DNA of 63,033 nt, filler included, from Chrysochromulina tobinii (GCA_001275005.1; 12 parts of 12 records of this genome joined end to end with filler, not necessarily neighbours in it); one strand, 5' to 3'; numbered from the whole stretch's first letter, positions 1 to 63,033 are shown. The notes: generated from the sequence alone by a model not told the origin. Numbers and translations: made by a program.

Positions 1-2
1 TA

Positions 3-1256
3 CCCCCTCTGCCACCGCCGCCCTTGCCGTCTTCGCCGCCCCCCTCGCCACCGCCGCCGCTCTCGCCGCCGCCACCCTCGCCGCCAGCGATGAGCGTCGT
101 CGAATTCGCCCTCGAGCTCGCCGGCGACGTCTCCTCCTTCACCCCGAGCGTGCGGACCGAGATGAAGAGCGCGATCGCGGCCCGAGGGGGCGTAGACCCG
201 TCGGCGGTGGAGTTGACTGTCACGTCGGGCAGCGTCATCGTCGGCGTGCGCATCCTCACGCCCACGGTCATGGCGACCTCGGTGCAGTTGGCAATGGCCA
301 GCGCGACGAGTAACGCGAGCAGCGCGACCGCCATGCTCGCGAGCGTCACCGGCGTCTCGATCGCCGTGCTCGCGGTCGTGACGCCACCCACTACCACGGC
401 GGACGTCGCACCACCGCCGCCGCCGCCGCCAAACGCCCCCTTCATCATCAGCGCCGGTGGGGGCGAGATCAACATCTCGTCATCGTCCCTCGTCATCGCC
501 TCGCTGGCAGTGAGTGCTGCGCTTCTGTGCGGCCTGGTCATCTGCTGCACGGCGATGGTCTGCTGGTGGATGAGGCGCAGACAAGTCGAGCTGCGGCGCC
601 AAGGCGTCAACGACTGGCCACGCAATATATCCGCGGGCGCGGCCTCCGCAGACAAGCTCCCTCAGCAGCAGCCACACAATCGCAGCAGGGCGAGAGTTAT
701 AGCCTTGTCACCGCTTCCACTGCTCGGTGGCGGCGGCGGCGGTGGCGGCGGCGGTGGCAGCGGTGGCATCGAGATGAGCGGTCGCTTCGACCGTCATTCT
801 TTCGAAACGGAAGGCTCGTCCCGTGCAGACGGTACCGAGGGTGGCGTACAGCCGGCGATGGCGGGCGTCATCAGCGCTTCGGGCAGTAACATGATCCACA
901 CGCGCACGATGGCTGAGCGCTCGCGCATGCAGGACATGCCCGACATGGTGAGCCAGCAAAAGGAGGAGGTACAGAATGCGGCGGTGATGTCGGCGCGGGG
1001 TACCAGGGTAACTACCGGTGCCAAGGGACCCGGCGCTCCTTCGAAGGACGATGCCTCGCCGCCGCCATACGCGCCGCAGACCGCCTCGTCCGAGGGCGCC
1101 TTGCATGCAGTCGAGGTCCAAGGAGCCTCTCCGAGCATAGGGGGCGCCGCCCCAGTTGTGATGCCGCGTCTGGGTGAGGACTCCATCGTGCTGCATATAT
1201 CGCCAACTGCTATCGCCAACTTCTATTCCGAGTTTGAGGCCGAGTTGGACGCGTGA
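3..1256 (+). CDS. Pro-rich single-pass membrane protein (SPPPP linkers, SEA-like extracellular module, TM helix, disordered tail); 5' partial
   Basis: Frame open from position 3 to TGA at 1254-1256; PPPS tracts flank a ~95-aa module (VTSGSVIV); hydrophobic LVIASLAVSAALLCGLVICCTAMVCWW followed by RRR. Confidence 0.75.
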   Translation, partial: PPLPPPPLPSSPPPSPPPPLSPPPPSPPAMSVVEFALELAGDVSSFTPSVRTEMKSAIAARGGVDPSAVELTVTSGSVIVGVRILTPTVMATSVQLAMASATSNASSATAMLASVTGVSIAVLAVVTPPTTTADVAPPPPPPPNAPFIISAGGGEINISSSSLVIASLAVSAALLCGLVICCTAMVCWWMRRRQVELRRQGVNDWPRNISAGAASADKLPQQQPHNRSRARVIALSPLPLLGGGGGGGGGGGSGGIEMSGRFDRHSFETEGSSRADGTEGGVQPAMAGVISASGSNMIHTRTMAERSRMQDMPDMVSQQKEEVQNAAVMSARGTRVTTGAKGPGAPSKDDASPPPYAPQTASSEGALHAVEVQGASPSIGGAAPVVMPRLGEDSIVLHISPTAIANFYSEFEAELDA

Positions 1257-2415
1257 GCCTGTGAGCTGATGTGATGTGTGAAGTATGCGTAGTACATGTA
1301 CACTGTCACTGATGGTAGGAGCACCTCCACACTCATTCGAGATTGGTTGATCACGTGATTGAGCCTCGCTCAACACCCCAACACGAGCGTCGCTCGATCG
1401 ACATCCCAATGCGACGCCTAACTTGCCCGCGTCTTGCACAGCTGACCACACGATACAGGGAGCTTTGGCATTTCATGTTCCAAGCCGCTCAACAGGGACT
1501 CTCTATGCCATGCCAAGCATGGTTATCGGGGGGTCGAGCAATAATACTCAAATCCCTTAGTACTCTCGACTACGATCGCCACTACAGCTGCACAGTAGAT
1601 GTGGACGATCGGCAGGCAGGCAGGCCTGCGGCGAGATACTGACTTCATGGCCGGCAAGACGGCTGTTTCGGCGAGAATGTGCTCTCCGGTGGCGCTTAAT
1701 TGCCGGTCCGCGCCAGCCAGCGCGGCACACACCCGTACCGGCGACGGGCGGGCGAACGAAATTGCGTTCGCGCGTGACGAGCATGGTGACGAGCTGCAAG
1801 CTCACGGGGCGGGGAGAGTGTGGGAACAGCACGAGAGCCAGCACGACAGTTCCACAACAGCGCGTGTTCAGAACACGACACACAGTGGCTGAACCCCAAC
1901 AATGGCATCAAGGGAATCTCCGAAATCCATCCCCACCCGTCGCGACCCCCCCGCCCCCGAGCGAGAACCGAGCAGTGGCGTTTGTGGTAGCGAGCTCGAA
2001 CAGCTCTCAGCTGGGGGGTCGCTAGCCGTTCCGCTCGACCCGCCCGGTGTTCTGATGTGCAAGGGAAAACAGCCCCCAAGGGGGGACGGATCGGCTTACC
2101 ACACACTTGCATCCAAGCACCGCCCACTCACAACTCAATCACATACTATGGCCATAGTTACTCGTCCGAGCTCCGACACGGGTGGGCGGGTGGGTTCGGA
2201 CACAAACAATCGAAATTGTAACAAGCGTCCAAGGACCGCGCGGCTCTCACCCGCGGTGGGACGGCCGCGATGCCGGAGACGACGTCGCAACCTGCGAGAC
2301 GCGTAGTCTCCCTCTCTCGTTCCATGCTCTCGTTCACACGAAACGCGTAATCCGGGTAACTTGTTCACACACCTTTAAGACACCGGCTCGCCTCAATACA
2401 GAGTCTGTCTCGTTC

Positions 2416-2484
2416 ATCCCCTCTCCGACTCTAACCGTCACTCAGCTTGAGCCATATCCCCTCTCCGACTCTAACCGTCACTCA
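2416..2484. repeat. Two direct copies of ATCCCCTCTCCGACTCTAACCGTCACTCA, 40-nt period
   Basis: Read directly at 2416-2444 and 2456-2484. Confidence 0.8.
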
Positions 2485-2906
2485 CCCTGAGTTACCGTGA
2501 CCCTCAGTTACGGTAGTGCCTGCTCTTGCTCACGCTGTCTCGAGCGCGAGCGGCGGCCTCCCTTTCAGCCTCGCACCATATCGAACTCCCTCCCTGCGGC
2601 CTACCTGCGGCCGGAGACGCGTACCCGCGTCACCCCATGGCAGGCATCCCACACGACGACCGTTCCACCAACATGTTGGACAGACGGGCGGCTTGCATCT
2701 CAGTTGTTGTATCTCAGTTGTATCTCACTGGTATGCTCCTGGTGGGCTGAAACATATCTTGAGCTGAACAAATCTGTCCTTCCGTCTCCCGCCCAACCCT
2801 GAACGGACTCGGGGCACGAATGTGCATGCGCGCCGCATGCATGCAAGAGTCCTCTCAGCTAGACGTCCTGCAGCAGGTACGCTTTCGCTATCAGCTGCGC
2901 TTGCAC

Positions 2907-4013
2907 TTAGACGTTGAAAGTGAACGTCATGGAGGCTCCACTTGTGAAGGTCGTGCCGTAGTTGACATTGTTGATTCTCACGTAGCCTCCGTGCCAGCCG
3001 TCCCCGAAGGAATCCAGGAGGAGGAGAGTGTGCGAGCCAGGGGCGAGGCACCGCGAGTACGTGTACGTCTGGGAGTCGGCCAGCGTTCCCGAGGTGATTG
3101 TGACGCCGTCGATCTTGAAGCTGATCTCAGACGCCCATGTCCGTGTGAACAGCTGCACAGGAACAGAGCTCGTCCCTCCTGGGCAGCTTGCAACCGGCGG
3201 CGATAGCGATGGCGCCGGCGCCGGCGCGGAGCCGATGTTGAACGTGAACGTCATGGAGGCTCCACTTGTGAAGGTCGTGCCGTAGTTGACATTGTTGATT
3301 CTCACGTAGCCTCCGTGCCAGCCGTCCCCGAAGGAATCAAGGAGGAGGAGAAAGTGCGAACCAGGGGCGAGGCACGGCGAGTACGTGTACGTCTGGGAGT
3401 TGGCCAGCGTTCCCGAGGTGATTGTAACGCCATCGATCTTGAAGCTGATCTCATCCGCCCACATCTGTGTGAACAGCTGCACAGGAACAGAGCTTCTCGC
3501 TGCTGGGCAGCTTGTAACCGGCGGCGATAGCGATGGCAGCGGCAGCGGCGGCCGTAGCGATGGCGGGCTTGCAACCGGCGGTGATACCGCCGGCGCCGGC
3601 GGCGGCGCGGGGCCGATGTAGAATATGGCCGACATGGAGGCTCCACTTGTGAAGGTCGTGCCGTAGTTGACATTGTTGATTCTCACGTAGCCTCCGTGCC
3701 AGCCGTCCCCGAAGGAATCAAGGAGGAGGAGAAAGTGCGAACCAGGGGCGAGGCACGGCGAGTACGTGTACGTCTGGGAGTTGGCCAGCGTTCCCGAGGT
3801 GATTGTAACGCCATCGATCTTGAAGCTGATCTCATCCGCCCACATCTGTGTGAACAGCTGCACAGGAACAGAGCTCGTCCCTGCTGGGCAGCTTGCAACC
3901 GGCGGCGATAGCGATGGCAGCGGCAGCGGCGGCCGTAGCGATGGCGGGCTTGCAACCGGCGGTGATACCGCCGGCGCCGGCGGCGGCGCGGGGCCGATGT
4001 AGAATATGGCCGA
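2907..4013 (-). CDS. Extracellular repeat protein: three complete ~90-aa two-Cys domains with a DSFGDGWHGG motif, Pro-rich linkers and the tail of a fourth copy; 5' partial
   Basis: Near-identical DNA repeats with periods of 324 and 381 nt; frame open to the contig edge at 4013; stop at 2907. Confidence 0.8.
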   Translation of the reverse strand, partial: SAIFYIGPAPPPAPAVSPPVASPPSLRPPLPLPSLSPPVASCPAGTSSVPVQLFTQMWADEISFKIDGVTITSGTLANSQTYTYSPCLAPGSHFLLLLDSFGDGWHGGYVRINNVNYGTTFTSGASMSAIFYIGPAPPPAPAVSPPVASPPSLRPPLPLPSLSPPVTSCPAARSSVPVQLFTQMWADEISFKIDGVTITSGTLANSQTYTYSPCLAPGSHFLLLLDSFGDGWHGGYVRINNVNYGTTFTSGASMTFTFNIGSAPAPAPSLSPPVASCPGGTSSVPVQLFTRTWASEISFKIDGVTITSGTLADSQTYTYSRCLAPGSHTLLLLDSFGDGWHGGYVRINNVNYGTTFTSGASMTFTFNV

Positions 4014-4113
4014 NNNNNNNNNNNNNNNNNNNNNNNNNNNNNNNNNNNNNNNNNNNNTTAATTAATTAANNNNNNNNNNNNNNNNNNNNNNNNNNNNNNN
4101 NNNNNNNNNNNNN
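4014..4113. other. Artificial contig linker N44-TTAATTAATTAA-N44 (also at 8386, 22077, 27447, 29872, 31988, 38842, 46619, 48635, 51076, 60529; each 100 nt)
   Basis: Identical N-flanked six-frame-stop spacer, eleven copies. Confidence 0.99.
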
Positions 4114-5311
4114 GGTGCTCTCGGCGATGCTCTCGGTGATCGGGTGATGACCTTGGCGCTTTGGCGGGCAATATCTCAGCAAGAGCAACCGGACCTCGTG
4201 CAGTCGTGCTCTTCTGCTCTTGGCAACGATCTTGGCAAGGAGCTGGTGGGTTTGAGCGGTGCAGATGCCATGGATGCTGGGGGTTCTCACATGCGAGAAC
4301 CGCGCTGTCTCGAGAAAGGGCTCCTCCGGCAAAGCGGACTCGGCCCGCATGTTCATCAACACCGCCAGCATGCATGTCGAGCTCCTCGCCCTGCGCGTCG
4401 AATCCTGGTTTGCTTCCGTCTACTCAGAAGACAACCTTTCCGACCTCCCCTTTTGAGGCGACTTCCGTCTTCTTGAGGCCCTCAACGCTCTGTGGAGGAC
4501 GTGCATCCTACCACGCATCCACGCGGTGGGCCGTTCCCCGCGGCCTGAGAGAGCGGCGGGACGAGAGACGTGCTAGACAGCTAGAGGGCCACGCGCGCCC
4601 GACACAGTCCACAGTGGGTGATCTCAAGAAATTGTCGAGGCCTACCCCCTGCACACCGGGAAAGAATACCTAATAAGGATATCTGGATATCTGGTGCTTC
4701 CAAAGAGCGCCTTGCGAGCTGCGCAATTGCGAATTCGTAATTGCGCAAGCATGTAGCATTGTGTGACCGTTCTGGGTCGCAATAACCTGCGACAGCACAT
4801 ATTCTCTCTTTTTGAAACCAATTGTTTCATATCTGAAACCCTCCTGCCTGTGAGCCAACGCTGGGGACTTTGATCAAAGCGAAAGTGCAGGCGGCATTGA
4901 GTGCCGCTCGCAGCGCAGCGCAACGACTCCGGTACAGAAACGATGACGAACCACGGTGTGAATAGCGCCGACAGTCAACTCAAGGGACTCAACGCTACAT
5001 GTAAACACACTCTCACCTCCTTACATGTAGCGGCGCCCCGCTTGCTGGCCTGTTGCCAGTAGTCATGTAAGCGCGCCCCCCCGGGGACGCGCCTGCATGA
5101 GCGCCGCTGTACTGTGTGGTCCTGTTTTAAATTCACACACACACACAATTCATGTGAGCTCGGCGCGGCGCTCTTGCGCCGCGGCGGTCGTCTAGTTCTT
5201 GTGAAAATCTGTGTGGACAATCCGGCGTCTCCTTTTCAGCCTGCTTGTCTTCCTGGCGTCCTCACGTGGCCGTCCCGAGGCTTCGAGGCCGCTTCGACCA
5301 CCGAGTACACG

Positions 5312-5846
5312 ATGTACGGCTCGTCGTCCAGATCGGAGTCGCTAATGGGCGCGCCGCCTCCGCAAGTCGTTATCCAGCAGCAGGACACCGTGATCCGGGC
5401 GCAGGATAAAGCGCTGGACCAGCTCTCCGCGTCCGTCGGAATGTTGCATCGCATGGGCAACGAGATCCACGGCGAGCTCATCACGCAGGTATCGCTGCTC
5501 CGCCGCCACCGCAGCACGGCCGTCCTCTGCAAGCGTGGAGCCCCGTGCCACTGACAGCTTTGGTGCCGCTCTTGTTCGGCAGAGTAACTTGATCGATGAT
5601 CTGGACCGAGGGGTGGACCAGACCAAGGACGCACTCGTTTCGCAGCAGGGTCGGCTCAAGCAGCTGATCAAAAAATCAAAAGACAATTGGCTATTTTGCG
5701 TCATCAGTGCGCGCGAGCCTTGCATGCCATGCCTTCCCCCTCGCCATGCATGCGAAGCCGCAATACCTGAGCGCTTGTCGTTCGTGCGAACAGTCCTCTT
5801 GATCGTCGTCCTCGGCCTCGTTCTGTACTTTGCTCTGATGAACTAG
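5312..5846 (+). CDS. Small Qc-type SNARE (syntaxin-6/8/Bet1-like), 117 aa; join(5312..5488,5583..5706,5794..5846)
   Basis: [46 protein letters not shown] heptads with central Q; two GT-AG introns restore the frame and a C-terminal TM anchor. Confidence 0.85.
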
Positions 5847-6094
5847 CTGGTGTACTACCACCCTGGGCTACCACCCGGGGGGGCTGAGAAAGGCTCGCCG
5901 GCGCGTCGCGAGGATCAAGCGGTGTGCGGTGGAGCGCGAGGTGTGTCTCGCCAGAGCGGACGCGAGGTCTGCCGCATTGATGTAAGTACGGCATGAGTGC
6001 GTGTGTGCGTGGCTGTCTTTGTAGCGGAGCTCCGAGGAAAAAAATGCGTGTATACTCAGAGTGCAGCAAGCTACTCAACCGCCTGAAGGAGCCG

Positions 6095-6835
6095 TCAAGC
6101 GCTTATCAGTCCTCGTGAGCCCAGCTGCTCATCTGCATGCAAGCGTACGGCCGTCTGCAGCACCTCGTACACCTGCCGCGCGCCTTCGAGCGCAAAGTTG
6201 AGCACCTCATCGACGGAACTGAGCGGCAGCTTCGATTCCAGCTGCATGTACCCGACGCGCTCGGAGCCGGGCAGTAGTCCAACCGAAAGCTCTGCGCCCG
6301 CTCCGTGCTCCTGCGCAGTCAAGTCGAGCAGGAGTGCGCCTTGGACCGAGCCAGCCGAGCAAGCGCACACGAAATCCTCCATGGCGATGCCAGCATCGAT
6401 GAGCGCTAGGGTCGTCGCGTTGATCGCGGCCGAGCGCACGCCACCGTCGGCCTGCAGCAGCATGATGCTCACGATGATCTGTGAGCGTGGGTAGAGCTGC
6501 AGCTGCATGACCGGTTCAAACGTGTGGCGGACTGCCGCGGCAAGCTCGGCGGCCGCACGGTCTCCGTGCGCCTGAGGCTTGTGCTCGCCGGTCGCGTAAG
6601 GAAGCGCGACGAATTCGCACGTCAGCATTGCACGGTCATGCGCCTGCTTGCGTTTGGAGACGCACTCATGAGGGCCGCTGACGCTCACAAGCACCTTGGT
6701 GTTGCCCTGCTCGACGTACGCGGAGCCATCGGCGTCTGGCAGTGCGCCCATCCGGCAGCGCAGTCGCCGCGCCTCACCCGCGCGCCGACCGTCGATGCGG
6801 AAGCCCTCAGGGGAGAGGAACTCGGAGCGCGACAT
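6095..6835 (-). CDS. RRP41: Exosome complex component RRP41 (RNase PH family)
   Basis: SPEGFRIDGRR, ADGSAYVEQGNTKV, YPRSQI, QADGG..SAAINATTLALIDAGI motifs; 246 aa, no introns. Confidence 0.95.
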   Translation of the reverse strand: MSRSEFLSPEGFRIDGRRAGEARRLRCRMGALPDADGSAYVEQGNTKVLVSVSGPHECVSKRKQAHDRAMLTCEFVALPYATGEHKPQAHGDRAAAELAAAVRHTFEPVMQLQLYPRSQIIVSIMLLQADGGVRSAAINATTLALIDAGIAMEDFVCACSAGSVQGALLLDLTAQEHGAGAELSVGLLPGSERVGYMQLESKLPLSSVDEVLNFALEGARQVYEVLQTAVRLHADEQLGSRGLISA

Positions 6836-7028
6836 CGGGCGTCACGTCGCCGCGAGAGCCTCTCGAGGTGTGAACAAACGACTCTGAAGCACACACCGTC
6901 GCTCACCCACGAACGTGCTCGAGCTGTGTGAATGACGATGAAAGCCTCCGTGCACAGCACAGGACGAGGGCGACTCGGGAGCGTCCACAAAGCGCACGCC
7001 TACAGTGGGTCGACGATTGCCCAACCCT
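6836..7028. promoter_or_regulatory. Probable bidirectional promoter between RRP41 and CIR1
   Basis: 193 nt separate two divergent start codons; inferred from geometry only. Confidence 0.5.
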
Positions 7029-8042
7029 ATGTCGCTCTCCTTCCTCGGCAAGAAGAGCTTCCACCCGAGTAACCCGAAAAATGTGGCTAAGCTCTTCGCC
7101 GCCGAGCAAAAGCTCGAGCACGAAGCCAAGCGTGCTGAGGAGCTCAAGCACGAGGCCGAGCAGGAGGAGGCGCGGCGGCAAGCCCGTGCACTACTCGGCA
7201 AGAGTGCGGAGCCAGAGAGCGTGCCGTCGGCCATTTCATTCATGTACCAGAAGCCCCCGGGCATGGCGGAGGCTCAGAGCCGCCATGAGCGGAAGGAGCG
7301 TGACGACGCCCAAAAGACCAAGGCTGAGCTGGATGCCGAGCGCTTCCCCATCCTGAAGAATGCGCCTCGAGAGGGCGAGTACACGAACAACATCGATGTG
7401 CAGCACAAGCCCTTTGCCTTGCATTTGCGCAAGGTTCAGTGTAAACGCTGCTTGCAGTGGGGCCACTCCCTCGGTGACCGCGAGTGTCCGCTGCGGGACA
7501 CCACGGACCCGAAGGACGAGCAGCAGAAGGCGCGCGAGGACCCCATCAGCCGTGCGGCGGGCACGGAGGCGAGCGGCGGCGCGCTCCGCTGGGCGCCCAA
7601 GGCTGCCCCCGACGCGGGCCTCGTCGGCGGCGCGAGCACGAGCGATCACAATCAGCAGTTCGTGGCCATGGTCGACGAGGGTATGGAAGCGACCGTGGGT
7701 GGCTCGGACGCGTTGATGGGCGCAGCGGGCGCGGGCATGGAGGAGCTGGACCCAGCCGTGCTCGCCATGCTCACCGAGAAGCAGAGGCGCAAGCTGCTCA
7801 AAATGTACCAACGGGAGCTCTCGCAGCTCGAGGGTGGTGCCCACGACAGCGCGGTCGACGAGGTCGGAGACACCCGTAAGCGTAAGAAGCACCACCATCA
7901 GAAGGAGGCGAAGCACCACAAGGACAAGCGTCACAAGGATACCGGTAAGCACAGCGACAAGTCCAAGAAGCGCTCGCATGGCAAGCACAGCAAACGCGAC
8001 GAGGATGAGAGTGGGGATGACAGCAGCGGCTCGGGACGATAG
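7029..8042 (+). CDS. CIR1: CIR1-like protein (Cir_N domain, zinc knuckle, Lys/His-rich tail)
   Basis: FLGKKSFHPSNPKNVAKLFAAEQK; SFMYQKPPG; FPILKNAP; CKRCLQWGHSLGDRECP. Confidence 0.85.
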   Translation: MSLSFLGKKSFHPSNPKNVAKLFAAEQKLEHEAKRAEELKHEAEQEEARRQARALLGKSAEPESVPSAISFMYQKPPGMAEAQSRHERKERDDAQKTKAELDAERFPILKNAPREGEYTNNIDVQHKPFALHLRKVQCKRCLQWGHSLGDRECPLRDTTDPKDEQQKAREDPISRAAGTEASGGALRWAPKAAPDAGLVGGASTSDHNQQFVAMVDEGMEATVGGSDALMGAAGAGMEELDPAVLAMLTEKQRRKLLKMYQRELSQLEGGAHDSAVDEVGDTRKRKKHHHQKEAKHHKDKRHKDTGKHSDKSKKRSHGKHSKRDEDESGDDSSGSGR

Positions 8043-8485
8043 GCCGCGCTGTAGTGAAGTGCGAGCCGAGAGCGGACTTTGTGCGAGAGTTTTATGATTT
8101 ATCTGAACACAAGCTACCCTAATGAAAAGGACTCCCTGGAGACCTATCATGTTTGACTTGACTTGTTTTGTGGAGCGGCGCGCGCGTCCCTTCCCTTCGC
8201 GTGTCGCGGGTCACGCTCAGCGGAGCAGCCGGTACGGCGCGAGTCGGGAGGGGGGTTAGGCCCCCGGGGGGGGCAAAGGGGGGGGCGGTGGAAGAGCGCG
8301 GCGGACGCGTGTCGCCCTGCCTGCGTCAGATTCCGGGAATCGGGAGGCAGGTTTCGTCGCGTCCGCGAACTCCCTCGCTCGTCGGNNNNNNNNNNNNNNN
8401 NNNNNNNNNNNNNNNNNNNNNNNNNNNNNTTAATTAATTAANNNNNNNNNNNNNNNNNNNNNNNNNNNNNNNNNNNNNNNNNNNN

Positions 8486-9247
8486 GCGCGGGGGGGGATG
8501 CGGCGGCGACGGCGGCTGCTTGGGCGGCGGCGGAGAGGGGGGTGGCGGCGGCGAGATTGGCGGCGGCGGCGACGGCTCGGGCCGAAACGGCGAGGGCGGC
8601 GGTGGGGGCCGGGGCTCGGGCGACGGTGGGATCATGGGGCTCGGTGGCATGGAGGGGAATGCATAGCCGCCTCCGCATCCGCAGCAGAGAACGTCGGGAG
8701 TGGTATCCATCCACGCATAGGTGGAGCAGCGTCTGGCCGTGTCGCTCGCATTTTCGGTCATCCACGTGCAGTCCTGCCAGCCGACAGAAGCCCAGCCACC
8801 AGGAGCATACCGATTGACGAGCCAGCCATTGTTAAGCTCTTCCGAGCGCACGCCGTCCATGCACGGAGGTGGAGGCGCGGGAGGGGACCGGGGAGGCAGG
8901 GGTGCCAGCGGCGGCTGCGGCGGCGGGGGCGCGAACTGGCTGCCGCCGCCGCACGAGCAGCACATGGTTGTTGGTAGGCGCTCAGAGGCAATTGTGGCCC
9001 ATCGATACGTGGTGCACCGGCTGACCGGGGAGGCATCGAAGAAGCTGCAATTTGCCGCGGGGAAGGGGGCCCAGTTCCCGGTAGCCCTGACGACGAAAAA
9101 GCCCGACCACGCAGTTGATGGCCAAGGGGCATAGTTGAAGGTGGCCCCCGGCCTGGGCGGAGTGCGTGGCGCCGCGTGGTTGAAGCATGAAGTGGACATC
9201 AGCCCGCGCCCGTCGAGGAATTCGCATCTCAAACGTGTTTCTGCCAT
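8486..9247 (-). CDS. Pro-rich extracellular protein with two Cys-rich CCxCGGG modules; 3' partial, start uncertain
   Basis: MCCSCGGG and LCCGCGGG each followed by PPPS tracts; runs into the linker. Confidence 0.65.
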
Positions 9248-9417
9248 CGAGTTTCGTTTATATAACGGAATGCATGCATGCCCCGCGCTCTCGTTCTTTC
9301 GCGCGCGCGCCGGCCTGGGCGCGCGGGCCCGAACACTTCGCGCAATTCGACATCCTTGGGCGTGAATGCCACGATCGTGGAGCCTTCGCTTGGCCCAGTC
9401 GCGTTCGGCACTCGATC

Positions 9418-10599
9418 ATGGCGTTCTTGCCCGTGTCGATCATGAACGACCACGCGTCAGCATTAGGAGTCTGGCTGGACTCGAACTTTCAAGGCGCCAC
9501 CGTTCTCCACATTGACCGGCACTCCGACCTCGCGAGTCCATCGCGGTGTCGTCCGAATGTCATGCCCGTGCACGACCGTGCGGCATGGCGGGCGTGCACC
9601 GACCGCGCCGGCTTCCAGCTCGCCGCGGCGTGGCTGGGCACGGTGGACCGTGTGTGGTGGCTCAAGCCTGGCTCGTCCGACAACCATCGTGACTGGCAGC
9701 ACGGCTTTGTGTCCGCCGCATCGCCACATGACAAGGCCTCACTTTTCTGGTCGGCTCTGCCACCCACGCACGGCACCGTCCAGAGGCTCGCGACACGAGT
9801 GAGTGACCTGCACGAGCTCTCGCGCTCCGTCGCAGACAGCCGTGGGCCGCTTCTGCTCGATGTGGATCTTGATTATTGGGGCGGCGCGGCTGGTCCATCG
9901 CGGCCGGCGTGGGAGATCCCCGCACTCCGCCAGTGCGCCGAGCTTCTCCGGTCGATAGGGTCGGCAGCGTGGGGCGACGCACGCGGCCAGCGGACGACCG
10001 ACTCGCTCTGGCCCGCCCTGCTCGACGGCCGCGCGCTGCCGTCGACGAATGCGAGCGCCATGCCGAGCGCACGAGCGCCGTGGCGAGCGCACGAGCGCCG
10101 TGGCGAGCGCATGGGCGCCGTGGCGAGCGCTCCTCCTCCTCCTCGGCACACGAGGCTGCTCTCCCGGTGCGCTGTGGAGCTGGCAAGCCAAGGCCTCTCA
10201 GCGGAGCAACGGGCGAGGCTGCGGTTCGCCAAGCAGCTGGGGCTTTCGTTGCCCGAGGCACTGAGCGCGCTGGCCCCCGACTTGGACGACAACCTGCACG
10301 CGTGCGATCCCGTGGATGAGGGTCAGCTCACCGCACTCTTACGCCTACTGCCCACGCCCGCCGCGGTGACGATTGCTCGTTCGATCGATGGGTTCGTGCC
10401 ATTCCGATGCGTTGAGCCCCTCGAGGCGGCGGTCCTGCGAGCCCTTCGTGCGGCCTTTGCCAACTCGACCGCCAGTGCCACGCCCGGTGCGAGCAGTTGC
10501 ACTCTCACTCTCAGCAGCCGTGCTCCTGTTGCACTCGCCATCGACTATCTTCCGGGCTGTGCGAGTAGCGCGAGCTTGCGCGCCCTGCGCCGTTCTTAG
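9418..10599 (+). CDS. UPF0489 (C5orf22-like) family protein; start uncertain
   Basis: NDH, VLHIDRHSDL, LLLDVDLDYW and VTIARS.DGFVP motifs in family order. Confidence 0.7.
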   Translation: MAFLPVSIMNDHASALGVWLDSNFQGATVLHIDRHSDLASPSRCRPNVMPVHDRAAWRACTDRAGFQLAAAWLGTVDRVWWLKPGSSDNHRDWQHGFVSAASPHDKASLFWSALPPTHGTVQRLATRVSDLHELSRSVADSRGPLLLDVDLDYWGGAAGPSRPAWEIPALRQCAELLRSIGSAAWGDARGQRTTDSLWPALLDGRALPSTNASAMPSARAPWRAHERRGERMGAVASAPPPPRHTRLLSRCAVELASQGLSAEQRARLRFAKQLGLSLPEALSALAPDLDDNLHACDPVDEGQLTALLRLLPTPAAVTIARSIDGFVPFRCVEPLEAAVLRALRAAFANSTASATPGASSCTLTLSSRAPVALAIDYLPGCASSASLRALRRS

Positions 10600-10724
10600 T
10601 GTACCACATATGTTCAACTAGGTAGAGTGTAGCTTGCGAGTAGCGCGAGCCTGCGCCGTGACAACACGTGCTAACGATGCACGCCGATGTTGTGCGATAT
10701 CCTTGTGGTTACACCAGCCGCTCT

Positions 10725-11108
10725 CTATGTAAACCTCTGCTCTCTATGTAATACATGATTACCCGGCTGCTGCCTCCACGGCCGCCAGCGCGGAAGCTCA
10801 AATCCCTCGGGCGCCTCCACGTGGTTCGGAGGGACGGTGAGGAGCGCCATGGGCTCCATCATGATGCACGCTAGCAATGCCTCGCACAGCGTTGTGCCAC
10901 GCAGTCTCCGACAGTAGCATTCGATGCACACGAGCAAGAGGAGGCTTCCGACCACGAGAAGCACAATGATGATGGCCACGTTCGGGCCTTGCTCGCTGGA
11001 ATCGTCGTCGACTCTTGGCGGCGCCACCGGCAGTATTGGTGATGCCAGCGGAGGCGCCAGCAATGGCGGGCTGCTGTTGGGCGGCGCCCTCGGCGGGGGA
11101 CTTGACAT
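10725..11108 (-). CDS. Small single-pass membrane protein
   Basis: Pro-rich N-terminus, VAIIIVLLVVGSLLLLVCI helix, then CYCRR. Confidence 0.55.
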   Translation of the reverse strand: MSSPPPRAPPNSSPPLLAPPLASPILPVAPPRVDDDSSEQGPNVAIIIVLLVVGSLLLLVCIECYCRRLRGTTLCEALLACIMMEPMALLTVPPNHVEAPEGFELPRWRPWRQQPGNHVLHREQRFT

Positions 11109-11316
11109 CCGCGAGCCGAGTTGGGCGTTTGCTGACCGTGACGGCCAGGGTAAGTGCCAGGGTTGGGGATATATCTGATGTTAGTTACTGTAGCAGCCCA
11201 CATCACGACGAATCGGCGCTAACGCTAAACTTGTCAGTGTTCTCGGCGCGAGCGTTCACCTGCGAGAAGTGTCGCGGAGAGAGTGGCCCGTTGGACGCGC
11301 GACTCTCCTTGTCGCG

Positions 11317-14300
11317 ATGGCCTTCAGCGCGCGGCCGTACTTGCAGCAGCAGCAGCAGCAGCAGCAGCAGCGGGACGGCTTTGGCGCGTTCCCAAAGCGC
11401 GTGTGGAGCCCGCGCGACGTGGTCTCCGCTGCGCGGAGGGATGAGGCTCGCAGCAGCACAGCGGATGGCTTGCTCCATCGCAGGGGCCGCGCGCCCAAGC
11501 CGATGGTTCGCACGTCGCTCGGCGCGGAGGCGCGGGCCCTGCTGGCACGAATGGCGTCCGATCAGCCGCCTGGGCCGAGCGGCTTTGGAAGCAAGGTCTC
11601 GATCGATGGCGAGCATTTGCTCGCACTCTTCGGTGGCAGCAAGGTGCCGAAGTGGCTCGAGCCGACAGTTGAGGACACGGCCCATGCGTCGATCATGTCC
11701 ATCGTAAACCAGAGCGACGAGGCGGCGTTTAAATGCCTCAAGAGCCTCATAACAGAAGCGAGCAAATCGATGGAGCAAGCCGAGTCGAAGGCGAAGCTAG
11801 TCGAGGAGAAGCGAACGAAAGCGAGCCGAGAGACGTATGACGAATCCGTGGCGTCGGTCCATGGTGGTCGCAAGCGGCGCAGCCTGCTCGTGGGTGAGCG
11901 CGACGACCTCCGCTGATGACTACTGATGACCACTGATGACCACTGATTGCTTCCCTCATCAGGTGCGCGCGACGACCTCCGCTGATGACTACTGATGACC
12001 ACTGATGACCACTGATTGTTTCCCTCATCAGGTGCGCGCGACGACCTCCGCTCGTCCAAGGACGACGCCGGTGGCGACGTGGCCAACCTCGCCGACCTGG
12101 TCGATATCTTAGAAGAGCATGAACTCTCCGACGAGGGCGATGAGGGCGAGGGGAGAGGGTACGATCGGCGGCTGGCCGACGGCGGTGGCGGCGGCGGCGG
12201 TGCTGGTGCTGGTGCTGGTGCTGGTGATGGCCGTGCTGGCCGTGCCGCGGGCGGTGTGGCGGGCGGCTCGTCGGGTGCAGTGGCCGTGCCGACCCCGAGC
12301 TGGATGAGTATGCCGCTCGTGCCACCGGTGACGCAAGGCAAGGGCCCAGAGGAGGAGGAGGAGGAGGAGGAGGAGGAGGAGGAGGAGGGCAACCACGTCC
12401 GAGGACGACCGTCACGCCTGGCGACCGGTCGACTGCACCGACTGATCGAGGGCAGTCCCATAGCAGGCAACGGAGGCGGCGGCGGCGCTTTGAACCATCG
12501 GTCCTTGCCTAATAAGGCAATCGATGAGCTTCGGAGCCGTGGGGATCTGTCGGAGTGGCCCGAAGCGCTACCGGTCACTCCCGACGCCATCGTGGCGCTC
12601 ATGAAACGCGTCGTCTTCTTCAAAGGGGCTTACACAGCGCATGCCGACTGCCGGCGTACGCTGGCCTCGTGGTTCGAAGTGCAGTACGTCGAGCCGTTCA
12701 CCACGATCGCCGAGGAAGGGCACTGGTGCCACTCGTTCGTGCTGCTGCACACGGGGGCGCTTGAGGCGCGAGGAGCCCCCCTCATTGCCTCCGCCCGTGT
12801 GGGACATGGGGCTTCCATATCAGGCAACCGACACATCCAGGCAGAGGGCGGCGTGGACGGTCGGCCGTTGACGAAAGAGGAGAGAGGCCTCGTGCGTTCT
12901 TCCCTCATGACCAATGATTGCTTCCCTCATCACAAGAGAGGCCTCGTGCGTTCTTCCCTCGATACCAATGATTGCTTCCCTCATCACAAGAGAGGCCTCG
13001 TGCGTTCTTCCCTCATGACCAATGATTGCTGCCCTCATCAGGTGCGCTCTTCCCTCGTGACCAGAGAGGCGCTGCCCGTGCCAACCGTCTCGGGCGAGTT
13101 CGACGCTCTCGAGCCTGTGCTGCTTCTCCCGGGCGCCCACTTTGGGGAGCAGGCCTTCTTTACCGAGATGCGCCCGCATACGTGCTCGGTGCGCACTGAT
13201 GACCACTGATGACCACTGATGACCACTGATTGCGTCCCTCATCTGTACCGAGATGCGCCCGCATACGTGCTCGGTGCGCACTGATGACCACTGATAACCA
13301 CTGATTGCTTCCCTCATCAGGTGCGCGCGCTCGAGCGCTGTGTGCTGATGACCACTGATGACCACTGATGACCACTGATTGCTTCCCTCATCAGGTGCGC
13401 ACGCTCGAGCGCTGTGTGCTGCTCGTGCTCCGGCGCGACGTCCTGGCTGATCAGTTGCCCGAGTTGCCTAACATGGCGCGCATCGCGTGGGCCGAGCAGC
13501 GCGCTCGACACGACGCGCTCTACGGCGCGCTCGCGGGCCGTTGGATCCACCACGCGCTGCGTCGGCTGCATGTCATCGAGCGGCTCCACCGGACGGACCT
13601 GTGGAGGCTCGAGGCGATGGTTACGTACCGTGTGCTCGCGCCCGGCGCGACGCTCTACCGGCTGGGCGAGCGTGTGAGCCATCTGACGATCCTGCTGCGC
13701 GGGGAGCTGGGGTTGCATCAGCCCGGCGCAGACGATGCACATGAGAGGATCGCTGCTTCGCTACGTGTCTCGTTACGAGGCGCGCCGCCGCTGCTCCCCA
13801 ACACAGCGCCGCCGCTGCTGCCCAACACGGCGCCGCGGCGGCTGCCGGAGGACGAGGACGCGGAGCCGACTGACGCGGAGGTGACGGGCGTGGAGGTGAC
13901 CACGCTTTCAAGCACGGCCGGCGCACCCTTCCATCCGGCGCGCTCCATATTAGGCAAGGCCGACCCAGCTTCCAAGCACCGACCCGCTACCACCGAGCCG
14001 GTGCGCGCCGTGTTGGGCACGGCGCGCGCCACGTCGCGTGCGCCGCTGCCGCCGCTACGGCGCCTGGTCACCGAGGCGTCCGCAGTCCCATTCGTCGGAG
14101 ACGAGCCTCTGCTGCTCGCCACGGCGGCCGCCGCGGCTACGGGCGCGCCGTCCGAGTTCCTCGTGCGCGCGCGCACGCCCGTGTGCGTGGCCGTGCTCGA
14201 GTACAGTACTCTCGCGAGACGCGCGCCCGCCCTCCTCACAGAGCTTCGTCAACTCGTCGCCCACGCACGCATGCATCCCTCGAGCCTCATGGCCGCGCTG

Positions 14301-14396
14301 CTGCAGCCGCTGCCACCTCCGCCAGCCCCGAAGGGCAAACACGCAGCCGCCACGATACGCCCGACACGGCGCTTTCGTCAAGAGGGCATCCAGTAG
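11317..14396 (+). CDS. Cyclic-nucleotide-binding domain protein; join(11317..11893,12032..12891,13042..13188,13395..14396), 861 aa
   Basis: Removing three GT-AG introns gives one frame and restores GAHFGEQAFFTEMRPHTCS|VRTLERCVLLVL; a second degenerate cNMP domain follows (PGATLYRLGE..LLRGEL). Confidence 0.8.
11894..12031 (+). mobile_element. Family-1 duplication-flanked intron made of two tandem 69-nt GT...AG units
   Basis: Each unit is a 21-nt copy of the next exon start plus CTGATGAC(T/C)A decamers plus CTGATTGYTTCCCTCATCAG; AG|GT at 11962/11963. Confidence 0.8.
12892..13041 (+). mobile_element. Family-1 intron, three units (54-nt period), internal acceptors changed to TCATCAC
   Basis: Starts GTGCGTTCTTCCCTC versus exon GTGCGCTCTTCCCTC; ends GCCCTCATCAG; 150 nt, in frame and stop-free. 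Confidence 0.7.
13189..13394 (+). mobile_element. Family-1 intron, three units, AG|GT at 13320/13321
   Basis: The last unit starts with a 27-nt copy (1 mismatch) of the next exon; (CTGATGACCA)n; removal restores the cNMP motif. Confidence 0.8.
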
Positions 14397-14693
14397 AGTA
14401 GACCCGATCGGATAAAGCGCCCGACGGCTGTAGCAAGTAAAAAAAATCTTCGGAGTTCGGTGTCCAAACTGCGCTGTATGATAATCTATGATTAGAACGA
14501 TTTCCCCACTGGTTTCGGCAACCACGCGACTTGTTTCTTATGACGCCGATCGACGAGATCGGGTCCTTGATCGGGTCGCACATCGCACATCCACAAGAGG
14601 TGAGCACACAACGCATGTGCCGCGTGGGACGGACGCGGATGGGGATGCTGGCGGCGGGGCCCCGGGCGCCGCCCTGAGAGTGCCGATTCGGTT

Positions 14694-14770
14694 CATCTAA
14701 TGGAGATCGAGCTCCGCCCCTCCTATGGAGATCTAATGGAGATCTAATGGAGATGGAGCTCCGCCCCCTC
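14694..14770 (-). repeat. ATCTCCATTAG 11-mer array with duplicated GAGGGGGCGGAGCTC at the 3' end of the dehydrogenase ORF
   Basis: Read directly. Confidence 0.7.
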
Positions 14771-15880
14771 TCGCGCGCGCTTGGTGCCATAGCGCACGAC
14801 CTCCTGCAGCCGCGTCAGGTCGGCCGCGCTGTGGGGCCCCTCTATCGCGACCGCACTGGGCCAGGACGAGGGCGATGCGCCCACGACGGCGCTCGGCAAC
14901 GGCTCGGCGGGTAGGCCCGCCGCCTCATCCAGCAGATTGCATGCGAGTTGCGGCAGTTGAGCCGGTAGGCCGTGCGCGGCAAAGTAGGGCAGCCGCGAGC
15001 CCCAAAAGTTGCGCCAGGTTCGCAGCGTCGCGCCCGGATTGCGCAGGTAATCAGCCTCGGCGCGGGAGGACATGCGACCGGCAGAGGCGAGCAGAAAGTC
15101 AGGAACCTGTGGGGCATTGGGGAGATGGCGCCGTGGTGAGCACGTGCATGCTGAGGCGAGCCGAAAGTGACGAACCTGCTGCAGCCGGACGCCCGCCTCT
15201 CTCGCGTAGAGGGCAGTGTCGACTCCCTCTGCCTCGAGCATCGCCGCATTCGAGAGGAAGGAGAGGAAGTTGACGAAGTAGAGGTCGACCACCGCGTAGT
15301 CGAGCGCGCGTGAGGCTCCCACTGGGCCGCTGAACGTCACCGTCCCCAACCGGGAGAGCACTCGGTCCCACTCGCGCACGATGGCACCGCCATCGGCGTC
15401 CGAGGAGACGAAACACTGGCCGCCGCCGGCGCGTGCTTTGGCCGGCGAGCCCGAATACGCACCGTCGATGTACGCAGCGACCGTGCTGGCCGTTGCGTCG
15501 CGGACCGTGCGTCCCTCGTCCGGATTGCCGCTCACGAGGTTGCACAGCACCTTGCCACGGAGCGCTGCCTTGTTGGCCGCTGCCTCCGGAGTGGCGCCAT
15601 CCTCGTCGAGGCCGAAGGTCTCACGCACGACAGCTATCGTGGACAGCATCAGGATGACCAACCCGCCCTCACGCACTGCAGAGAGGGCCTCCGGGATACT
15701 TGTAAATGCCGTGCAGGGTGCGTCACCGGGCTCCGTTGCAAGCGCAGCTGCCACAGAGTACGTGCGATTCCATACTGCAACACCCACGCCCTCGTCGCGA
15801 AGCCGCCGCACAAATCCGCAGCCCATCTTGCCGCAGCCAAGTAGCGCCACCTCGAACGAGGCACTCGCGCTCGTCGCCAT
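14744..15880 (-). CDS. NADPH-dependent imine-reductase-like / beta-hydroxyacid dehydrogenase family protein; intron 15107-15175; 3' end uncertain
   Basis: GCGKMG Rossmann motif, VWNRT, YIDGAYSGSP, GASRALDYAVVDLYF..FLSNAAMLEAEGV. Confidence 0.8.
   Translation of the reverse strand: MATSASASFEVALLGCGKMGCGFVRRLRDEGVGVAVWNRTYSVAAALATEPGDAPCTAFTSIPEALSAVREGGLVILMLSTIAVVRETFGLDEDGATPEAAANKAALRGKVLCNLVSGNPDEGRTVRDATASTVAAYIDGAYSGSPAKARAGGGQCFVSSDADGGAIVREWDRVLSRLGTVTFSGPVGASRALDYAVVDLYFVNFLSFLSNAAMLEAEGVDTALYAREAGVRLQQVRHFRLASACTCSPRRHLPNAPQVPDFLLASAGRMSSRAEADYLRNPGATLRTWRNFWGSRLPYFAAHGLPAQLPQLACNLLDEAAGLPAEPLPSAVVGASPSSWPSAVAIEGPHSAADLTRLQEVVRYGTKRAREGAELHLH
15107..15175 (-). mobile_element. Family-2 duplication-flanked intron (69 nt, in frame)
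   Basis: GTTCGTCACTTTCGGCTCGCCTC versus next exon GTTCCTGACTTTCTGCTCGCCTC (20/23); body GCATGCACGTGCTCACCACGGC...CCCCACAG shared with the intron at 61171-61253. Confidence 0.75.
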
Positions 15881-16103
15881 GTAGCGGCCGCCCACGACGA
15901 CGCGTGGTCATTGCACAACTTTCGGCGATCAGGGACTGCCCGACAGTGACCCAGGATACTTGGCGACCCTCGAAATGTGACCTCATTTGGGCTCATTTCG
16001 ACCTCAAGTCCATTTATGGCAAAACGAAAAAAGCATTTTTTCCACTAACGCGAGTGCGCGTCTCGGCAGCCCCGTCTGTGCTGGTCTCTCACCTGGCCTC
16101 GCA

Positions 16104-17165
16104 ATGAGGATTTCGCGCCTTCTCTTTGCTGTGGCTGGGCTATTGCATCCGATCGTGGGCTCGGACACTGCATGTGTAACGGAACAGCACGCTGCGGAAC
16201 GGAAGGAGCAATTTGGGAGTTATGGAGCCCATTTTGATTGCAGCCTCATCAGCCGTGTCCAACCAGGACAAGGCCCACTCTACGTCGCAGTCTTAATCGA
16301 CAAGTCGGGATCCAACACTCTGATGGAGGCCTTCACATTCCGTGCCAGAGATCGAGGTTGGCCCAAGATCTCGGCGTGCTGCCAAGGAACCGTCAAGGAG
16401 CTGACCGAATTGTGTAAGATTCCGTTGATCGGGCCGGACTGTCGATTCAGCCCGGACCACGCTGTCGTGCTAGATCAGCGGTTTGGGTTCTGCGAGGAAG
16501 TAGTGCACGGCTCGAGGCCGTGCCGCTACATCTTGTTGCTGCGAGATCCCATCGATCGACTGATCTCGTCTTACAACTTCTTTTGCGTGGCCTGCCAAGA
16601 AGATGGCCGTGAGTGCAGGCAGGCTGGCCTCGACAATCCCACTTGCAACCAGGCCGGCCTCGACCATCCCAAGTGTAGGCCGTCTGACCTCGACTGCCCA
16701 CGAATGTCGTTGATCGAGTACGCTCTCGCCAAGGGGAGCTATTACGCGAACACCTTATTTCCGAGGAGTAGCCCCAACTGGCGGCAAGCACGCGAGAGCG
16801 TCGACGGAGCATTCCGTGCGATTACGAAGCTCCTCGAGTCAGATGCAATCGCATTCGCATCGACCCTCGAGAACCTGGGATCTCAAGCCACCGCTCTGAC
16901 CAGCCTTCTCTCACCTGCGAACAGTTTGTCCTCACCGCCATCAACATGGGCACGCTCATTACACCGTATCCACAATTCGCTAGCAGGGTCCTGGGACCAC
17001 GCAGATCGTCGAGCCGACCTGTCTCCACTGGCGCAGGCGCGCGCTCGAGTACGAACCAAGGCCAGCCTCAATAGGACTGAGCTGAGGCTCCTTCGAGATA
17101 TTCTTGCACCTGACTATGATCTGTACCATCGAGTCGGTCGCCTTGAAATCAGGAATTCGATCTAG
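16104..17165 (+). CDS. Secretory-pathway sulfotransferase family protein
   Basis: Signal peptide; DKSGSNTL (5'-PSB-like) and LLLRDPIDRLISSYNF (3'-PB); C-terminal DYDLY. Confidence 0.75.
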   Translation: MRISRLLFAVAGLLHPIVGSDTACVTEQHAAERKEQFGSYGAHFDCSLISRVQPGQGPLYVAVLIDKSGSNTLMEAFTFRARDRGWPKISACCQGTVKELTELCKIPLIGPDCRFSPDHAVVLDQRFGFCEEVVHGSRPCRYILLLRDPIDRLISSYNFFCVACQEDGRECRQAGLDNPTCNQAGLDHPKCRPSDLDCPRMSLIEYALAKGSYYANTLFPRSSPNWRQARESVDGAFRAITKLLESDAIAFASTLENLGSQATALTSLLSPANSLSSPPSTWARSLHRIHNSLAGSWDHADRRADLSPLAQARARVRTKASLNRTELRLLRDILAPDYDLYHRVGRLEIRNSI

Positions 17166-17323
17166 AATGTGCGCGGCGGTCGCGTCGTGTTGGTTGCGGA
17201 GCGCGTGACCTAGATACATCTCCACACCGCACAGGGGGTGTGAAGACACAAAAATGGCGAGAAAGTCCTGCAAGCGTGTGCCGTCGCGGCCGTCTTTTTT
17301 GAGGACAGCGCCGCCATCCATCC

Positions 17324-18100
17324 ATGGACGAGGCTGCCGAGGCTGAGGCGCCACCGAACGCCGACGAGGCCGAGATATCCGGGTGGCACATGGACGAGGC
17401 TGCCTGGTACGATACGGTCGTAACGCATTGGACCAAGGCAGTGAGCGCCGAGGACAACGACGGCGTCCTCGGCGGCTGGGGTTGTGTCGATGAAGAGGAC
17501 GCGCGCGGCTCGCTGGCCTTCCTCGCGCAGACTTTGGGCGTGCCGGCGGCGCAGTGGCCCATCGCAGGGTATCGCGCCCTCGACTGCGGCGCTGGCATCG
17601 GCCGTGTGACCGGAGCTGTTCTGCTCAAGTCGTCCGAGAGGGTGCACCTGGTCGAGGTGAGCGAGGCGCTGCTCGCACAGGCAGCTGTCAAGCTGAGCGA
17701 GCACGCGGCGCGCATCGAGTGCTCTCAGACGTCGCTGCGCGACTTCGCTCCACCGGCGGGCTCGTACAACCTTGTATGGTGCCAGTGGGTGCTTGGCCAT
17801 CTGACCGACAGGGACGTAGTCGCTCTGCTGCATCGATGCCGGAGCGCGCTGCGGCCGGGCGGCGCACTATTTGTCAAGGACAACGTGGCTCCATCGAAGC
17901 AATGCCCCTACGACGGCAAGTACATGCTCGACGAGGAGAACGCGGGCGTCATCCGGACGCACAATCACCTGTGGGCGCTCGCCCGGGCCGCGGGCTTCAA
18001 ACTGTCCAAGACGGCGCTGCAGACGAATTTCCCCGAGGGCCTGTACCCGGTGCGCATGTACTGCTTCGTGCCCAAGGAGGAGAGTGCTTGCTGCGTCTGA
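17324..18100 (+). CDS. NTMT1: Alpha-N-terminal protein methyltransferase (NTMT1/Tae1 family)
   Basis: DGVLGG, ALDCGAGIGRVT, WCQWVLGHLTD, VKDN, FPEGLYPVRMY. Confidence 0.93.
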   Translation: MDEAAEAEAPPNADEAEISGWHMDEAAWYDTVVTHWTKAVSAEDNDGVLGGWGCVDEEDARGSLAFLAQTLGVPAAQWPIAGYRALDCGAGIGRVTGAVLLKSSERVHLVEVSEALLAQAAVKLSEHAARIECSQTSLRDFAPPAGSYNLVWCQWVLGHLTDRDVVALLHRCRSALRPGGALFVKDNVAPSKQCPYDGKYMLDEENAGVIRTHNHLWALARAAGFKLSKTALQTNFPEGLYPVRMYCFVPKEESACCV

Positions 18101-18350
18101 GATCAACTAGGACAGCTCCTTGTCATGAATAGGCGCGCGGTCAGGTCTCCGGCCGGCAAGCTTCGTGTCGCTCCGTGTAGGGTGTCGCGGCGCGGCGGCG
18201 GTGTTGTCTCATCTCTCATGTTGTCTCATGTTGTCTATCTCAGTCTCAGTCTGAGTGCGGCCATGTGCGGCGGCGGTCGTTCACACCTCGTCGGCAAAGC
18301 GTGTGCTCGCGCTCGCGACAAGAAAGCCCGCTTTGCAGGCCCTGTTGCCG

Positions 18351-22044
<3,694 letters not shown>

Positions 22045-22176
22045 GTCATCCCTCACGCTACCGAACTCGCTCCCCTNNNNNNNNNNNNNNNNNNNNNNNN
22101 NNNNNNNNNNNNNNNNNNNNTTAATTAATTAANNNNNNNNNNNNNNNNNNNNNNNNNNNNNNNNNNNNNNNNNNNN

Positions 22177-25100
22177 GCGTGGAGATAGCCCCGGGCTCAA
22201 AGAGCTCATGCAATTGCGAGTAGGTGGCGAGGTGACTGCTGAAGATGTGTATAATTTTGAAGTGCGGCCAAGCATGACCAGGGAGCAGGGACATGAGCTT
22301 TGAAGTGGCTGTCGCGGAGCTCAACCGCACCAAAGGAGAGGCCTTTGCAGCTGTGTGGTTGACGAAATTGAGAAACAGAGCCAACTCAATTCAGCAGCAG
22401 AGAGGTGGGTTGTACACGGGCCATCACGATTGCGTCCGCTCAGTCTTCTGCAACCTGAATGCTGGAAGTCCAGAGCATGCCCAAATGTGCTTCGGCTGCA
22501 TGCTTCTGCTCTCAAATAGATCGTTCAATCGGCGTGTGAGGGCGCGCACAGAGTCTGGCCCAGAACCAGCCCAGACAGCCAAGTATTCGACGCTCACGGA
22601 CGATCAGAAGAATAAGCGGCTGAAAGAGCGGCATGATGATGCCGCGGTGGACGCGAAGCGAGAACAACGGCATGATAGAAGCGCAGATCGCATGCTTGCA
22701 GCTGCACACGCCCGCTTTGAGGTCGCACAGCTAGAGGCCCTCAGCATGTTAAGGAGCTTCATGACATCTGAAGCTCAGAGGGAACTCGAAAAATCGAGTT
22801 TGGAAGGCCAGCTTGAGGCTGCAGTATCAGCCCAACAGGAGGCAGAGCAAGCCTTAGAGCAGGCCACCACAAGCATGGGAGAGTCACTTATTGAGATCAC
22901 TCTGAAAGCTGCGCATGCTCAGGCTCAGCTAACTGCGCATCAGCTAGAGACAGCCTCAGCCCAGCTCGCGCATCAGAGAGAGATGGCCTCCGCCCAGGTC
23001 ACGCATCAGAGAGAGATGGCCTATGCCGAGATCGCTCATCAGAGAAAGATCGAGAGAGAGACGGCCTCAGTCGAGAAGGCGCATCTGCAAGAGATGGCCT
23101 CAACCCAGATCATGCATCAGAGAGAGATGGCCTCAGTCAAGAGGGCACATCAGAGAGAGACGGCCTCAGCCCAGATCGCGCATCAGAGAGAGACGGCCAA
23201 GCACGTACCAAGCTACCAAGCACGAGCGAGATATGGGGATGCTTAAGAAGGCGCACGAGATGGAGCTTGCATCCAGAGAAGCAGCCTTGGCTGATAGCTT
23301 TGGGAAGCTGCCGCTCGTCATTCAGAATCTGATTGTGGCCAACAAGACGGGTGCCTTGGAGAAGAATGCAACCACTGTTGCTCACTTGCTCTCCTAGAGG
23401 GGTCTGCGCCATGCGACCGTACTGGAACATGTACTCTGAGAATCGTGATGAGAATCGTGAGCCGTCTGGCCTGAACTGGCCGCCCCAGCACTCGCGGAAC
23501 TGGACGAAGCGCAGGATGCAGCCGTGGCAGGAGGTGATGAGGTCCAGGCACGTTTCTCTCGTCAAGAAGTTGATTTTCAGGTCGAAGCGATCGCTGACAT
23601 AGTACCGCCAGTGCAAAAGGAAGGCGAGGACCAAGGCGGCGTCCTTCACAGCATCAACTGGATTAGGATCACCATTCCGATCCTTGAGCCAGCTCTCAAG
23701 GTACCGCTGGAAGACGACAATCACTGCGTACGTGCCCTTGAGTTGCGTCTCCTGGGACGGGCCGTCGATGCGAGCCTTTAGGGCAGCTGCAACCGCTGGG
23801 CTGAACATCTTGAGCACGCCGGGCCAGTGCTGTTTGTTGTGTGGGTCGAGGTCCTTGCCGTTGAGCAATACATCCCCTGTCACATTGCGCAGGTTGGTCA
23901 GGTGGGCTGCCGCCGTGGTCAGCCCCGCCCCAATCTGCCACACTTTTCTCGGGGAGAGCATCTGCACGCGCCTTCTGGGTAGTGCGCAGATGCGGCCCGA
24001 ACAGGTTGTTCGCGACAAACTTGTGAGCCCAGGGCGAGCCCGAGTTGAGCAGCAGGCCGTAGAAAGCCTTCTCAGTGTCGTTGAGCTTGCGACCACGAGT
24101 AGATCCGTTCTTCAGGCAGGTTGAGATTCAACTCGCCTGTATGTTGCCAATCGACCAAAACGTTGAGCCGTCTGCGCGCGTGAAAAGCACTGCCAGGTCG
24201 TCGTCATCTGTGATATAGTCCAGGTCCGGATCGACAGCGTCACCTGCTCGCAAGTGCCCCTTGAGCAACCGCTTCACATGGAAGCGATACTTACGATCCT
24301 TGGACTCCTCCTGCAGCGTCTGGTTGAAGGCCGCGAGCAGCGCACTGAGCCACTGACCTCCTCTAGCACCGCCGCCCTGTCTGGGCTGAGCTCTTGTTCA
24401 TCTTCTGGGAGGGCAGTGCGCATCAGCTGGCCGAGCACCGCGTCCGCATCTTGAGCATCCTGAGCGGCGATGACGGTCTGGTCCACCGCCTCGCCATCCG
24501 GGCGGGCTTCCGTGGGGTCATCCTCCTTGTCACCCTCCTCAGCCATTGCAACACTGTATGTTCGATCCTTGAGTGGGAAGTGCTTCCACGGCTGCTTGAA
24601 AAAGCCATTCTGTACCGAGAGGTTGGTGTCGATGCCAATGTACGCAAGCAGCTGGATGGCGTCTTGGACACCGCAGTCGATCGCCGCAGTCAGGGCAGCA
24701 TCAGTCGGGTGCCACGACGGGCTGAAGGTCGGGATCTGAACACGATCAATGCTGTGTGGGATGCCTCGGAGAGACTGGGGCAGGCGCAACCCCGGGTTGT
24801 CGGCCTCGAGGTGCTGGTTGTAGAGGTAGTGCTGCATGTGGATAAACCAGCCCTTGACCAACACGAGAGGCGGTTGCAGTGGCGAGGGGCAATGTTGACC
24901 GTGCGAGGGCAGTCGGGGCTCGTAGCGGGGTCTACCTGGCTTCTCTTGATGCGGACGAGCGCCCCATCAAAGGGGTGCACATCGACGACCCCAAAGCCAT
25001 GTTCCTCTTTCGCTGGTACCAGGAGATAGACAAATCGGGCAAAGTGTTAAAGGGCTACCAAAACAAGGAGTGCACGGCCTACTTTCTCCCTCACGACAAT

Positions 25101-25244
25101 GGGGGGTATACATTCGAGTGGGTGAGCAACCTGCAGGTCATCTGCCCTGTCCACCTCTCTCCTCACCCAGACAAGAACCGCACCTTCAAACTCCCAGCAG
25201 CAGACAGGAAGACTGTCACAGAAGCAATGAAAGACAAAAAGTGA
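22177..25244. mobile_element. Decayed DNA-transposon transposase (P-superfamily-like), with frameshifts, an internal deletion and two inverted segments
   Basis: Fragments GRKLNDTEKAFYGLLLNSGSPWAHKFVANNLFGPHLRT, DLDPHNKQHWPGVLKMFS, KGTYAVI, NFLTRETCLDL, SSRFSEYMFQYGR resemble P-type transposase segments; superfamily assignment is from motif recall. Confidence 0.6.
22911..23198 (+). repeat. 33-nt coding minisatellite (AHQRE[MT]ASAQx, about 8 copies)
   Basis: GCATCAGAGAGAGA(T/C)GGCCTC recurs with a roughly 33-nt period. Confidence 0.85.
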
Positions 25245-25309
25245 GACAAAGAAAAGCTATGAACCCAGTAGAGATAACCCCTAATACCCCTGACAAATCG
25301 TAAGCATCG

Positions 25310-25552
25310 GGCTCGACAGCTCAATAGCTCGACAGCTCGACACACGCTTGACACCTCGACACCTCGACAGGCTCGACAGCTCGACAAAGCTCGACAGCTT
25401 CTCGACAGCTCGACGCGCCGGCACATGTAGTCAGCCTCGACGGGGCTCGACAGGAACTCGACAGGCTCGACAAGGCTCGACAGGCAAGGCCTCGTACGAC
25501 AACGGCCTCGACAACGGCTCGACGGAGCCTCGACAGCTCGACAGCTCGACAG
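25310..25552. repeat. Array of about 20 CTCGAC(A/G) motifs, probable transposon subterminal repeats
   Basis: Starts about 65 nt after the transposase stop; irregular 8-13 nt spacing. Confidence 0.75.
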
Positions 25553-25723
25553 CCAGGGCTCAAGGAAGGAGAAGGAGAGAAGAGGGAGTCTGTAGAAGAA
25601 ATGGCACTAATATAGCTCCGTAGAATATAGTGTGCTGCTTTATATCTCAAGCATTCTATAACGTTACAGGTACGACGCTCCGCGGGCTCTTTCCTCGCGG
25701 GCGTCCCGTCGGCGGCGGCCGGG

Positions 25724-25827
25724 CCTGCGAGGGCGGCGGCGGCGAGGGCGGCGGCGGCGAGGGCGGCGGCGGCGAGGGCGGCGGCGGCGATGGCGGCTAG
25801 GGAGGCGGCGGCGAGGGTCATGGCGAG

Positions 25828-25860
<33 letters not shown>
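25724..25860 (-). repeat. 15-nt GC-rich repeat encoding a PPPPS-like tract, interrupted by a stop
   Basis: (GGCGGCGGCGGCGAG)n on the + strand. Confidence 0.7.
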
Positions 25861-27084
25861 AGCAAGCAGGCGTGGTGATAGCGGCGCGTGCCGGCAGGCC
25901 GAGCTGCCGATGCCGGCGCCGAGGCTGGCGGGCACATCGAAATGGCGCGGGAGCGCCGGCGCCGGTAGCGCTGGCAGCAGCGACAGCAGGGCCAAGCACT
26001 GCTCTGGCTATTCAAGAGTCGGACCTGCTGCTCTGCTGCGGCTGCCTGATGATCGCCGGCTTGCCGAGCGCCAGCTTGCCAGTGCCATGCCGCACGCCAT
26101 GCGCTGCCAACGGCCGCTGCGGCGCGCGGCGCGCGCAGCGCGCACTCCCCGCTGTGTCAGTCTTAGCACCCCGATCCGCATTGCTGCGAAAAAGCCCAGG
26201 GATGTTTTGTGTATGAACACTACGTGGAAAACCCCCGAAAAAACGTCTGAACTATACGCGTGCGGCGCGGCGCGCGAGCGCGCGCGCGGCGCGAATAGTA
26301 AAGTCCGTGTGATAAAGAGACGTTTCGAAAACAGAGGAGTGTGCAGATCATGAAATTAATTTATCGTGACCGCGCATCCATTACCCGGTACCGAGGTACC
26401 GTACTGTTATCCTTGCGCGGCAGAGCTCTTTAGCAGCACGAGCAAAATATAACTCGTGAAATGATAGCAGATGCTGTGTAAATAGAGTTAGAGATGGTGG
26501 AACAAGACACGACTATAATGAAGGAATCATGAAGAGTAGCCTCCACCAGAGGCCATGACGGTGCGTCGGGCCCGCCGCAGACGACGTGCCACTGTTGGCG
26601 GTTCGGCCAGCTGGTGTGAAGCCGCACGACCATAGCAGCAGCTGTCCCACCCGCCCTCCCGGGCCTGCGTGCTTCGCCTCCCACGCCGTTGGCTGGCTAA
26701 AGAAGCGTACGTCGCCAACCTCGGCTTCAAGCAACACCTCGAGAGCACCTGCAGTCACTCGCACCAGCGCGTACGAGTGCGTACGAGTGAGCCTCAAGCA
26801 GCGCCTGCAGCCGCTCCGAGACAGCTCCGTGCTCAGGCACGCCGTCGGCAGCGAGTGCGGCGCCTTCCGCTCGCGGCCCGCGCCCCGGTGGCACCAGAGC
26901 AGTTGGTCGAGCAGCTCGTCGAGCTCCATGGCGTCGGGCAGGCCGGTGCGCTCGAGCAGCGCGGCGTCGGCGTCATCGTCTGGCTCGTCTTGAACGCCAT
27001 CGTCGAGGCATAGGCCTGCGTCGCCCAGAAGTACCGGTACGCCCAGCAGTACCGATGAGCCGCCCACGGCCTACGAGTCCGAGT

Positions 27085-27446
27085 CGGAGGTGGCGAGGGC
27101 GGGGGACGGAGGTGGCGGGGATGGCGGCGGTGATGGTGGCGGCGAGGGTGGAGGTGATGGAGGTGGCGACGGTGGAGGTGATGGAGGTGGCGACGGCGGC
27201 GGCGATGGAGGTGGAGAGGGTGGCGGCGATGGTGGCGGTGAGGGTGGCGGAGATGGCGGCGGAGATGGCGGTGGGAAGGGTGGCGGGGACGGAGGCGGCG
27301 AGGGCGGTGGCGATGGTGGTGGCGACGGCGGAGGAGATGGCGGCGGCGAAGGTGGCGGTGATGGCGGCGGCGAAGGTGGCGGTGATGGCGGCGGCGAGGG
27401 CGGTGGCGGGGGTGGCGGTGATGGTGGCGGCGACGGTGGCGGCGAG
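27085..27446 (-). repeat. 12-nt repeat encoding (SPPP)n; fragment of a Pro-rich gene at a contig end
   Basis: Synonymous variation among units suggests a coding origin. Confidence 0.7.
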
Positions 27447-27546
27447 NNNNNNNNNNNNNNNNNNNNNNNNNNNNNNNNNNNNNNNNNNNNTTAATTAATT
27501 AANNNNNNNNNNNNNNNNNNNNNNNNNNNNNNNNNNNNNNNNNNNN

Positions 27547-29871
27547 ACGACGAACATCGTGACGTACTACGTTCCGTACCCGTCTCCGTCACGACCTCCA
27601 TCTGCGCCACCTTCGCCGCCTCCGCCCTCGCCCTCGCCGCCCCCGCCCTCGCCCTCGCTGCCGCCGCCATCCCCGCCGCCCTCAGCATCCCCACCCTCAC
27701 TGCCGCCACCGCAGCTGACACCTCCGCCTTCGCCGCCTCTGCCTTCGCCGCCTCCGCCCTCGCCCCCGCCGCCTTCACCACCTCCGCCGTCACCGCCACC
27801 GCCGCTGCCACCGCCGCCGTCGCCACCACCGCCGCTGCCACCGCCGCCATCACCGCCACCGCCGTCGCCACCACCGCCGCAGCCGCCACCGCCGTCGCCA
27901 CCACCGCCGTCGCCACCACCGTCCCCGCCACCGCCTCGCCACCGCCACCTTCGCCACCGATACCTTCCCCCCCTCCCTCTCCACCTCCGCCCTCGCCTCC
28001 GCCGTCGTCGCCGCCGTCGCCACCTCCGCCTTCACCACCTCCGCCCTCTCCACCGCCGCCCGCGCCACCGCCCTCGCCGCCGCCCCCCTTTCCTCCACCA
28101 TCATCGCCACCTCCTTCGCCAGAGCCATCGCCGCCTCCGCCGCCAAGCCCGTTATCCCCCGCACCGTCGCCACCACCTCCAAGCCCTCCGCCAAGCCCGC
28201 CTCCCTGCCCGCCGCCACCATCACCGCCACCTTCGCCACCACCTCCGTCGCCCCCACCGCCGCTGCCACCGCCGCCATCACCACCACCACCCTTGCCTCC
28301 GCCGCCCTCGCCTCCGCCGCGGCCGCCACCCTCGCCACCGCCACCATCACCTCCACCGCCATCGCCACCTCCTCCTTCACCACCACCACCCTCGCCTCCG
28401 CCTTCGCCACCTCCACCGTCTCCGCCGCCGTCACCGCCACCGTCTCCACCTCCGCCCTCTCCGGCGCCACCTATGGGTCGACACCCTGACCAAGCACTAC
28501 TGGAGCAGCTTCCCTTCGAGCATCTCCGTCCCGAGGCGATGGGCAGCGGCGTTCTCGCTTCAGGCCCCATCGGCAGCTCCATTGGACCGGGGCCGCATGG
28601 AAGGCCCCAGGGATCGCATCTGGCGCTCGTTCCAAGATTATCCGCGCACATGAGCTCTGTGCTAGGGCTTAACGAAGAATTCCCAGGCAGCCTGTGCATC
28701 GATGATGATCTCTCGACCTACTGCCATACGCAGCCCGCCGACTGCCCCGACTCGAGGGCGGACAACTACGAAGCCAGCTTCAACACCCCCGGTCCTACCG
28801 CTTGCGTCTTCCTCGGCTGCATGAACTCGTTGGACAGCAGGTACTCTTCGATTGCCACCATTAGCGACGGCTCGTGCCCCGACGCCCCAGGCTGTGCCGA
28901 CTCTGCTGCGGCCAACTACAACCCGGCCTACAACGTGCAGGTGGCTGGCTCGTGCACGTACGGCGGCTGTATGACACTAGGTGATGCCAACTACAGTGCG
29001 CAGAACACCTTTGCCATCCCTGGCTCGTGCGTGGGCTCGGGCCGCCGCCTCGAGGAGGGCGAACACCCGGGGTGCTTGGACCCGACCGCGTATACGTTTT
29101 ATGCCTGGGCCACGTCGCACGATCAGTCGATGTGCACGTACATCATCGCTGGATGCACGGATCCCAACGCGTTCAATTACATGCCGGCTGCCACGCCGGG
29201 AAACGCACAGGCCTCGTCGGCTTGCATCGCTCGTGTCACCGGCTGCATGTCGCCCACGGCACTCAACTACGATAGGAACGCCAACACCGCTGGGACGTGC
29301 ACGTACGCCCAGTCGAGTCCGTGGCTGTCCATCCGGATCCCGGGCAACACCTCCTGGGCCCCAGCGTCGCCCGTGAGCCACGTTCAAATCTACAACCGGC
29401 TCGACTGCTGCTGGGATCGCCTCGGTCACTTCCAGATCTGGGTGGGCAAGTCTGTGGGCGACTACAACTCCTCCACTTCCGAGCAGTGCGGCTTCCACTA
29501 CGGAGGCGCTGGCGATCAAAGCGGCCGGCCGGACGCCCACTGGACTGTGGAGGCGCCCGCCACGGTCGGCCCGTTTTCATTTGATTGCAACCAGATCGTC
29601 GGCTGGTATGTGACCATCGTCCTGCCCGGCGCGAGTCGCACCTTGAACCTTGCCGAGGTGCGCATCTTTTCCACGTACGAGTCGCCGTCGCCCCCGCCGC
29701 CGTCGCCGCCCCCGCCCTCTCCGCCCCCATCGCCGCCGCCCCCTTCGCCTCCCCCGCCGTCTCCACCACCGCCGTCGCCGCCCCCACCGTCTCCACCTCC
29801 TCCCTCGCCGCCCCCGCCGTCGCCGCCGCCTCCATCACCTCCGCCACCCTCGCCGCCACCTCCATCGCCGC
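27547..29871 (+). CDS. Extensin-like Pro-rich protein with an F-type (fucose-binding) lectin domain carrying seven inserted GCxD-type Cys repeats; partial at both ends; one frameshift near 27935
   Basis: MSS...CIDDD..TYCHT ... PWLSI ... IYNRLDCCWDRL ... GWYVTIVLPG..RTLNLAEV; repeats such as GCTDPNAFNY. Confidence 0.8.
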
Positions 29872-29971
29872 NNNNNNNNNNNNNNNNNNNNNNNNNNNNN
29901 NNNNNNNNNNNNNNNTTAATTAATTAANNNNNNNNNNNNNNNNNNNNNNNNNNNNNNNNNNNNNNNNNNNN

Positions 29972-31194
29972 ACAACGGAAGCGCCTTCGCCAACAAGCTC
30001 ATGGATGCCTCGGAGCAGCTGTACGGATACCGTATGATACATGTCATGCCCCATACACCGCAAGCGAACGGACTTGCTGAGGCGGCTGTGAAGAAACTGA
30101 AGGTTGCCCTCGACCGGCATACAAGCGATTACCAAGGATGGAAGCCACTTCTCCCCGCGATCCAGCACTGTGTCAATCAACGATTATCGCGCGACACGCA
30201 AGTACCTTTCGTGTCCCTTTTCGGCTACCCCCCACCGACGCTTGCGGCCCTAGAGCAACCATATTTACTTCCCACCGCTAGTCCGGAGGAACGCACTATC
30301 CAAGAGTTCGGATTGCGAATGAGGCGAATGCATCTGAGACTCACGAGAGAGCTTGATGATCTCAAGGACGCAGAGACACGACTGATGCCCTCCCCGAAAC
30401 CACTCCGTACAGTACTACCAGGAGATAAGGTGTGGCTGAAGTACAGCGATTCGGAGAAGTCGCGTTATATACGCAAGCATGGCAAGGGACTCGCCTGGAG
30501 GCACGCGTTCACGGTACTCGCGGTCAAGCCCCATGCCGTATTACTCGAGGTGCCATCGGACGGATCAGTTCCGGATGTGCTTCCCTGGCAGTCCCTCAGA
30601 AAGTGCAGTTTCGCTGCCCCTTTCTTCCACGACCCCGAGCTTGTGTTGCCCGATGTTGACGAACATGCCCTGCCGATGACCCCGGAACCGGACGCCTTGG
30701 CGTCGCTCATCAACACCCCCACGATCGTTGATGATTTACCTGCGCTGCCGATCGACGATGCGCCAGATGAGTGGCACGCGTGGCGTGAGGATAAACTCTA
30801 CGACATCGAAAGTATCGTTAGTGCTGAACCATCCGGTCGTGGATGGAAGCTAAGGATCAAGTGGGAGGGCCACCCCACAGTCACCACCGAGAGATTGTCA
30901 TCCATCGTGAGTCGGGTAACCGACCGGCGTATACTGGAGGAGATCGACCTCCGTAAGGCGGAGTACCAGAGCCGGTATGCCACCGTGCCGTCGCCACCCG
31001 AGACAGCTACCGTAGTAGCAATGGCGCCTACTAGGGTGCAGCCCGCCAGGTCTAGTCGAGCTCATCCAGTGTTCTTACTGTCTACCGATGATAGAAGAGC
31101 CGACGCTACGCTGTTCGAGTTTGCCTGCTCGGTGCTGCACGTTGAGTCAGGGAAGAGGACGCAATCCCTGCACCAGTTGGAAGACGTACTCTGA
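29972..31194 (+). mobile_element. Gypsy/chromovirus LTR retrotransposon pol C-terminus: integrase plus chromodomain; 5' partial
   Basis: (D)NGSAF, PHTPQANGLAEAAVKKLK, PFVSLFG, PGDKVWL, YDIESIV...LRIKWEGH. Confidence 0.88.
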
Positions 31195-31899
31195 TGAGCT
31201 CTCGTACTACTGCGAGCTCGAGGGGGTGATGATACGTCTCCACCCTCCCTACACTACACCCCGAGGACTCCCACCCTCGCTTCGGGTCACTCGAAGCGAG
31301 TACACCGGAACGGCGCGCCCAAATCGCCCAAGGTGAGGTAGTTTCGTGCAACTACCTCCCAAATCCAGCCTTGTTGTTTAGTTGGGCGGGCGCGTGGATA
31401 CCGGTAGAAGGGTGCGTTACGTTCGAGATATAGTGGCCACCTCGCGGTGTTCCGATAGATCCGTCGTCCCAGGCCCTGCCTGACAGCCAGTTCGTGATGT
31501 TATCTGTTCCTAATACGCTCAATCAACCCTCCAACCCCAAGCTCATCAGTGGTAGCCCGGACGGGGTCAATCGGGGAACTCGAAGTGCCCGGTGACCATC
31601 AAATCCCTGCTGTACCCCGCAGCCCGACGCCCTCGACCAGACCCAAGGACCCGTATCTCGTCTACAACCAGCCTGGGCGCCAGAACAAGCCCACGAACGA
31701 GAGCTTTCCGACGCCCCCCTCACCACCGAGAGCGCTGGAAAACTCACCGCACACGACGACCCCGACGACGCAAGCCGCGGCCGCAGCAACACCGCAGGCG
31801 GCAAAGCTGGCAAGCATCGCCGCGAAGTCGCACGGCGAGCGCACGCGCACGCGCATCACGCGCAGCGCCACCTCACCGAGCACGGCCATCAACGCCACC

Positions 31900-31987
31900 T
31901 GTATTTCAGATACATGACACACAAGATACATTCAAGATACATTCCGGATACGTATGGGATATATCGAGATACACATCAAGATACGTA
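31900..31987. repeat. AT-rich cluster of (A/G)GATAC motifs at a contig end
   Basis: About six GATAC copies in 90 nt. Confidence 0.6.
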
Positions 31988-32087
31988 NNNNNNNNNNNNN
32001 NNNNNNNNNNNNNNNNNNNNNNNNNNNNNNNTTAATTAATTAANNNNNNNNNNNNNNNNNNNNNNNNNNNNNNNNNNNNNNNNNNNN

Positions 32088-34467
32088 ACGCCAGCTGATG
32101 TCGGCCTACTCGAAGCTCATCTACTGCCTCGTGGTCGCTACGTGGACGACCGTCTACATGGAGAGCTGGAAGCGCAAGAATGCAACGCTCGCGTACATCT
32201 GGGACGTGGCCGACTTCAAGGAGGAGGAGGACCCGCGCCCCGAGTTCATCAAGAACTTCAACAGCGGCATTTGGAGGGCAAGCAAGAAGGAAGAGGAGGG
32301 CAAGAGCTGGTGGGAATACGTGGGCAAGGACATGCACATGAAGGAGGGTCCCGGCTTCTTCACGGAGGACGGCAGATTCGTCGAGGTCGAAGCGGAGAGC
32401 AGCTCCGCGGCGGAGAAGCAGATCTACTTCCCCCAGAAGCACCGCCTCACGATCATCACCTTTTTTGCCATGCCGCAGCTCCTCTTGTTCACCAGCGCGA
32501 TGATCGTCGGCGCGGCTTCGATCATGGTCTTCAAGTTTCTCGTGAATACGACCGATCTCTTCCTCAATGATGAGTTCTGGGGCGGAGGGTTTGGCCAGCA
32601 AATTCCGATGCTGTTATCGGTGATCTGGATGTCGATCATGAACTGGGTGTACACAGCACTCGCCACATGGCTCAACGGCCTCGAGAACTACCGCACTGAT
32701 ACCGAGTACGAAGACCATCTCATCCTCAAGGTGATGCTGTTCACCTTCATCAACTCGTACATCACGCTCTTCTACATCGGATTCGCGAAGGCCATCGGCT
32801 ACCCACTCAACTTGGGCAAGTATGGAAAGTACGAGGACATGTGCGGCTTCTATCCGGGAAATGGACCTCCCGCGCCTTGGGACGGCGCCGCCCAGGGTGT
32901 CTGCGGCGTGAAGCAGGGCTGCTTCCGGTACGCCCAAGTCAACCCTCTGTGCCCAAGTCAAGCCACAGACTGCTGCAATTATGACGCGCCCACGCTAGCA
33001 ATGTCTGGGTGCGATTTCATCTTCATCGAGCGCGACTGCACCTCGGACCTGCGCCTGATGATGGTGAGCTACACGCTTCTCAAGCAGGTGTACGAGGGCC
33101 TGCTGCAGGTTGCCATCCCCATGGTAATGACATGGATGAACAAGACAACCCTCCATAAGAAGATCAAGCACATGGAGATCGAGAAAGAAAAAGAGAAGAG
33201 CATGCGAGAAGGAGAAGCCTTCTCCACCGCCGAGGAGGGTCCGCCTCCGCCGCCGTCAAGCAAGGACGAGGAGCTACCGCTCCCCCCGCCGCCGCCGCCC
33301 GCGAGTGAGAAAGTCGAATCGGCAGTGCCCTCGCCGCCTCCCTCGCCGCCTGAACAAGAGATGACAGTTGCGGTCAAAGTGCAATCGGACAACGGTAGCT
33401 CGTGGCTCACGAAGGGATCGATTGCGGTTGACGAGATGTCGCCTGACGAGGCGCGCGAGGCCTTCCACAAGGCGATCGAGCTCGAGGCCACGCATGCGCG
33501 CTTTGAGGGCACTTTCGACGAGTACTTGACCAAGGTGACCCAGTTTGGCTACGTCTCCATGTGGTCGCCCGCCTTTTTGATCGCCTCGATCGCGGGGGCT
33601 GTGGGCAACTTTATCGAGCTCCGACTCGACGCGATCAAGGTTCTCCAATCGCGCCGGCGCAAGTACGAGGGCGCGGAGGACATCGGCACATGGCGGGACG
33701 TGATCGTCCTTATGTCGTGGATCGCGCTGCCCGTCAACGCCCTGCTCCTCGTCTTCACCTCGTGGACCTTTCGCAAGTACGTGATCGCGCCCGGCATCGC
33801 CACAGGCCCCTGCAAGGAAGCCGAGCCCTTCGGCTTCTCTGTCGCCGACAGCGCCTTCCTCCTGCAGCCCAGTGGCGGCGGCTCACTGCCCGCATATCAG
33901 GCGATGCTCTCGCCGCGCGCGAGCTTCTACGGCACTAACACGACCTTCTATACCAAGTGCGAGCAGAATATCAACGACTGCTGGGCGCCTGTGGGCGGCG
34001 TCGAGTGGCTGCCCGCGATGACATACCTCATCGGTCCACGCTGGGTTGACGGGCATTCACCGTCCACGGTCAGGCTTTATAAGGCGCTCTGCGACCCAGA
34101 GTCGCCGCTGCACCACCCGATGCATTGCCGCACGTGCCAAGGCTGGGGCAACGAGGTACTCTTCATCCAGCTGTGTGTGTTTGTCATCGTGGAGCATATC
34201 CTCCTCATCGTCAAGTTGATCCTCGCCTACGCCATCCCCGACTCGCCGGAGTGGGTGCGCGATGCGATCGCGCGCAGAGATTTCGTTGAGGCTAGGCTGT
34301 CCAAACGTGCGGTGGCGAAAGAGCTCCTTGACCCGGGGATCGTCGCAATCCACCGCGAGGAGCTGAAGAAGGTGGAGATCGCCAAGATCAAGCTGCTCCT
34401 GAATATGCCCACCCCCATCGGTGGACCCCAAGCAGGTGGGCCGGATCCATCGGTTGACCGGATCTGA
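32088..34467 (+). CDS. Anoctamin/TMEM16 family channel or scramblase; 5' partial
   Basis: ESWKRK, PRPEF, ENYRTDTEYEDHLILK..FINSY, QFGYV, IELRLDA.K, AEDIGTW, IPDSPEWV. Confidence 0.92.
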
Positions 34468-34756
34468 AACCGTCTATAACTGAAAACAACTCGACCGGGG
34501 CGGAAGTACCGGAAGGAGTCATCCGCCACTCGACTTGAGGCCTCGTGACTCGACTCTCGTGCTCAACCGCAGCGGCCAGCGCATGTGTAGGGGACGGCCT
34601 GGTTACAGATCATACCATGCTGCGCACCTGCGCTCTCATGAACTGAGGCTGTTTGAGGTACGCACCGCGTCACGTTTGAAGTTTTATACGAGTAAAAAAT
34701 ATATTACAAATAACCGGTCGAGCGGACCGTCGCGGTCCCCTCCGACAGGACCCGTC

Positions 34757-35152
34757 TAAAGGGTGAGGACCAATCAACCACCCGCGACGTGATGCTGAAC
34801 GGGGAGCGGCTGGTCATCGCGATGATTGCCGACGGGCACACGTGGCAAGGTAGGGTCGCCGCATTGCAAAGAAATGGTCGTCGACGAGCTCCTTGAGGTG
34901 CTGAAAGTCTCGGAAGGGTTGCATGTGAGTGCTGCGGGCACTCACGCATTCTTGAAGGCGCACGAAGAGGTACTCGCGATGATGGGAACGACTGCTGGCA
35001 GCACGCTCGGCGTGATCGTGCTCGACGCTACTCGCGCCGAGCTGACCGTGTTGCACTGCGGCGATAGTGTGGCTCGCCTCATCCCCCGCCGTTCAGCCGC
35101 AATGGGCCTCTGCGAGGACCACCGACCCGAGTCGTCCGAGTCCGAGCGCGCC
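34757..35152 (+). pseudogene. PP2C-type phosphatase fragment, frameshifted and truncated
   Basis: KGED...MIADGH, a frame change, then AGSTL...HCGDS...EDHRPESSESER; coding signal ends there. Confidence 0.7.
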
Positions 35153-35298
35153 ACGGCCGGCCTTCGGGCCCCGTGCGCTTGTGGCCTGGCGGCGTCGCCC
35201 TGGCCCGCACAGAGCGGAGCCCCCCCTCCCCCGCAATTGCCAATAGCTCGCACATCAATTCTGAATCAGCTCACGAGCGCACGCTCCACCCAGCGTTC

Positions 35299-36397
35299 CT
35301 AGGCGGCATTCAGGGAGCCGGCCTTCCAACCCATGACGAGCTCGAGCGTCTCACGCGGGCAGTACCACGTGTCCACCTTGGACGCCGCCATCTCATACGA
35401 ATGGCTGCCAAGCGGCAGGTAGCCGGAGACCTCAACCTTCTTTGCCTTGTCGGGTTGCTCCGTCGGGAGGAGCGTGCGCAGCTCGCCCATCAGCAGGCGC
35501 ACGGCGGACTGAGACGAGCCGCCCACGAAGCACAGGCACAGGTTAGGGCCCTCCCAATCGGGCCCGATGATGGCGAGAGCCTGGGGCGCAGAGTCGGAGC
35601 TCGACGGGCCGGCCTCCTCGCCTGATGAGGGAGGTCATCAGAGGTCATCAGAGGTCATCAGAGGTCATCAGAGGTCATCAGAGGTCATCAGAGGTCATCA
35701 GAGGTCATCAGAGGTCATCAGAGTCGGAGCTCGACGGGCCGGCCTCCTCGCCTACGACGTAGCACTGCCCCTTGTCGAGGCGGACCTCGAGCTCGGCTTC
35801 GTTCAGGCTCTTGAACTGGCCCGGCACGTCCATCATCATGCCCTTTGTGGCTGCATAGTAGTCGCTGCTTTGCACCAGAGCCCACAGGGCACGGAGGGTC
35901 TTCTCACGCTCGGCCGTGCCTGCGGGCATCATGGCCGGGTCGAGCTTGACCGCATGGGTCATCACCGGGGCGTTCATGGGCCGTTCCGAGGTCTGGCACC
36001 AGCGGAAAGGCACGAACTCAAGCCCGAACTTGGCCTGACATAGGTTCTTCATGGGCTCATTCGCCGATGTTGTGGCCATGCGGATATCGGTGAAGCCCTT
36101 GGATGCAAGGTCCTTGTCCATGCCACGAATGAGCGATGTGGCGATACCACCGCGGCGAATCGCAGGGTCCGTGCGCAAGGCGTTGAGGAAGGCCTCTCCC
36201 CGTCCCTGGTCATACGCCATGAAGATTGCAGCCGGAACACCCCGCAAATCAGCGCGGTAGCACGTCCATGCAGGGCTGGATTTGAACATGTCCCAGTAGG
36301 ACGGAAGCCAATCCTTTTCACCGTCGTTTATCTTCTCCCTCACGGCGGCCTTCAAATCGTCGTCAAATGCTCCAGCATACACGCGGAGCTCGTCCAT
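35299..36397 (-). CDS. GNAT acetyltransferase; join(35752..36397,35299..35621) with a GC-AG intron
   Basis: DWLP, LNALRTDPAIRRGGIATSL (acetyl-CoA motif A), TTSANEPMKNL..KFG; intron removal joins two ORFs in frame. Confidence 0.8.
35622..35751 (-). mobile_element. Family-1 intron, apparently very young: exact 33-nt exon duplication, (TGATGACCTC)9, CCTCATCAG; GC donor
   Basis: Read directly; no mismatches in the duplication or the array. Confidence 0.85.
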
Positions 36398-36625
36398 GAC
36401 GTGGATCGCTCTAGCCGCGCGTATGGGTGCGAGAAATTCCTACGCGGCGCCAAGTTTTTTTTGAAAATAATGGCCACGCTCAAAGGAAAGAGTCTTGCTA
36501 CATGTAATTCCCTGAGGCCTGGTCCCTCTTACATGTTGTGTGCGGGGTGGGATCCCGCGACGACGGGATGACTCGAGTCACGAGTGTCTTGCTCCTGCTA
36601 CGAAATCGGTCCCCATTCGTCTCGC

Positions 36626-38296
36626 ATGCTCCATGAACTCGTTGAGCAAGTGTCGGCACCTGCTCCGGCCGTGGCTGACGCAGGCTCTGCGACTGCCTCT
36701 TCCCAGCCGCTCGTGGCTGTTGACCATTCATCACTGCCACAGGGAATTGCAAGACCCTTGCCTGCCTTTTGGCCGGCGCTTGATCTGCCGCTAGGCATCG
36801 CTCACCCGTTGAAGGATCTCGTGCCATCCGCGGTGCTAGCCGCTGCTGAGGCGGCGGAGGAGGAGTCGTGGCGCCAGCTCGTCGGGCTCAAGCTCGAAGC
36901 AATCTCGCCACGACTGCGAACGCCAATCAAAAAAGGCAAGGCGCGTGCGCTGCACCGGCTGCGGGAGGCGGCCAATGTCGAAGGTACTCTGTGCAAGTGT
37001 GGCAAGCTTGATGTCGAAAAGTACATGCTGCAGTGCGACGGATGCGATGTCTGGTACCACGGCGCCTGCGTCGGCCTCAGCCAGGCACAGAGTACCCGAG
37101 TCAAGCAGTGGTACTGCCGCTCCTGCGCAAAGCGACAGGTGGCGGCGCAGGCGCGCACGACCGTATACTGCCACTGCCACGGCCCGTGGGACGGTCGCTC
37201 TTTCATGATCCAGTGCGACACGTGCGACGTCTGGTACCACGGCCACTGCGTCGGCTACAGCGTCCACTCTCTTCAGCGCTGCACGGAGGCTGCCTTCCGC
37301 AAGTACAGCTGCCCGACATGCACGCATGCCGCAACCGCTCGGGTCACGAATGCGCCGTGCGCCGCTACGCTCAGCGCCGCCGAGATGGTGGCCGCGGAAG
37401 CGCAGCCGGCGGAGAGAGGCGGTTCCATAGCGCAATCGGCGCTGGTGCCGGTGCCACCACCACAGCAGCAGCAGCTGATGATGATGAGAATGCCGCCGCA
37501 GCTGCCACCGGTGCCAAACACGCCTGTCTCGAGGCACGCATTAGGCAAGCGCAAGATGGCGTTCAGCACCTGTGCCAGCGGTGGCTCCGCGCACGCCTCG
37601 TTCTCGATCGTGAGCCTCGCCGCGCTCGGCGGTTCGTCAATCGGCGCCTCGTCCTCATCTTCAGCAGCAGCATCAGCAGCATCGTCATCTGCAGCAGCAG
37701 CAGCAGCAGCGTCGCCAGGCGCGTCAGCCTCGCCGGAGGGCGAGGGCATGCAGCCGCAGCCAACGATGAGCGTGTGCCTGCTCCTCACGCGCCTACACGA
37801 CGACGCCTTATCCTCTGTCCTCGAATGCCTCGCGCCGTCCGTGCTCGCTCGAGACGGCGCGTCGTCGACCGCCATTGGGCGTGTGCGCACTCTTCTGCTG
37901 AGCGTCGCGCCTACCTGCCGACGGCTCGCCGCACTCGCCGAGCCGTTCTTCCGTACCTTTTGCGAGGAGCAGCAGTGGCGCCCGCCACGGCGGCTGCGCG
38001 AGAGTGCGAGCGCGTGGCGGCGCCTCTTGCGAACACGGGCGTGCGCAGTGTGCCTTGCAGTTGAGGCACGCTTCCCCGTGCGCGGAGGCGGCGGCCCGGT
38101 GCTGTTTCGGCTGTGCCGCGACTGCGCGCGCCGCGACAAGGTGCAGCAGCAGGTGCTCTGGCATGGTCTCCAGGTGGATGCGCTGGATGAGACCGGTAAG
38201 GCGCTCTTCTCACGCCAATTCCACATGCCGCTGTTCGGGCATGCCAACGGCTTCAGCACCAACCTGGAGACCATTGTCAACCAGAATGGGTTATGA
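36626..38296 (+). CDS. Protein with two PHD fingers, an F-box-like motif and C-terminal CxxC pairs
   Basis: CKC...MLQCDGCDVWYHGACVG...WYCRSC; VYCHC...MIQCDTCDVWYHGHCVG...YSCPTC; LTRLHDDALSSVLECL; CAVC...CRDC. Confidence 0.85.
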   Translation: MLHELVEQVSAPAPAVADAGSATASSQPLVAVDHSSLPQGIARPLPAFWPALDLPLGIAHPLKDLVPSAVLAAAEAAEEESWRQLVGLKLEAISPRLRTPIKKGKARALHRLREAANVEGTLCKCGKLDVEKYMLQCDGCDVWYHGACVGLSQAQSTRVKQWYCRSCAKRQVAAQARTTVYCHCHGPWDGRSFMIQCDTCDVWYHGHCVGYSVHSLQRCTEAAFRKYSCPTCTHAATARVTNAPCAATLSAAEMVAAEAQPAERGGSIAQSALVPVPPPQQQQLMMMRMPPQLPPVPNTPVSRHALGKRKMAFSTCASGGSAHASFSIVSLAALGGSSIGASSSSSAAASAASSSAAAAAAASPGASASPEGEGMQPQPTMSVCLLLTRLHDDALSSVLECLAPSVLARDGASSTAIGRVRTLLLSVAPTCRRLAALAEPFFRTFCEEQQWRPPRRLRESASAWRRLLRTRACAVCLAVEARFPVRGGGGPVLFRLCRDCARRDKVQQQVLWHGLQVDALDETGKALFSRQFHMPLFGHANGFSTNLETIVNQNGL

Positions 38297-38451
38297 GCCA
38301 GAGGTCTGTGTAACGGAGGCATGTGGGGACGCGCTTTCTGAAATTGATATAAACACAAGCAGAACAGGCGCACACTATTGGGATGATGAGCGTGCTAGTG
38401 AAGCACGCGCCAACAAATAAGCCATGAACTCGTCAGAGCCATGGTACAAGC

Positions 38452-38733
38452 TCATCGACTAGCGCCCTTTTTCACGATGGAGCCATCGCCCAGGAGCATG
38501 GAGCCATCAGGGAGTTGGCGCGCGTCCACATTTTGTCGGCTCACAGCAATATCGCCAAAGATGGAGACGCTTGGCGCCAGTCCGAGCGCCTCCTGCCTTT
38601 TACGCATCGGACCAACGATGAAGCGTTCACTCAGGGCCAGTGCGAACAGGACCGAAGCAGCTGCAGCTAAGGAGCCCAAGGGGAGCTGCTTGACGTAGGT
38701 CGCTTCGCGCCACTGCTGGGCCAGACGGCTCAT
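38452..38733 (-). CDS. Small hypothetical protein with one hydrophobic helix
   Basis: 93-aa ATG ORF with non-repetitive protein-like composition. Confidence 0.5.
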   Translation of the reverse strand: MSRLAQQWREATYVKQLPLGSLAAAASVLFALALSERFIVGPMRKRQEALGLAPSVSIFGDIAVSRQNVDARQLPDGSMLLGDGSIVKKGASR

Positions 38734-39106
38734 CTGAAGGCTGACGAATGTGTGTGACACATTTCAGAGCACGTGTAAAAAAGTAGACGGGAGGTACTAT
38801 CGCGGCGGCCACCTCGACCCCCCCACCCACCCCCACCCACCNNNNNNNNNNNNNNNNNNNNNNNNNNNNNNNNNNNNNNNNNNNNTTAATTAATTAANNN
38901 NNNNNNNNNNNNNNNNNNNNNNNNNNNNNNNNNNNNNNNNNCGCGGCTGCCAAGCAGCTCGGCACGATCGGCGAGCCGCTGCCGCTGCTGCAGGTGCGCT
39001 TGGGCGCCGACGCTGCTGCCGCCGACGCCAACCGAAGCCACCACGGGCGCTCATACCGCCGCCGCTGCCGAGGCGAAGCTGCTCCGCGCGCTGCTCACGC
39101 GCCAAA

Positions 39107-39970
39107 TTGCCGTGCGAGTTCATGCTTGGTTCGGTGGAGGAGCCGTGCGAGCTTACACTTGGTCCGGTGGAGGAGCTGGCGTTTGGTGCACCCGATCCGG
39201 ACAACGCCGCTGCAGAGGCGGCGGCGGCAGAGGCAGCCGCAGCGGCGGCAGAGGCAGGCGCAGCGGCGGCGGCTGTAGCGGCAGCGGCGGTTGCGGAGGC
39301 GGCGGACGAGGCGGCTGCGGCTGAGAAGGAGGCGGCCGAAGTGGCGGCCGCAGAGACGGCTGCAGATGAGAACGCATCAGCGGTGGAGTCGGAAGGAGCG
39401 GCAGCGGAGGTGGAACGCGAGGCGGCGGAACGTGAGGCTGCTGAGGCGGCGGCGGCAGCCGAGGTGGCGGCGGCGGTAGCGGCCGAGGCGGAAGCGGCAG
39501 CGGCGGCCGAGGTGGCCAAGGCGGCGGAGGCGGAGGCGGCGGCCGAGCGCGTCGCAGCGGAGCGGCACGGAAAGATGTGCAAGCTCAAGCGTCAGCTCGA
39601 TGCGCGGAATGCCTCAGATGGCATTATCGCTGACGGCCCCGAGGCGATCAGGTTGCGTGCGTTCGCGAGGGACGGTGAGTGTGTAGAGTGCGCGATCTGC
39701 CTCGGCACGTGTGACGAGGCAGATGACTCGTGTGCATCCGACTTGCGCCGCATGCGTTGCTGCGGAGCGGGAATGTGCGTGCGATGCCTACGCGAGTGGC
39801 TGCAACGGAAAGGCCAGTCCGTGCGCATCTGGTACGAGGATGGGGTCCAAGGTGTGCAGCATGTGCGACATGGACGCAAGCTGTGGACCACCATGAACAC
39901 GCACAGGTGTCCCGTCTGTTGTCACGCTGTTGAGTCCGTGAGGCGTGCCCTTGTCGTGACGACGGTATAG
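39107..39970 (+). CDS. Ala/Glu-rich protein with a C-terminal RING-like finger; start uncertain
   Basis: CAIC...RCCGAGMCVRCLREWL...RCPVC. Confidence 0.7.
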   Translation: MPCEFMLGSVEEPCELTLGPVEELAFGAPDPDNAAAEAAAAEAAAAAAEAGAAAAAVAAAAVAEAADEAAAAEKEAAEVAAAETAADENASAVESEGAAAEVEREAAEREAAEAAAAAEVAAAVAAEAEAAAAAEVAKAAEAEAAAERVAAERHGKMCKLKRQLDARNASDGIIADGPEAIRLRAFARDGECVECAICLGTCDEADDSCASDLRRMRCCGAGMCVRCLREWLQRKGQSVRIWYEDGVQGVQHVRHGRKLWTTMNTHRCPVCCHAVESVRRALVVTTV

Positions 39971-40513
39971 GCTATAGGCTTATGTTCATAACGGATCGGC
40001 TATGTATAATGTAACAGATGAAGTAAGGGCCCCACCGCCCTTCGAGATATCAGTCTTCACGACGATTATACCGTGATTACGTTAGACTATTATACACTAT
40101 TCCGGATTGCAGTTTGCGCGTGTTTACTTGCGTTACGGTAGTGCTACCCGGTACCCCGCCGGCTTCGCGCTTCCCCACACGCACACCCCAGATTTCCGGT
40201 TTCCGCGTTTTGTCTTTTGTCGTTTCTCGTTTCTCGGTGGTGAGTACAGAGTAGCTCTTACTTTAGTGTTTAGACACACACGAGCAACGTGTAAGAGACG
40301 GCGCTCGACCTCAAGCACGCTTACTGACGGGATGGCTGGCAAAGAGCATGGCGCATTCGCGTTGGTCCGTGGTCGCTACACGCTGGGCCTCTCTCTCTCT
40401 TTCCGTTTTTCGAGATCGCTGCCTCTGCCTTTCTCTCTTTCGAGACCGCTGCCTCTCCCTCATTCTCTCTCTCTCTTCCTGCTGCTTTTGCGCACGAGCC
40501 GGCTCAAGCCGCG

Positions 40514-43246
40514 TCACAGGCAAAAGTGCCCAGTGTCGTTACGGACGCGGCCGTAGGCGACGGCATCCAGGCAGGGCACTGGAGTGCCAACCGCTGGCCG
40601 GCCCTCGGCCACGTCTAGGTTCGAGAGTTTGTACGCCGAACCTTTCGGACGATGGAAGCCCGCCAACAGTTCCACGTCCACTTGGGTTTTGGCGCGCTGC
40701 TGCTCTGAGGTGCCTGGCCCCTTACCGGGCTTCCCAACCGAGATCCGTCGCCTGAGCACGGGCATTTGCAGAACACGAAGAAGCCATGAGACTGAAACTG
40801 GGTCCGAAAAGCGAATGTCCACGCACTTGAGAAACAAGGCTCCGCTCAGCAAGTCGATGGGCGACGAGGTCGGCAGGTTGAACTGCTCCGCAAGGGCGAG
40901 CGCGAGCTTGCCGCCGTCCGTCATCATGGAGGTGTGGCCAACGTCGTCCTCGTAGGCGCGTACGCAAAAGTTCTGGGAGTTGAACATCACGTTGATGGAC
41001 GAGGCTTTGTGGCCCTGGTCGCAGTACTCGAGATAGCCGCCCAGCGGCTCGCCCAGCTCGCGCCTTGTACCACGCGTCTTGACGTGTTGATCGCCGTGCC
41101 ACTTGCCACTCAGGAGTTCGCCGCGTGGGTCGAGGGCCTCCGGCTCGGCAAAGATGTACGGCTCGATGTGCCTCCAGATGAGGACGAGCTCGTGTTGGCC
41201 GCCCGCTCGACGTCGGTATAGGGGCGAGTACAAAAGTACAAACGCCTGGACCAATCGAGTCAGGCAGCGCTGCTCGCACGCCTCGGGGGACGCCTGCTCA
41301 GCCGCCGAGTATGACAGGGGCAGGATGCCATCGCGCGCCGCCGCCCCAGACGCCAGGTAGAAGGGCTCGAGCACAGCGCCGATGGCAATGAGGCGCTCCG
41401 TGACAAGAGGGTCCAGCTCTGCCGCCACATTGTACCCGTGCCGCTCATGGAGCTCGGCAGCCTCGACGAAGCCAGTGAGCTTCTGCACCACGTCTGGAAG
41501 TGTACGGCGTACAAGCAGCAAAATCTCGGGGGACCACTCGGCAAACTTGCCCGAGTTGAAGAAGGCGGCGTACTGCGACTTCTCCTTGGGCGTCGCAACG
41601 TCGAACGCTCCTGGCGGGCCTGAGCGCATGCGATCCAGCTGCAGCGCGCGCTCCTGCGCAAACTGCGCCTGCAACCGGTCCATATCCGCCCGGACCGCCT
41701 CGTGGCGCTCCGCGGCACGTGTCGCCGCCTGAGCACGTACCGCCTCACGCTCCTCGTCTGCACGTACAGCCTCACGCGCCTCCTTGTCTGCACGTACCGC
41801 CTCACGCGCCAGCAGAGCACGTACCGCCTCACGCTCCTTGTCTGCACGTACCGCCTCACGCGCCTCCTTGTCTGCAAGTACCGCCTCACGCGCCTCACGT
41901 GCCGCCTGAGCACGTACCGCCTCACGTACCGCCTCACGCTCCTCGAAGGCACGTACGAACTCACGCGCCGCCTGAGCACTTGCCGCCTCGCCCTCCTGCT
42001 TGTCTTTCTCCTTTGCCGCCTGAGCACTTACCGCCTCGCCCTCCTGCTCCTTGTCTTTCTCCTTTAAGTTCCGTGACCACCGATTGCGCACCGCATCAGC
42101 TGTCCGGCCGGGCAGGCCAAGAGAGATCTGAATGACGGTCTTCCCTAGGCCCTTCTCTGCGATGATGTGTGCGTCCTCTTCCCCTGTCCAGGCTGTCCGT
42201 GTATTGGGCCGGTTGCGTGCCCCCGCCGTACCTGTCGCGGTGTTCATGTCCTCGTCTTCATCCGACGCGCTCACGACGGCGCCCTTCGCCTTCTTCACTG
42301 GCGGCGTGATCCGCCCCATATCCGCTGCTTCCTCGGGCGCGGGCACGGCCGGCGCCGTAGTGGGCGCCCCTTTGGCCGTCGCGCCGCCGAAGAAGGTCGT
42401 GATCGAGCGCTTGGCGGGGGCTTTGACGGCGGCCGTCTTCCCAGGAGCGCCGTACCCCCCAGACGCGTCCAAGCCGGACAGCTCGTCACCGTAGCCGCCA
42501 CTGCGCAGCACGCCACTCTCGTCCGGAATGGCAGCAGCCGATCCGCTGCGCACGTCAACCCCGGAGCGATCGTAGCCGACGTAATCAGAAATGGAGCCCG
42601 ATGCGCCCATCTCGGCGCCTGTAGAGCGCATCCCAGCGCCGCCACGCGAGGAGCCGAAGCCGGAGGCCCCGAGGGCACCTTCCTTCTTGATCAGGTCTCC
42701 GTCGGCCGAGCTGCCGAACCTGCCCTCCTCCTCGAGGACCTCCTCGGCGCTCGAGTCCTCCCCGAAAAGCTCGGAGGCATCGCGCACCACGGCGCCCTCA
42801 GGCGAGGCGGAGAGCGAGGCAGAGAGCGAGGTGCTCGGTGCAAAGCGCGCGCCGGGCGAGGGTGGCACCGAAGCGCCGTCGCGAGCGCGCGCCGCGGTGC
42901 CATCGCGAGCGCCGTCGCGAGCGCCGTCGCGAGCGGGCGCGGCCGGCTTTGAGGCGGCCTTCGACGTCGACTTAGAGGCCTGAGTGGAGGCCGCGCGCCA
43001 GGACGTGCCATAGGCGCCCAGCGTGACGCCCTGGCTCTCGTGCCTCGGTTCCCCCGCAGGGTCGACCATCCCCGCGCCCATCAACGGCTGCTCTGCAGCT
43101 GCCGCTGCTGCCGTCGCCGCCGCCGCCGCCTTCTTCGCGGCGGAGGACGGGAAGTCGCCTGTGGGGAAGTCGCCTGTGGGGAAGTCGTCGGCCGACGGAG
43201 CCCGCTGCGCCCGCTTCGCGCCCAAGACGGCGCTCGTCGAGGCTTC
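40514..43246 (-). CDS. 3' part of a large locus: Myb/SANT repeat, EAVRA helical repeats, uncharacterised globular C-terminus
   Basis: RTAWTGEEDAHI...GKT..ISLGLPGRTADAVRNRW near 42065-42210; 903-codon ORF. Confidence 0.75.
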   Translation of the reverse strand, partial: EASTSAVLGAKRAQRAPSADDFPTGDFPTGDFPSSAAKKAAAAATAAAAAAEQPLMGAGMVDPAGEPRHESQGVTLGAYGTSWRAASTQASKSTSKAASKPAAPARDGARDGARDGTAARARDGASVPPSPGARFAPSTSLSASLSASPEGAVVRDASELFGEDSSAEEVLEEEGRFGSSADGDLIKKEGALGASGFGSSRGGAGMRSTGAEMGASGSISDYVGYDRSGVDVRSGSAAAIPDESGVLRSGGYGDELSGLDASGGYGAPGKTAAVKAPAKRSITTFFGGATAKGAPTTAPAVPAPEEAADMGRITPPVKKAKGAVVSASDEDEDMNTATGTAGARNRPNTRTAWTGEEDAHIIAEKGLGKTVIQISLGLPGRTADAVRNRWSRNLKEKDKEQEGEAVSAQAAKEKDKQEGEAASAQAAREFVRAFEEREAVREAVRAQAAREAREAVLADKEAREAVRADKEREAVRALLAREAVRADKEAREAVRADEEREAVRAQAATRAAERHEAVRADMDRLQAQFAQERALQLDRMRSGPPGAFDVATPKEKSQYAAFFNSGKFAEWSPEILLLVRRTLPDVVQKLTGFVEAAELHERHGYNVAAELDPLVTERLIAIGAVLEPFYLASGAAARDGILPLSYSAAEQASPEACEQRCLTRLVQAFVLLYSPLYRRRAGGQHELVLIWRHIEPYIFAEPEALDPRGELLSGKWHGDQHVKTRGTRRELGEPLGGYLEYCDQGHKASSINVMFNSQNFCVRAYEDDVGHTSMMTDGGKLALALAEQFNLPTSSPIDLLSGALFLKCVDIRFSDPVSVSWLLRVLQMPVLRRRISVGKPGKGPGTSEQQRAKTQVDVELLAGFHRPKGSAYKLSNLDVAEGRPAVGTPVPCLDAVAYGRVRNDTGHFCL

Positions 43247-45830
43247 CTACGCTGGCCTCGTTCTGGCGCGCCTTCGCCGCGCGCAGCTCATGCTCGGCAC
43301 GGCGCTCAAGCTCGGCGTGCTGGCGCTGCAGACGCTCCTGCACCTGCCAGTTTGCGTCTGCGTCCGATGGCGCGGCCGCGAGCGAGGCAGTGAGCTTGGC
43401 GAGCACGGCATTGCCCATCTCGCTCACAGCGCCGCCGCCGCCGCCCGCCGCCTGCCGCTCGGCCAGCAGCAGCGCGAGCGACGCACGCTCCACGCTAGCC
43501 TCCCCGGGCGAGATGCCGGTCGGCGGCGGAGGCACTGGTGGAAGAGGATGCTCGCCCACAGAGACACTCGAGTCGGTATCACTCATCGCGTCCGTCCCGC
43601 CGCCGTAGCCGCCGCCGCCGTACCTTCCACTGCGCGGGAGCGGCGCGCCGCCATACGTGTAGACGGGGGGCGGATTCGACACGCCGGCGGCGGCGGCCTC
43701 GGGATGCGCGGCAACCGCAACCGCAGTGGCCGAGAGCGCCGGCGCCGCGGTTGGCGCGGATGCGAGGGTCTCGAGTTCGGTCTGTTGCCTCGTGAGGTCG
43801 ACCGATTGGGAGCCGCGGCCTGCCACATTGCTTCTGGCCTGGGGAGCAGGTTCGTCCCCTTCGTCCATCATCCCTCCTGAACCATCGGGCTTGATTGCCC
43901 GCTGCCGTTTATTCACGAACCACACCTCGACTTGCCGTGGGGTCACTTTCAGGTCCTCGGCGAGCGCCTTCCTCGTCTCGACTGACGGGAATTTGTCCTT
44001 CCTGTACATCTCCTCGAGAACCGAGAGCGTTTCCTGCGGGATATTCCATCGAGTATACTTCTTGCGCTTCCTTGGTGGCCCTGGGGCCTCCGTGAAACTA
44101 AGTGAAGTCGGCGGCTCGGAGGGAGCGGCCGGGGTCGTGGGCTGCGCCGTCGTGGGCCGCGCCGTCGTGGGCCGCGCCGTCGTGGGCAGCGCCGTCGTGG
44201 GCAGCGCCGTCGTGGGCATCGCCTGGCCGTCGGCAGCCGGCGCCGACGCTGGCCGCGCCGCGGCCCGCAGCACGCGAGGCACCGGTAGCTCGAGCACGTG
44301 AGGTACCGTCACCCGCATCGGGACGCCGCCCACGTCAGCGACGAAGCTGCCGTTAGGGCGGATCCCGTGTGGCACTTGCACGACGAACTGGCGCGAAGGT
44401 GCCTCGCTCGGCGGGACCTCGATGAGCAACGAGGCGCCCGCGAGCACCGTCGGGTCGAGCGACTCGGGCACGGTGACGAGCATTGAGGTCAGGCCCACCT
44501 GCGCGAGAAAATTCTGCCCGGGCGCCGTGTTGGGCGCAACGGGCACCGAGTAGCGTGCCGGCGCCGTGTTGGGCGCCTCGATGACGAGCTTGAGCGGCGT
44601 CGCGCCAGCCGCGAGATCGGCCGCGAGATCGGCCGACGAGATCAGACCCTCCCCCTCGGGGTCGCGCCCAACTCCATGCCGCGGCGCGATCATCCGGCGA
44701 AGCCCCTCAGCTACAGTCGCTACACCATCCATTGGAGCCAACGCCGGTGGCGGCGCGGCCAGCGGCTCCAGCGGAACCAGCGCGGAGGGTTGGGCGTCGT
44801 ATCGAGCACCTGGCGGCACCGGCGCGGAGGCGTACGCTGCCGCGGCGGCGGTGGCGGCGGTGGCGGCGGCGGCGGCGGCGATGGCCTCGAGCGGAGCGGA
44901 GGAGGCGGACAAGTGCGAGGACGCGCCCACGCTGCCGGCGCACGCATCCGCAGACGTGCTGGAGGGCGCGTCACCCATGGCTTGAACGGCACTGGCCAAC
45001 GCACGAGCCGCCGCCTGCGCCGCAGCCGCAGACTCAAGGCTAGCGGGCGCGCCGTCCCGGGCGCTCGTCGCGCCGTCCCGGGCGCCCATCGCGCCGTCCA
45101 GCGGCGGTGCCGCGCCACCTCGGAATCCCGAAGCGACGACTGCAAGCGCGGGGACGGAGGGGCGGGGGATGCCTCGCGCCTCGCGCTGTAGCTGCAGCTT
45201 CAGCTCGATGAGCTCTTCGACCTGCTCGCGGACGCTCGGGAGCTTGCTCGCGGTGCCCGCCTGCCTCACGACCGCCCACAACGACGCGAGCCCTGGGCCG
45301 CACGAAACGGCCGACGCGGAGGCCGAGAGGGCGCCAGCGCCGCCGCAAGAACCCTCGGCCCCCACAGCAGCGCTGCCCAGCCATCCGGAGCTCGAGCAGG
45401 ACGCCCCTCCAGCCGGCGCCCACGACGACGCGAGCCCCCCGGCGGCGGCGGTCGCCGATCCAAACCGTCGCTCGAGCTCGAGCAGCTCGCTAGCTGTCAG
45501 GCGGCCGGCGGGGCGCGATGCGCGGGCGGCCTCCTCCAGAGCCGCCGACGCTATGCGCGCCTGCGAGGCCGTTCGCCGGGGCAGCAGCGGCGAGACGAGC
45601 GGCGCGAGAACTGGGTGTACGGACGACGCCGTCGCACTCAGCGCAGCGTCTGACGCTGCCTCCGCCGCGACATCCGCTACATGCGCCTTGGAAGCCGCCT
45701 CGTCCGACTCCTCCTCGACGTCCCGTGCGAAGGCATCTGCGCAGACGGAACGAAGTGCGATCAGTCGGCAGTCCAGCAGCTGCTGCGTGCACCGAGAGCG
45801 ATGTGCGCATGCGCGAGCGAACTGTGCGCC
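43247..45830 (-). CDS. 5' part of the same locus: homeodomain protein; start and junction uncertain
   Basis: RKKYTRWNIPQETLSVLEEMYRKDKFPSVETRKALAEDLKVTPRQVEVWFVNKRQR near 43895-44070. Confidence 0.78.
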
Positions 45831-45867
45831 GGCCAAGCCACCAAGGCCAGTATCGCGCGTGTGCAGC

Positions 45868-45960
45868 AGCAGCAGCCGCATGGACAGCCGCATGAGCAGC
45901 CACATGAGCAGCCGCATGAGCATGCGCATGAGCAGCCACATGAGCAAAGGTGCATGAGCC
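45868..45960. repeat. 12-nt tandem repeat (CATGAGCAGCCR), probably intronic
   Basis: About six degenerate copies. Confidence 0.7.
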
Positions 45961-46718
45961 ACGAACTACTCAAGTGAATCAGTCGGCAGGATTGTGCAGA
46001 GGGCGCGGTTCGTGCCGTGGCGTGCGGCGTGCGGCGTGCGGCATGCGGCGTGCGGCGTGCACATACGTTGCTGCTTGAGACCAACCACCGTCGACCCACC
46101 TGTGCATCGCATCGATTATGTGAGAGAGAGCCGGCTGCGGCAGAAAATCAGAAAAAAGGCTAGAGAGAAAAGTCAAGTCAAGTAAATCAGGATGCATGCT
46201 GTGTGCAAAGGCGCCAAACATCATAAAATCAAAATCAGCATAAATCAAAATCCGGGTTCGGGCTGGAGGGCGGACACACCTATATGGTTATATTGCGCCA
46301 AGACAGCCGCTATGTTGAGCCGCGCTGAGAGCCGAGCCAACCGTTATGCCAAGCCGCGCCGAAAGCCGAGCCGGCTACTATGCCAAGCCACGCCGAAAGC
46401 CGAGCGACCCGATGAGGTGTTGCCGAGCGCCAAACTGCCGCTGAGGCTGCCGCTTGGGGCGAGAGCAGCCAAGCCGCCGCCGGCTGCCGCCTTCGTGCCT
46501 CTAGCCGCCATCTCGAGTTTGCATGTGTGAGAGTATACACGAGACCCGGCTGAGTGGCGCTGTTGAGCGGAACGCCAAGCCAGTGCCTTGCTGAGTGCCA
46601 TGCCATGCCGAGGGCCACNNNNNNNNNNNNNNNNNNNNNNNNNNNNNNNNNNNNNNNNNNNNTTAATTAATTAANNNNNNNNNNNNNNNNNNNNNNNNNN
46701 NNNNNNNNNNNNNNNNNN

Positions 46719-48634
46719 CATCTTCATGTTGAGCACCGCCTTCTGCGTCGCGAGTAGACCGTCGACTCCGGTCACGAGGCGCGACGCCCACACGTGAGGA
46801 GGCACGTCGCCTCGCTTCATGGTCGCCTCGAGCTCCTCGGCCTCGGGTACTTGGGCAGCAGGAACACGCACTTGAGCTTGGTGACCGCTGCCGCGCCCGG
46901 CGCCCCCGGGCAGTCGCGCCGCAGGCAGTTGTTGCACGGCCCGCAGGGGCAGTCCTTGGTGCTCTTCTCGGTGTTGCCGCACACGAAGCAGCCCCACGGC
47001 GGCCGCGTGCCTTGCGCGCCCTTGCCGCCCTTGCCGCCTTTGCTGCCTTTGCCGCCTTTGCCGCCCTTGCCGCTGTCCGCGCCCTTGCCTCCCTTGCCGC
47101 CCTTGCCGCCCTTGCCGCCTTTGCCTGTCACGGCGCCGCGGTAGTCGAGCGAGCTGGCCTCGGGGGTGGCGCTCTTCTTGATCTCGCCCGTCGCGTTGCG
47201 CAGCCGCACCGCGATCTTGAGAACGACGTCGTCCCACTCCGGCATCAAGTCCTTGCCGTCGCGCTGGCCCTTCATCTCGAGTGTGAGCAGGTTGTCGAGC
47301 TCGTCGCGCACGAACGGCTCCTTGATGGACGGCGGAAGCTCCTTGAGCATCGCGGCTAGCATCGCGTACTTGCGGTTGTCGAAGAACGGCCGTGCGATGT
47401 AGTCCGCCTTGAAGGCCGCCACTGCGAGCCGAACTTGGTCGTGGGTCATGCCCCCCCTGAAGTAGACCGTCGTCTGGAAGCGCGTCTCCGCGCTCTCCAT
47501 CTTGAGAGAGTCCGTCGACGCGACCTGCTTGAGCAGCTTGGCGATGAGCGAGACGCCCGACTCGATGAGATTGATGTCTGAGCGCACCTCCTTGAGGAAC
47601 ACGCGCGCGGCGTCCGTCTCGGGCTTGATGGACGCGAGTACTTGCCGCGCGAGCCATCTGTTCGCGTCGACGTACTCGTCCGTCGAGTGCGCCTTGGAGA
47701 GGGTGTACGGTTCGGCCCGCAGCGTCATGCCCACGAGCTCGCTGGCCTTGGCGCTGAGGCCCGACGCCGCGCCTGCGAGCGTCGTCGCCCATTCGCGCAT
47801 CTCAGTGGCGTTCTTGTCCATCGGGCAGGGCGGGACGATTCCGTCGCGGATGTCCTTGGGCGTATAGACCTTGGGCTCCCGCGGCTCGGGCTTGAGCTGC
47901 TTCATCGTCTCCATGAGGGCGACGAGTACTGCGTCTCGCGAGGTGGACTCCTTGTGGTGCATGCTCGCCAGAGTGAGCCGCATGCGCTCGAGCTCTTGTG
48001 CCGTGTGCCGCTCTCTGGCCTCTGCCTCGGCCGCCCGCTGCTGCGCGAACGCCTCTCGACGCTCGCCTTCGGCGTGCGTCTCCTCAGTTTGGGCTCGCTC
48101 CGCTGCGAGCCGCTCGCGCGTCTTGCCGCGCTGCATGATCTCCTCGACCGTGGTCTCCGGCTCGTCGTCCGCGATGGCCTCTTCGGTTGGTTGGATCATG
48201 CTCAGGCTTGCACGTAGCGAGCGACGGCGCTCGGCTACTCTTTGCAGCTCAGCTAGCAGCGCACGCTCCGTGCGTTCGATGTCCGCGCTCTCGTCGGCTT
48301 CTGCTGACGCCTCTTCGGGCGTGAGCTTGCGGGACGTGTGTCCTGCAACTTTGGCGTGCTTCGTCGCTGCATCGACCTCCGTTGTTCTCGGAGACATTTG
48401 CATTGATTTTGCCCACAAATTGTCAGCATTTTGACCCGCACCGGGATCCCGAACCTGCGGTTCGCGGCCGAACTCGCTGGGCGAGCTGCGCCATTGGGTG
48501 GACGTCCCGTCCTCCGTGCCCTCCGGTTCGTACGAGTTCTCGTCGTACGGCGGGGCCTCTGGTGGTGCCTTGGTTCCGGCACCTGTTCTGGGGTTCGCCC
48601 AGGGATCGTTGTAGATCGTTGACTTACCACTCGC
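46719..48634 (-). mobile_element. Gag-like ORF of a probable LTR retrotransposon; partial at both ends; frameshift near 46860
   Basis: Frame open from the contig edge; helical core, (GGK)n tract, degenerate knuckle CFVCGNTEKSTKDC, then CxxC motifs; no pol motifs in the contig. Confidence 0.5.
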
Positions 48635-48734
48635 NNNNNNNNNNNNNNNNNNNNNNNNNNNNNNNNNNNNNNNNNNNNTTAATTAATTAANNNNNNNNNN
48701 NNNNNNNNNNNNNNNNNNNNNNNNNNNNNNNNNN

Positions 48735-51075
48735 TGTACGTGGTCGGGCTGAAAAAGGAGTCGCCGTTCGGCACCGGGTCGACGTTCGAGTACGCGGCCG
48801 AGCCGCACGCGGGGCGCGGGTCAATCGGAACCATGCTGGTCTCAGTGAACGTGCCACCCGAGATGAGCGGATTCGCGTTGACAAAGGCCGGCGCCGTGCC
48901 AGTGCATGGCGACACAATGGTGAAGCCGGCGGTGGGGCTCTGGATGATGTTGTTCGACGAGAAGAACAGGTACGTGTCCAGCGACACCGACGACGCCGGC
49001 AACACCGACACAATGGACGGCGCTTCGCCGGCGCCGCTGCTGATACCGACGCCGATGTTGCTGCAGGTGTCGATGCGGATGCCAGGGTGCGTCGCGACGT
49101 TGGCGAGGATCAGGTTGCCAAACTTGCCGCCCGTGCCCTCGCGCAGGCGCATCATCGCGTTGGCCGGGCGCGTCGAGAGGGCGCCCGCGCCCACGAGGGT
49201 CATGCCGTAAAAGGCCGGGTGCGAGCGCGGCGTGCTCCCATACCTCGAGTCCATCTCACAGCCGTGGTTGCCCACAGCGCCGAGCATCGCGAAGAGGAAC
49301 TGGCCCTTGCCCACGTAGCCGTCGTCCGTGTCGAAGGCGTCGTCGCCCGCGAAGAGCACCGACAGGTACTTGACGTTCACCGTGCCGCCGAAGAACTCGA
49401 AGCCGTCGTCGAGGTTGAAGGCCACCTCGCAGTACGCGACCGTCGTGCCGGAGCCGACGCCGCCGAAGGTGATGCCGTTGATCTCGTTGTTTGCGCCCAC
49501 GATCGCGCCGCCGTGCCACACGCGCACGTACTGCAGGGAGCCCGACGACTCGGTCGGGTTGGTGCCGCCGTACGTGTAGCCGGTGATGCCCTCGATCTGC
49601 GTGGTGGTCGGCACGTTGGTCGGCGCGTTGCCGAGCAGGATGAGGCCGCCCCACTTGCCGCGCTCGCCGAGCGTGATGGCGTTCTCATTCGAGTCCGTGG
49701 AGGCGGTGGCCGTGCTCACGAGCGCCGACTCTGCAAGCACGGACGTGAACGTGATCGGCATCGTCGCCGAGCCCGTCGCCACGAGCTTGCCGCCCTTCAC
49801 GACCACGAGCGCCGCAGCGGCGCCGCCGGTGGGCACGGGCAGCGCAAGGATGGTGGTGCCAGCGGGGATCGTGAGGGTCGCCGATACGATGACCTGGGAG
49901 GCGAGAATGTACGAGGTGCTTGCGGCGAGGGCCGTGCTGGAAGCGTACGCGCTCGACAGCAAGGTGACATTTGACTGCAGCGCCGCGAACGGCGAGGCCG
50001 GAATGCCGGTGCACGTGCGGCCGGCCATGTTGCCGCTGCACGCGAGCCACGAGTAGCCGGCGAGCCAGTTGTCCGTCGAGGAGCCGAAGGCGCCCTTGCA
50101 GCTCACCGATGAGAAGAAGGCGTCGCCGTTGGGGGGTGCGTCCTTGGTGCCCGTGCACGCCAAGCCGTCGGCAGTCGGCAGAGGGTTGAAGGTGGCGGAG
50201 CCCTCCGCGAGGTCAGTGGTGGCGACTGCAACGAAGCCGGGGGCGCCAGAAACCGCCGTCCATGTGTTCGCGGGATTGCAGGCGGTGGTGGTGCCGGTGT
50301 GCAGAGCGAACTGCGACGCAGGCTCCGTTGTGTCGATGATGTTGTTGGCCGAGAAGTAAAAGTAGCCGGGGTTCGAAATGCTGACCGAGGCCGCCGGCAG
50401 CGTCTGCGTGTAGCTCAGCGTCGAGCCGCAGTCCTCGAAGAGGAGGCCGTTCAAGTTCGGGTACGCAAGGATGCCGTTGCCGAACTTGCCACCCGTGCCG
50501 TCGTTGACGTGGATCAGCTCGCCCGTGCGCGCGCCAGCGCCGGTGCCTCCGCCGATCAAGGTGAACGAGTAGAAGGCCGGGTGCGAGCGGGGGGTCGCGT
50601 CCTGATTCACGCCGACGCCCGAGTCGATCTCCATCGAGTGGTCGCCACTCAGGCCCTCCATGACGAACAGGAACTGGCCCTTGCCAATGTAGCCCTGGTC
50701 CGTGTCGAAGCCGTCGTCGCCCACGAAGAGCACCGACAGGTACTTGACGTTCACCGTGCCGCCGAAGAACTCGAAGCCGTCGTCGACGTTGAACGCCACC
50801 TCGCAGTGGTCGACGACCGTGCGGTCGCCCACGCCGCCGAAGGTGATGCCGTTGATCTCGTTGTTCGCGCCCACAACCGCGCCGCCGTGCCACACGCGCA
50901 CGTACTGCAAAGAACCCGACGAGTCGGTCGGGTTGCTGCCGCCGTACGTGCGGTTGGTGACGCCCTCGATTTCGGTGGTGGTCGCCACGTTGGTCGGCGC
51001 GCTGCCGAGCAGGATGAGCCCGCCCCACTTGCCGCGCGTCTCGAGCACGGTATCCGCGCTGGTAGAGTCAGTCGA
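48735..51075 (-). CDS. Extracellular protein with tandem ~458-aa bacterial-lipoprotein-like beta-helix domains; partial at both ends
   Basis: Two copies of RGKWGGLILLG.AP...SGSLQYVRVWHGG...EINGITFGGVG...DDGFEFFGGTVN...GDD.FDTD.GY, 1374 nt apart. Confidence 0.85.
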
Positions 51076-51651
51076 NNNNNNNNNNNNNNNNNNNNNNNNN
51101 NNNNNNNNNNNNNNNNNNNTTAATTAATTAANNNNNNNNNNNNNNNNNNNNNNNNNNNNNNNNNNNNNNNNNNNNCGCGCGCCCTTTCACCGGGACGGCG
51201 CTTGACGTAACTCTACGTGCATGCGACCGGAACGTCCCGGACCCGGTTTACCGACTCGCAGTTACGGCGCGCCACCTCCCGATGCACTTTTGGCAGGCGC
51301 GCGCGAGTGACGAATCCCCAATGGCCCAAATTGGCGGAGATTCAGTGTGCGTCTTTGCGGCCTGCCAGAGGCGCCTGCAGCGAGTTCCCCTTGCCTCCCG
51401 CCTGCTCCCGATGCTCTTGCATGCCCTGTGCAGCACTGCTGCATACCCTTTACCTCTATCGCTTCGGTATTGATGAGTATTGGGTCATGCTTGGCACTTT
51501 GCAAGTCAGGCCCAATATCTTGCTGAAGTGCTGAAAATCTTCATTCCGGTGCGTGATCAGCCCCCCGAGAGCGCGCAGTGCACGACACCCATCCCATGCT
51601 TTGCTCTGAACACGCTTTGGGGTTTTGTCTGGCAGGCTCTGTGAGCAAGCA

Positions 51652-53522
51652 GAGCTACCAAGCTCGTCGGCGAACGCGAGGTCGAATGCGAGGAGACCAT
51701 CTCTCGGGCGGTCAAAGCCGAAGCGGCGCAGGCTCGCGCCGAGGCCCTGCTGGCCGGGCTGCAGGAGCAGCTGAGCGGGTTGCAAGAGCAGGCTGAGGCG
51801 GCGCGCGCCAAGGAGCTCGCGTACGCCCAGCGTGCGGCCGCGGTGCGACACGAGGTGGGTGAGGCCGATGTGAAGCAGCGGGTGCTCGAGGAGCAGGCGG
51901 CACTGCTGACCCAAGCCCTCAAGGACGAGGAGACCAAGGTCCTGAACCGTGACGAGATGCTGCGCATGCTGCAGCAAGAGGCGGGGCGGCTGCGCACGCG
52001 CGCGACCGAGCTGGAGCACAAGGCGTCGCTGGCCAAGCTCGCGCAGAGCCGCGCAGACGGATTGCGGCGGGACGTCGAGATCGAGCGAGATGAGCTACGA
52101 GAGAAGCTCAGCCTGGCCATGATGGAGGTGAACGCGCGCGCGGGGCGGCTCGAGCATGCGGGCGCGCAGCTCTCGGCCGCACGCGGCGAGATGCTCGCGC
52201 TCGAGAACCAGCTCGTGATCTCGGCCAACCAGCTCGCGATCACGCAGCAGGAGAACGCGAGCCTGAGCGGCGGCGAGGCGGCAACGAGCACGCAGCTGCG
52301 CGCGCTCAAGCTGCAGCTGCAGGCCTACGAGTCTCGTCTCATCGCCGCCGAGGCCGTCGCCAAGGAGGCGCGCGTGCACGAGGCGAGCCGGCGCGCCGAG
52401 ATGACGAGACTCGCCGAGCGGCTGGGGGTGGTGCAGGAGGAGAAGGGGTTGATCGAGTCGCAGCTCCTCTCGAGCCAGCACAAGGCAGAGCTGCTGCAAG
52501 CCGAGCTCGCGGTGCGCGCGGCGGCCGAGCGCGACGCCAGGGCGGCCGCCAGCAGCGAGCGGCTGCTGCGTACCGTGCACGAGGGACGGCATGCGCCGCT
52601 GCGTGAGGCCCTCAAGCAGCAGCAACTGGAGCTCGAGGAGTTGGCGGAGCGCGAGGCGGGCCGTGTGCTGCTGGCCGAGAAGGTGCAGACCGCCGAGGCG
52701 CAGCGGCTCGTCGCCGTCGAGAGAGCGAGCGTGCTGGAGCGGCAGGCGGCCGCCGCAGAGCTCCGGGCGAAGAATGCCGAGGAGCGTCTCGATCTCGTGC
52801 GCTCCGAGATGGCGCGCCGTGACGGGCGCCTCTCGGCGATGCGCGCGAGCCTCACGGCGGCGGAGGAGGAGCTTGCGCTGCTCAAGGCATCCAAGGAGCT
52901 GCTCGCCGCACGGCACGAGCTCCAGGTCGAGCTCTCGCGCCAGCGCCAGCTCGTGAGTGGCGAGGAGAACGCCGTGCAGCGCGCCGTATTGAGCGTCAAG
53001 TCGAAGCAGCTCGACGCTCGCGACGAGCTCGTGCGCACGACGGCGGCCCATGCGGCGGCGGCGCTCGCGGCCGTGCAGCAGATCAGTCAGGCCGCGGCCG
53101 CGGACGAGCTGTCGTCGTCGGAGCGATGGCACTCTCAGGTGGGCTCTGTCGAGGCGCTCCACGTGCGCAACGAGGCGGCCACCAGCGAGCTCGAGGGGAG
53201 ATTGCACGCGGCGCGCACGGAGCTCGAGAGGTATGAGCAGCGCATCGACCTGCTCCGCCGAGAGCGCAACGAGGCTCACGCGGCGGCGAGCGCCAGGGAG
53301 CGAGAGCAACTCGAGATACGTGAGACGACGTTCCACAACCACTGCCTGCTCGTGAAGCTGCTGCTCAGTACGCGCCAGAGCCCCGAGAACGTGCTCGTGC
53401 AGGCCACCTCTAACGATCTCTACGAAGAGCTCGCGGCCAAGGAGGTGCCCGTGCAAGAGTGGCCCAACTGGCTGATGCACCGCATGAGCAAAGGCGAGCA
53501 CGTCGTCTCGTCATGGCTGTGA
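51652..53522 (+). CDS. Long coiled-coil protein with a small C-terminal globular domain; upstream exons unresolved
   Basis: About 620 open codons rich in E/A/L/R heptads. Confidence 0.75.
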
Positions 53523-53827
53523 CGGCCGTGCGACCGAGGACGGCGCACGACATCACGCGGCGGCATACAGACGCGCGTCCGGTCCGGGGCAACGTTGGCG
53601 ATGGCGTCTACGCGTTTCAGTCCAGCCCACTGTGTTTCGCACCTGCACAGACCGCGCCGTGTCGTGTTCGGTGGTTTCTATTCGGTTCATAAGGTCTGGC
53701 GAAACGAAGTCGTGAGCCGTGCACCCGAAAGTTATATCGCTAGTCACTTACGCTGCGCTGCTGGCTACTCCCGCCCGCAACGGCGGATACAATTATACAC
53801 GTCCGGTCGCGTCGGGTGCCAATCGTT

Positions 53828-55339
53828 TCAGATCTCCGATACACCCTTGCCGAACTTGCCAGCCTTCCGCATCTCCATCTCCATCTGTGCCTGCATCTTC
53901 TTGAGCTTGTACGCCTTGACACCACCGGGCTTCTCGCGCTGAAGGAGCTTGAGCTTCTCCTTCTCAGTCTTCGAGTGGTTGAGGCGGCGCTTCCTGCCAC
54001 CCTTACTGCCCTTGCCGCCCTTGGCTCCCTTGCCTCCCTTCAAGGAGTAGCCCGGGCTCGTCGGCCACTGTAACGAGATGAGCGGCACCGGGTGCCCGTG
54101 TCGCGCGATGGCCAGGTGGTGGCTCAGACGCGAAACTGCCGAGCGGAGGACGAGGACGAGGGCGTCGCAGTCCGCGAGCATGTCGACATCCGCCATCATG
54201 TCGAGTGCGACTGTCGAGCCCGACAGCTCGCCGTCTTGGTGCTGCTTGACGCGCTCCTCGATGAACTTGGCGTCATCAAATTTCTTGCGCTGCATGTTAA
54301 GGGTGCGGCACTCGAAGCCAGGCACACCAGCCGAGCACAACTCCGCTGCCCTTTCGCTATCCGTCGCAAGGACCAGTCGGTGGATGCCGTAGCGCTCGCC
54401 AAGGCGCGACGCCATCCCAAAGAATGAGGCGGTTAGGTTGGTCGGGCAGTACCGGTGCGCATGGCACGCGTCGCCGCCGCGCACGTGCATGCCCACGCAC
54501 TTTGGCTGCCCCGGCACGAGCTCGCGCCGCGGGAAGACGGATGCGCGCCGCTTGTCGATGGCCGCGCGTGTGGCGGGCGTCATGTGAGAGAAGAAGAAGT
54601 GCGCGAGCTGGCCCGAAACCCAATTGGAGCCAAACAGATTGTATTGGGGCAGCCCGATGGAGATTGGGTTGCGCCTCCGATCGATTTCGACGACTTGTCC
54701 GCCCTCGCCCATCGTGAGCGCGCCGCAACAGCTGCTCGTGTTGAAGTAACAATTCAGGCTGCGCTCTTTACCGCAAAACCACTCCGAGGTCCAGGTCATC
54801 GTCGAGCTGTGTCCCAGGACGAGCTGCGAGCGCATGTTCGTGGCGCGTGCGAGGAAGAGGATGCCGTACTCAATGACCGAGCCGAATCCAATGTGCGGCA
54901 CCGTGTTCACGTAGTACATCGGCAACGCCGAGTACGCCTCGGTAACGCCGCAGCCGGAGACCTTGCCACCAAACTGCTGATTCATGATCCGTGCTTGCAG
55001 CTTTGCGGCGTACGGAGCCCACTGGGGATGTGTCGCGCCATAGCGATCGGGAAGGTACTCGAGCGGTGCCTGGGCGCCCGCGGCCATGAGCGCTGGCGTT
55101 GGTGTACTCACGCCCAGGTCTTGGCAGCGCCTGCCCTCGCCAAGCACCATGCCGTCCCTGGTGGTTGGGGAAGGGCAGTCCGAGCCATCGAGTGAATTGC
55201 GCAACTCGGTCCATTCGTAGCTCTTGGGATGAAATCCGGCGTCCTTCTGCTCAAACATGCTGAGCTCCTGTTGCGTGATCGGGATGCGAGGGCAGGCCGA
55301 CTGCACAGCTAGTACGAAAGCCGACTCCATTGCCTGCAC
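53828..55339 (-). CDS. Alpha-1,6-fucosyltransferase-like glycosyltransferase (GT23-like); start uncertain
   Basis: GFGS, VGMHVRGGD, LVLATDS, DVDMLADCDALV...SAVSRL motifs. Confidence 0.75.
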   Translation of the reverse strand: MQAMESAFVLAVQSACPRIPITQQELSMFEQKDAGFHPKSYEWTELRNSLDGSDCPSPTTRDGMVLGEGRRCQDLGVSTPTPALMAAGAQAPLEYLPDRYGATHPQWAPYAAKLQARIMNQQFGGKVSGCGVTEAYSALPMYYVNTVPHIGFGSVIEYGILFLARATNMRSQLVLGHSSTMTWTSEWFCGKERSLNCYFNTSSCCGALTMGEGGQVVEIDRRRNPISIGLPQYNLFGSNWVSGQLAHFFFSHMTPATRAAIDKRRASVFPRRELVPGQPKCVGMHVRGGDACHAHRYCPTNLTASFFGMASRLGERYGIHRLVLATDSERAAELCSAGVPGFECRTLNMQRKKFDDAKFIEERVKQHQDGELSGSTVALDMMADVDMLADCDALVLVLRSAVSRLSHHLAIARHGHPVPLISLQWPTSPGYSLKGGKGAKGGKGSKGGRKRRLNHSKTEKEKLKLLQREKPGGVKAYKLKKMQAQMEMEMRKAGKFGKGVSEI

Positions 55340-55829
55340 GAGACCTGGGTGCAGTCCTTTTTGTCGAACCGCAGGGTCGAGGTACGCAGGAACCCCCCCA
55401 GGAACGTCCAGGAGCTAGACGCCGAGGCGTGTATAGGAGGGGGAGAGGAAAGCTTTCGCGCCTGTCAGTGGAAGCCGGAACTTCCCCGTTACAGGATCGG
55501 AACGAAGTTTTTGCCGCGGGGTATCTCTCATGGCGAGCGCACGCGGTCTCATGGCGAAACGGGCAGCTGCGTGAGTTCGGTTTGAGGGCGGGGCCGCAGG
55601 GCCGGGTCTGGAGGAGACTTGGGAGGAATACAATTACTTTACTTACCCACATGTCCCCTTGCTAATCACTTAGCGACCTCGATACTGTAATTCAAGCGAC
55701 AAAGGTCTCAGAGGTCCCCAAACTTCAGTAACGTTCTCTGGGGGAAAGCGAGCGCCTGAGACGCGATCTTCTGCGTTTGTCCACGATCTTCTACGCGGAC
55801 CGCCGACGCCCAGTCTCAAGCCTCTCTCT

Positions 55830-57044
55830 ATGCTGGCCTTCTCCCTGATTCCGCATGCCCTCGTGCTGCCCAGCGGTGCCGCGCACACGCTCCTGCAGAC
55901 CTCCCGGCTCGCCACCGTCACCATGGCCGAAAGGGTCCAGATGGACCCTGCGGTGCTGAACAATTACATGAGCCTTCCCGTGCAGGGCAAGGTGCAGGCA
56001 GAGTATCTGTGGATTGACGCCATTGGTGAGGTGCGCTCCAAGTGCCGCACCGTTGACGCGAGCAAGGCCACCCTCAAGGATCTGCCCAGCTGGAACTATG
56101 ACGGCTCGTCCACTGGTCAGGCACCGGGAGAGGACTCGGAGGTCGTCATCAAGCCTCGCGCGATCTTCCGCGATCCCTTCCGTCCCGTCGGCGACAACAT
56201 CCTGGTGCTCACCGACACGTACACGCCGGGTGGCACTCCACTGCCAACCAACACGCGCGCTCCCGCAGAGGCCATCTTCAGGGGCAACACGGAGAAACCG
56301 TGGTACGGCCTTGAGCAGGAGTACACGCTCTTCAACCTCGACAAGGTCACGCCCCTCGGCTGGCCCAAGGGCGGCTATCCCGGTCCGCAGGGCCCCTACT
56401 ACTGCGGTGCTGGCGCTGACCGCTCGTATGGCCGCGCCATCAGCGAGGCGCACTACAAGGCCTGCTTGTTCGCGGGCCTCAATATCGGCGGCACGAACGC
56501 GGAGGTGATGCCCGGCCAGTGGGAGTATCAGATCGGTCCGTGCGAGGGCATCGATGCGGCCGACCAGATGATGGTCTCGCGGTACATTCTCAATCGCGTG
56601 TGCGAGGACTTCGGGGTCTATTGCACTCTCGATCCCAAGCCAATCGAGAAAGGCGACTGGAACGGCGCGGGCTGCCACACCAATTTCTCGACCGAGAAGA
56701 TGCGCAAGGAGGGCGGCTTCGCGGTCATCGAGCAGGCCATCAGGCGCCTGGGCGCCAAGCACAAGCAGCACATCGCGGCGTATGGCGAGGGCAACGAGCG
56801 TCGCCTCACTGGCAAGCACGAGACCGCGAGCATCAACACCTTCTCGTACGGTGTAGCCAACCGCGGCTGCTCGATTCGCATCCCACGCTCGACCGAGGCT
56901 GACGGCTACGGCTACTTTGAGGACCGCCGCCCGGCGTCCAACTGCGACCCATACGTGGTCACCTCGATGATCTTCAAGACGTGCATGGACCCCAACGGCG
57001 AGGAGGCCCAGATCACCTCCAAGTCGCGTGAGATCATTGTGTAA
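55830..57044 (+). CDS. GLN: Glutamine synthetase type II with an N-terminal targeting extension (probably plastid)
   Basis: [67 protein letters not shown]. Confidence 0.96.
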
Positions 57045-57656
57045 GCGGCTCGGAAAAGCCGAGATACGAGCCGAGATACGAGCCGAGATACGAGCCGAGA
57101 AGAAAAGCCGCTGTCGTCCCCGACTGCGCCACTCCCGTCTCTGGGTTTCTGGAGCGCTAGGGATGCCTCTACTCCGCGAGACGACGCCCGGCCAAGCCGC
57201 GTGCGACGAGACCAAACGTCGTAAACAGACCGAGCGGAGGAAAAATAGGATCGCGGAGAGGGTTACTACTTACGGCAGATACGGCCGGCTTCGTACGGTC
57301 GAGGGGGGCTATTTATCGCGTGTCGATATCACGTAGAAGTAACAAATTTATTTTCGTTTTTATGCGTCAAGACCGTATAACAAAGTGTTTTGACTTCGTT
57401 GTGTGGTTTGAGGAGACAGGACCGGACTCCGGAGGTGCCGGGGGCGTATGAAAATGAATCATCTCTCCAGGGCAACGGGCAGGTCCAACTCTAACGAGGC
57501 GGGTGCCGTACTAACAGCTGCCCCACGCCCCGCGGCCAGACGGGGTCGCGCCCACGTTACCACATTGATACAAAACATGTTCATGCCTAGGCGCTATGAG
57601 AGAGCCAAAATCGCTCTAAACAGAGGGAAGTGAATACACAGTTGAAGGGTGAGAGC

Positions 57657-59060
57657 TCACGAGACCGGCGAGGCGAGCGCGGAGTAGGGTTGCGCCGGAG
57701 CGGCCTCGGCCGCGTTCCTCCTGTGCGTGCGACGCTTGACGGCGAAGACAAGGAGAGCACCGACGGCGGCAGCACCGACCACGCCCATCGAGATGACAGC
57801 GGTGGTGGAGAGGCCGGTGGCGGGCGCGACGGGCCCGGAAGCGGCGCCGATGATCGCCACGAATGAGGCGATCGTTCCGGCCGGCGCGGGTGCCTCCACC
57901 TGCTCGGCCGGGGGCATCGGGCGCGCGTGCGCCTTGCGCTCATTTGTATTCACGTGCCCCACAGCAGCATCGCCCACTCCCGAGCCATACGAATAAAAGT
58001 ACTGGTTGTCGTTGTGTGCCTCCTGCACTTCTGGCGGCGGCTGGCCATCCGTCGACACGAGCGCGTGCTTTACGGCGAGGGTCAGGTTGGCGGCGATGCG
58101 CATCACCATGCTCATCTCCTTGCCCTCGCGAGTGTCGAAGTCGGGATCGTCACCGTAGGCTTCCCAATTCCAGCAGCCTTCGCCACTGCTGCGGCTGCCC
58201 TGGGCCTGCGGGTAGAGCACGATCATGTCGTTCGCCTCCGCGTACTCGTTCAGATCGAGTCCCGTCGCCCACGCGATGCGCTCGTGCCACTCCGGCTTCG
58301 AGCATCCGTGGTAGTTGATGTGCAGCTTGCATTGGCTCGGCGCCGCCTTGCAGCTGTCCGGGACGTATGCCACCAGCCACTCCATCACTGTCGCCGTAAG
58401 CTTGGGCGGCCCCGCGGTCCAGTAGTCCCACTGGTTGATCCAGTAGAGCTTCGGGCTCGCAGTGGCGCGTGGCTTCACGTGCATGCCATACGTGGCGCGC
58501 ATAAACTCACCGCTAAGATCATACTCGCAGTTGTTGGCCTGACAGCACTGGAAATTGCCGAGGCCGCCGTACGGGCACACGCCGCACACGCACGCGCCAT
58601 GGTCGATGCTCCATACGTGCCCCGCTGTCGTATCGAAATTAGTGTGGAGCTTGTCCTCGTCGACGTAGGACTGCAGCTGCTTTTGAACTTCGATCATCAC
58701 CTTCGTGTAGACCATCGAATCGCTACTGCCGCTGAAGAGGATGACAGGCGTCCGCTTGAGATTTTTGGGGTCGTCAATCTTGCCTTCGGCGGCGCGCTGC
58801 TCGAGATACTGATTGGCATTCCGAATCGACATGCCGGTGCCGTACATGCACGTGTAGTCTGGCCGGGCAAGCGATCCACAGCCATAGGGGGAACCAGCCG
58901 CGACCGCAGCGCCGTCCACGAGCGAGGAGAAGGCCACGAGATGCTGGACTGCTGCGCTGCCACCTGCTGATTGCCCCGATACGCTGTGGCGCGGATACGA
59001 TTTTACACCCCCGTTCGCCGACGCCGCGGCGGGGAGGTAAAGGAAGAGCAACGATGCCAT
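57657..59060 (-). CDS. Poly(3-hydroxybutyrate) depolymerase-like esterase with a signal peptide and C-terminal TM anchor
   Basis: SVSGQSAGG lipase box near the N-terminus, AGSPYGC, SDSMV, GH, LHINYHGC, NEYAEANDMIVLYPQ, GCWNW. Confidence 0.85.
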   Translation of the reverse strand: MASLLFLYLPAAASANGGVKSYPRHSVSGQSAGGSAAVQHLVAFSSLVDGAAVAAGSPYGCGSLARPDYTCMYGTGMSIRNANQYLEQRAAEGKIDDPKNLKRTPVILFSGSSDSMVYTKVMIEVQKQLQSYVDEDKLHTNFDTTAGHVWSIDHGACVCGVCPYGGLGNFQCCQANNCEYDLSGEFMRATYGMHVKPRATASPKLYWINQWDYWTAGPPKLTATVMEWLVAYVPDSCKAAPSQCKLHINYHGCSKPEWHERIAWATGLDLNEYAEANDMIVLYPQAQGSRSSGEGCWNWEAYGDDPDFDTREGKEMSMVMRIAANLTLAVKHALVSTDGQPPPEVQEAHNDNQYFYSYGSGVGDAAVGHVNTNERKAHARPMPPAEQVEAPAPAGTIASFVAIIGAASGPVAPATGLSTTAVISMGVVGAAAVGALLVFAVKRRTHRRNAAEAAPAQPYSALASPVS

Positions 59061-59285
59061 GGATGCCCCTCGCCTGGCGTCCCTTTCGGAGATCCCGTAC
59101 AGTACGTATTCATAGTTCGCCAATGGAGAGTCCTCGCCACAACGAACAGAGCATGGAGGAGGGATGCGTGGAGGTTTGTCTTGTGTTGGCTCGAGACGCA
59201 TCGACTTGTGTTGGCTTGACGCGCTTGACTTGCGCGATCGCGCAACGCACATGAAGGGCGTCTCTTTTCCCGAAATCGCCGCGAC

Positions 59286-60528
59286 ATGGAGCACAACGAC
59301 ACGTACCATTCGGCCCTTTCGGATGTGCACGCACTCTCGGATCCGCTAATGCGAGGTGACCCGCTCCATGTTGCGATTCCCGTCTCTCGAAAGGAGCGCC
59401 GCGCGCGGCTCAGGCTGCTAATGGGCTCTTACATCATCCTCTTCCTGCGCTACACGATCGCCACGTTCCTCTCGAGCTTCTTCACGAGCGTGGCGCCGGG
59501 CTCCGATTTCTCGGGTACCATGAATGGCCTCATCTTCGCGGCGTACCCCTTGGGGATGGCGATCACGTCCGTCTTTGCGCCGCTTGTGATCATGCGCATC
59601 GGCACGTGCGTCTCGGTGTTCGTGGGGCTGCTCGCGACATCAGGGTTAACGGTGGCCTTTGGGCTCGTGCCCGACCTGCTCCCGCACTGGCGAGAGCACC
59701 AGCAGGCCTCTAACTACGACTGGTTGCCCCCAATGGAGGCCATCTTCTTTGCCACCTACTTTCTCAACGGGCTGGTCGGCTCCTTGGCAGAGACGGCGTG
59801 CTTGATACTCGTGTCGGCCAAGTTTCAGAACAACTCGGGCGCAGTGATGGCTTCGGTCAATACCGTGTGCACTGTCGGCTGCATGCTCGGCCCCGTCGTC
59901 GGCGGCGTCCTGTACTCCCTTCCGAAGGACGACGTGTGGGCCTTCAGGTTGCCCTTTATCGTCTGCGGCGCTATCCCGCTGGCGATGCTGCCGTTCGTGC
60001 CATTCCTCATCCCCCAAGAGTACATCTCGGGGAAAACAGGGGACACACCGCCCACGCAGGATCAGCCTGACGCGAGCGGCGCCGGCAGCGTCAGCGTCAA
60101 CGGCAGCGTCAGCGTCAACGGCACCAGCACCGCGGTTGCCGCCCACGAGGTCAAAACGCTCCCCCTCACCGCCTCCGTGGGGTTCGGGCTGGCGTCGATC
60201 GCGCTCTCGGGCACGATCGTGGGCACTCTGGACCCTACGCTGCAGTGGCGGCTGAGTGCGGCGCCCTTTCGCTTCCAGCCGGACGGCGTGTCGCTCTTCT
60301 TCTTCTACTCATCGGTCGTGTACGTGCTCACGGCGACCCCCATCGGCCGGCTCGTAGACAAGGCCAAACCCTCCTCGCGTCTTTACAAGTTTATCACGGC
60401 CACCGGCTTCTTCGTCCTCTTCCTCAGCTTCTTCCTCCTCGGACCGTTTCGTCCTTCCGCCTTCTACAGCTTTCGTCACTCCAAGGGTGTTGACGACCTT
60501 TTTGAGGACAAGCTCAACAACCTGCCTT
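59286..60528 (+). CDS. MFS transporter (SLC18B1-like); 3' partial, start uncertain
   Basis: Multiple TM helices; GLIFAAYPLG, GCMLGPVVGGVLY, FRLPF, LDPTL, PIGRLVDK. Confidence 0.85.
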
Positions 60529-60628
60529 NNNNNNNNNNNNNNNNNNNNNNNNNNNNNNNNNNNNNNNNNNNNTTAATTAATTAANNNNNNNNNNNNNNNN
60601 NNNNNNNNNNNNNNNNNNNNNNNNNNNN

Positions 60629-60860
60629 GCGCTGCCAAAGCCGCCGTCGCCGCCGCCGAAGCCGCTATCCCCATCGCCGAAGCCGCCGTCTGCGCTGCCA
60701 AAGCCACCGTCGCCGCCGCCGAAGCCGCCGTCGCCACCGCCGAAGCCGCTATCCTCATCGCCAAAGCCGACGTCTGCGCTGCCAAAGCCGCCGTCGTCAC
60801 CGCCGAAGCCGCTATCCCCATTGCCAAAGCCGCCGTTGGCACCACCGAAGCCGCCAGCTG
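60629..60860 (-). repeat. 21-nt coding repeat (GGFGxxD heptapeptide)
   Basis: About eleven copies running into the linker. Confidence 0.8.
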
Positions 60861-63033
60861 CGCTGCCGACGCCACCGTAGGAGAGGCTACTGGCCATTTT
60901 GAGTGGGCTGGGCGTCCTTGATGGCGGGGTTGGCAGTTTGGTGAGCACATCAGCATACGTGGGGCTCCGTCTGCCGGGCGGGGTTGTGGCAACGATCACG
61001 GCCGGGCGGGGGAGTGGGGGAGCGACTAGCGATGGTGTGGCCGGTAGTGGGGCGGGGGCCGACAGAATCGCGTCGACCTCAGCCTCAATCTCGCAGCGAC
61101 GGTCCAGTGACGGCACGTCGCCGACCGGGCTGCTGTCGCCTGTAGACGACTGGAAGGCGAGGACACCCACCTGTGGGGAGGGAGGGTGCCGTGGTGAGCA
61201 CTTGCATGCAGGCTGCTGTGGCCATTGGACGACTGGAAGGCGAGGACACCCACCTGCTTCGGCGCTTTGTCCCGGCGCCGTTGTGTCGGCTTTTCGGGTT
61301 TCGAAGAGGGTTCGGCAGGACGCTCGGCCGGACGCGACAACTCGACAAGGCCAATCTCCGCGCCGCGCCACGCCCTTTTTGGATCCACCGACGGCGTGAA
61401 CGGAGGGGGACGAAATGGCTGCGCCTTGAAGGACTGCTCGTGCGTGGGTGGTCCAGGCGACTGAGCAGACCACGCGCTGCTCAAGTGGCTAAGGCCTGTG
61501 TCCGGCGAACCGGCTGCTGGGGAGAAGGAGACGGGAGGTTGCCTCGAGAAGGCAGCGCTCGCCGGCGCGGGCGGCGGTGCACGACCGCCGAGCGCTGTGC
61601 CGAGCGCGGGCGGCGGTGCGTAGCCGCTGAGCGCGGGCGACGGCACGAAGTTCGCAGCGTTCACGGGTGGGCCGGCGGCGGTCACGGGGGGCGCGAAGAG
61701 CGTGACTTCCGAAGGCAGCTCGGAGTCCGCAGCGGCAGCGATGTGAGCTGCCATGTTATCTGCCGCGATGTCCGCAGCGAGCACGCCGTACTCGATGCCG
61801 GCGTCGTGTGCGGCAGGGGCTGCGGTCGGGGGACGAGCCCCCTGCACCATGAGCGTGTCATCCAAGAGAGAGAGTTTGGAGGTCGTTGGCGTCGTACGGA
61901 GTGCCGTTTCCGCCGTTGCCGCCTGCCGCGCGCGCGCTGACTCCACCTGCAGCGCACCGAGCTCACGCCTCATCGCATCCGATCGGGTGGACTCGACCGA
62001 AGCTTTCTGCTTGGTACGGTTCGATCGCGTCCCCATCAGCTCTTCCTCGAGCAGCTGCCGGCGCGCCTCACCCACCTGCTGCTGCAACTCCCGGTACTCG
62101 ACAGCGGGCGCAGTTGGCCGGCCATCCGCGCTGAGGTCGTTCGCGACCGTCGCGTCTATCTGCTGCTGCAGCACCCCGATCTCGGCCGTGAGCTGCGAGA
62201 GCTCCAAGTGCAATGGCGCCACCTGCTTCGACTCTACATGTGCCTGCTGCAGCAGCAGCGCCTGCGATTGCTTGAGCGCGCGCACCTCTTCGCGCGCCGT
62301 GATGAGCGCCCGGTTGAGCGCGTGCGCCTCGTCAAGCTGGGAAGCCATCCTCGTCTGCACCGCGGTCACCTCCCTCGCCAGCGCCTCGAGCTCTTGTGTG
62401 GCCGAGTGCAGCTCGTGCTGCTTCTCGCGCAGTGTGCCCGCGTACGATTCGCATTGGCCTCGGAGGGACGCGAGTCGGCGCAGGCACCACTCATGCTCCT
62501 TGGCGACCGCCGCGCGCTGCTGCTCGGTCGCCGCGATGCGCAGCTTGAGCTCCTCTGCTTCGCGATGGCGTGCGACCACGTGCACCGACACAGCCTGGAG
62601 GGCCCCCTTGGCGTCCCCGAGCTCGCGCACACGCCCCTCGAGCTCTATCGCTTGGAGCTGTATCTCGCCCGAGCTCGCTCGCTCCAGCGCGTCCCTCGCC
62701 GCACGCTCCGAGGCACGGTCGGCGCGGAGTGTGGCGGCGTCGAGGAACGACGGGTCTGCGCTCGAGAAGACATCGGCTGCGAGGTCCTGTGCGAAACTCA
62801 CCGCCATCGACGAGCCCGCGCTCCCGACGCTGAACGGAGACGAGGTGGTGGCTTCCGCGCCCGCCACGGCGCGCCCAGGCGTCCCCACCTCCAACCAGGG
62901 CTCCATCTCGTGCCGAGCCACCAACTCGTCAAAGTCAGCAGGGCGATCGTACTGGGACTCGCCCGCCTCGTTCCAGTTGCCGCTGGCGTTCTTGCCCTGT
63001 ACCAGACCATGGTGTCCGATGGAAGCACCCACC
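60629..63033 (-). CDS. Coiled-coil, Pro-rich and GGFG-repeat protein; partial; join(61254..63033,60629..61170)
   Basis: Removing the 83-nt intron joins ORF 61026..63032 in frame to ORF 60577..61473. Confidence 0.72.
61171..61253 (-). mobile_element. Family-2 duplication-flanked intron (83 nt)
   Basis: Exact 26-nt copy GTGGGTGTCCTCGCCTTCCAGTCGTC of the next exon; body GCATGCAAGTGCTCACCACGGC...CCCCACAG. Confidence 0.85.

Follow-up and report, generated by a model that had tools for sequence, protein, structure and literature searches.

The window, by which we mean the whole 63,033-nucleotide stretch analysed, is haptophyte sequence from Chrysochromulina tobinii, made up of contigs joined by N linkers. 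It contains eleven introns with internal tandem arrays, spread over a cNMP gene, PRP16 and a GNAT gene, as well as members of a putative second, array-free family. Splicing was checked with contigs alone, taken from four RNA runs and compared with the predicted GT..AG sites (RNA joints). The features are as follows, with the evidence for each in brackets.

11894..12031, plus strand: compound cNMP-gene intron, two 69-nt units removed as one (sequence; RNA joint in runs X15 and X17)
12032..12052, plus strand: exon copy of the 21-nt duplication (sequence comparison)
12892..13041, plus strand: compound cNMP-gene intron (sequence; RNA joint in X15)
13189..13394, plus strand: compound cNMP-gene intron (sequence; RNA joints 13156-13242 and 13272/13274-13394)
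15107..15175, minus strand: 69-nt intron, second family (RNA joint in X15 and X16)
19345..19542, plus strand: PRP16 intron with diverged arrays and family acceptor, next-exon match of just 6/7 nt (alignment; RNA joint)
19764..20032, plus strand: PRP16 intron with two internal duplications (sequence; alignment; RNA joint)
20116..20320, plus strand: PRP16 intron with its own GTGCGC donor and without a long duplication (alignment; RNA joint)
20859..21017, plus strand: PRP16 intron with array and family acceptor, ends sharing CAG|GTG only (alignment; RNA joint)
21128..21289, plus strand: PRP16 intron with 20-nt duplication (two mismatches) and 12-nt array (alignment; RNA joint)
21497..21626, plus strand: compound PRP16 intron with 9-nt and 15-nt next-exon copies (alignment; RNA joint; a DNA contig spans the intron)
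21796..21951, plus strand: PRP16 intron with a different 10-nt array, without family acceptor or duplication (alignment; RNA joint)
35622..35751, minus strand: predicted GC-AG intron in the GNAT gene (sequence only)
61171..61253, minus strand: predicted 83-nt intron, second family (from the sequence alone; removal gives an open frame)

Array introns in three genes

An earlier note on this DNA had described introns with CTGA-containing arrays in three unrelated genes, and we count eleven. A variant of CCCTCATCAG forms the acceptor end of nine (the exceptions begin at 19764 and 21796), with examples in all three genes, and each of the fifteen acceptor-type matches in the window lies on the sense strand of the host gene, a point in favour of the explanation preferred below. 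Selection in exons could, on the other hand, produce both this sense bias and the fixed AG end. The array unit is 10, 11 or 12 nt long depending on the locus, and the 5′ parts of the introns are locus-specific; whole copies do not share the near end-to-end identity of introners. Inserts terminate at the acceptor AG and have no poly(A) or simple-repeat 3′ tail of the non-LTR retroposon kind.

RNA contigs join the predicted GT..AG sites at ten of the eleven array introns (three in the cNMP gene and seven in PRP16), the GNAT intron being predicted, and the inserts at these ten are spliced out exactly, as introners are. Because RNA contigs join across them, these inserts are real spliced introns. 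Where a segment is duplicated, the splice runs from the GT that opens the left-hand copy to the shared tail's AG and a single, right-hand copy stays in the mRNA, which bears out the note's proposal that the duplication supplies the donor.

Each 69-nt unit of the 11894 intron consists of a 21-nt copy of the start of the next exon, an array of CTGATGAC(T/C)A and the acceptor. The duplication has one mismatch, the copy in the second unit being perfect; the intron is joined in two of the four RNA runs, and loci L004, L008, L010 and L013 show the same structure. At 12892 the basic unit of 42 nt combines a 22-nt duplication (two mismatches) with a 20-nt acceptor end; the next-exon copy described earlier is thus present, though not at the 15 nt then given. 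Two additional 54-nt units take in 12 nt of upstream-exon sequence and terminate in CAC instead of CAG. This intron is joined in one of the four runs; the other three stop at 12913 with two other letters, and two of these have a loose end matching the exon. The 13189 intron is ordered as an 8-nt-copy unit (13189/13274), an internal 85-nt repeat with the upstream exon end, and the unit 13321-13394, whose 27-nt copy has one mismatch. Its 13272/13274-13394 joint is found in one of the four runs, and the number of units varies between assemblies. After intron removal the cNMP model is open, with 863 codons and a stop.

The PRP16 introns are joined in all four RNA runs, except that at 19345, which is joined in three. 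The intron at 19764 contains one internal duplication of the upstream exon end and donor, and another of its own locus-specific acceptor plus 15 nt of next-exon sequence. Purely local duplications often occur in these introns; since this one copies a locus-specific acceptor, local copying alone can build units of exon start plus tail. An internal repeat in the 20116 intron carries a decoy acceptor at 20180, and the copies at 21497/21560 have no mismatch (9 nt) and one mismatch (15 nt). The PRP16 model is 804 aa long, stop-free and gap-free across all seven junctions against its closest homologues. The closest named matches that are likely haptophytes come from Prymnesium parvum (64%) and Emiliania huxleyi (58%); other matches reach 77% with full coverage.

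The predicted GNAT intron comprises a perfect 33-nt duplication (35 nt including the preceding AG), nine 10-nt units and the acceptor. An acceptor at 35581 instead broke the frame for all three donors tried. The note's statement that removing the introns restores conserved motifs exactly agrees with the gap-free PRP16 alignment; in GNAT removal gives an open frame with seven residues more there than in the single full-length homologue.

The 69-nt intron at 15107..15175 has no CTGA array. It ends in CCCCACAG, carries a 23-nt duplication with three mismatches and has a core (15127-15151) that is high-copy in DNA run X1. At 61171..61253 a perfect 26-nt duplication extends to 43 nt with four mismatches. 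These copies point to a second, array-free intron family with the same long-duplication footprint, which is new here. A generic duplication scan, noisy with coding repeats (one to six matches in a shuffled null), served only to confirm second-family copies.

Long duplications and intron gain

A next-exon copy of 15-33 nt opens six of the eleven array introns, far above chance. All six copies listed in the note were found, measuring, besides the one at 12892, 21 nt at 11894, 27 nt at 13321, 20 nt at 21128, 9 plus 15 nt at 21497/21560 and 33 nt at 35751. Of the other five introns, that at 19345 has 7 nt with one mismatch and those at 19764, 20116, 20859 and 21796 have 1-3 nt; these five, and locus L026, which is likewise without a long duplication, sit poorly with the explanation we favour. 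When intron starts were paired with the exon starts of other loci (272 cross-pairings), the best score was 9 apart from a single 17, between the L007 intron and the L002 exon; the self scores of the long copies are 12-33. Across 6,488 GT and 14,934 GC starts in the window, the score of each long copy was equalled only by its own copies.

Duplications measure 15-43 nt at twelve loci, 8-43 nt among duplicated units and 1-43 nt over all copies. Four new loci were chosen elsewhere by tail or cassette alone, and all four carry duplications of 15-23 nt. An identical 30-nt tail is found at six distinct unlinked loci, and similar sequence thus lies in unrelated genes, as with introners. A scan of prokaryote genomes returned twelve loci, of which only L023 and L026 resemble family members; the other ten were set aside as unrelated repeats. 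Among viral contigs, three array and acceptor patterns gave no matches, and the second-family core matched one contig end. Where the protein is conserved, the intron copy and not the exon copy is the changed one. To read the mismatches as an age series, as the note did, is plausible; some of them are not plain marks of age but make the donor better.

Uninterrupted sites in relatives were inferred from protein records of genomic-looking ORFs. The PRP16 ORF P0005 (77% identity) is open at all seven intron sites and runs at its end into an unaligned read-through that looks like intron; six of the sites are open in P0006 and five in P0010. Full-length ORFs lie on contigs of 12-28 kb. At L002, an Hsp70-family gene, the intron site is open in each of the ten sequences of a cluster with 90% identity. 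The bases duplicated there encode a motif that can be recognised in 23 of the 25 homologues, and the duplicated segment is therefore native exon. Since the ORFs of relatives are uninterrupted at the sites, one of them at 90% identity, the introns are gains: in these protein records the positions are absent from relatives of both PRP16 and the Hsp70-family gene, as for introners and as expected from the earlier note. The introns are spliced and lineage-specific, with the donor inside a long exon duplication.

Origin of the introns

The start of the L007 intron matches the L002 exon over 19 of 20 nt and its own exon over only 14 of 15. The junction between duplication and filler at L002 is also found in the L007 intron, and the L002 filler is identical to the end of the L001/L009 duplication. 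One insert holds coding-exon sequence carried by another gene's intron, and introns thus appear to have been copied from introns, which is new here. The L001-L002-L007 link is based on three loci. The 5′ start of the insert varies between loci, and the end of the copy tends to show microhomology with other introns, also new here. Of the 12 junctions, 8 have microhomology of at least 3 nt, where a null of our own making gives 10.6%; with the three linked loci dropped, the mean is 2.1 compared with 0.97 in this null (p ~0.01). A caveat on both figures is that the arrays are periodic. Four of the twelve junctions have no microhomology to the small intron pool. Same-gene clustering of tails was not significant (ranks 41 and 24 of 84), and we claim no preference for nearby templates.

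The earlier note had proposed that a tiny cassette inserts with a long, variable duplication. Insertion of this kind agrees with the spliced inserts, the GT donor from the duplication, the gains and the recurrent footprint. But units differ by locus, the 5′ start is variable, one insert carries exon-derived sequence from another gene's intron, one family is array-free and five of the eleven introns lack a long duplication; what inserts is probably not one tiny fixed cassette. On balance, we lean towards an explanation in which introns arise by copying the 3′ part of an existing intron into a staggered exon break, with the duplication giving the donor. The free end of the target would pair over 3-14 nt with an existing intron, in its array or 5′ part, synthesis would proceed along that intron as far as the acceptor, and the strand would rejoin 8-43 nt back, duplicating the target. 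Exonic inserts would survive only where the duplication starts with GT or GC in a form usable as a donor. Each new intron may itself become a template, and slippage or unequal exchange between direct repeats would later multiply units and arrays.

We slightly favour an RNA template over DNA repair synthesis. In the RNA form, a retroelement enzyme acting in trans would reverse-transcribe intron RNA in a target-primed reaction; the 22 long ORFs of the window scanned against Pfam contain no RT or endonuclease domain. Non-LTR elements and SINEs that move by TPRT leave a fixed 3′ end, a 5′ end truncated to varying extents with microhomology, and a duplication of variable length, and the present introns, a small sample, share all three. 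Unlike such elements, they have no tail, promoter, ORF or partner element that we could find, and what moves is the end of an intron. It is possible, though we put it forward only tentatively, that there is no dedicated element and that any intron 3′ end can be copied into exon sites by homology-primed synthesis, the process propagating itself. Intron would then beget intron, fragments of one gene's exon would be carried into another's intron, and a genealogy could be read from nested duplications.

The long duplications might instead be built locally in two steps, which we regard as unlikely. A whole intron would insert with a short duplication or none, its tail and the exon start would be tandem-duplicated, and the first unit would be deleted between GT(G/A)CGC repeats, leaving an apparent long target duplication. 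Short-copy units do precede long-copy units at 13189-13394 (8 and 27 nt) and 21497-21626 (9 and 15 nt), the introns at 20116 and 20859 resemble whole-intron copies, and there is local duplication at 19764-20032, with unit numbers that differ between assemblies. However, an unseen exact deletion would be required at 21128, 35751, 15175, 61253, L002, L006 and L007, the L002 exon sequence within the L007 intron would go unexplained, and the first copy would still require a means of moving. An assembly artefact around short repeats is hardly credible: the number and order of 85-nt units at 13160-13320 vary between assemblies, and G and T are swapped between copies in the window relative to L003 and L011, but mismatches distinguish the copies, the altered copy is the intron one where the protein is conserved, X1 DNA contigs show no differences where they pass from the exon to the copy and the array, and the RNA joins remove exactly these inserts.

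Repair of staggered breaks with unrelated filler, as in Daphnia, the tails becoming alike through gene conversion or convergent branch-point-rich satellites, strikes us as improbable. Arrays do vary among loci, and repeats of 10-11 nt in haptophyte introns are reportedly described in the Emiliania genome paper. A staggered break would also explain the duplications, yet the full shared tail is already in place at loci whose duplication is perfect, the same 30-mer recurs at six unlinked loci, and flanking repeats here are not confined to the 4-12 bp given for Daphnia in the sections consulted (PMC4202315). More doubtful still is a miniature DNA transposon like the Symbiodinium introners, bounded by inverted ends of 7 bp (CTGATGA...TCATCAG) and mobilised by a transposase of the cut-and-paste type. 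The array start and acceptor form a perfect 7-nt inverted repeat that is paired in predicted folds, the duplication adjoins CTGATGA in six units, and the duplication provides the donor, as it does in dinoflagellate classes 4, 5, 6, 8 and 10. Against this, published duplications are 3-9 bp and fixed within each family, whereas here they span 8-43 nt in duplicated units and, over all copies, are not of the short fixed length of MITEs; several inserts start away from the inverted repeat; the second family is without such ends; and a stable hairpin was rejected, since folding is no better than in shuffles (z -1.5 to +1.5).

Comparison with known systems

The origin of new spliceosomal introns is a long-standing question, and about 72% of the introner families catalogued in PMC12130899 have no assigned mechanism. 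This genome offers hundreds or more young introns, whose duplications preserve the target site and the homology at the junction and in some cases point to the donor intron; the mechanism is therefore directly testable. Such introns may escape searches for end-to-end similarity, so the route may be undercounted in haptophytes. Templated copying would bring together intron transposition and break repair with duplication, which have been separate models. We found no description of intron copying with a long target duplication in the sections of the intron-gain literature searched, and those of PMC2784329 and PMC4580454 do not mention the array repeats.

Intron gain in Daphnia pulex by staggered double-strand-break repair (PMC4202315; PMC3443670) likewise leaves an exon direct repeat at the intron's far end, and young introns there often have secondary internal duplications. 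The repeats in those accounts are short (4-12 bp in 33 cases) and no repeated filler family is described in the parts consulted, as opposed to 15-43 nt at twelve loci here. Tandem genomic duplication of an AGGT segment, which supplies both splice sites (PMC3443670, in part), also takes its donor from duplicated exon sequence; here a foreign tail common to the family brings the acceptor, and AG is often missing from the upstream exon. Micromonas introner elements, for which the portion consulted gives an R-loop reverse-splicing model (PMC4540971), are also repeated introns on the coding strand only that encode no protein, but an intron put in by clean reverse splicing would be whole, and neither a long duplication nor 5′ truncation would be expected.

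Among haptophytes, the available part of the catalogue (PMC12130899, supplement file 8) lists Emiliania huxleyi fam24, with five copies and '10bp terminal direct repeats', and Pavlovales fam1, with seven copies and a non-LTR class, both co-opting the 5′ and carrying the 3′ splice site; its entry for C. tobinii has no families. Many Chrysochromulina MAG families are tabulated elsewhere, their duplication status mostly given as '?' (PMC9860276, table). These families share with ours a haptophyte host, short introns, a co-opted donor and a carried acceptor, along with direct repeats in one family and a non-LTR label in another, and are set apart by entries that describe neither a long variable duplication nor intron-to-intron copying. 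Introners of Symbiodinium and Polarella glacialis (classes 4, 5, 6, 8 and 10) take their 5′ splice site from the duplicated target (10.1101/2020.10.14.339549; PMC9860276 Fig. 2B). As far as the portions consulted describe them, a repeated insert brings the acceptor, the duplication provides the donor (GT or GC), and the mRNA regains its original form on splicing, just as here. They differ in having fixed 3-9 bp duplications and terminal inverted repeats, whereas the C. tobinii introns have variable duplications of 8-43 nt, a variable 5′ end, a satellite body and filler that can derive from the exon copy of another gene.

Array introns in the window and their splicing

The window consists of twelve contigs separated by N linkers, with a GC content of about 63%. 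As the earlier note had it, array introns are common to several genes: eleven were found in three (the cNMP gene, PRP16 and GNAT), each with arrays of 10–12-nt repeats, and nine of them end in a variant of the shared acceptor. Six of the eleven also carry, at the start of the intron or of a unit, a copy of the next exon's first bases (15–33 nt). The copy lengths are as claimed except at 12892, where we count 22 nt, not 15. The other five have no long copy of the next exon. For the chance level, 272 cross-pairings of intron starts with the exons of other loci gave scores of 9 or less, with one exception (outside records L007 and L002); self scores were 12–33.

Splicing was followed on assembled contigs of four RNA runs, not raw reads. 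Joints were present for 11894–12031 (two of the four runs), 12892–13041 (one) and 13274–13394 (one) in the cNMP gene, for 19345–19542 in PRP16 (three), and for the other six PRP16 introns in every run, which confirms the junctions checked in both genes. Every RNA-joined array intron uses GT..AG, and mature RNA keeps the right-hand copy of the duplication. The GNAT intron is a prediction:

35751–35622, minus strand: GNAT intron, predicted, GC donor

Compound introns are spliced out whole, and RNA contigs there contain the end product only; retaining either unit at 11894 would introduce stop codons. Internal acceptors lie within compound introns at 20180, 21559, 11962 and 13320, three of them immediately followed by GT, and are candidate recursive-splicing sites.

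The region is present in seventeen public runs (six of them RNA), possibly all from one culture or campaign. Positions 16172–17203 have zero RNA cover, so the RNA libraries are not simply DNA. Across six runs, RNA contigs are almost absent from the wider sulfotransferase-like ORF region (15919–17203) but cover its neighbours, and the region serves as a silent-stretch control.

Other repeats were seen in the window. A third array type (14654–14790, minus strand; 11-nt unit, CAG end) near the 3' end of a dehydrogenase-like gene is possibly another repeat-filled intron. An irregular GCTCGACA-type satellite of 8–12 nt occupies 25311–25553, apparently a noncoding location. Coding-type tandem repeats of 33 nt (22935–23198) lie on a lower-GC contig, where none of four long ORFs had a Pfam match.

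Intron gain and the reliability of the assembly

The nearest named haptophyte homologues of the PRP16 exon are from Prymnesium parvum (64% identity) and Emiliania huxleyi (58%), with other relatives reaching 77% at full coverage; the nearest named match of the L002 gene is Haptolina. From these relatives, the window DNA is judged to be haptophyte.

Spliced PRP16 aligns without gaps to its closest homologues at seven junctions. Its intron sites are uninterrupted in three protein relatives, at seven sites in P0005, six in P0006 and five in P0010; the unaligned read-through in which these three end identifies them as genomic ORFs. Other relatives are full-length ORFs on 12–28 kb contigs. L002 is an Hsp70-family gene, and all ten members of its cluster at 90% identity are open across the intron site. 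The motif encoded by its duplicated bases can be recognised in 23 of 25 homologues. The earlier note proposed comparison with intron-free alleles in related strains; judged from these protein records of relatives, the array introns are lineage-specific gains.

Contigs of X1, a public DNA run possibly from the source sample, read from exon through copy into array with zero differences from the window, and the 11894 structure recurs in four other records. Where copies differ within conserved protein, the altered one is the intron copy. Within the internal 85-nt repeat (13160–13320), exon-end copies range from two to four across five assemblies, and at 13157–13245 a T and a G are swapped between exon and internal repeat copy relative to outside records L003 and L011. 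Unit counts excepted, the duplications are not an assembly artefact, an explanation we regard as scarcely credible.

Family members beyond the window

Scanning metagenomes for nothing but the 30-nt tail returned fifteen stretches, representing six distinct loci, two of them the window's own. The scan for common-tail introns bore out the expected duplications at all four new loci (21, 20, 23 and 15 nt), and removing each insert opens the reading frame. A fifth outside copy, L026, has no long duplication. L023 and L026 carry haptophyte-type arrays and the acceptor on contigs filed in bacterial genome bins, probably through contamination. Contig depth in X1, summed, reached 78,149 over arrays and 45 over unique sequence, which cannot be read as a copy number but does show the family to be large.

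A second family has no CTGA array and the same duplication footprint:

15107–15175, minus strand: second-family intron, no array, 23-nt duplication, RNA-joined in two of four runs
61171–61253, minus strand: second-family intron, predicted, no array, 26–43-nt duplication

Its core is high-copy in X1, with 33 contigs having loose ends at 15151. At the end of a viral-collection contig (L028, 2869–3060), 38-nt direct repeats flank a 10-nt array and the second-family core comes next; this contig end is probably a mis-joined eukaryotic fragment.

Mechanism and published systems

We lean towards homology-primed copying of the 3' part of an existing intron into a staggered site. The duplication provides the donor, and selection would retain inserts beginning with GT or GC. 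At eight of twelve junctions the end of the duplication equals 3–14 nt of another intron, directly before the same filler (10.6% in a simulated null); such microhomology was absent at four. When three mutually linked loci are left out and one value is lowered, the mean stands at 2.1, compared with 0.97 in the null (p ~0.01). The first bases of the L007 intron agree with the L002 exon at 19 of 20 nt, more closely than with L007's own exon, and the match runs on through L002's duplication-to-filler junction. L002's filler is identical to the end of the L001/L009 duplication. Since the bases duplicated in L002 belong to native coding sequence, L007 would most simply derive from copying an L002-type intron. 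Target-primed reverse transcription leaves a fixed 3' end, a variable 5' end and a variable duplication; because the inserts recall this footprint, an RNA template is slightly favoured over DNA. DNA repair synthesis would fit the 9–14-nt homologies as well. Further clues to the mechanism are the like footprint of the second family and the orientation of the acceptor-type matches: all fifteen in the window are sense-strand, for which selection alone could suffice.

Several results speak against the copying reading. Five of the eleven array introns have no long copy, the tails do not cluster by gene, and we found no stable hairpin in the inserts and no reverse transcriptase or transposase domain among 22 ORFs scanned. 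Local duplications are common, and the one at 19764–20032 copies its own unusual acceptor. At two loci a unit with a short copy precedes one with a long copy, the order predicted by whole-intron insertion with later local duplication and deletion, a rival we think unlikely though worth keeping in view. Break repair with homogenisation afterwards appears improbable, and a miniature DNA transposon a little more improbable still.

The array introns are new introns that form a real, lineage-specific class with RNA support. They behave like introners, yet do not fit the fixed-duplication kinds. Emiliania introns reportedly carry 10–11-bp repeats. The literature searched, with few subscription papers, did not describe long duplications of variable length accompanied by satellite tails, or intron-to-intron chains. 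We set the family apart from published ones by their descriptions, not consensus sequences, so it may already be catalogued without a mechanism. The available text of one survey (PMC12130899) gives an Emiliania family whose terminal direct repeats are 10 bp long and a non-LTR family in Pavlovales, and lists none for C. tobinii; the remaining intron-gain models are treated, in the portions available, in PMC3443670, PMC4540971 and PMC11282704. Another survey, as far as its accessible text goes, reports numerous Chrysochromulina families, among them one of opposite polarity whose duplication is 4 bp (PMC9860276). Its introner duplications measure 3–9 bp and the Daphnia repeats 4–12 bp (PMC4202315, accessible part), whereas those here span 15–33 nt at six of eleven introns. 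Dinoflagellate introners likewise draw the donor from the duplication, but from one of 4–8 nt in the text available (10.1101/2020.10.14.339549).
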